Notes: a model not told the origin generated them from the letters alone. A DNA stretch of 64,000 bases from an uncultured Holophagales bacterium (GCA_963842525.1 CAWJGT010000003.1:1-64000); one strand, 5' to 3'. Shown: positions 1 to 64,000, numbered from the stretch's first letter. Numbers and translations are program-made.

Positions 1-2
1 CA

Positions 3-134
3 GGTCTGCTTACCGATTCTGTTGTAATGACCGACAACCTCGCCACGCTCGCCTGGACAGAGATCCAGCGGGTCGTCGGCCGCCTGCCGATGGCAGAGGT
101 GGAGCAGGCCCTGCGGCATAGCTTGGGCCTGTAG
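3..134 (+). CDS. PemK/MazF family toxin, 3' part (cut by window edge)
   Basis: Frame 3 reads GLLTDSVVMTDNLATL...VVGRLPMAEVEQALRHSLGL*, a typical PemK/MazF C-terminus. Confidence 0.75.
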   Translation, partial: GLLTDSVVMTDNLATLAWTEIQRVVGRLPMAEVEQALRHSLGL

Positions 135-366
135 CGCGGGTCGCCTCCCGTAGTGGCTGCCGGCGTGAGCTATCCTGTTCGGCTGGCACTTCCGCGGGGG
201 GGCGCTGGAGCCAGCGGCGGAGGACCTCTAGGAAGGCGGCGCTTCCTCCGGTTTGGACGGGAATCCGTAGGACACAGGCTAGCTAAGGGCTCAGAAGTTC
301 CGCAGCAGCCGCTCCCTGTCCCGCGGACCGAGCTTCCAGTCCGCGGGACAAGGCCCGGCGTTGATC

Positions 367-564
367 TCAGCAGGCGTTGCTGTTATCGCAGCTTGTATAG
401 CTGTAACAACCGGGATACATAAAACCACTGTTGACTGGACCGGTGTCGTCTGCAGGAATTCTATAGTTAGGATCCGGAATGCCTCCCGCGACGCCTTCGA
501 GATTTGCCGCGAGATGGCGGACAGTTTCGCGGCTCAAGGTCAACCTCTTGGGACTTTTTCTCAT
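367..564 (-). CDS. RiPP (lanthipeptide-like) precursor peptide, 65 aa
   Basis: MRKSPKRLTLSRETVRHLAANLEGVAGG leader (LxLxRET motif, double Gly), core with 3 Cys and several Ser/Thr; AGGAAGGAG RBS upstream of ATG at 564. Confidence 0.7.
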   Translation of the reverse strand: MRKSPKRLTLSRETVRHLAANLEGVAGGIPDPNYRIPADDTGPVNSGFMYPGCYSYTSCDNSNAC

Positions 565-802
565 GCGAGCTCCTTCCTCTGGTTCGATGTCCAGAAGCTC
601 TTGTCCGATAGATCTCGGAGCAAGACTCCTGGTCCCTAGATAAGCCTCATTTGATAGTGGCCAATGGGGGCGAAGCATTTCAGGAGCGGTCTGGTGTAGG
701 CGTGTCACTTGAGTGCAGGGCTGTGCTTCTCGGACCCGGGTTGTGGCGCCTACTGCGAGTACGACTGGGGAGCCCCCGGGAATAGGTGTGCCTCGCGCCT
801 GC

Positions 803-1116
803 CCCCGATCAGGGGTGCCGGCGCAGGTGCTAGCCACTTATTCTGGGGCCGGATTGACGCAGACCGGCCGGGTCAGCCGCTCACCGCTGCCGTTAGCCGC
901 CAGCGCTAGGTGCCACCCACTTATTCTGGCCACCCACTTATTCTGGAAAGCCGGGAGGGTGCAGCGGCCCTATCCGCATCTCACTCGCCTGTTTGAGGCG
1001 TACGTGAAAGAGGTGTGACAAGACCCGCCCCCGAGGGAGGATATCCTCGGGGGCTCTTGGTTGTTGGCAGCGTGTACACTTCCCCGATCAGGGGTGCCAG
1101 CCACTTATTCTGTTGG
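803..1116 (+). repeat. Cluster of junction-motif copies (CCGATCAGGGGTGCC / GGTGCCAGCCACTTATTCTG family)
   Basis: Copies at 803-819, 826-846, 909-929, 930-946 (tandem duplicate) and 1082-1116. Confidence 0.85.
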
Positions 1117-1281
1117 GGCGTTAAGATCCCGCCCGCTAGACGCACCAGACTAGGGAGTGGGACTGCGGAAGACCCTCCCTTCTTCCACCCACCCCCGCCG
1201 GGAAAGGCCTCCCTCCCTTTTGATTTCAGGGCTTGGTGGCGCCCTCTCCAGGGTTGCGGGGGGAAGGGGAGGACCGCGCAA

Positions 1282-1629
1282 CTACCCATCGCCGTACTCA
1301 ACGAGATGGACATGAGCTGGTTCACCGGACACGATCGGCACCACTGCCGGGGTCACCAGATCGCCGGGCCACGGAGGCCGCGAGGTGTCGGCGGCGAAGA
1401 TCGCAGAGACGGTCAGATCGGCGGCAGCGCCGGTGTACGGTACTTCGAAGCGCAGCGTCGAGGCCGATGACAAATCGATATCCGTTACGTCGAGAACTAG
1501 TCGGGACACGACCATGGCGCGAACATCTGACTCGGAGGTGTTTTCGACTCGAACCTCTAGCTGTGCCGGGCCGACGGTGCGACCTAAGGCGGGAAGATGC
1601 ACGACGACCTCGACGTGGCGAGCGGTCAT
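1282..1629 (-). CDS. Hypothetical protein, YbaY-like beta-sandwich
   Basis: ATGA overlap with the astacin stop; VRVENTSESD...GDLVT pattern resembles YbaY-type proteins. Confidence 0.5.
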   Translation of the reverse strand: MTARHVEVVVHLPALGRTVGPAQLEVRVENTSESDVRAMVVSRLVLDVTDIDLSSASTLRFEVPYTGAAADLTVSAIFAADTSRPPWPGDLVTPAVVPIVSGEPAHVHLVEYGDG

Positions 1630-2780
1630 CGCTGACGCACCACCACGTAGCGTGCTTCGGCAATGACCGCTTGGTCTGCGAGGTTCGTGATCGTGAAGAA
1701 ATAGTCCAGACCACCGCCGACCGAGCGCCCGGTCTTGTACTCCCAGGAGAGAAGCGGACCTGCGCCAGCCGGGCCATCGGTGCAGATAACATCCCAGTGA
1801 ACAACCATGCTGACGGGCCAACCGCTCGTCACAACCCGCGCCACTTGGCGAGAGGCTATCGTGATGCGGAACTGGGTGCCGTCACCGACGCTGGGAACTA
1901 CGTTGTCGCTCCCGGTCGTGGTAGTGGTCGAATAGAGATAGCGTATGGCGGCAATGTCTCCGTCGCTGACCCCCTCCCGCTGGCCGAACTCCGGATTGGC
2001 CGAGAGCGCCTCTAGCGTCGGCTGGCCGTTGCTGGTGAAAGCGTCCGGCGGGTAGTGCATGATTGACCCGAAGTCGTAAGGGCCCACGTCGTCGCCGTCG
2101 GACACCTGCTGACGAAAATTGTGCTCATACCCTGGTAGAACGTTCTCCCACCGGACGCGCACATAGTTGTCGCGGTCCCTACGGCTCTGCTCATGCCAAA
2201 GCCCCAGCACGTGGCACAGCTCATGGATCGCGTTGCCGACCGTGCAAGTCGGACTTAGACGAACCACTTGCCGTCCGCCTGCCCGCCCTACTCGTGAGCT
2301 GCAGAAGGCTGACACCTCAAAAGCTATGTAGTCGTTTATCCACAGCTCGCGCGGGACGAACTGGACGGGTGTGCGACGAGTTAGACCATCCACGGCAGCA
2401 GCGACGATGCCATGGATCGGCGAGGACGTTGGAACCGACTCGTACGGCACCCGACCCTGTGGCCAGCGCTTCGAGGTGTCCGCAACGACGGCGGCCTGCA
2501 TCTCGCCGGCGGCGGCGGCAAGCACCTGCGCCGCAGTCGCCAGCTCCCCCGGAGTACCTAGCTCGATATCGTCCTCGAAAATCGCTCGACCGTTGACGAC
2601 GCTGAACTCGACCCTTTTCGGTCCGTACCTCCCAAGAGCCACGACACCGATGCCGACTCCTGCCCGCCCGGCCACTACATCGGCCTGCTCCGCAGTGCTG
2701 GCAACACCCACGTCGGAGCTCAGCTCATCCTCTCGCTTGCCGCGGCTTGCGCGACGGGGAACATCTGTGTCGGAACTCAT
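1626..2780 (-). CDS. Astacin (M12A) zinc metalloprotease
   Basis: HELCHVLGLWHEQSRRDRD zinc motif and SIMHY Met-turn; start placed at the ATGA overlap with the upstream gene. Confidence 0.9.
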   Translation of the reverse strand: MSSDTDVPRRASRGKREDELSSDVGVASTAEQADVVAGRAGVGIGVVALGRYGPKRVEFSVVNGRAIFEDDIELGTPGELATAAQVLAAAAGEMQAAVVADTSKRWPQGRVPYESVPTSSPIHGIVAAAVDGLTRRTPVQFVPRELWINDYIAFEVSAFCSSRVGRAGGRQVVRLSPTCTVGNAIHELCHVLGLWHEQSRRDRDNYVRVRWENVLPGYEHNFRQQVSDGDDVGPYDFGSIMHYPPDAFTSNGQPTLEALSANPEFGQREGVSDGDIAAIRYLYSTTTTTGSDNVVPSVGDGTQFRITIASRQVARVVTSGWPVSMVVHWDVICTDGPAGAGPLLSWEYKTGRSVGGGLDYFFTITNLADQAVIAEARYVVVRQR

Positions 2781-3607
2781 CTCGTCTTCCCTTTTGCTGC
2801 GGATTGCGCGACTGCCAGTGCGGTTACCATCATTGGGTGGTACAGCACCAGGAACTGCTCCGGATGGCCGCGCAGTGCCGAGCGCGCAATCGATGCCCAT
2901 TGCGGCATGACAATCCCGGTCCACACCTCTGCCTCTGGCTGCCACTGCCCCGATAGAAACCGAGCGGCAAGAACAAGCTCGACCCCCACGTCGTACCCCC
3001 ACTCGGTACTGGCGAGCTCATCGGCGACCCTTGCAGCTGTCGCCCCTAGCTCGGCGGCCAGCGGGCCCGAGGCGGGCACCGCACCGAAGTCGGTGGCGTA
3101 GAACGCGACGTGCGTCAGTTCGTACAACGACATGACCGAGGCTTCCACCTTGACTGCGCGCAGCGCTGGTAGAGCGGATCCGGTGAGATGTGCTGAGACA
3201 TGGGCAATTTCCTCCGGGCGCCACGGCGGCCCGAGGGCGAAAACCGCCCGTTCCGACTCCACGACAAGGTCAAGGATGTGCTGATCGTGGAGTCTCTGCT
3301 GCTCCATTGCCGGGTCGAGCCAAACACGCGCTGCGTGCAGCGCCCACTCCTCCGGTCCGGGGTTCGCCGCGCCAACTCGCAACGCCGGAGCGGCAAGCAC
3401 GGACCGGACCGCGGCGGCGAGTACCGTCGAGCCGCTCTCCGGGTAATCCCGCTCGAGGATCGAAGCGAAGAGCGCGATATCCGCGAGCGCTGTCAGCCCC
3501 GGCTCGAATCTGGGGTCGTTGGTGAGGAGCGTCAACAGAACTTCTACGTTCCCCGCCAACTCCGTGATGAGTGACTCGGCGAGACAAGCGAGATCCTCTC
3601 CACCCAT
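2777..3607 (-). CDS. DUF6895-like helical protein
   Basis: LYELTHVAFYATDFG and C-terminal YHPMMV motifs recalled from DUF6895-type proteins; coupled to astacin gene. Confidence 0.55.
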   Translation of the reverse strand: MGGEDLACLAESLITELAGNVEVLLTLLTNDPRFEPGLTALADIALFASILERDYPESGSTVLAAAVRSVLAAPALRVGAANPGPEEWALHAARVWLDPAMEQQRLHDQHILDLVVESERAVFALGPPWRPEEIAHVSAHLTGSALPALRAVKVEASVMSLYELTHVAFYATDFGAVPASGPLAAELGATAARVADELASTEWGYDVGVELVLAARFLSGQWQPEAEVWTGIVMPQWASIARSALRGHPEQFLVLYHPMMVTALAVAQSAAKGKTR

Positions 3608-3630
3608 ACCCCACCGCGACGGGCGCGCGA

Positions 3631-4011
3631 CTAGCCAGCTTTGGGCGCACCCCCGCCGGAGACGTATCCGCCACCTTCTCCGAGTGCCTGACTGCCTTCA
3701 AGACCCTGGACCCGCTTGAGGACAGCTGCGGCGTTGCCCAACCGGTTGACCGCGATCCGCTGAAGGTCCCCGGGGCGGAGGGCCGAGGCGTTCGATCCGC
3801 AAGCTACGATTGCCAGCCACGCGGTCGGTGACGTGTTGGGGTTCAGGCCTAGGGTCTGGAGAATCTCACCCCGGTTTAGGGCTCGGCCATCCGGCATCAC
3901 GGCACGAGAGTTCAGAGATGCAATCCTGTTGATCCCGATTCCTACATCGGCCTGGGTGTTGGGATCATTCTCCTCGCTCGTTGCATCGAAGTCGATAAGG
4001 TCGCTGCTCAT
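3631..4011 (-). CDS. Hypothetical 126-aa protein (possible radical SAM substrate)
   Basis: GAAGGAGG RBS; directly downstream of the SPASM gene; single Cys in WLAIVACGSNASAL. Confidence 0.6.
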   Translation of the reverse strand: MSSDLIDFDATSEENDPNTQADVGIGINRIASLNSRAVMPDGRALNRGEILQTLGLNPNTSPTAWLAIVACGSNASALRPGDLQRIAVNRLGNAAAVLKRVQGLEGSQALGEGGGYVSGGGAPKAG

Positions 4012-4056
4012 GGAACGTTCCTCCTTCGATAGTTGGCCCTCGAGAGCCGACTAGGG

Positions 4057-4843
4057 TTAGCTGTAGTTGGCGGCAACGAGGCCTTGCGGCACGCTGCTGC
4101 TGACCGTTTGGCCCAGCCTCCGCAGCAGTGCGGCGGCGGTTTCCCTCAACCCCGAGCGGAACATTGCGTCGAAGTTATCGCAGTACGGCGCCAGCTGCGT
4201 TCCCGTGCTGTAAAGAGCGAACTGCGCGCAACCTCCACCGCACACGAGCGCCATCGGACAGGCCGTACACTCGGGAATGAGTCCGACGTGGCGGGTAAAC
4301 CACTGTGCTGTCTTCGCTCCATCGAGTATCAGCTCGGCCTTGCCGTCGCAGAAGTACGTGCCGATGCGGCTGTCAGCCTTCCCTACTGATTCCCAGCAGC
4401 TGTAGACATACCCGTCGGGAGCGAAGACGTACTGGCCCGTGTTCGCGGTACAGTAGTTTCCCTGAACCGGGACCTGAAGACCCTCCAACAGAGCAGGCAT
4501 CCACTTCGCGCGGATGTTGATGCTTGGCGCATTGAGGTAAAGGTTGGAGTACTGTCTCGCCAGGTGACGAAGCCGCTGGTCCATCTCGTGCAGTGCAATG
4601 TCGGTCGATACCGGTTGACCGGGCGTCATCTTGTAGACCGTGTTTGCGTAGATGAGCAGATCGGGATGGCCGAGCCATCCGTAGCTGCCGAACTCGCCCA
4701 GCAGTTCCTCGAAGTGCTCGAGATTTGTCAAGTCTAGATGGACACGAATCTGGACGAGCGTGTCGCCGCGCTCGAGTAGGCGGTTGACGTTGCCGACCAC
4801 CTTCCGATATGACTTCTCAGTACCGAGCGCGATCCGCCGTCTG
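4057..4843 (-). pseudogene. Radical SAM/SPASM protein, 5'-truncated
   Basis: SPASM cysteines (YCTA...DGYVYSCW...CTACPMALVCGGGC...YC) are present; the N-terminal CxxxCxxC motif is absent and similarity stops near 4843. Confidence 0.8.
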
Positions 4844-5040
4844 AGTACCACCAGAACTATAAGTGCCAACCGAATCTTGGACCTGCCATTGGACACCTCA
4901 CATCGAAGGAGGAGTCTAAGCCTTCGGGGAGTAGGTGCGGCGGATAAGGTGCGCGAGGAATAGGTGCCTGAGGCTTCTTGGGGAGCCTTGGAGTATATGA
5001 GGTCTGCGGGGCCTGCGGTCACAGAGTACCAGCCAGCAGA

Positions 5041-5061
5041 GGTGCCAGACACTTATTCTGG
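5041..5061 (+). repeat. Junction motif copy GGTGCCAGACACTTATTCTGG
   Basis: One mismatch to the consensus; abuts the stop codon of the duplicated kinase fragment. Confidence 0.85.
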
Positions 5062-5064
5062 CAG

Positions 5065-5671
5065 CTACCCGTCGCCCTCCCGCAGGGTCTTGAGCACTGC
5101 CCGCAGGGTGTCCAAGGTGATGGGCTTGGCCAGGAAGCCGTCCATGCCCGCCGCCTCGCAGGCCTCCCGGTCGGCGGCGAAGGCGTTGGCGGTCAGGGCC
5201 ACCAGGCGCAGGCGTCTGCCGCCGCCGGCCGCCTCCCGGGCGCGGATGGCGCGGGCCGCGGCCAGCCCGTCCAGCACCGGCATGTAGATGTCGAGCAGCA
5301 CCAGGTCGTAGGCCGCGCGGGCGGTGGCCTCGACCGCCTCCACCCCGTTCTCCACGCACTCCACGGCGATCCCCAGGTGCTGCAGCATGGCCTGGACCAC
5401 CTCCCGGTTCACCTCGCTGTCCTCGGCCACCAGGACCCGCCGGCGGCTCAGGACGGCTCCGGGCTGCGATCTCGGCGGGCTCGGCGAGACGGGCGGGACC
5501 GACGCGGCCGGGGCCGCAGCGTCCTCGGCCGCGGGCTCGGAGACGAGCGGCAGTCGGACCGTGAAGGTGCTGCCGCAGCCCGGGGAAGCTCGCCACCGCG
5601 ATCGTCCCGTCCATGGCCTCCAGCAGGCGGGCGGTGATCGCCAAGCCCAGACCCGTGCCGCCGAAGCGCCG
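5065..5671 (-). pseudogene. Partial diverged duplicate of the 3' end (HATPase end + REC) of the MHYT hybrid kinase
   Basis: Near-identical to 7223-7828 with scattered substitutions and a 1-nt indel near 5590; no start codon region. Confidence 0.9.
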
Positions 5672-5701
5672 ATCAGGGGTGCCAGCCACTTATTCTGTTG
5701 G
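5669..5701 (+). repeat. Junction motif copy CCGATCAGGGGTGCCAGCCACTTATTCTGTTGG
   Basis: 33 nt identical to 1084-1116; sits between two gene fragments. Confidence 0.9.
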
Positions 5702-6163
5702 TACAACCTGCTCGGCTGCCTTCTGTTGGCAGGACGGCATCCTGAGGCGGAGCAGCTTCTACCCGAGGTCGAAGGACTCTTCGGAGCTTTGGGCCAACCT
5801 CTCGACCTCGTACGCCTGAGTTGGGCTCGGGCCAACATCGCCTTCGGTCTGGGAGACCTCCGAGCAGCAGAGGAGATCTTCGACCAGGTCCGGCAGGAGT
5901 TCGCCGCCCGCGGCATGGCGTACGACGCCGCTGTGGTCTGCCTCGACCTCTCGCTGCTCTACCACCAGGAAGGCCGCACCGCGGAGTTGAAGCAACTGAC
6001 AGGAGAGTTGGTGACGATCTTCGAAGGGCAGGAGATCCACCGCGAGGCGATCGGGGCTTTCTACCTCTTCCAGAAGGCCTCGCTGGAGGAGCGCCTCACC
6101 GTGGACATCATCACGCGGCTGGCCGACGTGCTGCGGAGGTATCGGCCGGGGAATGGGGTGTAG
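5702..6163 (+). pseudogene. C-terminal fragment of a TPR-like helical protein
   Basis: YDAAVVCLDLSLLYHQEGRTAELKQL...IHREAIGAF helical-repeat C-terminus; begins abruptly at the junction motif. Confidence 0.65.
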
Positions 6164-6217
6164 GGTATCGAAGCTGGGACGAGCGACTTTGGCTGGGGGT
6201 GATACCATCAAGGAACT

Positions 6218-6481
6218 ATGTTGAAGACGATCGAAGGCATCTACAGGGAAGGCAAAGTCGAGCTTGCCGAGCGGCCAGAAGGCGTAGGGGATGAGGTGCC
6301 GGTCCTCGTGACGTTCCTTCCACCGCACCGGATCGACCTCAGGGCGCAGGGAATCGACGAGATGCAGGCAGCCAACCTGCGGGCCCGCCTGAAGATCTTC
6401 GCCGCCGACTGGGATGACGCGGAGATGGGCATCTATGACGACGACTACGACACCGCCAAGGCCAAGCTGCAAGCGAGGTGA
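6218..6481 (+). CDS. Putative antitoxin (AF2212/DUF104-like N-terminus)
   Basis: MLKTIEGIYREGKVELAERP N-terminus and acidic WDDAEMGIYD tail; overlaps a PemK/MazF 5' fragment. Confidence 0.65.
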   Translation: MLKTIEGIYREGKVELAERPEGVGDEVPVLVTFLPPHRIDLRAQGIDEMQAANLRARLKIFAADWDDAEMGIYDDDYDTAKAKLQAR

Positions 6482-6540
6482 CGTCGCTCTCGCGCTTTTT
6501 CCCGATTCTAACCTGCGAACTGCCAAGCTCCGCCCTGTAC
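6435..6540 (+). pseudogene. PemK/MazF toxin N-terminal fragment
   Basis: KRGDVALALFPDSNLRTAKLRPV is a typical MazF N-terminus; similarity is lost after about 6540. Confidence 0.7.
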
Positions 6541-6604
6541 CGCGGCAGCAGGGGCACTTGTCGTTCTGTACGACTCTAGGGCCGCCCCGGGAAGGGAATT
6601 CGGC

Positions 6605-6633
6605 TTGACAATGCCACTTAATGTAGCTACAGT
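6605..6633 (+). promoter_or_regulatory. Sigma70-type promoter of brnTA with palindromic operator
   Basis: TTGACA (6605-6610), 17 bp, TACAGT (6628-6633); palindrome TGTAGCTACA (6622-6631) overlaps the -10. Confidence 0.7.
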
Positions 6634-6638
6634 AATCC

Positions 6639-6908
6639 ATGCGGGTTGAGTTCGATCCTGCCAAGGACGAGGTCAACCTAGCCAAGCACGGTGTGTCCTT
6701 GGCGCTGGCGAGGCAGCTTGATTGGGACGCTGCGCTCGTATGGGTGGACGATCGGTTTGCCTATAACGAGGTGCGCATGATCGCTCTCGCTCCCGCGGCA
6801 AACACGCTGTACTACGTGGCCTTTGTTGATCGTGGTGAGACTCTAAGGATTATCAGCCTTCGCCGAGCCGAACGTCGTGAGGTGAAGTATTATGTCGAAA
6901 GCCTCTAA
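6639..6908 (+). CDS. brnT: BrnT family toxin
   Basis: FDPAKDEVNLAKHGVSL...RIISLRRA signature. Confidence 0.9.
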   Translation: MRVEFDPAKDEVNLAKHGVSLALARQLDWDAALVWVDDRFAYNEVRMIALAPAANTLYYVAFVDRGETLRIISLRRAERREVKYYVESL

Positions 6909-7191
6909 GCGGCCGGTCATCGTGCCGCCCAGTCCGGAAGAAGACGCAGCGATCGTCGCTGCTGCAAAGGCAGATCCGGATGCGCAGCCGTTGACGGATG
7001 CGCAACTCGCTGCAATGGTCCCGATGCGGAGCCTTCGCGGCAGACCGAAGTCCGAGAAGAAGAAGCTACTTCTGTCGGTGCGCTATAGCCCCGAGGTCGT
7101 TGCCTTCTTCAAATCCACAGGCGAAGGCTGGCAGACCCGTATGGACGACGTGCTCAAGGAGTATGTGGCGCACGCTGAGCGGCGGCGCTAG
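6892..7191 (+). CDS. brnA: BrnA family antitoxin
   Basis: RGRPK...SVRYSPEVVAFFKSTGEGWQTRMDDVL signature; overlaps brnT. Confidence 0.9.
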   Translation: MSKASKRPVIVPPSPEEDAAIVAAAKADPDAQPLTDAQLAAMVPMRSLRGRPKSEKKKLLLSVRYSPEVVAFFKSTGEGWQTRMDDVLKEYVAHAERRR

Positions 7192-7222
7192 GGCGCTCAG
7201 TTAGTCCGCCGGTCGTCGCCGG

Positions 7223-9181
7223 CTACCCATCGCCCTCCGGCAGGGTCTTGAGCACCGCCCGCAGGGTGTCCAAGGTGATGGGCTTGGCCAGGAAGCCGTC
7301 CATGCCCGCCGCCTCGCAGGCCTCCCGGTCGGCGGCGAAGGCGTTGGCGGTCAGGGCCACCAGGCGCAGGCGTCTGCCGCCGCCGGCCGCCTCCCGGGCG
7401 CGGATGGCGCGGGCCGCGGCCAGCCCGTCCAGCACCGGCATATAGATGTCGAGCAGCACCAGGTCGTAGGCCGCGTGGGCGGTGGCCTCGACCGCCTCCA
7501 TCCCGTCCTCCACGCACTCCACGGTGGTCCCCAGGTGCTTCAGCATGGCCTGGACCACCTCCCGGTTCACCGGGCTGTCCTCGGCCACCAGGACCCGCCG
7601 GCGGCTCGGGACGGCTCCGGGCTGCGATCTCGGTGGGCTCGGCGAGACGGGCGGGAGCGATGCGGCCGGGGCCGCAGCGTCCTCGGCCGCGGGCTCGGAG
7701 GCGAGCGGCAGTCGGACCGTGAAGGTGCTGCCGCAGCCCGGGGCGGTCGCCACCGCGATCGTCCCGTCCATGGCCTCCAGCAGGCGGGCGGTGATCGCCA
7801 GGCCCAGACCCGTGCCGCCGAAGCGCCGGGTCGTCGAGGCATCGCCCTGGGTGAAGGGCTGGAACAGGCGGGCGCGCTGGGCCTCATCCATGCCGATCCC
7901 GGTATCGCGGACCGCGATGGCGAGGCGCCCCTCTCCGTCGGCGCTGGCGATGACTCTGATGGTGCCGCCGGGGGAGAACTTCAGTGCGTTGGAGACCAGG
8001 TTCAAGAGCACTTGGCGCACCCGTATGGGATCGGCCAGCACCCGGCGCGGCACCGTCTCGGGCCAGTCCAGGACCAGCGCCCCTCCCCGCTCGCCGACCT
8101 GGGAGCGGTACAGGGCCAAGGTGTCGGCCGCGGCGGCCCGGGCGTCGACCGGCAGCCGCTCCACCTCCAGGCGGCCGGCCTCGATCTTGGCCCAGTCCAG
8201 GATGTCATTGAGGATCGCGAGGAGCGTCTGGCCGGAACGCCGGATGGTCTCGGCCTGGTCGCGCTGCTCGGGCGCCAAGGGACCCGAGGCCAGGAGGTCG
8301 GCCATGCCGATCACCCCGTTCAAGGGGGTGCGGATCTCGTGGCTCATGGCGGCCAGGAACTCGGACTTGGCCCGGTTCGCCCGCACCGCCTCGTCGTGCT
8401 TCGTCACCAACTCGGCGGTGCGGCGGTCCACGAGCGTGGCGGCGATGGCAACCGCGATGATCACCGAGGTGACGACGGCGATCACGACGGCCATCCATCG
8501 CGGCTCGAACACGACCCTCGGGGACCCCATGCTGCCGGGGTAGAAGCGGACGGCATGCATGGCGGTGTAGTGCATGCAGGCCACGGCGCAGCCCATGGCG
8601 CCGGCGCCGGCCACCTGGCGGAGGAAGGGGAGAGTGGCGCCGCCGGGGAAGAACTTGATGTAGAGGGCGAGGGTGGCGAGCACGTGAGCGACGAAGATCG
8701 ACAGGGCGAACAGGAGGGGCGCGTACCCCATCATGGCGTCCATGCGCATCGCTTCCATGCCGGTGTAGTGCATGCCCCCGATCCCCAATGCCATGAGCAG
8801 GCCGCCGACATTGAGCCGCCACCATGAGATCCTGGCGCGGTCCATGAAATAGAGCGCCATGGCGCTCGCGAACACAGCGGGAACCATCGAGAGGAGGGTG
8901 ATCGTGAGGTCGTAGCTGACCGGAATCGGCAACGAGAAGGCGAGCATGCCGATGAAGTGCATGGACCAGATGCCCGAACCCATGGCGGCGGCACCGGCGG
9001 CCAGCCACCGGCGACGGATTTGTGGCGATGGCGCGCTCGCCATCCGTTCGACGACCTCGAGGGCGGCGTAGCCGCCCAGCGCGGCCACGAAGAAGGACAG
9101 CGCCACCAGGAACGGGGCGTGGGCCGCAGAAAGCTCCTGGCCCAGGTCGGCGTTGGGGGCGATGAACCTCCAGAAGAGCAT
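7223..9181 (-). CDS. MHYT-domain hybrid sensor histidine kinase (MHYT-HisKA-HATPase-REC)
   Basis: MHFIGM/MHYTGM/MHYTAM repeats, [11 protein letters not shown]-box, NALKF, DTGIG, GGTGLGL, C-terminal receiver. Confidence 0.95.
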
Positions 9182-9370
9182 ATCGGTTCCTGCGACTGAG
9201 AAAGCGAACCTATTCTACAGCGCGCGGCTCACCGGGGCGATAGGGGCCTCTTCTTCTGGGGAGGACATCATCACCAGCTACAATGCGGCTGGCGCCTTGG
9301 GTGCGTGATTCAGGGCACTCGGTCCTGCTTCACGCCAACACCGGCAACATCATCTTGCACATCATCAAGC

Positions 9371-9580
9371 GGCCTTGTCGTAACGGGGGCTTTGAGACGC
9401 CCTGAACGCGGTGGTATCCACAAGCGCGGTGGTCGCGGACTAGTCGGAGCCTGCCTTCGGCGACCCAGGGTGATGAAAACAGGCTCCGGCGCCACCCTAC
9501 CCGCCGCCCATTTTCGTCTTAGGGCGTCTCTACGCGGGACGAAATATGATTGGGCGTGACATTCACCCGTTCGATGCCTG
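9371..9580 (-). repeat. GTAG-type palindromic (REP-like) element, copy 1
   Basis: Inverted repeat GAGACGCCCT (9394-9403) / AGGGCGTCTC (9521-9530) followed by TAC; homologous to 20662-20793. Confidence 0.8.
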
Positions 9581-9626
9581 AGGCACGTCGCCAGGCTGTC
9601 CGCTTGCTCTTGTTCCGCCTTCCTAT

Positions 9627-9674
9627 GTGGTGACCAGGGTGCCCCCGGATGGGTGCCAGCCACTTATTCTGGGG
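9627..9674 (+). repeat. Composite junction motif GTGGTGACCAGGGTGCC-CGGATGGGTGCCAGCCACTTATTCTGG
   Basis: Sub-parts recur at 12004-12020, 17152-17164 and in the other motif copies. Confidence 0.8.
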
Positions 9675-10074
9675 CCCCCTTGCGACTCGGCTGGCCCCGT
9701 CGCAGGCTCCACAGCCCGCGCGCCGAGAGGATGACGGACAACATCCCGCTCGCGCCAAGCGCGATGTTCGTCCAGACCCAGAAGAGGGCGCCGCTGGAGT
9801 TGGCGGCGATCCGGCCGCCGATAAGTCCCCGACCCTGCATGTGGAGGACAGGGACGCCAGATGCAAGGATCGCCCCGAGCAGAATGAGGACCAGCCCCAA
9901 TCGCCGCTCGGCGAGCACCAGCGTTCCGCAAAGCCAGACTGCCAGGATGAGCAGGCCCCCAAAGGCAGAGATGGTTCCCGGCTCGATCCCTCGGGCGACT
10001 TCGTCCGCCCAGTGCAGTGAGAAGAAGAGGATCGAGAGCAGAGACGTGACGGTCAAGATGACGTTGTTTTTCAT
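9664..10074 (-). CDS. Small membrane protein (about 4 TM helices)
   Basis: Four hydrophobic segments; downstream of the LytTR system; TAA stop lies inside the junction motif. Confidence 0.7.
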   Translation of the reverse strand: MKNNVILTVTSLLSILFFSLHWADEVARGIEPGTISAFGGLLILAVWLCGTLVLAERRLGLVLILLGAILASGVPVLHMQGRGLIGGRIAANSSGALFWVWTNIALGASGMLSVILSARGLWSLRRGQPSRKGAPE

Positions 10075-10153
10075 GTGCGCCAGTATCGCGGCAGGCGTGC
10101 CGCGCCAACAACCAGATTGCGACGAAGGGCGGATTCGCGCGGACGAACGGGGG

Positions 10154-10943
10154 TTACATCTGCCGGAACAGGTGCACGTAGTTGCGGCTCACGGGCAGCA
10201 CCTCGTCGCGGCCCTTCAGGTGGATCTCCGCGGTTTCATTGTCGTGTCGCCTCACATGGCTGATCGCGCGCAGATTCACGACGACCGACCGATGGACCTG
10301 TACGAACTGCTCCGGGTCGAGCTGCTCGAGCAGTTCCTTGAGCGGCGTCCGGACCACCGCCTGGGCGGCCTTCCCTCCATCGCGCCAGGCGACGAGTGTG
10401 TACTTCGCGTCCGACCGAAGGTAGTCGACGTCGTCGATCGCGATGAGGCGCAAGGTTTTCCCCGCTTGTGCCCGAATCCAGCGCAGCGGCTCGGCCTTCC
10501 CGCCGCCCTGCAGCTTCGCGAGCTGGGCGCTGAGTTGCTGCAAGAGCTGCTCGGTGTTGATCGCAGGCCTCGATGACTGCAGACGTTCCTGGAGGCGGCT
10601 CACGGTTTCCGCGAGCCGCGCCTGTTCGACCGGCTTCAGAAGGTAATCGAGTGCGCCCTGCGCAAAGGCCTGCACCGCGTAGTGATCGTACGCCGTGACG
10701 AACACGAGATGCGCGCGACGGCCGATGTGGTTCGCGGCATCGACGCCGGAGAGGCCCGGCATGTGGACGTCGAGGAAACAAATGTCGGGATGCCGCTCGT
10801 TCGAACAACCGCACCGCCTCTCGCCCATTGCGCGCCTCGGCCACGATCTCGAGCTCGGGCCAGACGTTCGCGAGCTGGCGCCGCAGCGCATCGCGCAGCA
10901 GCGGCTCATCGTCGGCGATCAACGCCGTTGCAGGAGCGTTCAT
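10154..10943 (-). CDS. LytTR family response regulator (frameshift near 10805)
   Basis: ALIADDEPL receiver start in one frame, FLDVHMPG...FVTAYDHYA...FVQVHRSVVVN...VSRNY in the other. Confidence 0.9.
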
Positions 10944-11977
10944 GTCTGTGCCGGCATATCGACTTCGACGGCGACTCCGCGGGGGGTGCCGGCTGTCAGG
11001 CGCAACTGCGCCGCATCGCCGAAGATCAGCCGCAGCCGTTCGCGCAGAGCCGTCAGCCCGGTCCCGAGGCCGTTCGCCGAGGGGCGGAGCCCGACGCCTG
11101 TGTCGGTGATGCGGACGACGCAGCGTTCACCAAGCCGTTCGATGTCGATGTCGATCCTGCCTCCTTCTTCACTGGGGTCGATCCCGTGGCGCACGGCATT
11201 CTCGACCAGCGTCAGCAAAGTGGTTGGAGGACAGCGCACCTCCAGCGCCGAGGGGTCGACGTTCATCGCGTACTGCAGGCGATCGGGCATGCGCATGTGC
11301 ATCAGCTCGAGATAGGGCCGCACGAGCTGCAGCTCGCGCTCGATGGTGGCGGCGGGCTCGTGGAGCTGCGGCACCGCCGCCCGCAGGTACGCGATGAGGC
11401 TCCGCAGCACGATCGACGCACGCGGCGAGCCGGCATCGACGAGCGCCTGCACGTTCGCGAGCGTGTTGAAGAGGAAATGGGGGGCGACCTGGCCCTGCAG
11501 CAGATGCAAACGCGCGTCGAGCGCCTGTCGCTCGAGCTCACTGCGCTCGAGCGCGAAGGCGAGCTTCTGATGGCGGGCGAAGGCTTCCTTCTGCCGGACG
11601 ATCGCCGCGAGCGCCGTCCATGGCGCGAGCAGGATCGCGGCGAACCCGAGGAGAATCCAGTCGTGATTCTTACCTGGGACAAGAAGGTGCATCACGAAGA
11701 TCGTGACCGCCATGGAAAGGCCGACCGCAACGACTTGAAGCACCCACCGCTCGATCCAGCGCGGCAGCCTCCGCGGCCACACTTCGAAGAGTGCGAACGC
11801 AGCCGTCCCCGACAGGCCGAGGAGGATGGTGTTGAGGAAGAGTAAGGACAGAGAACCCTTCCATGGCATCACGAGCAGAAGGCCGGCGCCGATAGCAACT
11901 GCCAGCGCGACGGCAACGCGCCGCGCTGTCTTCGCAAGGATGCCAACCGGTCTCGCGGCCGTCGCCACTTCGGACAT
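10940..11977 (-). CDS. LytS/YehU-type membrane histidine kinase
   Basis: QVAPHFLFNTL, LVENAVRHG, DTGVG, GTGL; TM helices at N-terminus. Confidence 0.9.
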   Translation of the reverse strand: MSEVATAARPVGILAKTARRVAVALAVAIGAGLLLVMPWKGSLSLLFLNTILLGLSGTAAFALFEVWPRRLPRWIERWVLQVVAVGLSMAVTIFVMHLLVPGKNHDWILLGFAAILLAPWTALAAIVRQKEAFARHQKLAFALERSELERQALDARLHLLQGQVAPHFLFNTLANVQALVDAGSPRASIVLRSLIAYLRAAVPQLHEPAATIERELQLVRPYLELMHMRMPDRLQYAMNVDPSALEVRCPPTTLLTLVENAVRHGIDPSEEGGRIDIDIERLGERCVVRITDTGVGLRPSANGLGTGLTALRERLRLIFGDAAQLRLTAGTPRGVAVEVDMPAQT

Positions 11978-11993
11978 TGCGGCCGAGGATACC

Positions 11994-13984
11994 TTATGTG
12001 GCAGTGGTGACCAGGGTGCCGCTGGCAATGACCCGCAGCAGCTCGTCGATCTCGACGGGCTTGACCAGGTGGTGGTCGATGCCGCTTTTGCGCGAGCGCT
12101 CGCGGGCTTGCTCGTCGCCGAAGCCGGACACGGCGATGATCAGCGGGTGGCGGCCAGCGGGCCGGCACCGGAGCCGGGCGGCGACCTCGTATCCTGTGAT
12201 ATCCGGAAGGTCGAGGTCGAGAAGGATGGCGTCGAAGGGCTCCTCGCTCGCTGCCGCCAGCGCCTCGCCGCCGCAGGTGACCGATCGCGCCTGGCAGCAG
12301 CGAAGGTTCAGCAGCTCGGTGAGCGCCGTCGCCGCGTTGACGTTGTCGTCGACGACCAGGATGCGCCGCGCTGCCAACGAAGGGGCCGCGGTGCTTTCGG
12401 CGGGCACTTCCGGAGCCGCCTCCGCGGCGAGCGGCAGCCGGATGGTGAAGGTGCTGCCTCGGCCCAGCCCTTCGCTACGGGCCACCGCCGAGCCCCCGTG
12501 CAGCTCGGCGAGCTGCCGGACCAGGGTCAGCCCGATGCCGAGGCCGCCGGCCATGTGTCCGCTGTCTCCATGCCGGGCCTGGATGAAGGGCTCGAAGATC
12601 CGCTCGATCATCTGGGGATCGATGCCGAAGCCGTGATCGCTCACCTCGATGACCGCCACCTCCGCCTCGCTGCGCACCTCGAGGCGGATCTCCGTTCCCC
12701 GGTCGGAGTACTTGGACGCATTGCCCAGCAGGTTGGCGAGCACCTGTTCGATGCGCCGCGGGTCGGCATCAACGTGCAGGGGCTCGCCGGGCAGAGAGAA
12801 GATCAGGTGCTGCTCGGAGTCGGCCAGTCGCGCGGCGGTCGATGCGGCGGCTGCCTCTACGAGTTGAGCCAGCGGGACCACCCGCCGCCGCAGCTCGAGC
12901 TTGCCGCGCGCGATGCTCGAGACGTCGAGCAGGTCGTCAAGCAGGCCGGTGAGCTGCCGCACCTGGTTGCGCATCATGGCCAGCGCCCATTGTTCCCGAT
13001 CGGCGCCGGCCCCCCCTTCGAGCAGGCGCAGCCCGCCGTCGATGCCGGCGAGTGGGTTGCGGAGCTCATGGCCGAGCACAGCCATGAACTGGTCCTTGCG
13101 GCGCTCCTCCTCGCGCAACCGCTCCATGGTCTGCTCCAATGCCCTTCGCGTCGCCACCTGCTCGGTGACGTCGTGTGCGAAACACAGGACGCCGTCGACC
13201 CGTCCGTCCTGGCGGAGGGGTGCCCAGGTGACGTCGATGCTGCGCCAGGCGCCCTCCTCCTCGCCCCGCGCGCCGGCGAGCGACAGCTCGAGCTCGGGAC
13301 TGGCACCGCTCACCCCATCCTGGAACGCGCTTTCGAAGGCCTCGAGGAAGCCCTGGCCCCGGAGCTCCCGGAGAGTCTCGGCGAGCGGCCGGCCGAGCAG
13401 CTCGCGCCTCCCGACCAGCTCAGTCGCGCGCGGGTTGGCGAAGACGCAGACGTGATCCGGCCCGTGGGTGGGTCAACACCGCCGCGGGGGCGCGCTCCAG
13501 GACCTCCTGCCGCCGCCGCCGCTCTTTCTCGCTCTCTTCTCGCGCGGTGCGCTCGCGCCACAGGCGGCGCGCCGCGTCCTCGGCTTCCCGGCGGCCGGTG
13601 ATGTCGCGCAGCGAAGCCAGGCAGGCGCTACGTCCGTCCCACAGCAGGTCGACGACACGCATCTCGGCCACACGGCCGCCGGGCAGGTCGAGCTCGGTGG
13701 TCTCCCCCGAAACCACCGGAAACCCGAAGGGGCAGCCGAGGAGCTCCTCGCGCCGCCGGCCGAACAAGGCCTCGGCGGCGGAGTTGGCGAACCGCACTGT
13801 GCCCTCGGAGTCGACGACGACGATCGCATCACCGATCCCCTCGATGATCCGCTCGCGTTCGGCGTTGTGCCATGCGATCTGCGCATTGACCTCGCGGAGC
13901 TGCGCGTTGGCTTCCTGCAGCTCCGACTCGAACAACGCCCGGAAATCGGGCGTTGGAACCGCAACTTTTTTTCTTTCGGACCAT
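11994..13984 (-). CDS. PAS-domain hybrid histidine kinase (HisKA-HATPase-REC), several frameshifts
   Basis: GHELRNPLA, NASKYS, GGLGIGL and receiver in 11994-13313; PAS segments upstream in other frames; probable ATG at 13984 next to a T7 run. Confidence 0.75.
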
Positions 13985-15570
13985 GGCCGCTCATCGGGTG
14001 CGTTCTTTCCCGGACTCACCGCCGGTGCACCCAGCTCTCTGCAGGCGCCGTGCCAGACTCGTTCCTGCGGGAAGAGGCCCTCCAGCCGTGCCAGCTCTTC
14101 GCGCGAATGCACGGGATTGCCGCTCAAGATGCCGCTCACCGAGCGGAAGGGCTCGCCGAGATGCATCCCGGTCGCGTCGATGGTCACCTGCCGGATCTCC
14201 TTGTCGTGCGGCGAGCCGCGCATCTTGAGCACCATCAGGCCGCGCTGCATCTCGCCGAACATCTCGACATACCGCAGCAGGATGATCGAATCCGTCAGGC
14301 TCGAGATGTGGGCTTCGGTCACCGACGTACCGCCCACCAGGGTGGGCGTGGTGTTGGTGAACAAGCCGGTAATCGAATTCTGCTTGATGAACGACGTGAG
14401 GTCGATCACCATCTGCCGAAACGCCTTGGGCGGCCCGACCCGCTCGAGCGCCGAGAGCGAGTCGATGACCACGCGCTGCGGCGCGAGCTCCTCGATCATC
14501 CGCTTGATGCGCAGCAGGTGGTCCTGCAGCCCGCGCGCCTCCGGATACTCGCAGTGGACCCGCAACACGCCGTCGCGCTCCATGCTCTCGAAATCGACTC
14601 CCCAACCGGCGGCATTGCGCACCAGTTGCTCGCGGCTCTCCTCGTAGCCGAACAGCAACCCGCGGTCTCCCTGTGCGGCCCCGCCGGCGAGGAAGTGGGT
14701 GACTGTCAGCGTCTTGCCGGTTCCGGTGGCCCCGGAGACCAGGATCACGGAATCCCGGAAGAAGCCACCGCCGCACATTGCGTCGAGCTCGGGATTGCCG
14801 GAGGTGACGCGGAGGTTCGACGAATGCTGCTCGAGCGGGATGCCGGTGAGCGGGATCACCACCAGGCCGCGGTCGGCCTCGATCACAAACGGGTGCTCGC
14901 CCTTCTGGTGATCCGTGCCGCGGAACTTGAGGAGCTCCAGCGTGCGCCGCCTCTGCTCGTCTTCGAGCACGTTGCGGAGCACCACGACATTGTCGGCGAT
15001 GAATTCCTCCACGCCGTAACGGCCGACCGGACCGTACTCTTCCGTCCGCTCGGCGGTGAGCACCGCCGTGACCTCCATTTCGCGGGCGGCGCGGGCGATG
15101 CGGAACAGCTCGTTGCGCACCACGGACGCGTCCTGGAACTGCGAAAAAACGGCAGAGAGCGAGTCGACCACCAGACGCCGCGCGCCCGTGCGGTCGACCG
15201 CGTTCTTGATCCGTGCCATCACGCCGCCCAGGTCATATTCACCGGCCTCGATCATCTCCTCCTCGGGATTGGGCGAAGCGTCGACGAAGGCCCACTTCCC
15301 GTCCTCTTCCCAGGCGGACAGATCCCAGCCGAAGCTCGCGACGTTCCGGCGGATGTCGTCGGGGCTCTCTTCGAACGTGACGAAGACCCCGTGCTCGCCG
15401 AGCTCGGTGATGCCGCGGGCGAGGAACTGCGCGGCAAAAATGGTCTTGCCGCTTCCCGAGCTGCCGGAGATCAATGTCGAACGATTGGCAGGCAGGCCAC
15501 CGTAGGTGAGACGGTCGAAACCGGGAATGCCGGTCAACACCTTGGCCGGTGGGAGCGCCCGCGTGCTCAT
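13420..15570 (-). CDS. kaiC: Circadian clock protein KaiC (KaiC similarity ends near 14060; ORF reads on into a PAS domain)
   Basis: Two RecA-like domains with GSSGSGKT and GATGTGKT Walker A, FEE/YEE, HISSLTDSIILLRYVE, KMRGS; GAGGAGG RBS. Confidence 0.95.
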   Translation of the reverse strand: MSTRALPPAKVLTGIPGFDRLTYGGLPANRSTLISGSSGSGKTIFAAQFLARGITELGEHGVFVTFEESPDDIRRNVASFGWDLSAWEEDGKWAFVDASPNPEEEMIEAGEYDLGGVMARIKNAVDRTGARRLVVDSLSAVFSQFQDASVVRNELFRIARAAREMEVTAVLTAERTEEYGPVGRYGVEEFIADNVVVLRNVLEDEQRRRTLELLKFRGTDHQKGEHPFVIEADRGLVVIPLTGIPLEQHSSNLRVTSGNPELDAMCGGGFFRDSVILVSGATGTGKTLTVTHFLAGGAAQGDRGLLFGYEESREQLVRNAAGWGVDFESMERDGVLRVHCEYPEARGLQDHLLRIKRMIEELAPQRVVIDSLSALERVGPPKAFRQMVIDLTSFIKQNSITGLFTNTTPTLVGGTSVTEAHISSLTDSIILLRYVEMFGEMQRGLMVLKMRGSPHDKEIRQVTIDATGMHLGEPFRSVSGILSGNPVHSREELARLEGLFPQERVWHGACRELGAPAVSPGKNAPDERPWSERKKVAVPTPDFRALFESELQEANAQLREVNAQIAWHNAERERIIEGIGDAIVVVDSEGTVRFANSAAEALFGRRREELLGCPFGFPVVSGETTELDLPGGRVAEMRVVDLLWDGRSACLASLRDITGRREAEDAARRLWRERTAREESEKERRRRQEVLERAPAAVLTHPRAGSRLRLRQPARD

Positions 15571-15583
15571 GGATTCCTCCTCG

Positions 15584-15886
15584 TCACTGGTCCTCCTCCT
15601 GCGCACGTTCGTCGCGGGGTCGCACATCGAGGCCCAACAACACCTTGTCGCGGTTGGACAGGTCCCCGATCACCCGTCGCAGCGGTGGCGGCAACTGTTT
15701 GATCAGCGTCGGCGTGGCCAGGATGCGATCGTCCTCGGCCAGTTGCGGGTGTTCGAGGACGTCGATGATCTCGAGCTCATAGCATCCCTCGAGCTCCTCC
15801 TTGCAGAGGCGCCGGAGGTTGGCGATGGCGCGCTCGGCTCGCGGCGATCGGCCGGTGACGTAGAGCTTCAGCAGATATCGTTCCAG
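15584..15886 (-). CDS. kaiB: Circadian clock protein KaiB (CTG start; missing from ORF track)
   Basis: Manual translation [23 protein letters not shown]...[33 protein letters not shown]; AAGGAAGGA RBS before CTG. Confidence 0.92.
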
Positions 15887-16716
15887 GTCGTCCTTCCTTT
15901 CTCCAGCCAGCGGTCGCGATAGACGGTGACCAGATGCCCCATGAGCTCAAGCAGCCGCACGCGACCTTCCGCCAGGTAGAGCTTCATGCGCTGCGGTCCC
16001 TGCTCAGCTTCCCGCTGCTTCATGACGGTGGCATGCAGCTCGACAATATCGCGAGGCCCGGCGCGCAGCTCGGCCGCTGCGCTGGCCAGCTTCTGCAGTT
16101 GATGCTCGAGCACCACCGGCCGGCGCTGCAGGATCTGCTCCACGGCGCGGTCGAGGATCTCTCCGTAGTCGCGCGTCAATTCGGCGAAGCGCTCGGGGAA
16201 GGCGGCCCGTAGCGGCGCCGGGCGGCTGCTCGCTCCGTCGCCGAGCGAGGCCGGCCACTCCGCCTGATGCCTGGCCAGCACCTCCCGCATGCGCGCCACT
16301 TCCACCGCGTGGCGTAACGAACGGGCGGCGAGGGTGCCGTAGAGCCGCTCCGCAACCAGGTAGTCGCTGGCGCCGAGCTGCACGGCTTTAGCGGCCAGCG
16401 GCTCGTCCCCGGCCGCGCAGAGCACGACGACGGGCAGCGCGGGAGCTTCCGCACGGATGGTCACCAGAGGCCCGAGCCCCTGGCCGGGCGGCGAGATCGG
16501 CAGCAGCACGATGTCGATGTCCCTGGCAGTGAGCTTTTCGAGGGTCTCCGCCAGGCCGGAGGCGCGTGCGAGCTCGAACCGTGCGCGCTCCGGCGAGCCT
16601 TCGAGCGCCGCCGCGAGCTGGGATGTCACCTTCCCATCCGCGTCGACGACGAGCACGCGGAGGGATTCGCCCGTGTCCAGGGGAGCGGCCGCGGTGCTTC
16701 CGTCGAGCTGATCCAT
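15868..16716 (-). CDS. KaiA3-like protein (pseudo-receiver + KaiA-like C-terminal helical domain)
   Basis: Receiver fold lacking the phospho-Asp ([10 protein letters not shown]); C-terminal [10 protein letters not shown]...[18 protein letters not shown]; directly upstream of kaiB. Confidence 0.7.
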
Positions 16717-16733
16717 GACGGGCGTGGCGTTCT

Positions 16734-17117
16734 TCAGGGTTTCTCCACCAGGCGTTCCACCTCCTCGACGAACCGCGAGGGTGAAACGGGTTTGACCAGG
16801 TAGCCGGAGCAGCCGAGATCCCGCGCTCGCTGGCGGTCTTCGTCGAGCGCATGGCCGGTCACCAGCAGCACCGGCACCTCGCGCGTGCGCTCGTCGAGCT
16901 TGAGGCGCCGCGTCATCTCCCAGCCATCGACGCCAGGGATCGAGATGTCAATGACTGCCACGCATGGAAGAGCGCTGTCGACCATCCGCAACGCCTGTTC
17001 GCCGTCGCCGGCTTCGTGCACGCTCCAACCGGCGTGCTCCAGCAGCGCCCGGTATGCAAGCCGGGTCTCCGCATCGTCCTCGACGAGCAGGACCGGCCCT
17101 CGTGCTCCGCTGCCCAT
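16734..17117 (-). CDS. Single-domain response regulator (DivK/CheY-like)
   Basis: LLVEDD...IDISIPGVDG...VTGHA...YLVKP. Confidence 0.9.
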   Translation of the reverse strand: MGSGARGPVLLVEDDAETRLAYRALLEHAGWSVHEAGDGEQALRMVDSALPCVAVIDISIPGVDGWEMTRRLKLDERTREVPVLLVTGHALDEDRQRARDLGCSGYLVKPVSPSRFVEEVERLVEKP

Positions 17118-17151
17118 GGCACGTCCTCCCGGAGGCGGAGTGTAGCATCAG

Positions 17152-17203
17152 CGGATGGGTGCCACCATGCGGCCCTTCTACGCGGGACGAAATGTGATAG
17201 GGC
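17152..17203 (+). repeat. Junction composed of CGGATGGGTGCCA plus a partial GTAG element
   Basis: 17152-17164 matches 9647-9659; 17178-17203 matches 20743-20768. Confidence 0.75.
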
Positions 17204-17285
17204 GCTGGCCGCGTTCGCAAGATTGTGAACAAAAGAACGCCAATCCCGCGGGGGATGGCGAACAGCACGATGGCCGCAGCCGGAA

Positions 17286-18455
17286 CTACGGGCCGCTGGC
17301 GAGGGGGATCGTCAATCTCCACATGTCGTTGAGCAGCACCGGCGCGAACTCCGCGGTCGCTCCCCCGAAGATGTAGAGCTCGTAGGCGGTGGCGGTCTTG
17401 CGGGAGAAGTAGAACTGGCCGAACCTCGGAGCCGGCGCGGGCCCCGTCATCGCGGTGTCCACGCGCGTCCAGGTCCCGGCGTGGAGATCGAAGTACCAGA
17501 CATCGGACAGGGTGGTACCGTCGAACTTGCTGCCACCGAAGAGCCAGATGCGGTCGTTGTGCTCATCGGCGATCAGCTTCGCGTTGTCGCGGTGGCCCGG
17601 TCCGCCGGCCTCGTCGAAGGCGATCTGATCCCAGGTCTCCGTGTGGATGTCGAACATCCAGAGGTCGCCGAGGTAGTTCTCCGGCGTGAACAGACCGGTG
17701 CCGTTCACGGCGTCGTTCGTGTATCCGCCATAGACGATCAGGGCGTTCCAGCCCTCGGAGTAGACGAGCGGATGATGGGCTCGAGCGCGCGGGGCGGGCG
17801 AGCCGGTCGAGACCTGCTTCCAGCCGTTCTTGTAGCGGACCAGGTTGTGCTGGAGGCCGTCCGGACGGTTGATGAAGGCCGGCAGCGTCGACGACGAGCC
17901 CGAGAAGGCGTACACGACGGTCTTCTGCTTCCCTTTCTTTCGCACGGCGACCGCTTCCGTGGAGCGGTTGGCGCGCCCGATTTCAGCCGCGCTCTGCGAG
18001 ATCTCCGTCCACCCGTGCACCGGATCGAACCGGAACGTGTCCTGGTGCGTGAGGTCGAGCCCGCGCCGGAAAGGACCTCTCCCGCCGGAGACGATCAGTG
18101 CGTCGTCTTCGGCGATGCACCACATCATCGACTCGGCCCTGGCGGACGGCCCGCCCGGGTATTGGCCGGGTTGGCCGAGGTCGTACCAGGTCAGCGTGTC
18201 GACGTCGAAGACGCTGAAATCGGCCACGGGCTCGTCGTTCGGGAAGGTCCCGTTCAACCCGCCGAAAATGTAGAAGAGGCCCTCATGATAGGCGCTCGCA
18301 CCGTCCCAGAGCGCGTCGGGGACGGCGCCGCCCTGCGGAATCTCGGTCCAGTATGGCAAGCCCGGCTGGGCGACGCTCCGGCGGATCCCGGCGAACGAGA
18401 GCAAGAGTGCGAGAGAAGCGATGAGAACGATCCGACGCTGAACCCTGCGTGTCAT
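17286..18455 (-). CDS. Secreted Kelch-repeat beta-propeller protein
   Basis: Signal peptide; repeated YIFGG/VYGG/LFGG...DxW Kelch motifs; AAGGAGG RBS. Confidence 0.85.
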   Translation of the reverse strand: MTRRVQRRIVLIASLALLLSFAGIRRSVAQPGLPYWTEIPQGGAVPDALWDGASAYHEGLFYIFGGLNGTFPNDEPVADFSVFDVDTLTWYDLGQPGQYPGGPSARAESMMWCIAEDDALIVSGGRGPFRRGLDLTHQDTFRFDPVHGWTEISQSAAEIGRANRSTEAVAVRKKGKQKTVVYAFSGSSSTLPAFINRPDGLQHNLVRYKNGWKQVSTGSPAPRARAHHPLVYSEGWNALIVYGGYTNDAVNGTGLFTPENYLGDLWMFDIHTETWDQIAFDEAGGPGHRDNAKLIADEHNDRIWLFGGSKFDGTTLSDVWYFDLHAGTWTRVDTAMTGPAPAPRFGQFYFSRKTATAYELYIFGGATAEFAPVLLNDMWRLTIPLASGP

Positions 18456-18696
18456 CCGGCTACCTCCTTGTTTCAGGAAAAGGCGGGCTCGCCCCCGGTG
18501 CATCGCGAGCGTACACGCGCGGGGATCAGCACGCAACGCAGCCGTTCCCAGCATAAGGGCTCGGCACAAAATAAGTGTCTAATTTCGGCTCTTCAACGCG
18601 GCCTTCCAGCGAGCTGACAAGGTCTGTCCTGGGACCCCAGACCCGTGTCGTGTCATCCTGAGCGTAGCGAAGGATCTGGGGGCAGGGAGGCTGCAC

Positions 18697-19100
18697 GCCG
18701 CGGGACCACTGCGAGCCACCGCAGTGAGCGTCCATGGTCCTGTGGTGGCTCCCGCCGGTGCCGCGGGACCACCGGGAGCCACCGCAGTGAGCGTCCATGG
18801 TCCCGTGGTGGCTCCTGCCGGTGCCGCGGGACCACCGGGAGCCACCGCAGTGAGCGTCCATGGTCCCGTGGTGGCTCCTGCCGGTGCCGCGGGACCACCG
18901 GGAGCCACCGCAGGGAACGTCCATGGTCCCGTGGTGGCTCCCGCCGGTCCCGCGGGACCACTGCGAGGCACCGCAGGGAACGTCCATGGTCCCGTGGTGG
19001 CTCCTGCCGGTGCCGCGGGACCACTGCGAGCCACCGCAGGGAACGTCCATGGTCCCGTGGTGGCTCCTGCCGGTGCCGCGGGACCACTGGGAGCCACCGC
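18697..19100. repeat. 63-bp tandem repeat, about 6.4 copies, internally palindromic
   Basis: Units start at 18697, 18760, 18823, 18886, 18949, 19012, 19075; each holds GGGACCA/TGGTCCC and GAGCCACC/GGTGGCTC inverted pairs. Confidence 0.95.
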
Positions 19101-19325
19101 TGGCACCACTTGAGACTCGCGATAGAGTTGAGACAGTAATTTGTGATGAACCCTAAAGATCCGCAACGCCGTGCGCATCCTGTCTAGGGTGGAGATTTTG
19201 GGAAGCTCGGCATCCACCCTAGAGAGGAGGGCGGCGGCGTAAAAATCATCGCTAGAGAGGATAGACGCGGTGGCCGGCGGGGACTAACCTGCGGATGTAC
19301 GAAGCCCTGGAGAAAAGGAGACTCT

Positions 19326-19877
19326 ATGCATTCCAAAAGTCGCGGAGCGCGCACGGGACTGGCTCTGGTGTTGGCGTTGGCAACGGCAGGGATCACCGAT
19401 GTTGCGACAGCTCAGGAGCCCGTCGTGGGCGCCACCTGCGCCGGCTCGTTGACCATGAGCTTTTCCCCGCCGGTGGCCTTTCTCCTGCCGCCGGCGCAGG
19501 GGCCGTTCACCGTCGTCACCGGCACCGGTTCGCTCACCACCTGCGTGGCGCTCGACGACGGTCCCACCACCGGCACGTTCGCGTACCAGGTGTCGGGCCA
19601 CCTGACGTGCACCTCGGCCGGGACCGCCACCGGCACGCTTGATATCGTGTGGGCGGACGACAGCGAGAGCCATGTCGAGCTCACGAACCTGTTGCTCGGC
19701 TTCACCAGCGCCGCAGGGGCCGCAGGGCTGACCGGCACCGTGACCAGCGGCCGCTTCGCCGGGGATCAGCTTCAGGTCGTCAATGTGCGCAATCCCGTGG
19801 CGTATCTCCACTGCGTGCTCACCGGGCTTTCGCAGACCACCGGGACGCCTACCCTGATCTTCACTCACCTGGAGTGA
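19326..19877 (+). CDS. Secreted hypothetical beta-rich protein
   Basis: AAGGAG RBS, signal peptide (ATA-Q), 4 Cys, Thr/Gly-rich. Confidence 0.7.
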   Translation: MHSKSRGARTGLALVLALATAGITDVATAQEPVVGATCAGSLTMSFSPPVAFLLPPAQGPFTVVTGTGSLTTCVALDDGPTTGTFAYQVSGHLTCTSAGTATGTLDIVWADDSESHVELTNLLLGFTSAAGAAGLTGTVTSGRFAGDQLQVVNVRNPVAYLHCVLTGLSQTTGTPTLIFTHLE

Positions 19878-19985
19878 GAGCGGGCCGGCAGCACGGAGCC
19901 CAGGGCATCGGCCTGCGGCCTCAGCCCTGAGCTCTTGCGAGTAATCGGCTGGAACCTAATCTGGCACCTTATCTGGGGGGGCCGG

Positions 19986-20471
19986 TCATGGGGACGGCGG
20001 CAGGCACTCGATGTCCGCCGCCGCCGCCCTCTGCTTGATGAGGTTGTAGCACGCCTGGCCCTGCTCCACGGTGATGAATTGCGCGACAGTGTTGAAGTTG
20101 CCGCAGAACGCCTCGGGCGCAATCGCCGCTACCGGGATGAAGTCGCTCGAGGTAAACAGGGCCACGATCTCGGAACCGGGTTCGGAGTTTTCGGTGCACG
20201 ACAGCAGGGTGCCGTTCTGGCCGTTCAGCGTCTCGATGAAGCCGGGGTACTCCCCGACGCACGGGCAGTCGAAGCACGATCCCGCGACGTCGCCATGGCC
20301 CAGGTGAGCCGATAAGGCGTTCTCGCTGATGGAGATGGTGTGGAAGTTGCCCGGGTTGCCGGGCGGGAAGTGGCAGACCTGGACCTTGTTCTTGCCCGCC
20401 CAGGCCGCCGTGGCGGTCAGAACGAGCAGCGTCAGCAGAGTGGTGAAACTCAGGTTCCTAGGATGCATCAT
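19986..20471 (-). CDS. Secreted Cys-rich hypothetical protein with CHxPPGNP...HGD module
   Basis: Signal peptide (AWA-G), VCHFPPGNPGNFHTISIS..A..AHLGHGD..GSC; GGAGG RBS. Confidence 0.75.
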   Translation of the reverse strand: MMHPRNLSFTTLLTLLVLTATAAWAGKNKVQVCHFPPGNPGNFHTISISENALSAHLGHGDVAGSCFDCPCVGEYPGFIETLNGQNGTLLSCTENSEPGSEIVALFTSSDFIPVAAIAPEAFCGNFNTVAQFITVEQGQACYNLIKQRAAAADIECLPPSP

Positions 20472-20661
20472 ACATTCCTCCTGTTGAAATTCGCCCGCCG
20501 TGGGCGAGTCTCTCCGGGCCCAGGACAGCAGAAGATCCAGGCGTGGGCGAGCTTCGTGCTCACCACGGAAGTTCTTCTTGCCAAGAGCTGTGGGACCGAC
20601 GATCCCAGGATAGCAGCCGGAGAAGCTGGCGTACATCCTCTCTAGCGATGAGGCGGCACGT

Positions 20662-20793
20662 GGCCTTTGTGGTGACGGAGGCCTTGAGACGCCCTGAACG
20701 CGGTGGTATCCACAAGCGCGGTGGTCGCGGACTAGGGCGTCTCTACGCGGGACGAAATGTGATAGGGCTTGACGTCCACCCTTTCAATGCCTC
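20662..20793 (-). repeat. GTAG-type palindromic element, copy 2
   Basis: GAGACGCCCT (20686-20695) / AGGGCGTCTC (20734-20743) + TAC; about 50 nt identical to 9392-9443. Confidence 0.8.
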
Positions 20794-21592
20794 GAGCTGT
20801 GGGTACACTCGAAGGTCGCCGTTCATCCCGGGTGCTCCGCCGCCGTGGCCGTAGCTCCGCTGCGGCCCTTCTCCCTGCACGCCGAAGCCATATCCGTACT
20901 GCTCCTGTTGCTCACGGGTCGCTTCGGCGAGCATCGACTTGGAGATCAGCTTCCCCGACTCCAGCGCCTGCGCGAACCGCATGAGATCGCCGACCGTCGA
21001 GTAGCCGCCGCCCGCGGACGTGCCCCTCCACGGGAGCGTTTCGGTATTCGGCACCCAGGTATCGCGGGACCTCATGTATCCGGCAGACCGGCTCGGCACG
21101 TCCTCGGTTTCAGGCAGGGAGTCGGTGGAGGTCATGCCGGCCGGCTGGAAGATCTTGCTGCGCACGTAATCATAGTAAGACGTACCAGTCACTTTTTCGA
21201 TGAGCGCGCCGAGCAGGACGAAGCCATAGTTCGAGTACTCGTACCGCGCACCCGGCGCGTACTTGAGCCCGCGCGGGCCATAGAGCTTCACATAGTCGCT
21301 GTGCTCCCGCAGCGTCAGGCGGTTCCGCTCGAACGCGGGACCGAAAATGTTGCCGGTGCCTCCGGTATGCGTGAGCAGGTGCCGCACGGTGACCTGCGAG
21401 GCCACGTCCTTGTTCGGATAGTCGGTGAGATATTTGCCGATGGGGTCGTTCCGCGCGAGCTTGCCGGCCTCGACGAGCTGCAGCGTCGCGACCGCGGTGG
21501 ACATCTTTCATCGAGCCGAGGCGGAACTTCGTCTCGGGCGTATTGGGAGTGCCAGCCTCCCGGTTCGCAAGGCCCCAGGCTTTCTTCCCCAA
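20794..21592 (-). pseudogene. Serine hydrolase / beta-lactamase family fragment
   Basis: FRLGSM..K (frameshifted), LLTHTGG, YSNYGF, HGGGAPG; lacks both normal termini. Confidence 0.85.
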
Positions 21593-21693
21593 AAATTGAA
21601 GGGCTCCATACGGAGCCCTTCAGAACCGACCGGAAGTCCTCGGGGCAGCCAGTGTGCTGGTTGGCTGTCCCCGAGGAGACCGCTGCGTGGACC

Positions 21694-27027
<5,334 letters not shown>

Positions 27028-27401
27028 GGGATCTTCTTTCTGGGCTGCGAGGTTCGAGTCCGCTAAATCCTTGGGCCCGCAGGGCATGGGTACAAAGCAC
27101 TACGCACAGGCAGCTCTCCTACACCGCCTGACCAGGCACTACAGGACGACCTTCTTCTTCTCCGGACCTAAGCGAGGACTACAAGAGAAGCACCTTGTAT
27201 CTGTTCCAGAAACCGGGCCAGAGTACCAGAAGGCCCCCAGAGGTTGCAAGCCTGCTCCACCTCAAAGGCGTCCTCCCGAATGGAGCCCGGTGTCCTCTCG
27301 GTGGGTCACTTCTTTCGTTGCGCCGCCCGGCGAGGGCCGGCACCTCCCTTGCTGCTGCAGGATGTCTGTCGATGGGGCCTCTCAAACCAAAAGGAGGGGG
27401 G

Positions 27402-27992
27402 ATGAAACTCTCTTTTCCGTGGGTGTTCGTGGCGACGCTGGTTGCCTTGCCCTTGACGGGCCAGCAGCCTCAGGCCGAGATTCCAGTTCTCGATGAAACG
27501 ATTGACGTCCGGGTCGTCAATGTCGAGGCGGTGGTCACCTCCGCGTCGGGCGAGCGGGTGCGCGGTTTGTCGGCGGAGGACTTCCGGCTGCTGGTGGATG
27601 GAGTGGAGGTGCTGGTCGAGTACTTCACGGAGGTCGCGGAGGGGACGTCGGTGGCGGCGGCGCCCAGTGCTCCGGTCTCCGCGGGCGAGGAGGTGGGGCG
27701 GAGCTATCTGGTTTATGTGGACGACTCGTTCTCCCTTGCCAACCGGCGCAACGAGGTGTTGGAGAAGCTCGAGCGCGACCTCGCGCTGCTCCGCCGCGCA
27801 GACCGGATGGCGGTCCTCGCATTCGACGGCTCCCGCATCGACGTGCTCTGCGGCTGGACCGGCGAAGCGGGGAAGCTCCGCGAGGCGCTCGCCGCGGCCC
27901 GGCAGCGCCCGGCTCAGGGTGGAGCCCTGCTGGCACGACAGCGGGCCCTGCAGGCCGACGTGGAGGAACGAAGCGAATCGCTCTTGTGCTGA
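27402..27992 (+). pseudogene. VWA-related acidobacterial domain protein, 3'-truncated
   Basis: Signal peptide, ETIDVRVVNVEAVVT..G..V.GL..EDF; ends early compared with typical family members. Confidence 0.7.
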
Positions 27993-28008
27993 TAACCTCC
28001 GCTCTGCC

Positions 28009-28386
28009 ATGGACGAGAGCCCGCCCGACATCCTCGCAGTGGACCGGAAGATCGATCCGGCCGATCTGGCACGCCTCGCGGCTGCATTCTTCGAGGATAT
28101 GGTCAAGTATGTAGTCGATGTCGAGAAAGGCAGAGCCGCTGTCGGCGGCGAGCTCCATGCAGATGCCGAGCAGCTCCTCCTCCAGGAAGGCAGCCTTCAG
28201 CCCGATCTGTGGGGAGCCAACTACTACCCGGGCAAAGGCCGGGAAGGTTGCATCGAATACACCTCGCTCATCAACATCCGGCCCTCGCAGGGAAACCGCG
28301 GGATGGAAATCATGGATCCTGCGATCCGTGAGCGTGTTCGCGAGCTCACATTCGCATTGATTGGAGAAGGAGAGCCGCTCGCGTGA
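28009..28386 (+). CDS. DUF5674-like protein
   Basis: DMVKYVVDVE...GGELHADAEQLLL..GS.Q.DLWGAN...SLINIRPSQGNRGMEI.D. Confidence 0.7.
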   Translation: MDESPPDILAVDRKIDPADLARLAAAFFEDMVKYVVDVEKGRAAVGGELHADAEQLLLQEGSLQPDLWGANYYPGKGREGCIEYTSLINIRPSQGNRGMEIMDPAIRERVRELTFALIGEGEPLA

Positions 28387-28733
28387 GCCAGCACGCTTCA
28401 CTTTCGCCCGAGCGCTGGGCGCGCTTCAGTCTCGATCAGCAGGTACTGATGATCGGCAACGAAATGAACCGGGCATCGCAATGGAGGACCGAGGAGGACT
28501 GGCCGAGCCTTCAGCGCTTGTATGAGCGGGTGTTGCGGCTGGTCGACCTGACGGTGGAGGTGCAGAAAAAGCCGACTTTCCGCCGGGAACTCCTTCGCTG
28601 GCGGGACCTCATTGCGGCTCTCTACATCGGCTCCGGCCCCAACCCGCAGGAGCACGCCACCGCTTTTCGCTCTCTCCTCCTTCTGACGCCAACGGCGGCC
28701 AGACAGATCCCTTTCGTGCTTGGTGACACGTAG
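28383..28733 (+). CDS. Hypothetical helical protein coupled to the DUF5674-like gene
   Basis: GTGA overlap; RW...SL..Q...IGNE..RA...YER.L.L.DLT pattern. Confidence 0.65.
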   Translation: MSQHASLSPERWARFSLDQQVLMIGNEMNRASQWRTEEDWPSLQRLYERVLRLVDLTVEVQKKPTFRRELLRWRDLIAALYIGSGPNPQEHATAFRSLLLLTPTAARQIPFVLGDT

Positions 28734-28771
28734 GTCTGTCCCTGCCCGGCTCTCCCGGCGTTCGGCCGCTC

Positions 28772-28800
28772 TTGACCCGCGGACCGCGGGGCGGTATCCT
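28772..28800 (+). promoter_or_regulatory. Sigma70-type promoter of tRNA-Pro
   Basis: TTGACC (28772-28777), 17 bp, TATCCT (28795-28800). Confidence 0.6.
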
Positions 28801-28839
28801 CCCGCTCTCGCGGCGGGATGTCCCGCGCAAACCTGTCTT

Positions 28840-28916
28840 CGGGGCGTAGCTCAGCTTGGTAGAGCGCACGGTTCGGGACCGTGAGGCCGGAGGTTCAAAT
28901 CCTCTCGCCCCGACCA
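28840..28916 (+). tRNA. tRNA-Pro (CGG)
   Basis: CGGGGCG/CGCCCCG acceptor stem, anticodon arm CACGG-TTCGGGA-CCGTG, GGTTCAAATCC T-arm, encoded CCA. Confidence 0.97.
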
Positions 28917-29000
28917 TTTCCCTCCTCAGCAGCGATCGCCCGACCGGGAAACACCCTCTCCGGGCGCGGATGCCCTACCTTATTAGATAGGAGAAACCCG

Positions 29001-30548
29001 ATGGCCAGGATCGGAGCTGCTTTCGCCACCCTCTTGCTGCTCGCCGGCATGGCGGCGGCCCAGGACGGGACCCGCGTCCGCGACCAGGTGCGCGCCTGGC
29101 GGACGGCGCACGAGGCGGAGATCGTCCGCGAGCTCGCGGACCTGCTGGCCCTCCCCAATGTGGCCAGCGATCTCGGCGACATCCGGCGCAACGCCGACCA
29201 CCTGATGGGGATGCTGCGCCGCCGCGGCTTCGAGGCCCGGCTGCTCGAAGGTGGGGAGGGGAGCCGCCCGGCGGTCTTCGGCGAGCTGAAGACTCCTGGC
29301 GCCCGCCGGACGGTGGTCTTCTATGCCCATTACGACGGCCAGCCGGTCGATCCGTCCCGGTGGCATTCGGACCCGTGGAAGCCGGTGCTGCGGACCGGGC
29401 CTCTGGGCGGCGAAGGGGTGCGCGAGGTCGGCCATGCCGAGATGACTGAGATGAAGGGACCCTTCGGGCCGGAGTGGCGGATCTTCGCCCGTTCGGCGAG
29501 CGACGACAAAGCGCCCATCGTGGCTCTTCTCGCCGCTCTCGACGCCTTGCGCACGTCCGGCGTCCGGCCATCGGTCAACATCAAGCTCTTCCTGGAAGGG
29601 GAGGAGGAGGCCGGCTCGCCCCATCTGACCGATCTCCTGCAACGGCATGCCGGCCTGCTCGCCGCCGACGCCTGGATCCTCTGCGACGGGCCGGTCCACC
29701 AGACCCGGCGGATGCAGGTCTATTTCGGGGCGCGCGGGGTTTCCGGCCTGGAGATGACGATCTATGGACCGCTGCGTCCCCTGCACAGCGGCCACTATGG
29801 CAACTGGTCGCCCAATCCCGCGGTCGCGCTGGCGCACCTGATTGCGAGCCTGCGGGACACCGAGGCGCGCATCCTGATCCCCGGGTTCTATGACGACGTG
29901 CGGCCGATCACCGATGCGGAGCGGCAGGCGATCGCCGGCCTGCCGCCGGTCGAGGCGGATCTCCAGCGGGAGCTTGCGCTCGGCCGCACGGAGGGGAAGG
30001 GAGCGCGGCTCCAGGAGCTGGTCATGCAGCCGGCCCTGAACCTGCGCGGTCTCGCCTCCGGCAGGGTCGGGGATGAGGCAGCCAACGTGATCCCCACCGA
30101 GGCGCGCGCCTCGATCGACTTCCGGCTGGTGCCGGACCAGACCCCCGAGCGGGTGCGCCAGAAGGTGGAGGACCACCTGCGCCGCCAGGGGTGGCACATC
30201 GTCTCCGCGGAGCCGGACGCCGAGACCCGGAGGTCGCACCCGCGGCTCGTCCGCCTCGACTGGGAGCTGGCCTATCCTCCGGCGCGCACGGACATGACTC
30301 TGCCTGTCTCGCGCGCCGTGGTGAAGGCCGCCGGCGAGGCGGCGGGCGGATCGGTGCTCGAGATGCCCATCCTGGGAGGCAGCGTGCCGATGTACCTCTT
30401 CACGGAGGCCCTGAAGGTGCCGATCCTCGGCGTGCCCATCGTCAACCACGACAACAACCAGCACGGGGCCGACGAGAACCTCCGGCTGCAGAACCTCTGG
30501 GACGGGATCGAGGTGTACGCGACGCTGATGGCGCGGCTGGAGTGGTGA
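29001..30548 (+). CDS. M20/M25/M40 family metallo-hydrolase, secreted
   Basis: Signal peptide, YAHYDGQP, ASDDK, EGEEEAGS, LHSGHYG, NQHGADEN. Confidence 0.93.
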   Translation: MARIGAAFATLLLLAGMAAAQDGTRVRDQVRAWRTAHEAEIVRELADLLALPNVASDLGDIRRNADHLMGMLRRRGFEARLLEGGEGSRPAVFGELKTPGARRTVVFYAHYDGQPVDPSRWHSDPWKPVLRTGPLGGEGVREVGHAEMTEMKGPFGPEWRIFARSASDDKAPIVALLAALDALRTSGVRPSVNIKLFLEGEEEAGSPHLTDLLQRHAGLLAADAWILCDGPVHQTRRMQVYFGARGVSGLEMTIYGPLRPLHSGHYGNWSPNPAVALAHLIASLRDTEARILIPGFYDDVRPITDAERQAIAGLPPVEADLQRELALGRTEGKGARLQELVMQPALNLRGLASGRVGDEAANVIPTEARASIDFRLVPDQTPERVRQKVEDHLRRQGWHIVSAEPDAETRRSHPRLVRLDWELAYPPARTDMTLPVSRAVVKAAGEAAGGSVLEMPILGGSVPMYLFTEALKVPILGVPIVNHDNNQHGADENLRLQNLWDGIEVYATLMARLEW

Positions 30549-30551
30549 GGT

Positions 30552-30668
30552 GACAAAGGACTAAAGGACCACAAGGACAGCAAGGACTCCAAGGACGACA
30601 GGGGAGGGGGTGTCCCTGTTGTCCTTGCTGTCCTGGGGGCCAGGGGGCCAGGGGGACAGGGGGTGAGG
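30552..30668. repeat. Intergenic 9-bp AAGGAC repeats with inverted copy and half REP-like element
   Basis: aaggactaaaggaccacaaggacagcaaggactccaaggac followed by gtccctgttgtccttgctgtcct. Confidence 0.6.
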
Positions 30669-30813
30669 TTGCGGCTCCGGGTCAAATCTTCTATCCTACG
30701 ACCCAATAGAAAGCGTGCAAGCGCGGGAAATTCGCGCTCCCAGGGGCCGGAGCGCCTTCCGCGGAGAGAGCCGTAGCAGGGCTGTTCCCCGCCGGCGGCA
30801 AGGAGACACAGGG

Positions 30814-32472
30814 ATGGAGCCAGAGTCGACGGTCCGTGCCGGAGGACGGCCGCTGCCCGAGTGGGTTACCCAGCTCACCGAGAGCGCTCTGCTCGGATGG
30901 ATGGCGGTCGTGCTCCTCACCCTTGCCGGATTCGTGCTCCTGTCCGCGGCGCAAGCTCCCTCCGTGGTGACCTGGTTGTTCGTCGCGCTCGGCGCCGGCG
31001 GGGTGGTGGCTTATGGCTTTCTGGTCTATCCGTTCTGCCGGCGGCTGGAGCGGCGGCTGCCCGAGGCCGAGGAGCGCTGGCAGCGCCTGGAAGGCCACCT
31101 GGTCGCGGTGTTCGACGAGCTCGGGGCCGGCGACCTGGTGCGCTCGGACCGGCATACGCGGAGTCTCCCGGACAAGCTGTCGCGGGTCTGCCAGGCGGCC
31201 AGCGAGTCGCTCAGCCACCTTGCCCAGCAGATCCAGGACAGCTCGATCGAGGTGGCCTCGGCGGCCGACGCGGTCAACAAGATCGCCTCCGACCTGGCCT
31301 CGGGGTCGCAGCAGCAGGCGGCGTCGGTCGTCCAGATCACGGCTGCCATGGAGGAGCTGGCGCGCACCGCTTCGCAGATCGCCGAGAGCGCCGGCCGCCA
31401 GGCCGTGCTGGCCGCCCGGGCCGAGGCGAGCGGCGATGCCGGAGCCGTGGCCGTGGACGCCGCGGTGAACGGGGTCGAGGAGGTCCAGAAGCGGATCAGC
31501 ACCATTGCCGCCCGGGCCGATGCGCTGGGGTCGCGCTCGAAGGAGATCTACCGCGTCCTCGACCTGATCAACGAGATTGCGCAGGAGACCCATATCCTGT
31601 CCCTCAATGCGGCCATCGAGGCCGCGGCGGCCGGCACTGAAGGACGGCGTTTCTCGGTGGTGGCAGAGGAGGTCCGGCACCTCGCGCACCGCTCGCAGGA
31701 GTCGGTCGAGTCGGTGCGCGGCCTGCTCGACGAATTCTCGGGCTCGATCCGCACCACGATCGTCGCCACGGAGGAGGGGAGCAAGGAGGCGAGCCGGGTG
31801 CTGGAGCGGGCCCGCTCGGCCTCGACGGCGATCGCCGAGCTGCGCCACGCTTCGGCCGACACCTCCCGGGTGGCGCAGCAGATCTCGATGGCCACCCAGC
31901 AGCAGAACGCCGCCTCGGACGAGGTGGTGATGACCCTGCGCGAGGTCAGCCAGGTGGTGCAGCGCATGACCGGCGGGCTCAGGAACCTGTCGAGCACGGC
32001 CGACCGTTTGAACCAGCTCGGCCTGACGATCCAGCTCCTGGCGCAGTCGTTCCACCTGGAATCCCCCCGTTCGCTCAAGCACCTGGTCGAGGAATGGTCG
32101 CAGAAGCTCCAGCGGGTCGGCTCCGCGGAGCTCGAGCCGATGCTCGCCGAGATGGTACAGGGTGCCCCCTTCATCCAGATGGGCTATTTCGTCGATACGA
32201 GCGGCTACACGGTGGCCCTCTCCTGCAACCGCGGCCTCGCCCAGGACAACGGGCACGCGATGACGGCCAACATGCGGGAGATCGACATGACGCGCCGCCC
32301 CTGGTACCGGGCGGTGTCGCGCGAGAAGCGCTCGACGCTCACGCCGCCGTACGATTCGCTTTTCAACGGCGAGAAGGTCTTCACGGTCGCCTCGCCCATG
32401 CTCGGCCGCGACGGCTCGTTCCTCGGCGTGGTCGGGATCGACATCAACGTCACGGGATGGACCAGGATCTGA
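30814..32472 (+). CDS. Methyl-accepting chemotaxis protein with C-terminal Cache/PDC-like domain
   Basis: 2 TM; IAQETHILSLNAAIEAA...FSVVAEEVR hairpin; C-terminal RPWYR...TPPY...TVASP...GVVGID. Confidence 0.9.
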   Translation: MEPESTVRAGGRPLPEWVTQLTESALLGWMAVVLLTLAGFVLLSAAQAPSVVTWLFVALGAGGVVAYGFLVYPFCRRLERRLPEAEERWQRLEGHLVAVFDELGAGDLVRSDRHTRSLPDKLSRVCQAASESLSHLAQQIQDSSIEVASAADAVNKIASDLASGSQQQAASVVQITAAMEELARTASQIAESAGRQAVLAARAEASGDAGAVAVDAAVNGVEEVQKRISTIAARADALGSRSKEIYRVLDLINEIAQETHILSLNAAIEAAAAGTEGRRFSVVAEEVRHLAHRSQESVESVRGLLDEFSGSIRTTIVATEEGSKEASRVLERARSASTAIAELRHASADTSRVAQQISMATQQQNAASDEVVMTLREVSQVVQRMTGGLRNLSSTADRLNQLGLTIQLLAQSFHLESPRSLKHLVEEWSQKLQRVGSAELEPMLAEMVQGAPFIQMGYFVDTSGYTVALSCNRGLAQDNGHAMTANMREIDMTRRPWYRAVSREKRSTLTPPYDSLFNGEKVFTVASPMLGRDGSFLGVVGIDINVTGWTRI

Positions 32473-32473
32473 C

Positions 32474-32920
32474 ATGGCCGGCCTCGGTGGCGGACGCAGG
32501 GGCCTCACGGCCGGCAGCCATCTGCTGGTGCAGGCCGGGGAGTACGTCTGCGCCCTGCCGATCGGGTCGGTCCGCCGCGTGCTGCGCTCCCTGCCCGTCC
32601 ACCCGCTGCCGGGCTCGGCCGTGGAGCTCAAGGGGCTCGCGGAGTTCGCCGGCGAGCCGCTGCCCGTCCTCGACCTCGCCCGCCTGGTCGACGCGCCGCC
32701 GGCCGCCCATCCGAGCTACCCGGTGACGGTCGTGGTCTGGGTGGGGTCGCCGTCCGAGCGCGAGCTGGTCGGCCTGGCTGCGGATGCGGCCCTGGACGTG
32801 GCCGAGGTGCCGCCGTCGTCGGTGGTCGGCGGGGACGGCGGCTTGGTCCTCGGGGAGGCTCCGCTCGGGGAGGCGTCGGTGCGGGTGCTCAACCTCGAAG
32901 CCCTGGGGCAGGCACATTGA
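32474..32920 (+). CDS. cheW: CheW coupling protein
   Basis: ALPIGSVRRV...P.PG...G....GEPLPVLDL...VGLAAD. Confidence 0.85.
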   Translation: MAGLGGGRRGLTAGSHLLVQAGEYVCALPIGSVRRVLRSLPVHPLPGSAVELKGLAEFAGEPLPVLDLARLVDAPPAAHPSYPVTVVVWVGSPSERELVGLAADAALDVAEVPPSSVVGGDGGLVLGEAPLGEASVRVLNLEALGQAH

Positions 32921-33255
32921 GCGCGCCGGCGGCGCCATCGGGACGGGGCTGGCTGTTGCTGCGCGGCGGCGGCGCGCTGTGGGGGGTGGAGAACGCCGCG
33001 GTGCAGGGGCTGGCGCGCCACGGCGGAGTTTTCCGGATTTCGCTCGCCGGGCGGATGCTCTACGCCGACGAGGTCCTCGGAGTGGTGCCGGACCTCGCGG
33101 TGCGGCCGGTCTCCCGGGTGCTGCGGCGCTTCTGGCCCGAGCCGGCCGGCGGTATGGCCGTGCACGCCGAGGAGCCGCTGATGATCGTCGATCCCCGGGT
33201 GCCGCCGCGCGCGCTCGTGGAAGGAGAGGTCGAGGATGGCGAAGGTCGCGACTGA
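32917..33255 (+). CDS. Degenerate CheW-like protein
   Basis: LYADEVLGV...GMAVHAEEPLMIVDP; translationally coupled in the operon. Confidence 0.55.
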   Translation: MSAPAAPSGRGWLLLRGGGALWGVENAAVQGLARHGGVFRISLAGRMLYADEVLGVVPDLAVRPVSRVLRRFWPEPAGGMAVHAEEPLMIVDPRVPPRALVEGEVEDGEGRD

Positions 33256-34864
33256 AGCGGGCAACCACCCCCTGACCGGCCTGTGGATCGCGGCCGGGGC
33301 CGCCTTCTCCGGCCTTGCGCTGATGGCCGTGGCCGAGGCCTGGGGAGCCCAGGGGTGGCTCTTCGAGGCCTATCTCCTGATCGCCGGGTTGCTGGTCGCC
33401 CTCTACGCCTGGTACATCTATGGCGGCCAGCGGCTCCGCAGCCGCCAGGTGGAGGAGGCCGAGGCGCGCAACCGGCGGGCCGAGACGGCGCTGGTCCAGG
33501 CCCTCGAACGGCTGCGGATGGGAGACCTGGTCAACTGCGCGGAGCGGTCGCGCGAGCTGCCGGGCCGGCTGGCGGCGAGCTTCGCCAATGCCACCAACGC
33601 GCTCGACATGCTGGCGCAGCAGATCCAGGAGAGCTCGATCGAGGTGGCCGGGGCGGCCAACTCGGTCAACGAGATCGCCACGGAGCTGGCCTCCGGGTCC
33701 TCCCAGCAGGCGGCCTCGGTGGTGGAGATCACCGCCGCCATGGAGGAGCTGGCCCGCACCGCCTTCCAGATCGCCGAGAACGCGGCCACCCAGGCGAGCC
33801 TGGCGCAGAAGGCCGAGGAGGCCGGCGACCGCGGCAAGGCCGCGGTCGGCGAGGCGGTGCAGGGGATCGAAGAGGCGAGGAAGCGGATCCAGGGGATCGC
33901 CAGCCGCGCCGAGACCCTGGGCGTGCGCTCGCGCGAGATCTATCGCGTCCTCGACCTGATCACCGAGATCGCCCAGGAGACCCACATCCTCTCCCTGAAT
34001 GCCGCCATCGAAGCGGCGGCGGCGGGCGAGCACAGCCGGCGTTTCTCCGTGGTGGCCGAGGAGGTGCGCCGCCTTGCCCAGCGCTCCCAGGAGTCGGTCG
34101 ACTCCGTGCGCAACCTGCTCGACGAGTTCGCCAGCTCGATCCGCGCCACCATCGTGGCCACCGAAGAGGGGAGCCTGGAGGCCACCGGCGTGCTCGAACG
34201 GGCGCGCACCGCCGCCTCGGCCATCGACGAGCTGCGCACCACGGCGGGCGACAGCGCCCGGGTGTCGCGCGAGATCTCGCTCGCCACGCAGCAGCAGAAC
34301 GCCGCTTCCGACGAGGTCGTGCTCACCCTGAAGGAGGTGAGCTACGTGGTCCAGCGCATGGCTGACGGCCTCAAGCAGTTCACCGAGACCGCCGACCGCC
34401 TGCACCAGCTCGGGCTGGTCATCCAGATGCTGGCGCAGTCCTTCCATCTCGACTCACAGCACTCGCTCAAACATCTGGCCGAGTCCTGGGCGGGCGAGGT
34501 GCGCCGCCGGCTCGGCAATTGGGAGGCCATCGAGCGGCTGATCAACGAGCAGGTGCAGAGGAAGCCATTCGTCGAGTGCCTCTACTTCTACGACGGCCGG
34601 GGCGGGCAGGTGGCCCTCACGGTCAACCGCCAGCTCGTGGGCCATGGCGAGATCCCCCCGGCGGTCAAGGCGGGCGAGGGGTTCACCGAACGGCCCTGGT
34701 ACAGGGCGGCCGTGCACGAGAAGCACACCATCCTGACCCCGCTCTTCAACTCCCTGCTCACCGGCCAGCCGATCTTCACCGCCGCCACCCCGCTCTACGA
34801 ACGGGGCGACCTGGTGGGGGTCCTCGGCCTCGACGTCAACGTCGACAGTTGGACGAAGATCTGA
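33236..34864 (+). CDS. Methyl-accepting chemotaxis protein with C-terminal Cache/PDC-like domain (paralog)
   Basis: Same architecture as 30814-32472; ERPWYR...TAATP...GVLGLD. Confidence 0.9.
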   Translation: MAKVATEAGNHPLTGLWIAAGAAFSGLALMAVAEAWGAQGWLFEAYLLIAGLLVALYAWYIYGGQRLRSRQVEEAEARNRRAETALVQALERLRMGDLVNCAERSRELPGRLAASFANATNALDMLAQQIQESSIEVAGAANSVNEIATELASGSSQQAASVVEITAAMEELARTAFQIAENAATQASLAQKAEEAGDRGKAAVGEAVQGIEEARKRIQGIASRAETLGVRSREIYRVLDLITEIAQETHILSLNAAIEAAAAGEHSRRFSVVAEEVRRLAQRSQESVDSVRNLLDEFASSIRATIVATEEGSLEATGVLERARTAASAIDELRTTAGDSARVSREISLATQQQNAASDEVVLTLKEVSYVVQRMADGLKQFTETADRLHQLGLVIQMLAQSFHLDSQHSLKHLAESWAGEVRRRLGNWEAIERLINEQVQRKPFVECLYFYDGRGGQVALTVNRQLVGHGEIPPAVKAGEGFTERPWYRAAVHEKHTILTPLFNSLLTGQPIFTAATPLYERGDLVGVLGLDVNVDSWTKI

Positions 34865-34886
34865 GCGCCGTTCAATAGGAGCCTGT

Positions 34887-36965
34887 GTGGATCCGGAGTT
34901 CGCCGATCTCGTTCCGCTCTTCGTCGAGGAGGCGCGCGACCGTATCGAGCGGCTCTCCTCCTTCGTGCTCCGGCTGGAGACGGACGGCCGGGCGGTGGTC
35001 GAGATCAAGCGCGAGCTGCACACTCTCAAAGGGGCCGGCCGCATGCTGCGGCTGGGGGCCCTCGCCGAGCTCTGCCACGCGGCCGAAGAGGTCCTCCAGA
35101 CCCGCTCTCCCGATCTGCCCGGGCTGATGACCCGGGTCGTCGATCAGCTCAGCAGGATGGTGGACGCGGTCTCGCACGGCAACGATCCGCTGCACGACCC
35201 CGAGCTGCTCGGCCTCCTCGGCCAGCCGCGGGCGAAGCAGGCCGTGGACCCGCCGGCCGCCCCTCCCGCGAAGGAGCCGGATGCAGCCCTTCCAGCTCCG
35301 GCGCCTGCGCCCCGCAGTCCCCTCGCCGGGGACATCCGCGTGGACAGCGCCGCCCTCGACGCGGTGGCCGAGCGGGCGACCCAGGTGCGCATCCTGGCGC
35401 TCTCCGGCCGGCAGATCGTCGAGAGGCTCTACGACCTCGCCCGGCTCGCCGAGGAGGGCGTGCGCGAGCCGCAGCCGGTGCAGGTGCTGGCCGTCCTCTC
35501 CACCATGCTGCGGCGGGTCGCGGTGGAGCTCGAGGGCGGGCAGCGGCGGCTGGTCCGCGCCGGCGAGCAGCAGCTCGAGAAGATGCTGGCGCTCCAGCTC
35601 CAGCCTCTGCGCGGGGCGATGCACGTGCTCGCTCGCCATGCCCGGGAGCTGGCCCGATCCCTTCACCGCGAGGTCGAGGTGGAGCTGGAGGGGGAGGACA
35701 CGCGGCTCGACCGCCGCATCGCCCGCGAGCTGGAGGACGCGCTCCTCCATCTGGTGCGCAACGCCGTCGACCATGGCATCGAGCCGCCCGACGTGCGCGA
35801 GGGCAGCGGCAAGCCACGGATCGGGCGCCTCCAGGTCCGGGCCGTGCCGCAGGGTCCGAAGGTCCGCCTGTCGATCTGCGACGACGGAGGCGGGGTCGAC
35901 GTGGCCGGGGTGATCGAGCGGGCGGTGGCCCTCGGACTCGTGGACCGGGCGAGCGCCTCCGGGCTGAGCCGGGACCGGGCCCTGCGCTTCCTCTTCACCC
36001 CGGGGTTCTCCACCCGCGGCCAGGTCTCGGAGATCTCCGGCCGCGGCATCGGGCTCGACGTGGTGGCCGGCGTGGTCAACCGTGTGGGTGGCGAGATCTT
36101 CCTGGACACCGAGCCGGGCGAGGGCACCACAATCACCATCGAGGTGCCGGTGGCGCGCCGGGGCGAGGCGGTCATGCTGGTGCGGGCAGGACAGCTCCGG
36201 CTGGCTCTCCCCTCCGCGGTGGTGCGGCGGGCCACCCGGCTCGACCCGGACAAGGTCGTCGAGCGCGACGGCCGGAGCTTCGCCCGCTTCCCGGACCGGC
36301 TGGTCCCGTTCGTCCCGCTCGCCCGGCTCTACGGCCAGACGGCGAGCGACCAGCAGCTCCTGCTCGAAGGGGTGATCTCGGGGCAGCCGCTGGCGCTGGC
36401 GGTGGACGACGTCGAGGGAGAAGAGGAGGTCCTGGTGCGTCCCCTCACCCGGCGGGTCGCCACCGACCGGCTCCTCGAAGGGGTCGCCCTGCTGGCGTCG
36501 GGAGAGCCGGTCGGGGTGCTCTCGCCGACCGTGCTGTCGCAGCGCGACGTCCTGCGCGCTCTGCCGGGCGGGCGCGACCGGATCGTGATCCACAAGCTGC
36601 GGGTCCTCCTGGTCGACGACTCGCTGGTGACCCGCGAGATGGAGCGGCGGCTGCTGGAGGATGCCGGCTTCCAGGTGGCGGCGGCCGGCGACGCCGACGA
36701 GGCCCTGGGCCTCCTCGGCGAGCAGACGTTCAACTGTCTGGTCACCGACATCGAAATGCCGGGCATGGACGGCTTCGAGCTGACGGCGCAGCTCCGGGCC
36801 ATGGAGGGCCTCACGCAACTGCCGATCATCGTGGTCTCGACCCGCGACCGGCCCGAAGACCGCCTCCGCGGCCTCAAGGCCGGCGCCGACGCCTACCTGA
36901 CCAAGCAGAGACTGGACGCCGGCGAGCTGGTGGACCTCGTGCGCCGCCTCGGGGGTGGACGTTGA
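34887..36965 (+). CDS. cheA: Hybrid CheA kinase (Hpt-HATPase-CheW-REC), WspE-like
   Basis: ELHTLKG, RNAVDHGIE, DDGGG, PGFST...SGRGIGLDVV, C-terminal receiver. Confidence 0.93.
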   Translation: MDPEFADLVPLFVEEARDRIERLSSFVLRLETDGRAVVEIKRELHTLKGAGRMLRLGALAELCHAAEEVLQTRSPDLPGLMTRVVDQLSRMVDAVSHGNDPLHDPELLGLLGQPRAKQAVDPPAAPPAKEPDAALPAPAPAPRSPLAGDIRVDSAALDAVAERATQVRILALSGRQIVERLYDLARLAEEGVREPQPVQVLAVLSTMLRRVAVELEGGQRRLVRAGEQQLEKMLALQLQPLRGAMHVLARHARELARSLHREVEVELEGEDTRLDRRIARELEDALLHLVRNAVDHGIEPPDVREGSGKPRIGRLQVRAVPQGPKVRLSICDDGGGVDVAGVIERAVALGLVDRASASGLSRDRALRFLFTPGFSTRGQVSEISGRGIGLDVVAGVVNRVGGEIFLDTEPGEGTTITIEVPVARRGEAVMLVRAGQLRLALPSAVVRRATRLDPDKVVERDGRSFARFPDRLVPFVPLARLYGQTASDQQLLLEGVISGQPLALAVDDVEGEEEVLVRPLTRRVATDRLLEGVALLASGEPVGVLSPTVLSQRDVLRALPGGRDRIVIHKLRVLLVDDSLVTREMERRLLEDAGFQVAAAGDADEALGLLGEQTFNCLVTDIEMPGMDGFELTAQLRAMEGLTQLPIIVVSTRDRPEDRLRGLKAGADAYLTKQRLDAGELVDLVRRLGGGR

Positions 36966-38416
36966 ACCGCATCCTGGTCGTCGACGACAGCGAGATCACG
37001 CGGGCCATCCTCGCCCGCACCCTGCGCGGCGCCGGCTACGAGGTCCTGGAGGCGCGCGACGGCGCGGAAGGTGCGCTCATCGCCCTGCGGGAGCGGCCGG
37101 CGGTCGTCATCACCGATCTCGAGATGCCGATCATGGACGGCTTCCCCCTGCTCCGCCTCCTCAAGGCCGACCCCCTCTGCGCGCACATCCCGGTGCTCAT
37201 CCTGACCAGCCACGCCGAGGCGGCATCGCGCTTCTGGAGCCTGCGCACCGGCGCCGACGCCTACCTGACCAAGGACCACCGCCCGCAGGACCTGGTGGCC
37301 ACCGTGCGCGCCCTTGCCCGGCAGTCCGCCCGGGCGGACGCAGCCGCTCCCACGAATGGCGGCCCCGCGGGCCCGCTCCTCGCGGCCTCGGGCACCGAGA
37401 TCGGCCCGCTGGACGTGCTGGCTCGGGTGGCGCGCCAACTCGACGCGAGCCTCCTCCAGGCGACGGTGATCAACACCCTGCTCGAGCGAGGCATGGCCGC
37501 CGCCGACTTCCACGAGGTCAGCCGCGCCGCCCTGGAGACCCTGGGCGAGGTGGTGGATGCGCGGTTCCTGGCCGTGGCCGTGGCCGAGCCCGAGTCGGCC
37601 ATGGTGCAGATCGTCCTCCAGGAGCCGCTGGGTCAGGTGGGCCTGGACGTGCTGCACGACCTGCTCGTCCACCGTCTCGACCTGCCGCCGGGGAAACCCA
37701 TCGAGGTGCAGGTGAGCGGCGCCCGGGGCGAGGGGTCGGTGGACCTCGCGGGCACCCGCTGGTGGCCGCTGTCGTTGCGCGACGCCCGCGGCGTGCTCGC
37801 CCTCCTTCCCCGTGACCAGCAGCCTTTCGGCATGGCGACGGCCAGCCTGATCGACGACCTGACCGGAGCCCTGACCCTGGTCCTCGACAACGCCCGCCTG
37901 TCGCAGCGCCTGCGCGAGCTGTCCACCCTGGACGGCCTGACGCGGCAGCTCAACCACCGGGCCATCTACGACCGCCTCACCGAGGAGCTGGACCGTTCGC
38001 GCCGCTACCGCTATCCGATGAGCGTGATCCTCGGCGATTTCGACCACTTCAAGGAAGTCAACGACTCCTACGGCCATCTGGCTGGAGACGCGGTATTGCG
38101 GGAAGGGGCCGCGGTGCTGCGCCGCTGCCTGCGCTCGACCGATCTGCTCGGCCGCTACGGCGGCGAGGAGTTCCTGGCCGTGCTGCCGCAGGTCGACCTG
38201 GAGGCGGCGAAGCTGGCCGCCGAGCGCCTGCGCCAGGGCCTGGAGAGCTTCCCCGTGCGGCTCGAATCCGGCGTGACCGTCCACATCACCGCCTCCTTCG
38301 GAGTCGCCTCCCGCGACGAGCTCTCCTCCCAGGTCACCGGAGACCTCCTCGTCTCCCTTGCCGACCGCCGCCTCTACGAGGCCAAGGACGCGGGAAGGAA
38401 CTGCGTGCGGCCATAG
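36962..38416 (+). CDS. Response-regulator diguanylate cyclase (REC-GAF-like-GGDEF), WspR-like output
   Basis: N-terminal receiver; DFDHFKEVNDSYGHLAGD; RSTD I-site; RYGGEEF. Confidence 0.93.
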   Translation: MNRILVVDDSEITRAILARTLRGAGYEVLEARDGAEGALIALRERPAVVITDLEMPIMDGFPLLRLLKADPLCAHIPVLILTSHAEAASRFWSLRTGADAYLTKDHRPQDLVATVRALARQSARADAAAPTNGGPAGPLLAASGTEIGPLDVLARVARQLDASLLQATVINTLLERGMAAADFHEVSRAALETLGEVVDARFLAVAVAEPESAMVQIVLQEPLGQVGLDVLHDLLVHRLDLPPGKPIEVQVSGARGEGSVDLAGTRWWPLSLRDARGVLALLPRDQQPFGMATASLIDDLTGALTLVLDNARLSQRLRELSTLDGLTRQLNHRAIYDRLTEELDRSRRYRYPMSVILGDFDHFKEVNDSYGHLAGDAVLREGAAVLRRCLRSTDLLGRYGGEEFLAVLPQVDLEAAKLAAERLRQGLESFPVRLESGVTVHITASFGVASRDELSSQVTGDLLVSLADRRLYEAKDAGRNCVRP

Positions 38417-38423
38417 GCGCGCC

Positions 38424-38810
38424 TTACCAGACCGTATCTACGATCGCGGACGAGCGGATGTCATCATCCTTGGTGACCAGCGTAATCCCCAATTCCATCG
38501 CGGTCGCCACGATCATCCGGTCTGCAGGATCCCCGTGGAATCCACTATCGAGAGTGCCTGCTGTCACCGCAATAGAGGGAGTGATCGGGAGCACCCTGAA
38601 AATGTCTCCCGGCAGGGCTCCTTGGACCCAGATCCGGACGTCGCGATCGAATGCCAGGCGCTGCTTGGAGACCAGCATAGCCACCTCCCAGCAACTGATG
38701 GCCGAGACGCCGAGCTCGTCGGCGGCTGCGATCGCCACACGAGCGGCGGGGGAGAGGCGTTCCGGGGCGGCGTTCCACCAGACCCAGACATGCGTGTCGA
38801 GAAGGATCAA
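38424..38810 (-). CDS. vapC: VapC family PIN-domain toxin
   Basis: ILLDTHVWVW...SAISCWEV...HGDPADRMIVATA...LVTKD. Confidence 0.92.
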   Translation of the reverse strand: MILLDTHVWVWWNAAPERLSPAARVAIAAADELGVSAISCWEVAMLVSKQRLAFDRDVRIWVQGALPGDIFRVLPITPSIAVTAGTLDSGFHGDPADRMIVATAMELGITLVTKDDDIRSSAIVDTVW

Positions 38811-39031
38811 GATTCGGCGTCCCAGGTCTCATCCGTGGGAGAGACGATGTCCTTCTCCCAGAGGATACTGCCCAGGAGGGGGCGCGGCTTCTCGAAGGGA
38901 ATGACCTTGGCGACGGGTTTGCCCTGCCGGGTGACAATGAGAGTCTCTCCCGTCGCCGCGACCTCGTCGAGCAGAGAGAGACTATGGTCTGCAAATTCCT
39001 CTGCGGCTACGGAACGTGCTTTGGTCGACAT
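38807..39031 (-). CDS. Phd/YefM family antitoxin
   Basis: EF....LSLLDEV..TGE..IVTRQGKPVAKVIP; upstream of vapC. Confidence 0.9.
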   Translation of the reverse strand: MSTKARSVAAEEFADHSLSLLDEVAATGETLIVTRQGKPVAKVIPFEKPRPLLGSILWEKDIVSPTDETWDAES

Positions 39032-39121
39032 GGCTCAGTCCTCGATCGGTTCTGGCCGGGGCGGCCTACGCCTGCACTTTAGTCTACCTCTTCGGCAGAC
39101 TTCGGGCCTTCAGGGTAGCCC

Positions 39122-39493
39122 TCAGGCCGCTCCCAGGAAGTCACGGCGGATCCGCTCCATCCGCTCCCGGTTGACCCCGAAGTCCCGGACGCCATAGCGG
39201 GCTGCCGAGCGGAAGTGGATCTGCTTCGCTCCGTCGTCGAAGGCGAATTCGACGTCGTCCGGGAAGCGGAAGACCCGCGAGCGGCAGACGGCGTGGAGGT
39301 AGTCCGGCTCGTCCTGGACGATCTTCGTCCGCTCCATGGCGCGCAGGACGCGGAGCAGCCGCTCCCGCGCTTCGGCCGGCGGGCCCGTATACGGGATCGG
39401 GTCCATGTGCTTCGAGCCGGGCGGCGCCAGGGTCGAGACGCAGTTCGGGGTCCGAGGGCAGGGGGCCAGCCGGGAAATGGACGGTGTCGTCAT
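39122..39493 (-). CDS. DUF1499 domain protein
   Basis: LAPCP.TPNCVST...F.FPDDVEF...RSAAR.G..DFGVNR.RME. Confidence 0.85.
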   Translation of the reverse strand: MTTPSISRLAPCPRTPNCVSTLAPPGSKHMDPIPYTGPPAEARERLLRVLRAMERTKIVQDEPDYLHAVCRSRVFRFPDDVEFAFDDGAKQIHFRSAARYGVRDFGVNRERMERIRRDFLGAA

Positions 39494-39544
39494 CGCTCTG
39501 CCGCCATCCTACTCTATGATGAACGGCTTCTTGGAGACCGCGCC

Positions 39545-40648
39545 ATGACCTCGCTCGACAGCCTGCCCACGCCCGCGCTCCTGCTCGACCTCGACGTGCT
39601 GGAGCGGAACCTCGGGCGCATGGCCGGGAAGGCCGCGTCCCTGGGCGTGACCCTGCGCCCGCACATCAAGACCCACAAGTGCATCGAGGTGGCCGAGCGC
39701 CAGCGGGGCCTCGGGGCCTCCGGGATCACGGTCTCGACCCTCTACGAGGCCCGGGTCTTCGCCGATCACGGGTTCAACGACATCACCTGGGCGTTCCCGG
39801 TGATCCTCAACCGGCTGGATGAGGTGCGGGACCTGGCCGGCCGGGTGACGTTCCGGGTGGTGGTCGATTCCCTGGAGGCCGTCGCCGCCTTGGACCGGCT
39901 CGGCATCCCACTCCATGCCTGGATCAAGGTGGACTGCGGCTATCACCGCGCCGGGGTCGATCCCGAGGCTCCCGAGGCCGTGGAGGTGGCCCGGGCGATC
40001 GCCGGCTCGCCGCGGCTGACGTTCGACGGCATTCTCACTCATTCGGGCCATTCCTACAACGCCAAAAGCCGGGAGGAGGCCGCCGCCATCGCCGAGCAGG
40101 AGCGCCGGGTGATGGCCGGCTTCGCCGAACGCCTGCGGGTCGAGGAGATCGAGGTGCCGGGCGTGAGCGTGGGGTCGACCCCTGCCATGTCGACCGTGGC
40201 GAGCCTGGAAGGGATCACCGAGGCGCGGCCGGGCAACTATGTTTTCCATGACTACGCCCAGGTGGTCATCGGCTCGTGCGCGGTCCGCAACTGTGCCGTT
40301 ACGGTCGTGTCGAGCGTGGTGTCCTCCCGGGGCGCCCACCGGGGGGACAACCGCTGCGTGGTCGACGCCGGGGCCCTGGCCCTCTCCAAGGACACGGGGC
40401 CGGACCGCCCCGAGCATCCGACGATGGGAGAGACGTTCGCCGACTATGCCGCGGGTGTCCTGAGCCCCGGCGTGCGGCTCCTCTCCCTGTCCCAGGAGCA
40501 CGGGATCCTGAGCGCCTCTCTGCCTGTGGGGACGCGTGTGCGCATCCTCCCCAACCATTCGTGCCTGACGGCGGCGTGCTTCGACGAGTATTTCGTGGTC
40601 CGCGGCGACGAGGTGGTGGACCGCTGGCGGATCTGGCGCGGCCGTTGA
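39545..40648 (+). CDS. D-threonine aldolase / DSD1-type PLP enzyme (alanine racemase fold)
   Basis: TPALLLD, LRPHIKTHK, GSTP, EARPGNYVF, SQEHG, PNHSC. Confidence 0.9.
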   Translation: MTSLDSLPTPALLLDLDVLERNLGRMAGKAASLGVTLRPHIKTHKCIEVAERQRGLGASGITVSTLYEARVFADHGFNDITWAFPVILNRLDEVRDLAGRVTFRVVVDSLEAVAALDRLGIPLHAWIKVDCGYHRAGVDPEAPEAVEVARAIAGSPRLTFDGILTHSGHSYNAKSREEAAAIAEQERRVMAGFAERLRVEEIEVPGVSVGSTPAMSTVASLEGITEARPGNYVFHDYAQVVIGSCAVRNCAVTVVSSVVSSRGAHRGDNRCVVDAGALALSKDTGPDRPEHPTMGETFADYAAGVLSPGVRLLSLSQEHGILSASLPVGTRVRILPNHSCLTAACFDEYFVVRGDEVVDRWRIWRGR

Positions 40649-40805
40649 CGCCGCGAGCACTATGCTAAGCTAAAGCGCCCTGCCGAGCGGGGGGAGAGGG
40701 TGGCGTTGTCACGCCTGGGGCACTTCCGGCACTTAGGAGAAGGGAAGATCCACTCGGCCGCCGGCCGGGTTGAAACGGACATCCGATGAGGGACAAGGAG
40801 ACATC

Positions 40806-41075
40806 ATGAGCTGGGAAGACCGCGAAGACACTACGATCTACAAGGTCGTGATGAATCACGAGGAGCAGTATTCCATCTGGCCGTCGCACCGCGAGAACCC
40901 CCTGGGCTGGAACGACGTCGGCAAGCAGGGGCCGAAGCAGGAGTGCCTGGACTACATCAAGGAAGTCTGGACCGACATGCGGCCGCTCTCGCTGCGTAAG
41001 AAGATGGAAGAGATGGAGCGCGAGCGCCAGCAGCAGCAGGAGCAGGAGCCGCAGCAGGGCCAGGAGAGCAACTGA
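40806..41075 (+). CDS. mbtH: MbtH-like protein
   Basis: [10 protein letters not shown]...P.GW...[15 protein letters not shown]. Confidence 0.95.
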
Positions 41076-41103
41076 CCGGCCGGACCGCGCTGTTCGAAAG
41101 CCT

Positions 41104-41877
41104 ATGAAACCCAGCTCTTCCCCTGCCGAGCGGTGGCTGGCCTACCGCGAGGTCAATCCGCGTGCCCGGCTGCGCATGTTCTGCTTCCCGTATGCCGGGG
41201 GCGGCGCGTCCGCCTATCGCGGCTGGGCCTCGTCGCTGCCGTCCGACGTCGAGGTCTGCCCGGTGCAGCTTCCGGGCCGCGAGAGCCGCCTGCGCGAGCC
41301 GGCGTTCGACCGGCCCGTGCCGCTGATCCAGGCGGTCGCCGACGCCCTGCAGCCGTGGCTCGACATGCCGTTCGTCTTCTTCGGCCACAGCATGGGCGGC
41401 ATGATCAGCTTCGAGCTGTCGCGGGAGCTGCGCCGGCGGGGCCAGAAGCTGCCACTGCACGTCTTCGTCTCCGGCCGGCGGGCGCCGCAGCTCCCGGCCC
41501 GGGACGAGCCGATCCACGACCTTCCGGAGCCCGAGTTCATCGCCCAACTGCGCGAGCTCAACGGCACCCCGGAGGAGGTCCTGCAGCACGCCGAGCTGAT
41601 GAAGCTGCTCATCCCCGTGCTGCGCGCCGACTTCGCGGTCAATGAGACCTACGAGTACACCGAAGAGGAACCCTTCGACTTCGGGCTCTCCGCCTTCGGC
41701 GGCCTCGGCGACGAGGAAGTCACGCGCGAGGACCTGGCGAGCTGGCGCGACCATGTGCGGGGCCGCTTCCGCCTGCGGATGCTGCCGGGGGACCACTTCT
41801 TCCTCCACGGCGCCAAGGACCTGATCACCGAGGCCGTGGCCCGCGACATGGCCGAGCTGCCGGTCCCGGCCTCGTGA
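41104..41877 (+). CDS. Type II thioesterase
   Basis: CFPYAGGGAS, GHSMG, GDHFF. Confidence 0.95.
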   Translation: MKPSSSPAERWLAYREVNPRARLRMFCFPYAGGGASAYRGWASSLPSDVEVCPVQLPGRESRLREPAFDRPVPLIQAVADALQPWLDMPFVFFGHSMGGMISFELSRELRRRGQKLPLHVFVSGRRAPQLPARDEPIHDLPEPEFIAQLRELNGTPEEVLQHAELMKLLIPVLRADFAVNETYEYTEEEPFDFGLSAFGGLGDEEVTREDLASWRDHVRGRFRLRMLPGDHFFLHGAKDLITEAVARDMAELPVPAS

Positions 41878-42632
41878 CCGGCTTCCCGCCGCGCTCCGGA
41901 GGACCCGTCCTGGAGCTGCCGCCGGGCGAGATCCACATCTGGTCCATCCGCCTGGACCCTCCCGCCGACCGCGTGGAGCGCCTCGGCCGCTCGCTCTCCT
42001 CCGACGAGTGGGAGCGGGCGAATCGCTTCCGCTTCGACCGCCACCGCCGGCAGTACGTGGTGGGCCGCGGTGCCCTGCGGTCCCTCCTCGCCGCCTATCT
42101 CGGCACCCGCCCCGAGCTCGTCCGCTTCGGCTACGCCGATCGGGGCAAGCCCTTCCTCTCCACCCCCTTCGCGGAGAGCGACCTGCGCTTCAACCTCTCC
42201 AACTCGGACGAGCTGGCCCTGGTCGGCTTTGTGCGAGGGATCGAGATCGGCGTCGACATCGAATACCTGAAGCCGATGCCCGACTGCGAGCAGATCTCCG
42301 AACGGTTCTTCTCGGAGAGCGAGCGGGCCGTCCTGCGGGAGCTCCCGGCGCACCAGAAAGAGGAAGCCTTCTTCAACTGCTGGACGCGCAAAGAGGCCTA
42401 CCTCAAAGCCGTCGGCACAGGCCTCGCCGCGCCGCTCGACTCCTTCGACGTCACCCTCGCCCCGGGCGAGCCACCGCGCATGCTCACCCTGGAAGGAGAC
42501 GCCAGCCGCGCCGCCCGCTGGGCCTTCGAGCACTTCCGTCCCGCCGACCAGTACATCGGAGCCTTCGCCATCGAAGGCAAGCCGTCAGGCGAGGGGGAGT
42601 GGCGGGTAGAGCGCTGGAGCTTCGAAGGGTAG
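41874..42632 (+). CDS. sfp: Sfp-type 4'-phosphopantetheinyl transferase
   Basis: GKP, FNLS, IGVDIE, WTRKEAYLKA.G.GL. Confidence 0.93.
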   Translation: MTGFPPRSGGPVLELPPGEIHIWSIRLDPPADRVERLGRSLSSDEWERANRFRFDRHRRQYVVGRGALRSLLAAYLGTRPELVRFGYADRGKPFLSTPFAESDLRFNLSNSDELALVGFVRGIEIGVDIEYLKPMPDCEQISERFFSESERAVLRELPAHQKEEAFFNCWTRKEAYLKAVGTGLAAPLDSFDVTLAPGEPPRMLTLEGDASRAARWAFEHFRPADQYIGAFAIEGKPSGEGEWRVERWSFEG

Positions 42633-42647
42633 ACCCTCCTGCGCTCG

Positions 42648-42969
42648 GTATCCACCGCGGCGTAAGCTTATCCACCGCAACATATCCTTATCCACCGCAG
42701 CGAAGCTTATCCACCGCGACGTAAGGATATCCACCGCGACATAAGCTAATCCACCGCGTCTGGCGTTATCCACCGCGAGATAAGAATATCCACCGCGACG
42801 TATCCTTATCCACCGCAAGATAAGCGTATCTGCCGCGACGCAAGGATCTCCACCGCGACTTAAGCGTATTCACCGCGTCTAGCTATAGCAGTAGCGTATC
42901 ACGATCTCACCGCAAGATAAGCTTCTCCGCCGCGACGTAAGCTTATCCACCGCAACTTAAGCTTATCCA
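42648..42969 (+). repeat. Degenerate tandem array of about 20-bp units (TTATCCACCGCGACGTAAGC), about 15 copies
   Basis: Exact TTATCCACC at 42668, 42688, 42707, 42766, 42806, 42943 plus variants in register. Confidence 0.9.
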
Positions 42970-43585
42970 GAGCTTCTACGAGTCCCACCGGCCGCTGGCC
43001 GCGCTTCACCGCAACCTGGAGCGGGAGAGAACAGATGTCGCTCGGCGCCGCCGCGAGCTCTATTTGCCTCAGAGCCGGCTGTGTAGCGCGGTAGATGCGT
43101 AACCGCGCCTGCTCGGGAAAAGATGCCGCGGCGTTGTCAACTGGGCTACGCCTGCCCGAAGTGGAGCGAGGGCTCCGTCCGGCCTAAGCCCACCCCGACA
43201 TAGGGCAGACAGCGGTTTCGGCATCCCGGAAGACTGCGATCCCCTGGAAGGGTGGATCGTGGATCCGAGCCAATGCCATGTCTGTGAAGCAGCCGCGTCC
43301 TAGGTTCAAAATGTGCCTGGGGAGGGCCTGCGGTCAGCAATGATCGTGGTGTTCTTCTGCGAGATGCACGGGCATACCCGCTGTCACCTCATTCGGAACG
43401 AGGGCACCTCATTCCCGCGTACTTCTCGGGACGCGGACGCGGGTTGCCGCAGCCGGTCCGCCGGGAAGTGGGACCAGGACGCCGACTATCGCACGCACTG
43501 CCGGGGATCTAATACCTTCCCTGCTTCCCGTCGTCTGAGCCTGTAGTGGAGCGAGTCGCCTCTCCTGTGGGCGAGGCAGAAAGGG

Positions 43586-45232
43586 ATGGCCATGAAGACG
43601 ACGAGGAATCGATGGATGGGATGTGCGATGCTCGCGGTCTGGGTTGCCGCCGTGCCGGTGGGTGCGGCGGTCATCACGGTCGAGGCTCCGGCCGACGACA
43701 ACAACACACAGGACATGACCTGCACCCTGCGCGAAGCGGTGCAGTCGGCGTTCGAGGACAATCCTAATCAGTCCAACAAGGGGTGCACGCCTGGGAATGG
43801 CGCCGACACAATCGTGTTCGACGCGGGCGCGGTCCCGCCCGGGACGGTGATCAAATTACCGCTCGGCTCGATCTCGCTGAGCTCGAGCGTGACGATCCAG
43901 GGGCCGGCCACGTTGAGCAACGCGGCCGGCTCTCCGATCTTCGTGCTCGCCAGCTCCTTCAAGATCACGATCAAGGATATCGACTTCCACCAGGGCTCGA
44001 CCTCGGGAAGCGGAGGCGCGATTCTGATCAACGGCGGTGACGCCGACGTGACGATCGACAACTGCACCTTCACCGAGAACCAGGCGGGCTCGGAAGGCGG
44101 AGCGATCTCGGCGGGCGGCGGCAAGCTCACGATCAAGAATTCCTATTTCGGGCTCAACACTTCGGGGCAGGGCGGCGGTGCTGTCAAAGCCTCGGGGATC
44201 GTGACGATCGAGGACTCCTGGTTCGAGGACAACGTCGCCGGTTTTGGCGGCGGCGCGGTCTACTGCGGAACAGGGGCCTTGACCGTGAAGCGAAGCTACT
44301 TCGGGCTCAACATCGCGAGCGGCGGCCGGGGCGCGATCTTCACCGGTGGCGGTGGCCTTCACACCCAGTGCAGCACCGAGATCCTCCACTCGCATTTCTA
44401 CGCCAACCACACGTTTGGCGACAGCAACGGCGGCGGACTGTACATCGGGGCGAGCGGCTCTGCCAATGTGAAACAGTCCCTGTTCCACCTCAACAGCGCG
44501 GGCTTCGGTTCGACGCTCGGCGGTGGCGGCGGCGGCATCTTCAGCCAGGGGGAGACCGTCCTCGACCGCGTCGTGATCTGGCAGAACGTCGTCAAGGGGG
44601 GCTTCGGCGGCGCGGGGATCCAGTTCTTTGGAAACTCGACGAAGAAGAGCACCGTGGTCAACTCGGCGGTGTTCAAAAATACAACGACCGCGAAGGACGC
44701 GATGAAGATCGACGGCGAAGGTATTCCCTGCTCGGACATGGAGGTCTGTCTCGGTGCCGGAATCTCGGTGGTCGGAAAGGCCGAGGTGGAGATCATCGCG
44801 AGCACGCTGGCTTCGAACTCGGGCCGGGAAGAGCTCTTGGTCGACAGTGATGGCAAGGTGGAGCTGACCAGTACGCTGATCGACGGCGAGCTCACCGACC
44901 AGACGTGCGGCGGGCAGTTGGGGCAGATCCACGACGGTGAGCTCAACGCGGGAGGGTTCAACCTCCAGTGGGGCGGGCTCTTCGGCAATCCGACCTGTCT
45001 CGTGATCGACAAAGGAAAACCCGACATCCAGATCCTGACCGGCGGCAGCTTCCCCGCCTCAACCCCGTTCGGTCCGCTCGACTTCCCCTACCCCCGCCCG
45101 AGCGCGGCCGGTGCGGCGGTCGAGGCGGGAGATTGGGTGAGCTGCGCGATCTTGCCGGTCGACAGCAAAGATCTCCTGGACAAGGATCGACCGCTCAAGT
45201 GCACGGTGGGAGCGGTCGAGACGTTGAACTGA
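43586..45232 (+). CDS. Secreted CSLREA-type / polymorphic-membrane-repeat beta-helix protein
   Basis: Signal peptide, CTLREAV, repeated F..N.A...GGAI motifs, C-terminal CTVGAVE. Confidence 0.85.
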   Translation: MAMKTTRNRWMGCAMLAVWVAAVPVGAAVITVEAPADDNNTQDMTCTLREAVQSAFEDNPNQSNKGCTPGNGADTIVFDAGAVPPGTVIKLPLGSISLSSSVTIQGPATLSNAAGSPIFVLASSFKITIKDIDFHQGSTSGSGGAILINGGDADVTIDNCTFTENQAGSEGGAISAGGGKLTIKNSYFGLNTSGQGGGAVKASGIVTIEDSWFEDNVAGFGGGAVYCGTGALTVKRSYFGLNIASGGRGAIFTGGGGLHTQCSTEILHSHFYANHTFGDSNGGGLYIGASGSANVKQSLFHLNSAGFGSTLGGGGGGIFSQGETVLDRVVIWQNVVKGGFGGAGIQFFGNSTKKSTVVNSAVFKNTTTAKDAMKIDGEGIPCSDMEVCLGAGISVVGKAEVEIIASTLASNSGREELLVDSDGKVELTSTLIDGELTDQTCGGQLGQIHDGELNAGGFNLQWGGLFGNPTCLVIDKGKPDIQILTGGSFPASTPFGPLDFPYPRPSAAGAAVEAGDWVSCAILPVDSKDLLDKDRPLKCTVGAVETLN

Positions 45233-47117
45233 GGTCGAATGCGGTGAGCTTCTTTTCCTGGGCGGCCGGCGCCGTGCCGGCCGGCCGCATCCAGGCCTCC
45301 AGGTGCCCCTTCTGCTCGGCCGTGGCCACGGGGTCCGGCTCCAGCTTCCATTTGAGGCGCGGCTCTTCGCCGAAGGTGATGGGGAGGTGGAGGATGCGCT
45401 CGCGGCGGGCGATGAGGAGGGTGGCTTTCTGCCCGGGGCGGTAGGCTTTGAGGCGGTCTTTCCAGACTTCGGGTGGGATGCGGTAGTCGTCGAGCGCCAG
45501 GATCTCGTCGCCGTAGTTGAGGCCGGCTGCGTAGCCGGGGGTGTCGCGGCGGAGCTGGGTGACCATCAGGCGTCCTCCCTGGACTTCGGTGTCGATCCCC
45601 AGCCAGCCGGCGGGTTCCTTGGGCTTGTCGCCGTTGTCCTTGTCCTTCTCGCTCTCGGTGAAGTGCAGGCCGAGCCAGGACAGGGCTTCGGAATAGTCGA
45701 GCTCGCCGGTCCCTTCGAGCACCTGATCGAACCAGGGGTCGAGGTCGATCCCCGCCACCTCCTCGGCGGCGGCGCGGAATTCGGCGCCCTCAAATCCATG
45801 CTCTCCTGAAAATCTTTGCCAGAGCCGGCGCATCACGTCGTCCAGGCTGGCCCGGCCGTTGGTGGCGCGACGGATCTTTACGTCGAGGAGGAAGCCGACG
45901 ATCGCGCCCTTGGTGTAGTAGCTGATCCCCGTGTTGAGGCTGTTCTCGTCCTTCCGGTAGTACTTGATCCAGGCGTCGAAGGATGAGTCCGCGAGCGACT
46001 GGACCTGCCGTCCCGGCGCGGTCTGCAGCTCTTCGATCTGCTTGCTGAGGTGCTTCAGGTATTCCTTGCGCGTCGAGAGGCCGGCGCGATGGACCAGCAG
46101 GTCACAGTAGTAGGAGGTCAGGCCCTCGGCGGTCCAGAGGTCGCGGGTGTAGACCTCCTGCTCGTAGTCGAAGGGCCCGAGGGCGACCGGGCGGAGGCGC
46201 TTGACGTTCCAGGCGTGGAAGAGCTCGTGGCTCACCAGCTCGAGCCAGTCCACGTACCCTTCGCGGGTGCGCGCTTTCCAGCGGCTGGTCATCAGGACGG
46301 TCGAGTCCTTGTGCTCGAGGCCGCCGCCGGCCTCGGTGATCATGTTGAAGAAGACGTAGCGCGGGTAGGGGGGACTGCCCCAGAGGGCGACCTGCTCGCG
46401 CACGATCCGCTCGGTGTCCGCGGCCGAGCGCGGGCCGTCCCAGATGGTGCCTTCGCCCTCGTTGACCAGCAGATGGGGGCGGCCGGCGACCTCGAAGCGG
46501 TAGAGCCGGGCGTTGCCGGCGTAGAGCGGCGAGTCGACCAGCGTGTCGAAGTCCTCCGCCCGGAAGCGGAGCGTGCCGCCGTCCTCGACCGGCTCGGCGA
46601 GGGGGCTCACCGCCACCTTCCAGGCGGCGGGCAGGACGACCTGGACGTCGTGAGGCCGGTTCTTGCCATCTGCCAGGGTCAGGAAGGTCGGCGCGCCGTT
46701 GACGATCGCGAAGTCCTGGTCCACGAAGTTGGTCCGCACCGTCATCTCGCGCGAGTAGACCCGATAGCGCACACGGACGCGGGGGAGGCCGCGGGTCTCC
46801 ACCTTCCAGCGGTTCTTGGTCGACTTGTCGAGGGACAGCGGCTCGCCGGCTTCGTTGGTGGCCGAGACCTCCTCCAGGTTCCGGGAGAACTCCCGGATCA
46901 TGTAGGAGCCCGGCGTCCAGGTGGCCATCATCAGCTCGACCTCGGGGCGTCCGTCGGTCGGGAGCAGCGCCTCGACGTCGATGTAGTGGGTCCAGGGCTC
47001 GGAGAAGCGCACGGTGTAGGAGATCGGTTCGGGCATCGCGGCTCCGTGGGCAGGGACAAGACCTGAGATCGCCAGGACGAGGAGGATCGGCATCAATAGG
47101 GCTCTGGCTCTGGACAT
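45195..47117 (-). CDS. M61 glycyl aminopeptidase with PDZ domain
   Basis: WTPGSY, GGGLEH, HELFHAWNVKR, EGLTSYY, SYYTKG, PDZ GL..GDEILA. Confidence 0.93.
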   Translation of the reverse strand: MSRARALLMPILLVLAISGLVPAHGAAMPEPISYTVRFSEPWTHYIDVEALLPTDGRPEVELMMATWTPGSYMIREFSRNLEEVSATNEAGEPLSLDKSTKNRWKVETRGLPRVRVRYRVYSREMTVRTNFVDQDFAIVNGAPTFLTLADGKNRPHDVQVVLPAAWKVAVSPLAEPVEDGGTLRFRAEDFDTLVDSPLYAGNARLYRFEVAGRPHLLVNEGEGTIWDGPRSAADTERIVREQVALWGSPPYPRYVFFNMITEAGGGLEHKDSTVLMTSRWKARTREGYVDWLELVSHELFHAWNVKRLRPVALGPFDYEQEVYTRDLWTAEGLTSYYCDLLVHRAGLSTRKEYLKHLSKQIEELQTAPGRQVQSLADSSFDAWIKYYRKDENSLNTGISYYTKGAIVGFLLDVKIRRATNGRASLDDVMRRLWQRFSGEHGFEGAEFRAAAEEVAGIDLDPWFDQVLEGTGELDYSEALSWLGLHFTESEKDKDNGDKPKEPAGWLGIDTEVQGGRLMVTQLRRDTPGYAAGLNYGDEILALDDYRIPPEVWKDRLKAYRPGQKATLLIARRERILHLPITFGEEPRLKWKLEPDPVATAEQKGHLEAWMRPAGTAPAAQEKKLTAFDLSSTSRPLPPCT

Positions 47118-47184
47118 GAGGGGACCAAAGTACAGGAGATCCCCTCGATCGCCAAATGGCCGGCAGGCCGTATACTCCGCCCCC

Positions 47185-48489
47185 ATGCGAGGCCCGCAGC
47201 ACGAAACAAATGCCCTCCTGGAGGAAGATGCGCCGGCCCTCTTCCGCGCGCTCTCGCCTCTCGGGCGGCGCGCCTACTTTCCGCCGGACGTGCCTGCCCA
47301 GAGCGCCGAAGCGCGGGGCAAGGAGATCAACGGCACCATCGGCCAGATCACCGACGGGCGGGGCGGTGCTGTCCCGCCGCCAGCTCTCGCCCAGGCCTTT
47401 TCAGGGCTCTCGGCCGCGGACCTCAGCCAGGCCCTGCTCTATTCGCCGATCGAAGGGCTGCCCGAGGTCCGGCACCGGTGGCGCGCATGGCAGCGGCGCG
47501 ATCTTCTGAGAGAGGTTCCCTCCAGCCTGCCATTGGTGACAGTCGGCTTGAGCCACGGACTGTCGATCCTGGCCGACCTCTTCGGCGGCGAGGGACGGGC
47601 AGTCGCCATTCCACGGCCTTTCTGGGGAAACTATCGCCAGGCCTTTGCCGTGCGCACCGGCGCGGAGGTGCGGACCGCGCCTGCCTATGTGGACGGCCGC
47701 TACAACTGCCACGCCACGGCCGAGGCTCTGGCGGACCTGCCGGACGGCGAGCCCGCGGTGACGATCCTCAACCTCCCCTCGAACCCCGGCGGGTACTCGC
47801 TGACGGTCGACGAACGGCGCGAGGTCTGCGCCTCCCTGGTCGCCATGGCAGAGCGGCGGCCCCTGGTGGTGATCTGCGACGACGCCTATGCCGGGCTGGT
47901 CTATGAGACCGAGATCCCGCGCGCCTCGCTCTTCTGGGACCTCGCGGGCGCGCATCCGAGCCTCGTCCCGGTCAAAGTCGATGGGGCGACCAAGGAGTTC
48001 TCCTTCTTCGGCGGCCGGGTGGGCTTCCTGACCTTCGCGGTGGATCCCGATTCAGGAGCCGCCCGGGCGCTGGAGAGCAAGGTCAAGATGCTCGTGCGCT
48101 CCAGCGTGGGCTCGCCGATCACGTCGAGCCAGGTCGTCCTCCTCCAGGCGCTGCGCAAGGAGGGGATCGAAGCGGAGGTGGAAGCGGTCCGAGCCCTCCT
48201 GGAGAGTCGGTACCGGGCCCTTCAGGGAGCCCTGGCGGAGACCGATCCCAAGCTCCTGACCGTGCTCCCCTTTAACTCGGGCTGCTTCGCTCTCGTCGAG
48301 CTGCCCGAGCGGCTCGGCCTGACCGCCGAGGCCGTGCGCCGCCACCTCCTGGACCATCACGACACCGGGCTGATCTCGATCGACGCGCGCTATCTGCGCA
48401 TCGCTCACTGCTCGGTGGATTCGTCCGCGCTTCCCGAGCTGGTTCGCAGGCTGGAGAGAGCGGTGATGGAGCTGTGCCGCCGGCCGTAG
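47185..48489 (+). CDS. Class I/II PLP-dependent aminotransferase
   Basis: NLPSNPGG, DDAY, DGATKE....GRVGF. Confidence 0.9.
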   Translation: MRGPQHETNALLEEDAPALFRALSPLGRRAYFPPDVPAQSAEARGKEINGTIGQITDGRGGAVPPPALAQAFSGLSAADLSQALLYSPIEGLPEVRHRWRAWQRRDLLREVPSSLPLVTVGLSHGLSILADLFGGEGRAVAIPRPFWGNYRQAFAVRTGAEVRTAPAYVDGRYNCHATAEALADLPDGEPAVTILNLPSNPGGYSLTVDERREVCASLVAMAERRPLVVICDDAYAGLVYETEIPRASLFWDLAGAHPSLVPVKVDGATKEFSFFGGRVGFLTFAVDPDSGAARALESKVKMLVRSSVGSPITSSQVVLLQALRKEGIEAEVEAVRALLESRYRALQGALAETDPKLLTVLPFNSGCFALVELPERLGLTAEAVRRHLLDHHDTGLISIDARYLRIAHCSVDSSALPELVRRLERAVMELCRRP

Positions 48490-49937
48490 GCGAAATAGAT
48501 CACCAGGCCGAGCGCCAGCCAGACCAGGAGCCGCAGCCAGTTCTCCGAAGGAAGGGAGAACATCAGGAGCAGGCAGGTGCCGATGCCCAGGATGGGCACC
48601 AGCGGCACCAGCGGCGCCCGGAAGGGGCGCTCGGCCTCCGGATGGGTGCGGCGCATGACGAGGACCGCCGCGCAGACGATGACGAAGGCGAGCAGCGTCC
48701 CCATGCTCACCAGCGAGAGAAGCACCTGGATCGGCAGCAGCCCGGCCAGCGTCGCCACGAACAGGCCGGTGGCGATCGTCGACTTCCAGGGCGTGCGGAA
48801 GCGGGGGTGGACGTCGCCGAAGAAGCTCGCGGGGAGCAGCCCGTCGCGCGCCATGGCCAGGAGCACGCGCGGCTGGCTGAGCATCATGACCAGGAGCACC
48901 GAGGTGATCCCGGCCACGGCGGCCACGGCCAGGAGCAGATGCGCCCAGCCGAGGCCAACCCGTTCGAAGGCCTCGGCCACCGGCGCCGCCACGTCGAGCT
49001 CAGTGTACGGGACCATGCCGGTGAGCACCGCCACCACGCCGAGGTAAAGGACGGTGCAGAGGACGAGCGAGGTAAGGATGCCGATCGGCACATCCCGTTG
49101 CGGTCTCTTGGCCTCCTCGGCGTGGGTGGAGACCGAATCGAAGCCCAGATAAGCGAAGAACGCGAGGGCCGCACCGGCCATCATGCCGAGCGGCCGGCCG
49201 CCGGGGTCGGCCTGTCCGAGGAGCGTATGGCCGAAGGCGCTCAGGCCCGTAAGGCCGTAGGGCGCGAAGGGATGCCAGTTGGCGGGGTTGACGTAGAAGG
49301 CGCCGACAACGATGACGAACAGCACGGCGACGACCTTGATCGCCACCATCACGGCGTTCAGCCCCGCGCTCTCGCGGATGCCGACGATCAGGATGACCGT
49401 CACGATCGCCACGATGAAGAGCGCCGGCAGGTTGATCACCGCTCCCGTGGGGACCAGCCGTCCGATCTCGGCGTCGTAGGCGATGGGAGGGCCGGCGAGC
49501 GCCGGAGGCATGGCCAGCCCGAAGGAGCGGAGCACGCTCTGGAAGTAGCCGGACCAGCCGCTCGCCACCGTGGCGGAACCGACCGCGTATTCGAGGACCA
49601 GGTCCCAGCCGATGATCCAGGCGAAGAGCTCGCCAAGGGTGGCATAGGCATAGGTGTAGGCCGAGCCGGCCACCGGCACCATCGAGGCGAACTCGGCATA
49701 GCAGAGCGCCGCGAAGACGCAGGCGAGCCCGGCCACCACATAGGACAGCATCAGGGCCGGGCCGGCGACCTCCTTGGCAATGGCACCGGTGGTCACGAAG
49801 ATGCCGGTGCCGATGATGGCGCCGACCCCCAGGCTGGTGAGCTGGACAGGGCCGAGCACACGGCGCAGGCGGCTCTCGCCCTTGAGCTCGGCCAGCAGCA
49901 CGTCGAGCGGCTTGCGGGTAAAGAGAGAATGAGGCAT
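48405..49937 (-). CDS. APC family amino acid permease
   Basis: GAIIGTGIF, YAEFASMVPVAGSAY, FAYLGFD; about 12 TM helices. Confidence 0.95.
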   Translation of the reverse strand: MPHSLFTRKPLDVLLAELKGESRLRRVLGPVQLTSLGVGAIIGTGIFVTTGAIAKEVAGPALMLSYVVAGLACVFAALCYAEFASMVPVAGSAYTYAYATLGELFAWIIGWDLVLEYAVGSATVASGWSGYFQSVLRSFGLAMPPALAGPPIAYDAEIGRLVPTGAVINLPALFIVAIVTVILIVGIRESAGLNAVMVAIKVVAVLFVIVVGAFYVNPANWHPFAPYGLTGLSAFGHTLLGQADPGGRPLGMMAGAALAFFAYLGFDSVSTHAEEAKRPQRDVPIGILTSLVLCTVLYLGVVAVLTGMVPYTELDVAAPVAEAFERVGLGWAHLLLAVAAVAGITSVLLVMMLSQPRVLLAMARDGLLPASFFGDVHPRFRTPWKSTIATGLFVATLAGLLPIQVLLSLVSMGTLLAFVIVCAAVLVMRRTHPEAERPFRAPLVPLVPILGIGTCLLLMFSLPSENWLRLLVWLALGLVIYFAYGRRHSSITALSSLRTSSGSADESTEQ

Positions 49938-50046
49938 GGTCGTCCTCCTCGTTCAGGTCTGAGAGGAGGGTAGGAGAGAGGACGGGAGGGGCTCTATGCC
50001 GGCACCTCCGGGGACCTCCGGAGATTATGGGGAGGTGGCGGGAGGT

Positions 50047-50253
50047 CCTCACCCCCTGTCCCCCTCTCCCATCGCCCCCCCTGCCCCCGGGAGAGGGGGG
50101 ACCTAGATGAGGCCGGTCCGCGAGACCCAATGCTGTTCGTTCAGTTGAGTTGTCTGAAGCCGTCTTCGGCCATAGATCGGCACGGACGCCTGATCTACGT
50201 CCCCCCTCTCCCGGTCGGTGGGGGGGCGATGGGAGAGGGGGACAGGGGGTGAG
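50047..50253. repeat. Inverted pair of CCTCACCCCCTGTCCCCCTCTCCC REP-like elements
   Basis: 50047-50101 and its reverse complement near 50200-50253; related sequences at about 30645, 57985-58115 and 61140-61230. Confidence 0.7.
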
Positions 50254-51274
50254 GCACCGCCCGCCCCACCCGCAGCTCATCGCGCAGCCGGTAGGCGTGC
50301 CGGGCGGTGACGATCGCTCCGGGATCGGCGAGCCGGCTGCGCAGCAGGTGGAGGTGCCGGGCGGCGAGGTTGGTCAGCTCGGCGCGCAGGGCTCCTTCCG
50401 GAGCAATGCGCTCGCCGATGTCGACCACCGGGATGCCTGAGCCCCCCGGGCCGTCCCCGAGCCGGTCGGCGATCAGCCGGCGCCAGGTCTCTCCCTCCTG
50501 GCTTTCCGCGCGCAGGCGCAGGCGGCGATCGCTTGCGACGGTCCGGCCTCCAAGCTCGACGCCCCCGTCTGCGGCAAGCCAGACGACGAGGTCCATCTCC
50601 ATTTCGACCTCCTGCCGGTCCTGCTCCGTCGACCCGACCGCGGCGGGAGCGAGGCGCCGGGCCCCCTCGACGGCTTCGAGCGACCAGGGGAATCTCCGTT
50701 CGAGGAAGGAGCGGAGCGTGGGGACCACGACCTGCGCGAGATCGCCCTTCTCGAGCACGTCGCGCGGATCGAAGCCGGCCTCGGCCAGGTCGCGGCCGAA
50801 GGTGGCCTCGTAGCCCCGCTTGTTGGAGAAGAACCGGCAGACCGGCGGGCGCGTGGGGAACATCCCGCGGACCGTGGCGGCCAGGTCGATCGACTCCCAC
50901 CAGCGCTCGGCGGACAGGAAGGAGAGGGTCGCGAGCTGGACGTCCTGGAGGAGGAGGCCGCCCGGCCGCAGCAGGCCCGCGAGGGTCCGGCAGAAGGCGC
51001 GGGAGGCCGAAAAGACCTGCGGATCGAGCGTGATTCGCCCTCCTGACGAAGGCTCCGGCAGTGTTGGAGGGATTGCCGCGGCCACCCGCAGCCCCGGATG
51101 GGCGGAGAGCCAGCGCTCGACCGTGGCCGTCGTGTCCGGGCCGGGCCGCTCCAGGCAGAGCACGCCCAGGTGGGGGAGCACCTCCGGCGCTCCCGCGGCC
51201 AGCGCGTGGAGCAGCTCGGTGATGTGGAAGAGGTGGTCCTCCACGACCACGATCGGGCGGCGGGAGAGAAGCAT
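50195..51274 (-). CDS. Hypothetical regulator (receiver-like N-terminus, possible winged-helix C-terminus)
   Basis: IVVVEDH N-terminus; LLRPGGLLL; C-terminal HLHLLRSRL...IVT.R..YRL resembles OmpR-type wHTH. Confidence 0.55.
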   Translation of the reverse strand: MLLSRRPIVVVEDHLFHITELLHALAAGAPEVLPHLGVLCLERPGPDTTATVERWLSAHPGLRVAAAIPPTLPEPSSGGRITLDPQVFSASRAFCRTLAGLLRPGGLLLQDVQLATLSFLSAERWWESIDLAATVRGMFPTRPPVCRFFSNKRGYEATFGRDLAEAGFDPRDVLEKGDLAQVVVPTLRSFLERRFPWSLEAVEGARRLAPAAVGSTEQDRQEVEMEMDLVVWLAADGGVELGGRTVASDRRLRLRAESQEGETWRRLIADRLGDGPGGSGIPVVDIGERIAPEGALRAELTNLAARHLHLLRSRLADPGAIVTARHAYRLRDELRVGRAVPHPLSPSPIAPPPTGRGGT

Positions 51275-51278
51275 GGCT

Positions 51279-54200
51279 TCAGGCGCCATAGTGGACGAAC
51301 GCACTCCAGAAAACGGGATGGGAGTAGACAGGATCAGCCTTTTCCCCGGAGACCCGCTCCAGGAAATCGCTCAAGGCTGCGATTCCGTCCTTGCTGATGC
51401 GGCCCTCGGCGAGCCACGCCCGTAGCTTCTCCTGAATCACCGGCAAGCTCGCGCTCCTCAACCACTGCTGGGCTTGTCGCAGGGCGGCACCGGGGCGCAG
51501 GCCCTCACCCAGGAAAAAATCGTAGAACCGGCCGATGCACAGCATGGTTGGAACGTCGTCGACCGGCCAGAGGCTGGCGATCACGCCGGCAGCCCCCGCC
51601 TGGAGGAAGCCGGCTGCCAGGCCTGTGAATTCGAGTGGGGCGTGGTGGGTGTCGTAGACGCCCGTGCTGCAGGCCGAGAGCACCGCCAGCCGCGGATTCC
51701 CCAAAGCCTTCGCCTGGAGGAGATCGGCCAACGTCAAGGTCTCGCTGGCTGAGAGCGCCAGGCGGGAGCGGGTCGGGTCGTCCTGATCAAATTCGCCGTG
51801 GGTGGCGAAGTGCCACAGGTCTTTACCGGCAAGAAGAGCGAGAGCTTGGGCCGGGGTGCGCACTTCCGCCAGAGTAAGAGGATCTTCCGCGGAGAACCAG
51901 CTTTGGACGAGAGTGGCCTCGGGCTTGGAGGCGATGAGGTTGCCTACACTGTCAGCCTCGATCACCGCGGCCTGGGCCGGTCTCGCTCCGGCCTCCACCG
52001 CTCGCTCGCGGGCTCGGGCCATAGCGGTCAAGCTGGGTGCGTAGCTCAGCTCGTAGCAATCGGCCAGCGCCTCCCCAGTCGCCGGGTCGCAGGCCAGCCC
52101 GAGGGGGAGAAGACCGAGGCCGCCGTGAGGCAGGAGGACGAGCCTGGCTCCTCGAGGGATCCCTGCGGCGTCGAGGTGCTCGACGAGGCGGCCGGCGAAG
52201 AGATGCCAGAGCTTCGCTCCGAGCTTCCCGCTGCATCTGTTCCCATGGCTCGGCGCCCATGTCCCAGAGCACGAGCAGATGTCGCGATCGAGAGCTTCTC
52301 CGGGCTGCCTCGTCGAGCCACCACTGGAGAGCCTCCTCCAGGAGCTTGCCTCCTTCTTCCTCTAGCTCCAGATCGACGATGCGGATTCCGGCCCGCCCGT
52401 TCTCCTCAAGACCGAGGAGGACCCAGCTTCCTGCCTCGGTGAGGATCGGTGCCACAATTACGATGCCGTCCCGCGTGCAGGCGGCCACCAGATCCTCGAT
52501 GTCCTTCGGCCCCATCTCTCCCGGTGGGCGGTAAGGGTCCACGATCTCCTTCATGCGGCGCCGTCGCTGCGCCAACCGTTCGAGGAGAGCCTGCCGGTCC
52601 TCGATCCGGCCTCCGGCGCTGAGCGCGTGCTCGAGCCCGCTCACCTCGTTCTTGGCCTCCTGCAGCTCGTGCCGCTCGGCCGCGGAGAGGCCGAGGGTCT
52701 CCAGGTGCAGAGCCTTGGCCAGCAGGCGTGCCCGGCTCGATTCCCAGAGAGCGAGAGCCCGCCTCGCATCGCCGAGCCGGAGCGAGGGCACCGGGATGTC
52801 CGCCGCCAGCCTCCCGAGGGATCTCAAGGTATCCAGGGCTTCCGCGTCGTGGACCTCGATACCGCCCACCAGAAGGTCGGCGGCACGCAGCACCGAAACG
52901 AAGGCAGCCTCGGCGGCCTGCCATTCCTGTCTCCGCAGGTGCACCATGCCCAGGGTCAGGGCCCCGGTCACGTGCTCTCGGGGAGCCCGCTCCAGGGTGA
53001 AGACCTCCAAGGCTTTCTCCATGCTGGCCCGGGATTCCTCGTCGATCGATTCCATGAAGGACGAGCCGATTTCGATCTGCTCCCCGAGTAGTCGAAGCTT
53101 CCCGTAGGCGACAGCGCGGTTCTTGTGCAGGCCGGCCCACTTCCAGGGGTCCGCCTCCCGGTGCGCCCGCGTCAAGGCGGCGTCGTAGGCAGCAATGGCT
53201 TTGTCGAGATTGCCCACAAATTGTTCCGGCGGCGGGAGGCTTTCAGGTAACCGGCTATAGGCGCTTCCCAGGCCCGCCTGCGTGAGAACCCAGGAGCGGG
53301 GATCGTCGAGGGGAGTAAGAATCTGAAGAGCATCTTCGAAGGCAGCAATCGCGAGCCGTAGGGTCTCGTCCGAATGACCCTCCGGCGACCTCAGCCAGGC
53401 ATGACCGAGGTTCTCCTGCAGGATTGCCCAGAGCTGACGGTCATCCTCACGCCGTAGACCCTCCGCGGCCTTCCTGAAGGCCTCCATGGCCGAGGCGAAA
53501 TTGGTTTTGGGCTCACCCCGGCGGCGAGCCATGTAGGCGTTCCCGAGGCTCATCCACACATGGCCCATACCGCTGGGGTCGCTGACGGCGCGGCCCAGGG
53601 ACACGGCCTCTTCGAGCAAGGCGATAGCTTTGTCAACGTTATCCGCCGGCGGGCCTGCGATGCGATCGAGAAAGGAAGCCGCGAGGTCGAGGCGGACCGA
53701 CCCGCGGAGACCCGGATCGTCCTGCCGATCAAAGACGGCGAGGGCTGCCTGGAGGTGCTCGATGGATGCCTCGAGGTTCTTCTCCGGATCATCCACGGAC
53801 CGCGCCGCGAATGCATTGCCGAGAGCCACCTTGGCGTGTGCCCATTCCACCGGCGTTGCCTCGGGATCGAGCACTGTCAGAGCTCGCTGCGCCGCGGCGA
53901 TCGCCTCCTCGACGTTGGTGGAGAGGCGGTAGCCGGGCCGCCTCACCAGAACACGGGCCAGCGCGACCTGCGCATCGGCCCAGTCACGAGGGTGGTCGGT
54001 CAGCACGCTGGCGGCATCCTGAAAGTCAGCGATGGCACCTTCGAGATTGGAGCGCAGAGGCCCGAGGACCCGCGACGCCATCATCCGGCCGCGATCGATT
54101 TTCGCCAGCCCGTGCCGGTGCGGATGCTCGTGGCGCGTGAACACCGTCAGCGCCTCGTTACAGGCGGCGATCGCCGCCTCGACGTCCTGCGCGCGCTGAC

Positions 54201-55431
54201 TTGTCCGGCTCTGCGCCATCAGGGTCAGCGCACGATGCATCTGGAGGTGGCCCCAGGGAAGGCCATCGGCGCGCGTCAGCAGCGCCGCGGCTGCGTCGAA
54301 CGCGGCCAGAGCCTGCTCGGCCTGGGCTCGATCGCCGGGTGGAGCCTCTTTGATCAGGGCACGACCCCGGGCATAGTGGCGTTCCGCTTCAGCAACGCGC
54401 CTGGAGGAAGGGCGGCGCGCGGTCGCCCGCACCGGACGCGCTGCCGGCGGCGAGCTTTTCTTCCTGACGAAAGCCACCGGTGCTCCCTGCCGCTTCTGAA
54501 GCCACCTGGCGAAGGGAGCGAGCAGATGTTCCGGCTTCAGCTCCGTTTTCTCCTGCAACCGCGCGAGCTCCGCCTCTTCCGGCGGGCCGAGGCTTTCCAA
54601 GACCTGCTTGCCCATGGTCTCGCGGTCGCCACGCGCAATGGCGTCAAGGGCTAACAGGCCATCCTTGTCGATGGGGAACAGGCGCTTCGCCCAGGCCATG
54701 TAGTAGGAAAATGCGTCGACGAAAAAGGAGAGGCTGGCGCCGTCGCCGGTCATCAGGCGCCGCTCGAAAGCAGGATGAATCCTGTCTTCGACGATGCGCC
54801 GCAGGACCTCGTCTTCTGGCGTGATGCCGGTCAGGCTGAGATGGAATCTGGCATTCTCGTAGAGGCTCCGCGGGACGTCTCGTACCACAGAAGAATCCTG
54901 ACCATCCCCGAACAGGATCTCGAAGTAGGCGAAGCCGGCCAGGAGCTGCTCACTCCGGATCCGGAGCCGCCGTTGCTGCTCCTCCTGGGGAGGGGAGTGC
55001 ACGCTGATCAGAAAGCCCCTCTCCTCACTGCGGGACTGCAGAGATCTGAGCTGTTCCTGCATGGCGCCCCGGAGCCGCCAAAGCCTGCGCCGCGGGATCG
55101 CCGTGAGGAGCCGCGCCAGGAAGCCGTGAGGATGAATGGAGAAACGCTGTGTCACCCAGGTCCCGTGGAAATCGGCGGCGAATTCCATCTCCAGCCGGGA
55201 AGTGACGAGCCCGTCGGTATTGTCGAGGACGAAGCGGCGCGGCCGGTCCTCTTCGCGGACGAAGCGCTGTTCCTTGAGCGTCCTCGCCTTCTGAACCACC
55301 TCCGGCGGCGCACCGTGCTCGCTCAGCTCTCGTGGATCCGGAAGCAGCGCCAGCGTGTGGAAACAGACGTCATACGCGAGCTCCGGCTCGACCCCGAAGA
55401 CCTCCCAGGCGGCGACGGTCCGGTGCTTCAT
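51279..55431 (-). CDS. TPR-repeat CHAT domain (caspase-like) protease, about 2 frameshifts near 52040-52200
   Basis: About 10 TPR-like repeats (N.E.AI..F..AL...WA); HFATHG and LSACS dyad; SLWPVDD; FWSAF. Confidence 0.88.
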
Positions 55432-55482
55432 GGGGTGGCGTCGGCCCGGTCCATGGGGGTACTCTACCTGGACGCAGCGTCG

Positions 55483-57984
55483 ATGATCTCCTCGCCCGAT
55501 CCCACACCCGGCCGCCGGCCGCCGCGCCTCCTGTACCTGGGAGCTGTCCTGTTCCTCGGGCTCGCGCTGGCCGCGGCGCATTCCATCCGCCGTGAGTGGC
55601 ACCGGCGGGTCGGCCAGGAGCAGGCGGCGGCCCTCTTCGAGCTGGTCCAGGACAAGACGCCGGCGCGGCCGACCGAGACGCCCGGCGTGAGCGCCTGGCT
55701 CCACCTGGCCCTCAAGCGCTACCGTGGGCAGATCCCCGATCTTGAGCGGGCCCGTCTCTGGGGCGAGATCGCCGACTGGCAGGACCGGCGTTCGGTGCCT
55801 CCGTCGCTCGCCGGGATGCGTGACCTCCTGGCGAGCCCGGTGAAGCCGGCGCCGTCCCACTCCGTCCCTCGCCTGCTTCCGGGCGCTGCCCTGGGTGACA
55901 TGAGCGGAGCGGCCCGGTCGCCGCTCCAGTTCCGGGTGCAGCGCTTCGTCGAGCTGGACGGCTATTGGCTGGTGGTCACGCGCCGCAAGGCGCTCGACGA
56001 GGCGGATCTGACCGATCCGGCGAACGCCTCGAATCGCTTCCTGACCTCGGTGGGGCCGCACCTGCTGCAGCTCGCCGAGCGGCTCGGCGCCTCTTTGGCC
56101 GCCCGTCCCCTGCCCGCGACGCCCGGAGCGGTGCCGCCGCGGGTGGTGCGCGTCTATGGCCTGTCGGAAGACGGGACCCTGGTCACGATGCCCCTGGGCG
56201 AGCTGGCGCCGGACCCCGCGGCGCGCCGTCGGGTGGCCCTGGACGAGGGGCGGGAGCTCCGCAAGCTGCCGCAGCTTCCCAACTTCGTCTCCAACGAGTT
56301 CTTCTTCCAGTTCGATGACAACCGGCCGCAAGGGCAGGTCTACTACTCGGGCCTCTATCTGGACCTCGGCGGGCAGGGGGTCGTGGCCACGATCACCGTG
56401 CCCTGGCGCGACCCTGCCTCCGGGACCGCCGGTGTCCTGGCAACGGACCTGACGTTCGACATCGACTGGCAGGCCTTCGCCCGCCAGATCGGTCCGCCCC
56501 TGGTGGCCGAGGTCGTCGCCCTGCCGCCGCCGCCGGAGGAACGCTGGCGGCCGTGGAGCGATCTGCTGGCTGCACTGCCCTCCTCCCGCGATCGGGCTCT
56601 GGGCCGCGCGGTCGCCGCCGCGGCCGAGCGCGAGCGGCGGGAGGGGTTGTTCGTGACCCCCGGGTCTGTCCAACACAGCCTCGTGGAGGGGCAGGGTGCG
56701 GTCGCGGCCCTTCAGGTCTCGGCCCGGAACTGGCTCGTCATCCTCTTTCCGAAGACCGGCGCGGACTTCCCGGTTTTGTCGTTGGCGCTGCTCCTGCTGC
56801 CCATGGCCCTGTCGCTGGGCGGCTTCGAGCTCTACCGCCGGCGGGCCGAGCAGGCGCAGGTCAAGGCCGAGCGCGAGCTGGCCGAGAAGCAGAGCCTCCT
56901 CAACACCATGCAGGTGCCGCTCCTGGTGGTCGATCCGAACTCGGACGTGGTGGCGTTCGGCAACGACGCGGCCCGCCGCCTGGGGATCGAGGCCGGGGTG
57001 CGGATCGCCGACATGGTGGCCGGCGACGAGCGGGCGCGCCGACACTACGAGCGGATGCAGGTGGCCGCACCGGACGCGCGGCGGGCTTATGGGCTCCCTC
57101 TCCGGGTGCGCGGCGAGTCCGGCGAGCTGGAGACCCGCTATGCCGTGGTGCGGTCCGTGGCGGTGACCGCGCCGATCGAGGCCCTGCAGGCCGACGAGCG
57201 GCACCGGCTGGGCATCCTTTTCCTCCTGGAGCCGGAGGACGACCTGGCCCTGCTGACCGACGATCTGGTCCGCGAAACCCGTGAAGAGGAGCGGCGGCGC
57301 CTCGCCGGGCTCTTGAGCCACGGGGTCGACACCCTGGTGCGGGTGCTCTCCCATGCCCTCACCCGCGGCGGTGAGGGGGAGCTCGTCACCTGGCTCGCCG
57401 GCTATGTCGAACGGAGGATCCGGGTCACCGCCTGGCTCCTCGACCACTGGGACGCAGAGCCACCGCTGCCTCCGGCCTGCGCCATCGAGTCATCCCATGC
57501 CCGAGAGACCCTCGCCGCCCTGGAGCGCGTCCTCGCCCTGGCCGCCACGGACCCCGAGCTGCGTTCCAGCCTGCACTGGGACAACGGCGCCCTGTCCGGC
57601 AGGCACGGAGGCCCGCCTCTACAGATTTCCTGCGACTGGCCCTCCCGCTACTGGTTCCCGCTGCCCGTGCGGGGCGGCTTCGGCCTGTTCCTGGAAGAGG
57701 TGCTGGTCAATGCCATCCGGCACAGCCGTCCAGGCTCCGTCCCCCGCCTCACCCTGCACCTGGATCGAGGGCGCCGGGAGCTGCTGGTCGAGGCTGAGAA
57801 CGAGGTGCGGGACGGAAGCGTCTCGCGGCAGCGGGGCGAGTCATACGGCGGCCTCCGCATCCTCGAGCGCCTGGCCTTCCTCTTCGGATGGCAGGATCTG
57901 GCCTTCGAGGAGTCGGGAAGCACTTTCCGCGTAAGCTGGCGGGTGCCGGTCAGCGAGCGAGAGGAGCCGGACGAAGCAGATTAA
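55483..57984 (+). CDS. Atypical membrane sensor kinase (Cache-like, PAS, HATPase)
   Basis: 2 TM helices; YYSGLYLDLGGQG.VATIT Cache-like segment; VPLLVVD PAS-like; SHGVDT; EVLVNAIRH; GGL. Confidence 0.7.
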   Translation: MISSPDPTPGRRPPRLLYLGAVLFLGLALAAAHSIRREWHRRVGQEQAAALFELVQDKTPARPTETPGVSAWLHLALKRYRGQIPDLERARLWGEIADWQDRRSVPPSLAGMRDLLASPVKPAPSHSVPRLLPGAALGDMSGAARSPLQFRVQRFVELDGYWLVVTRRKALDEADLTDPANASNRFLTSVGPHLLQLAERLGASLAARPLPATPGAVPPRVVRVYGLSEDGTLVTMPLGELAPDPAARRRVALDEGRELRKLPQLPNFVSNEFFFQFDDNRPQGQVYYSGLYLDLGGQGVVATITVPWRDPASGTAGVLATDLTFDIDWQAFARQIGPPLVAEVVALPPPPEERWRPWSDLLAALPSSRDRALGRAVAAAAERERREGLFVTPGSVQHSLVEGQGAVAALQVSARNWLVILFPKTGADFPVLSLALLLLPMALSLGGFELYRRRAEQAQVKAERELAEKQSLLNTMQVPLLVVDPNSDVVAFGNDAARRLGIEAGVRIADMVAGDERARRHYERMQVAAPDARRAYGLPLRVRGESGELETRYAVVRSVAVTAPIEALQADERHRLGILFLLEPEDDLALLTDDLVRETREEERRRLAGLLSHGVDTLVRVLSHALTRGGEGELVTWLAGYVERRIRVTAWLLDHWDAEPPLPPACAIESSHARETLAALERVLALAATDPELRSSLHWDNGALSGRHGGPPLQISCDWPSRYWFPLPVRGGFGLFLEEVLVNAIRHSRPGSVPRLTLHLDRGRRELLVEAENEVRDGSVSRQRGESYGGLRILERLAFLFGWQDLAFEESGSTFRVSWRVPVSEREEPDEAD

Positions 57985-58115
57985 GACCCCCTCCCCGACC
58001 CTCCCCCGCGCGACCACCAGCCCCCCACCCCGAGCGGGAGAGGGCGCCCCCGCCCAATCCCGATTTTCTGCTTTTCCCCTCTCCCGCTTCGCGGGGGAGG
58101 GGCAGGGGAGGGGGC

Positions 58116-58922
58116 CTACATCAGCCCCTTCACATACCCCCCATCCACCGTGATCGCCTGCCCGGTCAGGTACGAGGCCGCCGGAGTACAGAGGAAGGCG
58201 ACCACCTCACCGATCTCCTCGGGCCGGGCCATCCGGCCGATGGCGGTAATGGCTGCCCAGTTGGAGAAGATCTCCTCGCGGGATTTGCCGGTGCGGGCCG
58301 AGGCCGCGGCGGCGAGCTCGTCCTGCCGCTCGGTCAAGGTGTAGCCGGGGAGCACGGCGTTGACCGTGACGCCGTCGGGCGCCACCTCCTGCGACAGGGT
58401 CTTGAGATAGCCGAGGACCGCCGGCCGCAGGGCGTTCGAGATCGACAGATTCGGGATCGGCTGCCGCGACGAGATCGAGTTGATGGCTACGATCCGGCCC
58501 CAGCGGCGCTCGCGCATGCCGGGCAGCACCAGCCGGCAGAGGCGGGGGATGAAGAGGAAGATCAGAGGAAGGGCGGCGGCCCAGTCTTCTTCCGTGATCT
58601 CCGCGGCCGGCTTGGCCGGCGGTCCGCCGCCGTTGGGGACCAGGATGTCGATCGGTCCGACCCGGCGGGTCGTCTCCTCGACGAGGCTCTCGAGCGACGC
58701 CAATTCGCGGACGTCCGCAGCAATGGCGGTCACGTCCGCGCCCGTGGCGGCCAGCCGGGTCCGGGCGGCCTCCAGCTTGTCGCCGCCGCGGCTGGAGAGC
58801 ACGATGCGGGCTCCCCGGCGGGCGAGAGCCTTGGCGGCGGCGAAGCCGAGGCCGCTACTGCCGCCGGTGATCAGGGCGACGCGTCCGGTCAGGTCGTCCG
58901 GGTTCTGGCTGTCGGCGCTCAT
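58116..58922 (-). CDS. SDR family oxidoreductase
   Basis: [30 protein letters not shown]. Confidence 0.93.
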
Positions 58923-59797
58923 CCGATCCTCTCTCCCTGTTCGTTGTAGGTGTAGACACCGCGCCCGACCTTGCGGCCGAGCCGGCCGGCCCGCACATGC
59001 TGCACCAGGAGCTGGTTCGGGCGGAAGGCCTCGCCCAGCGTCTTGTGCAGGAACTCCAGGATGGCCAGGCGCACGTCCAGCCCCACGAGGTCGACCATCT
59101 CGAACGGCCCCATGGGATGGTTCAGTCCCAGCTTGAGCGCCTTGTCGATGTCCTCGGCGCTCGCCACCCCCTCCTGGAGCATGCGAAAGGCCTCATTGCC
59201 GATCAGGGCGTTGATCCGCGAGGTGACGAACCCGGGGGCCTCGTTGACCAGCACGACCTCCTTACCCATGCGCTCGCCGACGCGGCGCATCGTCGCGAGG
59301 GTCGCCTCGGAGGTCTCCAGCCCGCGCACCAGCTCGATCAGCTTCATCACGTGGACCGGGTTGAAGAAGTGCATGCCGCCGAAGCGGTCGGGCCGGCCGG
59401 AGCCGGCGGCCATCTCGGTGATCGAGAGAGCCGACGTGTTCGTGGCGAGGAGCGCCTCCTCGGGGCAGTGACGGACCACCTCCTGGAAGGTGCGGACCTT
59501 GAGGCCCATGTCCTCGGGTACCGCTTCGATAACCAGGTTGGCCGTGGCCACAGCGCCTGCGATGTCCTCATAGAGATGGAGGCTGCTCTTCGCGGTCGCG
59601 GCAGCCTCGGCGTCCACCTTGCCGAGCTGCACTCCCTTGTCAAGGTTGCGGTGGATCGCGGCCTCGGCCTTGCGCAAGGCCTCGCCGCTGGTGTCGAAGA
59701 GATGGGTCGTATAGCCGGCAAGGGCGGCGACGTGCGCGATGCCGCGCCCCATCGTGCCCGCGCCGAGGACGGCGACGGTCGAGATCTCCGTGCTCAT
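58919..59797 (-). CDS. 3-hydroxybutyryl/3-hydroxyacyl-CoA dehydrogenase
   Basis: GAGTMG, EAVPE, TNTS, GMHFFNP, PMGPF, GRKVGRG. Confidence 0.95.
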
Positions 59798-59803
59798 AGG
59801 CTC

Positions 59804-60463
59804 TCAGGACACCGGAAGGGTGTAGAAGCCGGTCGTCTTGCCGGCGAGGTTGCGCAGCTCGTCCGCGATCGCCAGCGTGTTGCGCATGGCGGCGGCGGCG
59901 AGCTCCTGCAGCTCGGGCGTCGTGCAGTGCCTCTCCAGGAACTCCCTGCCGAGTTGGTGGTGGTGCGCCTCCTCAGGCTGGATGGTGTCCTCGTAGAGCC
60001 GGGCGGTCCCCTCGTCGCCAGCCGACCGGCAGAAGTTGACGAACTGGGTGTTGCGCACCTGGGCGATCGCTTCGCTGGTGAACGGGCCGGCGGCGACCCT
60101 CTCGACGGTGGTGCGCAGGCCGCGCAGGTACTGATAGAGCGGGCTGTGGCCGTCCGCCAGCGGATCGAAGTCCGCGAGGTCCTCGCCCAGCTCGGCGAGG
60201 CGCTGGCTGATGAGGCCATAGTGGCGCATCTCGTCGCCGCACTGGAGGGCCAGGAGCATCTTGGCCTCCACCTCCGGTGTGGTCGGCATCCACAGCCCGG
60301 CCAGCTCGCTCGCCTCCAACTCGCTCTTGAGAGCCAACTGGAGCAGGGTGATGACGTCGACCTGACCCTCGGCCTCCGATTCGAGGGTATCCGTCTCCCC
60401 GAGCCGCGAGAAGAGGCGGTCCATCTCTTCCATGAGACCGGCTACGAATTCCTTGCTGTTCAC
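59804..60463 (-). CDS. Ferritin-like diiron domain protein
   Basis: E...DEMRH and E...EEAHH ExxH pairs; GTG start with GGAGG RBS. Confidence 0.8.
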   Translation of the reverse strand: MNSKEFVAGLMEEMDRLFSRLGETDTLESEAEGQVDVITLLQLALKSELEASELAGLWMPTTPEVEAKMLLALQCGDEMRHYGLISQRLAELGEDLADFDPLADGHSPLYQYLRGLRTTVERVAAGPFTSEAIAQVRNTQFVNFCRSAGDEGTARLYEDTIQPEEAHHHQLGREFLERHCTTPELQELAAAAMRNTLAIADELRNLAGKTTGFYTLPVS

Positions 60464-60488
60464 GAAAAGTCTCCTCCCTCCATGCTCC

Positions 60489-61109
60489 TTATTCTAGCGT
60501 GCGCAGGACCGCGCGGACCGGGGATGCGTCGAGGCCCGCCATTTTGAGGGGCAGGGCAATGAGCTCGTAGACCCCCTCGGGGACGCCATCCAGGACCAGA
60601 CCCTCCAGGATCGCCACGCCGCCCCCGAACAGGGCGTGGTGGGCGTCGAGCGTCTTGCTGTCGAATGGATCGACCGAAGGAGTGTCCATGCCGACCAGCA
60701 GCACGCCGCGCTCGGCGAGCTGGCGGGCGAGCTCAGGCGACAGGGCGGTGAAGCGCTCGGGGAAGTTCCGGCGGTCGCGGACGCTCTCGCTCTTGAACAG
60801 CAGCCGGCCGGGGTTGGTCAGGTCGACCCCCTCGACGTGCCGCGGCTCGATCAGCGGCTGCGGCGGGACCCGGATCACCCGGCAGGGGCCGAGGTAGGTG
60901 TCCAGCGACATCTCGGAGATGCCCGCGCCGCGCGGCTCGGTGTGGAATGGCGCGTCGGCGTGGGAGCCCAGATGAGGTGTCGTGGTGATCGACGACAGAT
61001 TGACCGAGGCGCCTTCCGCGAGGGACCAGGTGAGGCGGCTCTGGAACGGGGTGTCGCCGGGCCAGACGGGGAGATCCGGGCGGACGGTGGGCGAAAGGTC
61101 ATAGAGCAT
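60489..61109 (-). CDS. kynB: Kynurenine formamidase (cyclase family)
   Basis: VWPGD, HLGSHADAPFH, GMDTPSVD, ILEGL, DASPVRA. Confidence 0.85.
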   Translation of the reverse strand: MLYDLSPTVRPDLPVWPGDTPFQSRLTWSLAEGASVNLSSITTTPHLGSHADAPFHTEPRGAGISEMSLDTYLGPCRVIRVPPQPLIEPRHVEGVDLTNPGRLLFKSESVRDRRNFPERFTALSPELARQLAERGVLLVGMDTPSVDPFDSKTLDAHHALFGGGVAILEGLVLDGVPEGVYELIALPLKMAGLDASPVRAVLRTLE

Positions 61110-61231
61110 GGCGCCCTCCTTGCCCGGATCATAGCCCCTCTCCTCCATGCCAGGAGCGGTTTCCCCCTCTCCCGTTCGGGGTGGTGGGTGCGGGACGCAC
61201 GGGAGAGGGGGGCCAGGGGGGTGAGGGTGCC

Positions 61232-61672
61232 TCAGCGGCCCGGCTCGGAGATCTTCTCCACGACCTTGGCGAAGTCCTTGTCGCCGACGGCTCGCGCGCG
61301 GGCCAGGTCGGCCTGTGCGATGACGCCCAGGAGGCAGTTCTTGTCGTCCACCACCGGGATGCGCCGCACCTGGTGTTTGGCCATCAGGTCCCCGACGTCG
61401 TCGAGGCTGTCGTCGATGCGGGCGCAGGCGAGATTGCCGGACGACATCGCGTCGCGTACCGGCGTGCTGGCCGGCAAGCCATGTCCGAGCACACGGAGGG
61501 CCAGGTCGCGGTCGGTGACGATGCCGGTCAGGCGCAGTGTGTCGCGGCTCTCGATGACCGGCAGGCTGCCGACGTCCTCGGTCTCCATGAGGCGCGCCGC
61601 CTCCTGGGCCGTGGTCTGGGGAGTGATACAGGCGGGGTTCTGAGTCATCAGATCTTTGGCATGTTTCGCCAT
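61232..61672 (-). CDS. CBS domain protein
   Basis: Tandem CBS: VGSLPV..GIVTDRD; VRRIPVVD..GVIAQAD. Confidence 0.92.
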   Translation of the reverse strand: MAKHAKDLMTQNPACITPQTTAQEAARLMETEDVGSLPVIESRDTLRLTGIVTDRDLALRVLGHGLPASTPVRDAMSSGNLACARIDDSLDDVGDLMAKHQVRRIPVVDDKNCLLGVIAQADLARARAVGDKDFAKVVEKISEPGR

Positions 61673-61750
61673 GCTGGAAACCTCCTTCGTGACGTGGTAC
61701 CAGCCCGGGTACCGGGCCCGCTGACGTACTGTGCAAGAGCCGGGCCGGCT

Positions 61751-62380
61751 TCACCCGATGGAGCGTCGGAACACCGCCCGTACGCACACGAGCGCCAGCA
61801 GCCATCCGGAGATGACGTCCAGGATGTGATGCTGGTGGATCAGGACGGTGGAGGCGGCGATCAGGAGGGCCCATGACCAGAGCAGGATCTTGATCCCTCG
61901 GGGAGCGCGCGGCGAGAAGACTGCGACGCAGACGACGGCGAAGGCGACGTGTAGCGAAGGCACGAGGTTGTAGGTGAGGTTCAGCCGGTCGGCGCAGTGA
62001 TAGAGACCCGCCCAGATGCCCAGCTCTCCTTCTGAAGGCGGCGGGAAAGCAAGCTCTGCGGGGACCAAAAGAAAGCCGATGCCGCTCCCCAGGATGAGGA
62101 CGGCCATCGTGGCGACCAACGCGCGAAACTCGCGGCGGGTCCTGACGACGAAGGGCGCCAGGACGAACAGGAGGTACAGCGACATATAGAAGACCGTCAT
62201 CGCGGGGACGAAGGGGATGCGGAAGCTCCATCGGCAGATGGACGGCCAGCCGCGGGCTGCGGCGCGCGGTCAGGAGGTCCGCCCCGCCATAGACGAAGGC
62301 GAACCAGAGGCTGTTCGCGAGCGACAGCAGCCCCGCAGATCGAAGATGGGGCCAGCCGGGCCAGGCTAGGAAGGGGTCCA
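61751..62380 (-). CDS. PAP2-like membrane phosphatase (frameshift near 62222; start approximate)
   Basis: PSLHVA and ST..HQHH..D..G motifs; TM helices. Confidence 0.75.
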
Positions 62381-63295
62381 GGGGTCACCCAGGTACTGCA
62401 AGACCGCCGCAACGAGATCGCGCACATCCGCTTTCGGCTGCAGGTAATGGTCGGCGCCCCACACTGGATAGACCAGCCCCGGCCGGGCACAGACATCCGC
62501 GAGGACCAGTCCTCCGTCGTTGGGTCCAAGCGGAGTGAGCCGGCGATGGCAGCGCCGCGCGATAGCGCGGGTCAGATGCACACGGAGAGGGAAGCCCACG
62601 ATGCTGATCATCTGGATGTGCGCCGGCAGACGCAGCTCACAGTCGAGCGGGTGCCCGGGACCGTAGAGCAGGTCGTCGAGGAAGCCCAGGCTCTGCCCGC
62701 GCAGCTTGTAGTAGAGACGGTTCAGCACCGCGCCCGGGCTCCGGGACAGCAGCCACTCCGCCATCGGAGTGCCTTCGAGGATCCCGCAGAGGCTGACCCA
62801 GCCGATCACGTTTTCGAACGCGGGCCCGGCGCCGGGTTGTGCCAGCGCCATCTTCAGATCCGCGCCACCTTTGCTCAACGAAGCCAGGATGATGCGCCGC
62901 CGCGGCTGCCGCGCCAGCCAATCGCAGATGATCCGGGCATTCTGTTGCAAGGTTCCGGTGCTCGCGATCGGGATGAGGTCCGTCGGGCAGCCGAGCCGCT
63001 CCGCCTGCTCCCGCACGACGTGGCCGTCCGCGCCGGAGCGCGGATTCTCCCGGTAGAAGACGCCTGGGACGATCACGAGGATCGTTTGCGGGTCCCAGGC
63101 GGCCGGCGCCCGCCGGCCGCGGATCTCTTCGATGCGGCGGATGAACGGTCCATGGATCGGCGACTCCCGCACGCTGCGATAGAGCAGGGTCGTCGCCGCA
63201 TCGATCCCATCCCTGGCAGCGATCTCCCGCAGCTCGCCGGCGCTCGGGAGCGTCGCGCGATCGAACAGCACCGGAGCGTCCAGCGCCGCCATCAT
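62366..63295 (-). CDS. Alpha/beta hydrolase-like hypothetical protein
   Basis: IVPG, ASLSKGGAD nucleophile elbow, PNDG, ADH. Confidence 0.65.
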   Translation of the reverse strand: MMAALDAPVLFDRATLPSAGELREIAARDGIDAATTLLYRSVRESPIHGPFIRRIEEIRGRRAPAAWDPQTILVIVPGVFYRENPRSGADGHVVREQAERLGCPTDLIPIASTGTLQQNARIICDWLARQPRRRIILASLSKGGADLKMALAQPGAGPAFENVIGWVSLCGILEGTPMAEWLLSRSPGAVLNRLYYKLRGQSLGFLDDLLYGPGHPLDCELRLPAHIQMISIVGFPLRVHLTRAIARRCHRRLTPLGPNDGGLVLADVCARPGLVYPVWGADHYLQPKADVRDLVAAVLQYLGDPWTPS

Positions 63296-63301
63296 GCCGG
63301 C

Positions 63302-63884
63302 TTACGGCGCCTGCCGAGAAGGAAGCCGGCCAGCCAGTCCCACGACGAGCGCGATGCCGCCCTGCCCACCAGGCCTGCGCTTGGCCATCGCCAGGAGCGG
63401 GTTGTCGAAGAGGTTGTCGGACATGTGCAGGTTGGCGACCAGCCAACGGTCGCCTTCCTTGACCAGCGTGGCGCTCCACCGCGCAGGCAGATCGAACGTC
63501 CTGCCGCTGGTCATCCGGAAGTGCTCGACACGCGCTTCCGAAGGCGATGCCGGTGTCGCCGCCGTAGAGGATGGTGAGCTCATCCACCTCGACGTCCGCC
63601 TTGTAGCTGTCGACGGCCTTGTCCGGGCCGGTCAGCATGCGGTTGAGGTACGTGCGCACGCCGTCGCGTCCGCGGCTGACCTCCGCGTTGTGCCAGGTGA
63701 CGGCCACATTGGGATGGAGATAGGTGAGCTGGCGCTCGATGTCGCCCTTGCCCATCGCATCGAGCAACCCGTCCCGCAGTGCGCGCAGCTCGTTGTGAAC
63801 CGCTTCATCCGGCGGCGGCGCTTGCGACGACATCGGTACGGCTGCTACGCACAGGAGCATCAGAGCTGCGACCGTTGTCTTCAT
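63302..63884 (-). CDS. Secreted NTF2/SnoaL-like protein (frameshifted)
   Basis: Signal peptide; RGRDGVR.Y, RWSATLVKEGDRWLVANLHMS across two frames. Confidence 0.7.
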
Positions 63885-64000
63885 CTTGACCCTTTCGTGG
63901 CAGCGTCGCCACCCAGTGGAAAAAGTCGATCATGTCCTGATCGTTCGGTCCAAGACTCGCAGGGTTATATCGGGTTGCACGTAGACGGCGCGTCTCGTCC

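Follow-up and report, generated by a model that had tools for sequence, protein, structure and literature searches.

How does a 20-base sequence come to lie repeatedly, and on one strand, beside gene fragments near the start of a contig from an uncultured Holophagales bacterium? The window analyzed here comprises the first 64,000 nucleotides of that contig (GCA_963842525.1, CAWJGT010000003.1:1-64000; contig C3 below), and a first-pass annotation had read the repeats as an integron-like array in which an enzyme acting in trans joins foreign DNA. The present analysis instead favors, with a probability of roughly 0.65, a model in which the motif is a solo terminal repeat of about 22 bp from RAYT-like HUH/Y1 elements of the TIRYT/TIRtron kind, and in which nicking in trans followed by repair copying plants gene fragments beside it.

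The motif, GGTGCCAGCCACTTATTCTG, lies on the plus strand at 826, 909, 1093, 5041, 5678 and 9652 with at most one mismatch, as originally reported, whereas 0.00 copies are expected from shuffles of the window at the same tolerance. It has a tip, AGGTGCCAGCC, and a tail, TTCTGG. A seventh copy, at 930, proved to be partial (929-946), being a 17-nt tandem duplication of the right part of the copy at 909-928 that directly precedes it (909..946 together). Positions 1084-1116 and 5669-5701 are indeed 100% identical across 33 nt, each unit being composed of CCGATCAGG, the motif and TTGG on the plus strand. Across the 9.95-Mb genome there are 16 copies at up to three mismatches, 15 of them on the plus strand, and an 18-mer of the motif is present at no more than one mismatch in 43 of 300 genomes of the order (reversed control, 0). 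The commonest form among relatives is a near-palindrome, GGTGCC-A-GGCAC, followed by TTATTC, and other genomes carry arrays at 21-33-nt spacing as well as tandem copies. Genome-wide, the tip pattern RGTGCCASVC matches 316 times, equivalent to 0.7 expected per 22 kb; the first 22 kb hold seven, namely five plus-strand motif copies, one minus-strand family-B end near 181 and a weak match at 21548, beyond which none was found in the window.

The looser variants listed by the first-pass annotation fared unevenly. The supposed opposite-strand variant around 4851-4869 really lies on the same strand, being an end of a different subfamily (AAGTGCCAACCGAATCTTGG, 4861-4880), and the 11985-12020 variant turned out to be coding sequence, the 3' end of a kinase gene, with just 18 nt in common with the flank of the 9652 copy. 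At 17152 the tip GGGTGCCACC is present with nothing beyond it, at 18568 there is an 11-nt partial match on the other strand, and at 19951..19980 (plus strand) a degenerate right half, CTGGCACCTTATCTGG, stands in place of a full copy.

The origin of the motif is indicated by a multi-copy element of 1.2-1.6 kb that ends in inverted repeats carrying the tip (A/G)GTGCCA(G/C)C. Homology between its copies begins at TTGAGGTGCCAG and stops at CAGGCACCTATTC, and most of 30 elements examined from the order have such ends (for example AAGTGCCAGCCGATTCTGG, GGGTGCCAGCCGATTCTGA and AGGTGCCAGCCGAATATTTCTG, compared with AGGTGCCAGCCACTTATTCTGG in the window). In this genome's copies and in the elements from the order, left and right ends pair as inverted repeats over about 15-25 nt; ends are often tandemly duplicated, two to four times. 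The 11-nt tip and the 6-nt tail TTCTGG of the window motif are identical to ends in relatives, and in relatives, tail variants of the motif such as TCTTC, TTTTC and TGTTC have counterparts among the right-end tips of the element's subfamilies. The full 22-nt window motif was not found as an element end in this genome or among the 30 relatives' elements examined; the closest right-end tip, GGCACCTATTC of family A, is one base off. With a tip and tail that match the terminal inverted repeats of a multi-copy element, the motif is very unlikely to be an integron-like site. It probably derives from the ends of elements of a published kind, TIRYT/TIRtron, and the end of a known insertion sequence was an outcome that the first-pass annotation had itself named as refuting its model.

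The same annotation had suggested that an HUH/Y1 enzyme is encoded elsewhere, and this was borne out by genes whose element ends share the motif's tip and tail. A tblastn search of this genome recovers two intact transposase copies on contig C19, 91% identical to each other, and further copies that are intact, frame-shifted or fragmentary, about a dozen of them broken. Matches occur in 106 of 151 genomes of the order, those listed reaching at least 16 in a single genome. The protein has 306-317 aa, and in 26 homologues from the order H62, H64 and Y123 are invariant (H-Y-H plus tyrosine), with a tyrosine-motif consensus of RLxYxLSHGxKEGLV. An AlphaFold model (pLDDT 82.9), which includes an extra C-terminal helical region, finds its best PDB fold match in 4er8_A, the complex of a RAYT with REP (E 2.8e-6; TM 0.70, normalized to the target), and its next best in the ISDra2, IS608 and IS200 transposases. 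Profile matches agree in kind and lie under the curated cut-offs, at 39.9 bits against 80 for NCBIfam REP_Tyr_transpos (E 3.6e-10) and at 18.2 against 23 for Pfam Y1_Tnp; relatives are labelled 'REP element-mobilizing transposase RayT' in public sources.

The nearest described relatives are the TIRYTs, or TIRtrons (Di Nocera et al. 2013). According to the accessible portion of that work, TIRYT genes have inverted repeats on both sides, which are also dispersed as single, dimeric or grouped copies, and include a sharply defined group specific to Acidobacteria (PMC3733652), and a GGGGWSAS motif occurs in the majority of the repeats (PMC3733652, PMC6006769). The elements described here likewise place a RAYT-like HUH/Y1 gene between terminal inverted repeats rather than REP hairpins, and their repeats also lie away from the gene, singly, paired or grouped, as the 16 copies in this genome do. 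Set against the same partial account, they differ in their tip, AGGTGCCA, which lacks GGGGWSAS (a motif that is not strictly defining); in being strongly multi-copy, with up to at least 16 matches per genome among those listed; and in having near-palindromic solo copies with duplications anchored at the centre and gene fragments at the edge. The accessible text of PMC3733652 does not describe a multi-copy state, near-palindromic solo copies, centre-anchored duplications or edge fragments for TIRYTs.

Classical RAYT/REP/REPIN systems share the closest solved fold (4ER8) and the combination of a trans-acting Y1 enzyme and short dispersed repeats, which also stand as inverted copies on either side of its gene. 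Their repeats, however, are GTAG-tagged stable hairpins present in hundreds per genome, whereas a GTAG-type tag was looked for in the motif copies and is absent, as is such a hairpin, and copies number 16; their transposase is single-copy and vertically inherited, whereas it is multi-copy here, twice as long and extended by the C-terminal helical region. The tyrosine signature is YxLSHG, unlike the Y---NP given for RAYT class 2 in the available part of Quentin et al. 2018 (PMC6006769). The IS200/IS605 elements IS608 and ISDra2 have the same HUH/Y1 catalytic fold, and the bias of solo copies toward the G-rich strand recalls their link to the lagging-strand template; they nevertheless have subterminal hairpins, insert next to a 4-5-nt target, encode a transposase of 130-150 aa, and lack terminal inverted repeats such as accompany the 306-317 aa protein here. 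ISCR/IS91 elements and Helitrons offer an analogy rather than a membership, in that an end of an HUH element adjoins host-gene pieces copied from elsewhere. These rely on two-tyrosine enzymes and rolling-circle read-through, with a helicase in Helitrons, whereas here a Y1-type enzyme goes with short fragments of mostly local origin.

Duplications next to the motif suggest where such an enzyme might act. Among 84 distinct motif instances across relatives, 15 exact tandem duplications adjoin the motif; 11 of these have an edge within 3 nt of the centre of GGTGCC-A-GGCAC (binomial p 9e-9 against a 10% chance), and two more lie at the centre of a neighbouring copy, a position that points to cleavage there. 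The same footprints could, however, have been left by insertion and excision, if the palindrome followed by TTATTC were a preferred, att-like target that elements enter at its centre, so that their tips are split target halves and solo motifs are empty or vacated sites. The left arm is found at left ends and the right arm at right ends, the tip is conserved among subfamilies where the inner repeat varies, and beyond their tips the two intact C19 copies have asymmetric flanks, as an asymmetric target would predict. Yet the inverted symmetry extends 4-6 nt outside the arms in several elements (GAATAGGTGCC/GGCACCTATTC, GAAGAGGTGCC/GGCACCTCTTC), which fits either a repeat owned by the element or a target that is palindromic throughout. 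No occupied site could be paired with an empty one, the flanks of tested elements being unmatched in the same-genus genomes searched, and the spread of the target copies themselves is left unexplained. The insertion-target reading is possible but rather unlikely.

The arrangement of the window places motif copies beside gene fragments. Its first feature, at 174..191 on the minus strand, is a solo end of TIRYT subfamily B, AAGTGCCAGCCGAACAG, oriented opposite to the other copies; elements at C3:735 kb and C9:1081 kb have this sequence as their left ends. At 802..845 (plus) a half tip, CCCCCGATCAGGGGTGCC, precedes the motif copy GGTGCTAGCCACTTATTCTG (826-845, one mismatch), directly after which a 60-nt filler (846..905, plus) resembles, at 82%, a repeat-bearing intergenic region in the upstream neighbour (C33:791-731). 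A radical-SAM/SPASM maturase gene (4057..4842, minus) is 5'-truncated, with profile positions of about 213-410 out of 440 left. The motif had been placed at this truncation; a family end does adjoin it, the subfamily-B-like solo end at 4861..4880 (plus) recognized by comparison with element ends, whereas the motif copy at 5041 does not. The stretch 4861-5062 runs in one orientation from this end through two degenerate tips (4930-4957) and an inverted family-A right end with 60 nt of interior (4958-5021; 4930..5021 overall, plus) to the motif copy at 5041..5060 (plus, one mismatch).

Three nucleotides beyond that copy begins a frame-shifted kinase-gene fragment (5064..5671, minus), a 96.5% copy, starting at the stop codon, of the last 607 nt of an intact hybrid kinase gene (MHYT-HisKA-HATPase-receiver; 7223..9181, minus; source 7222-7828). 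The fragment ends at the 33-nt unit 5669..5701 (plus), which holds the motif at 5678-5697 and joins it to a TPR fragment that starts 3 nt past this motif, so that the earlier placement of motifs at both ends of the kinase fragment and at the start of the TPR fragment is upheld. The following segment (5701..6538, plus) copies the upstream neighbour, from the C-terminus of the TPR gene (5701-6167) through a small reading frame at 6200-6481 to the initial bases of a MazF-like gene, with 5700-6167 and 6200-6538 being 93-95% copies of C33:1563-1096 and C33:476-141. The exact copy at 9652..9671 (plus) supplies, on its opposite strand, the last two codons and the stop of a membrane-protein gene (9664-10074, minus) to which relatives align only from 9693 onward. 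No copy borders the LytTR or the kai module, where the motif had also been placed. The first 22 kb further contain toxin-antitoxin pairs, truncated genes and dispersed repeats, and synteny of this region with same-genus genomes is absent.

Edges of duplicates with 85% identity or more over 40 bp or more fall between -8 and +25 nt at 6 of 16 motif sites and at 25 of 600 random sites (Fisher p 5.6e-5; 5 of 9 by locus), although the random sites were drawn from any region rather than from variable or intergenic DNA, so that part of this enrichment could be regional. At one of the six, C3:132288, the 'duplicate' begins at the promoter of a gene family and may be ordinary paralogy. Measured from the palindrome centre, the edges are offset rightward by 13-18 nt. 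A motif cluster at C3:661655 has a truncated element about 0.9 kb away; there, between a partial motif and a transposase remnant, stands a 248-nt duplicate of the end of a nearby gene. Element remnants are close to only 2 of the genome's roughly 9 motif loci. The predicted enrichment at breakpoints is seen in this genome; none of three motif loci tested in three other genomes adjoins a duplicate. That result, like the content of the first 22 kb and its lack of synteny, would suit a history in which end relics and segmental duplications accumulate in a dispensable, fast-changing region and coincide by chance. Several independent loci (the window, C3:661655/662512, C12 and C22) at which edges fall a few bases or less from the motif argue against such coincidence, as do the enrichment, with its possible regional component, and another genome of the genus in which a 3' fragment of this kinase gene, 93% identical, adjoins an end of this TIRYT-like family; we consider the absence of any causal link improbable.

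More doubtful still is the integron-like reading, with a recombinase that uses the motif to join arriving foreign DNA into an array of cassettes. As in attC arrays, short site-like repeats stand in one orientation between unrelated segments, and the kinase gene block 7219-9236 has a counterpart of 95% identity, in unrelated surroundings, in another species of the genus. However, attC sites are imperfect palindromes of 57-141 nt that bound whole promoterless genes next to an IntI gene, whereas the units here measure 20-33 nt, fold weakly and enclose gene fragments. The reported lack of attC hairpins is confirmed (-1.6 to -2.6 kcal/mol on the plus strand, no better than shuffles for two of three copies folded), as is that of a recombinase, neither IntI nor any other integrase being present in the 36 reading frames scanned (26 + 10) between 1 and 22 kb. 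The pieces traced in the window are not foreign cassettes but copies of neighbouring genes, with sources about 1.5 kb downstream and, across the contig break, about 6-7 kb upstream, and the motif matches transposon ends. Least probable of all are chimeric joins or residual adapter at the contig start: the cluster does occupy the first 10 kb of C3 beside a contig break caused by a 95% duplicate, and the two kinase-fragment junctions are uncovered by the public contigs compared, but copies differ by point changes and recur mid-contig elsewhere and in 42 other genomes, contigs from a public run that looks independent but may be the source sample match 830-1112, 4614-4942 and 6424-6593 without difference, and we know of no adapter that the motif matches.

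Under the favored model of solo TIRYT/TIRtron ends, transposases supplied in trans, most likely from the two intact family-A copies on C19, would bind solo ends and introduce nicks at the centre of the palindrome, a scheme read from sequence. The motif lies on the G-rich strand at contig scale at 8 of 8 informative loci, with local 50-kb skew opposite in sign at two, and this shared orientation fits an enzyme acting on one exposed strand during replication. Breaks repaired by short re-copying would produce the tandem duplications, and some repairs may draw on nearby DNA and add its copy to the right, about 13-18 nt from the centre. As such, a published but little-studied kind of mobile element, TIRYT/TIRtron, may through its solo ends leave fragments of neighbouring genes beside the motif.

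The recurrent motif, whose 20-mer form is GGTGCCAGCCACTTATTCTG (also written AGGTGCCAG(G/C)CACTTATTCTGG), has plus-strand copies with no or one mismatch at 826, 909, 1093, 5041, 5678 and 9652 of the window, where window shuffles give an expectation of 0.00. The copy at 909 is followed by a 17-nt tandem copy of its own right part, and 33 nt are identical between 1084-1116 and 5669-5701. The recurrence, single orientation and 33-nt identity reported in the first-pass annotation are thereby borne out. Across the assembly (9.95 Mb, 68% G+C, 34 contigs), the motif occurs 16 times at up to three mismatches, 15 of them on the plus strand. A looser pattern of the tip has 316 matches genome-wide, equivalent to 0.7 expected per 22 kb; seven of them fall within window 1-22 kb, and the remaining 42 kb have none. 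Cumulative GC skew is monotone on C3, the contig whose first 64 kb form the window, and on C9, and the strand that is G-rich at contig scale carries the motif at all eight informative loci (p 0.008); unlike motif loci, transposase genes occur in both orientations. This strand bias is a weak result, as the sign of the local skew is reversed at two loci.

A profile search with the motif copies indicates what they belong to. Specifically, it retrieved related short sequences sharing AGGTGCCA, one of which terminates a repeat of about 185 nt; a piece of this repeat lies inverted at 4958-5021 in the window. Copy comparison shows that the repeat forms the right terminus of a longer element (at least 1.55 kb), in which homology between copies begins at TTGAGGTGCCAG and stops exactly at CAGGCACCTATTC. 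The element product is a 317-aa protein with an N-H-Y-H motif, which matches Pfam Y1_Tnp weakly (E 0.003) and the NCBIfam REP-associated tyrosine transposase likewise weakly (E 3.6e-10, 39.9 bits against a cut-off of 80). Stronger evidence comes from conservation and fold: H62, H64 and Y123 are invariant in 26 homologues from the order, and the AlphaFold model (pLDDT 82.9) finds its best PDB fold match in the RAYT-REP complex 4ER8 (E 2.8e-6), followed by the ISDra2, IS608 and IS200 transposases; a phmmer search against PDB sequences returned no match, and relatives in the PDB are thus seen by fold search only. A TnpB/IscB guide-RNA end, considered for the 185-nt right-end region, was dropped because the upstream gene encodes the Y1 transposase.

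The element is widespread. Among 8000 candidates scored in a protein search, at least 1814 are relatives of the transposase at E <=1e-10, many of them annotated as 'REP element-mobilizing transposase RayT' or simply 'transposase'; several belong to Thermoanaerobaculia-labelled records. Transposase matches occur in 106 of 151 genomes of the order, including the unpublished G161, with up to at least 16 per genome among the matches listed. The present genome holds two intact copies on contig C19 (91% identical to each other), a second subfamily at C3:735 kb, C9:1081 kb and C33:35 kb, and about 12 fragments. The trans-acting Y1/HUH enzyme guessed at in the first reading hence has a concrete counterpart in Y1 transposase elements whose ends share the tip and tail of the motif. 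A further sequence, ATAGGTGCCACCCATTAGAAGGCTCTTGTCAACG, has at least five genome copies, at C9:189634, 243513 and 853810 and at C3:337230 and 1291376, one of which adjoins a transposase N-terminal fragment; it probably marks the terminus of a further subfamily or of a deletion derivative.

Most of the 30 elements examined are bounded by inverted repeats, as seen when the left end is set against the reverse-complemented right end; these repeats have a tip (A/G)GTGCCA(G/C)C and a subfamily-specific inner part, as exemplified by AAGTGCCAGCCGATTCTGG, GGGTGCCAGCCGATTCTGA and AGGTGCCAGCCGAATATTTCTG. The window motif AGGTGCCAGCCACTTATTCTGG has the same 11-nt tip and the same TTCTGG tail, and its right half resembles the family-A right-end tip GGCACCTATTC. 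Tandem duplication of element ends, two to four times, is very frequent. Downstream of the window copies there is no element-like sequence; these copies are solo ends, that is, stand-alone terminal repeats. They are accompanied by other relics: about 4861-5062 is a cluster of ends in one orientation, comprising a subfamily-B-like end at 4861-4880, two degenerate tips, and a family-A right end with 60 nt of interior at 4958-5021, and closed by the motif at 5041. Of these, the end at 4861-4880 borders directly on the truncation of the radical-SAM/SPASM gene, of which about positions 213-410 of 440 in the profile are left, and another subfamily-B end lies near 181 on the strand opposite to the motif copies. 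The motif in general forms no stable hairpin, the copy at 5041 alone folding well and through its own flank; it is therefore TIR-like rather than REP-like, and folding rules out a REP-like stable hairpin.

In relatives, the commonest motif form is GGTGCCAGGCACTTATTC, found at up to one mismatch in 43 of 300 genomes of the order, against none for the reversed control. A species collection holds 34 exact records, about 21 of them from Acidobacteriota and mostly Thermoanaerobaculia-labelled; the roughly 13 of 34 18-mer records from outside Acidobacteriota are about the chance level for 596 Gb and were set aside. Within the motif lies the palindrome GGTGCC-A-GGCAC. Among 84 distinct motif instances there are 15 exact tandem duplications (period 8-40, within 70 nt), of which seven start at -1 to +2 from the palindrome centre, four end at -5 to +1, and a further two are anchored at the centre of a neighbouring motif copy (binomial p 9e-9 versus 10% chance). 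This pattern marks the palindrome centre as a putative site of DNA breakage and rejoining. In this genome, the fragment junctions are shifted rightward from the centre by 13-18 nt. In one relative, a motif copy that seemed to stand beside a transposase gene (loci L003 and L093) is actually inside an unrelated coding region. Another relative (L127, G126:C1) has at 1640-1826, 120 nt from a motif copy, a palindromic, MITE-like 187-bp repeat that matches itself on both strands and has dozens of copies in that complete genome.

Several of these solo ends sit at the edges of duplicated gene fragments. The stretch 5064-5671 repeats 7222-7828, the final 607 nt of the hybrid kinase gene at 7223-9181 on the minus strand, in frame-shifted form and at 96.5% identity; it starts 3 nt past the motif at 5041-5060 and ends at the 33-nt unit holding the motif at 5678-5697. 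Three bases past the latter begins a 93-95% copy of C33:1563-1096 and 476-141, which takes in the C-terminus of a TPR gene, a small open frame and the very start of the gene after it. In relatives, the regions equivalent to 6197-6538 and 3-146 are adjacent, and the C33(reverse)-C3 break is spanned by a MazF-like toxin frame that is interrupted by a single stop and follows a small antitoxin-like frame (window 1-250; 1-520 of L018, a locus on C33). The reverse strand of C33 therefore appears to abut the window start, which places the source of the copy only about 6-7 kb upstream; the contig break itself is probably due to the 95% duplicate at 6200-6538. Downstream of the TPR gene, the spacer (about 500-1095 of L018) consists of two runs of degenerate 21-22-nt tandem repeats, of the types CGGACAG...CGTAGGT and GAGTTAAGGCTTA, and is missing from the duplicate at 6167-6200. 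Elsewhere in the window, the 60 nt past motif 826 resemble C33:791-731, and motif 9652 provides the stop codon and last two codons of the minus-strand gene 9664-10074.

Similar arrangements recur across the genome. At C3:662.5 kb, a 248-nt copy of a gene end, whose source is 20 nt from a motif cluster at C3:661655, sits between a partial motif ending in TGGCACTTATTCGGG and a transposase remnant; the motif at C22:46215 lies within a mosaic of C1 and C3 pieces 44-488 nt long, and the motif loci on C12 and at C9:198075 adjoin local duplicates. Counting duplicates of at least 85% identity and 40 bp with an edge within -8 to +25 nt, six of 16 motif sites have such an edge, compared with 25 of 600 random sites (Fisher p 5.6e-5). 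One of the six, C3:132288, probably reflects ordinary paralogy; the 490-bp 'duplicate' beside it is a paralogous promoter and gene, which rules it out as an element. Elsewhere in the genus, one other genome has a copy of the window's kinase 3' end (7220-7601, 93% identical) directly beside an end of the element family. The proposed placement of the motif at fragment junctions is partly borne out in this genome, whereas none of three motif loci in three other genomes abuts a duplicate, which counts against generality. Synteny of 1-20 kb with five same-genus genomes consists of scattered blocks only, and breakpoints can therefore not be placed by orthology. Contigs from one public run, possibly the source sample, are identical to 830-1112, 4614-4942 and 6424-6593, which supports the junctions within these intervals; none of the public runs contained half of the query's words, and the contigs of the best run lack 5011-5678 and are uninformative on the kinase-fragment junctions. 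As a separate observation, the kinase block 7219-9236, whose left limit is at the stop codon, shares 95% identity with a block of a different species within the genus (G004:C390), with both flanks unrelated and identity elsewhere in the query typically 65-88%, which suggests that the kinase gene may have been recently transferred or be mobile as a unit.

The available data are most compatible with a model in which the motif copies are solo terminal repeats of a TIRYT-type element family. Such ends would be recognized in trans and nicked at the palindrome centre, and their repair would then give rise to short tandem duplications as well as, in this genome, to copies of nearby gene fragments. 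The full combination, in which an uncharacterised Y1 branch cuts and joins DNA at GGTGCC-A-GGCAC(TTATTC), breaks are mended by copying nearby DNA and solo ends seed fragment capture and reshuffling, is tentative, with a probability of about one in four. On the opposite strand, the motif reads as a stop codon followed by a GTG start, TAA-GTG-GCT-GGC-ACC (for example window 5689-5675 and 9663-9652), so that it could close off a truncated gene, as at 9664-10074, or supply a captured fragment with a fresh start. The kinase fragment is in frame with this GTG, and frames of at least 106 codons open from it at seven of 16 motif copies, the kinase fragment included; in a 68% G+C genome such long frames may arise by chance.

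A rather unlikely alternative is that the palindrome is an insertion target of the elements and no part of them. Searches for occupied and empty site pairs gave no flank matches, either for the flanks of the C19 element in five same-genus genomes or for those of an other-genus element in 41 genomes. The integron-like capture of foreign DNA envisaged in the first-pass annotation finds no support, in that the motif matches element ends and the window fragments that were traced are local copies. A tRNA-type attachment site is ruled out, with no tRNA or tmRNA adjoining the motif copies of relatives, as is by eye a sigma-70 or sigma-54 promoter, given wrong hexamer spacing and an absent -12 element. 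Rfam has no match at the motif in window 1-22 kb (E up to 0.1) or in nine relatives' loci, and at eight loci of this genome only two Acido-Lenti-1 RNAs unrelated to the motif. The latter, in L016 (C3:1290000-1296000) at 3585-3630 and 3739-3784, lie on opposite strands about 110 nt apart, score 46.8 and 45.9 bits (gathering score 37) and, together with record titles, fit an Acidobacteriota origin.

Other repeats and genes in the window deserve mention in their own right. The array of 63-bp tandem repeats at 18554-19103 shows 21-aa periodicity in its open frames; members of its family are scattered over at least 10 contigs, with 85-94% identity. Another dispersed repeat, about 75 nt long (9371-9443, 9520-9579 and 20662-20792), occurs twice in the window, at 93% and 88%, and at more than 15 further places in the genome. 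At 13420-15627, a KaiC homologue with a C-terminal PAS-containing extension is followed by receiver-domain genes, an unusual kai-type signalling cluster with no link to the motif.

Among described systems, the elements most resemble the TIR-associated tyrosine transposases (TIRYT/TIRtron) named by Di Nocera et al. 2013 (PMC3733652), which are presented there as RAYT-like genes with flanking terminal inverted repeats that are also dispersed as single, dimeric and grouped copies, and which include a sharply defined Acidobacteria group; the same set is discussed in Quentin et al. 2018 (PMC6006769). A RAYT-like gene, terminal inverted repeats and dispersed solo repeats are shared. In contrast to the descriptions in these accounts, the tip here departs from the GGGGWSAS motif, YxLSHG takes the place of Y---NP as tyrosine motif, and the elements are strongly multi-copy. 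No biochemistry of the enzymes was seen in the literature consulted under these names, and further work may exist under others. Should the joint capture reading be true, solo ends would be a bacterial Y1 counterpart of fragment capture by Helitrons and Pack-MULEs.

Taken together, the results yield a testable prediction for the family, namely that the enzyme recognizes the palindromic tip and probably nicks at its central base. Recognition of the motif also explains several truncated and chimeric reading frames in the annotation of this region. The data further point to solo ends as hot spots of small duplication and, in this genome at least, of planted copies of neighbouring gene fragments; if this holds, the elements would contribute to the shuffling of gene fragments in large genomes of the soil Acidobacteriota type.
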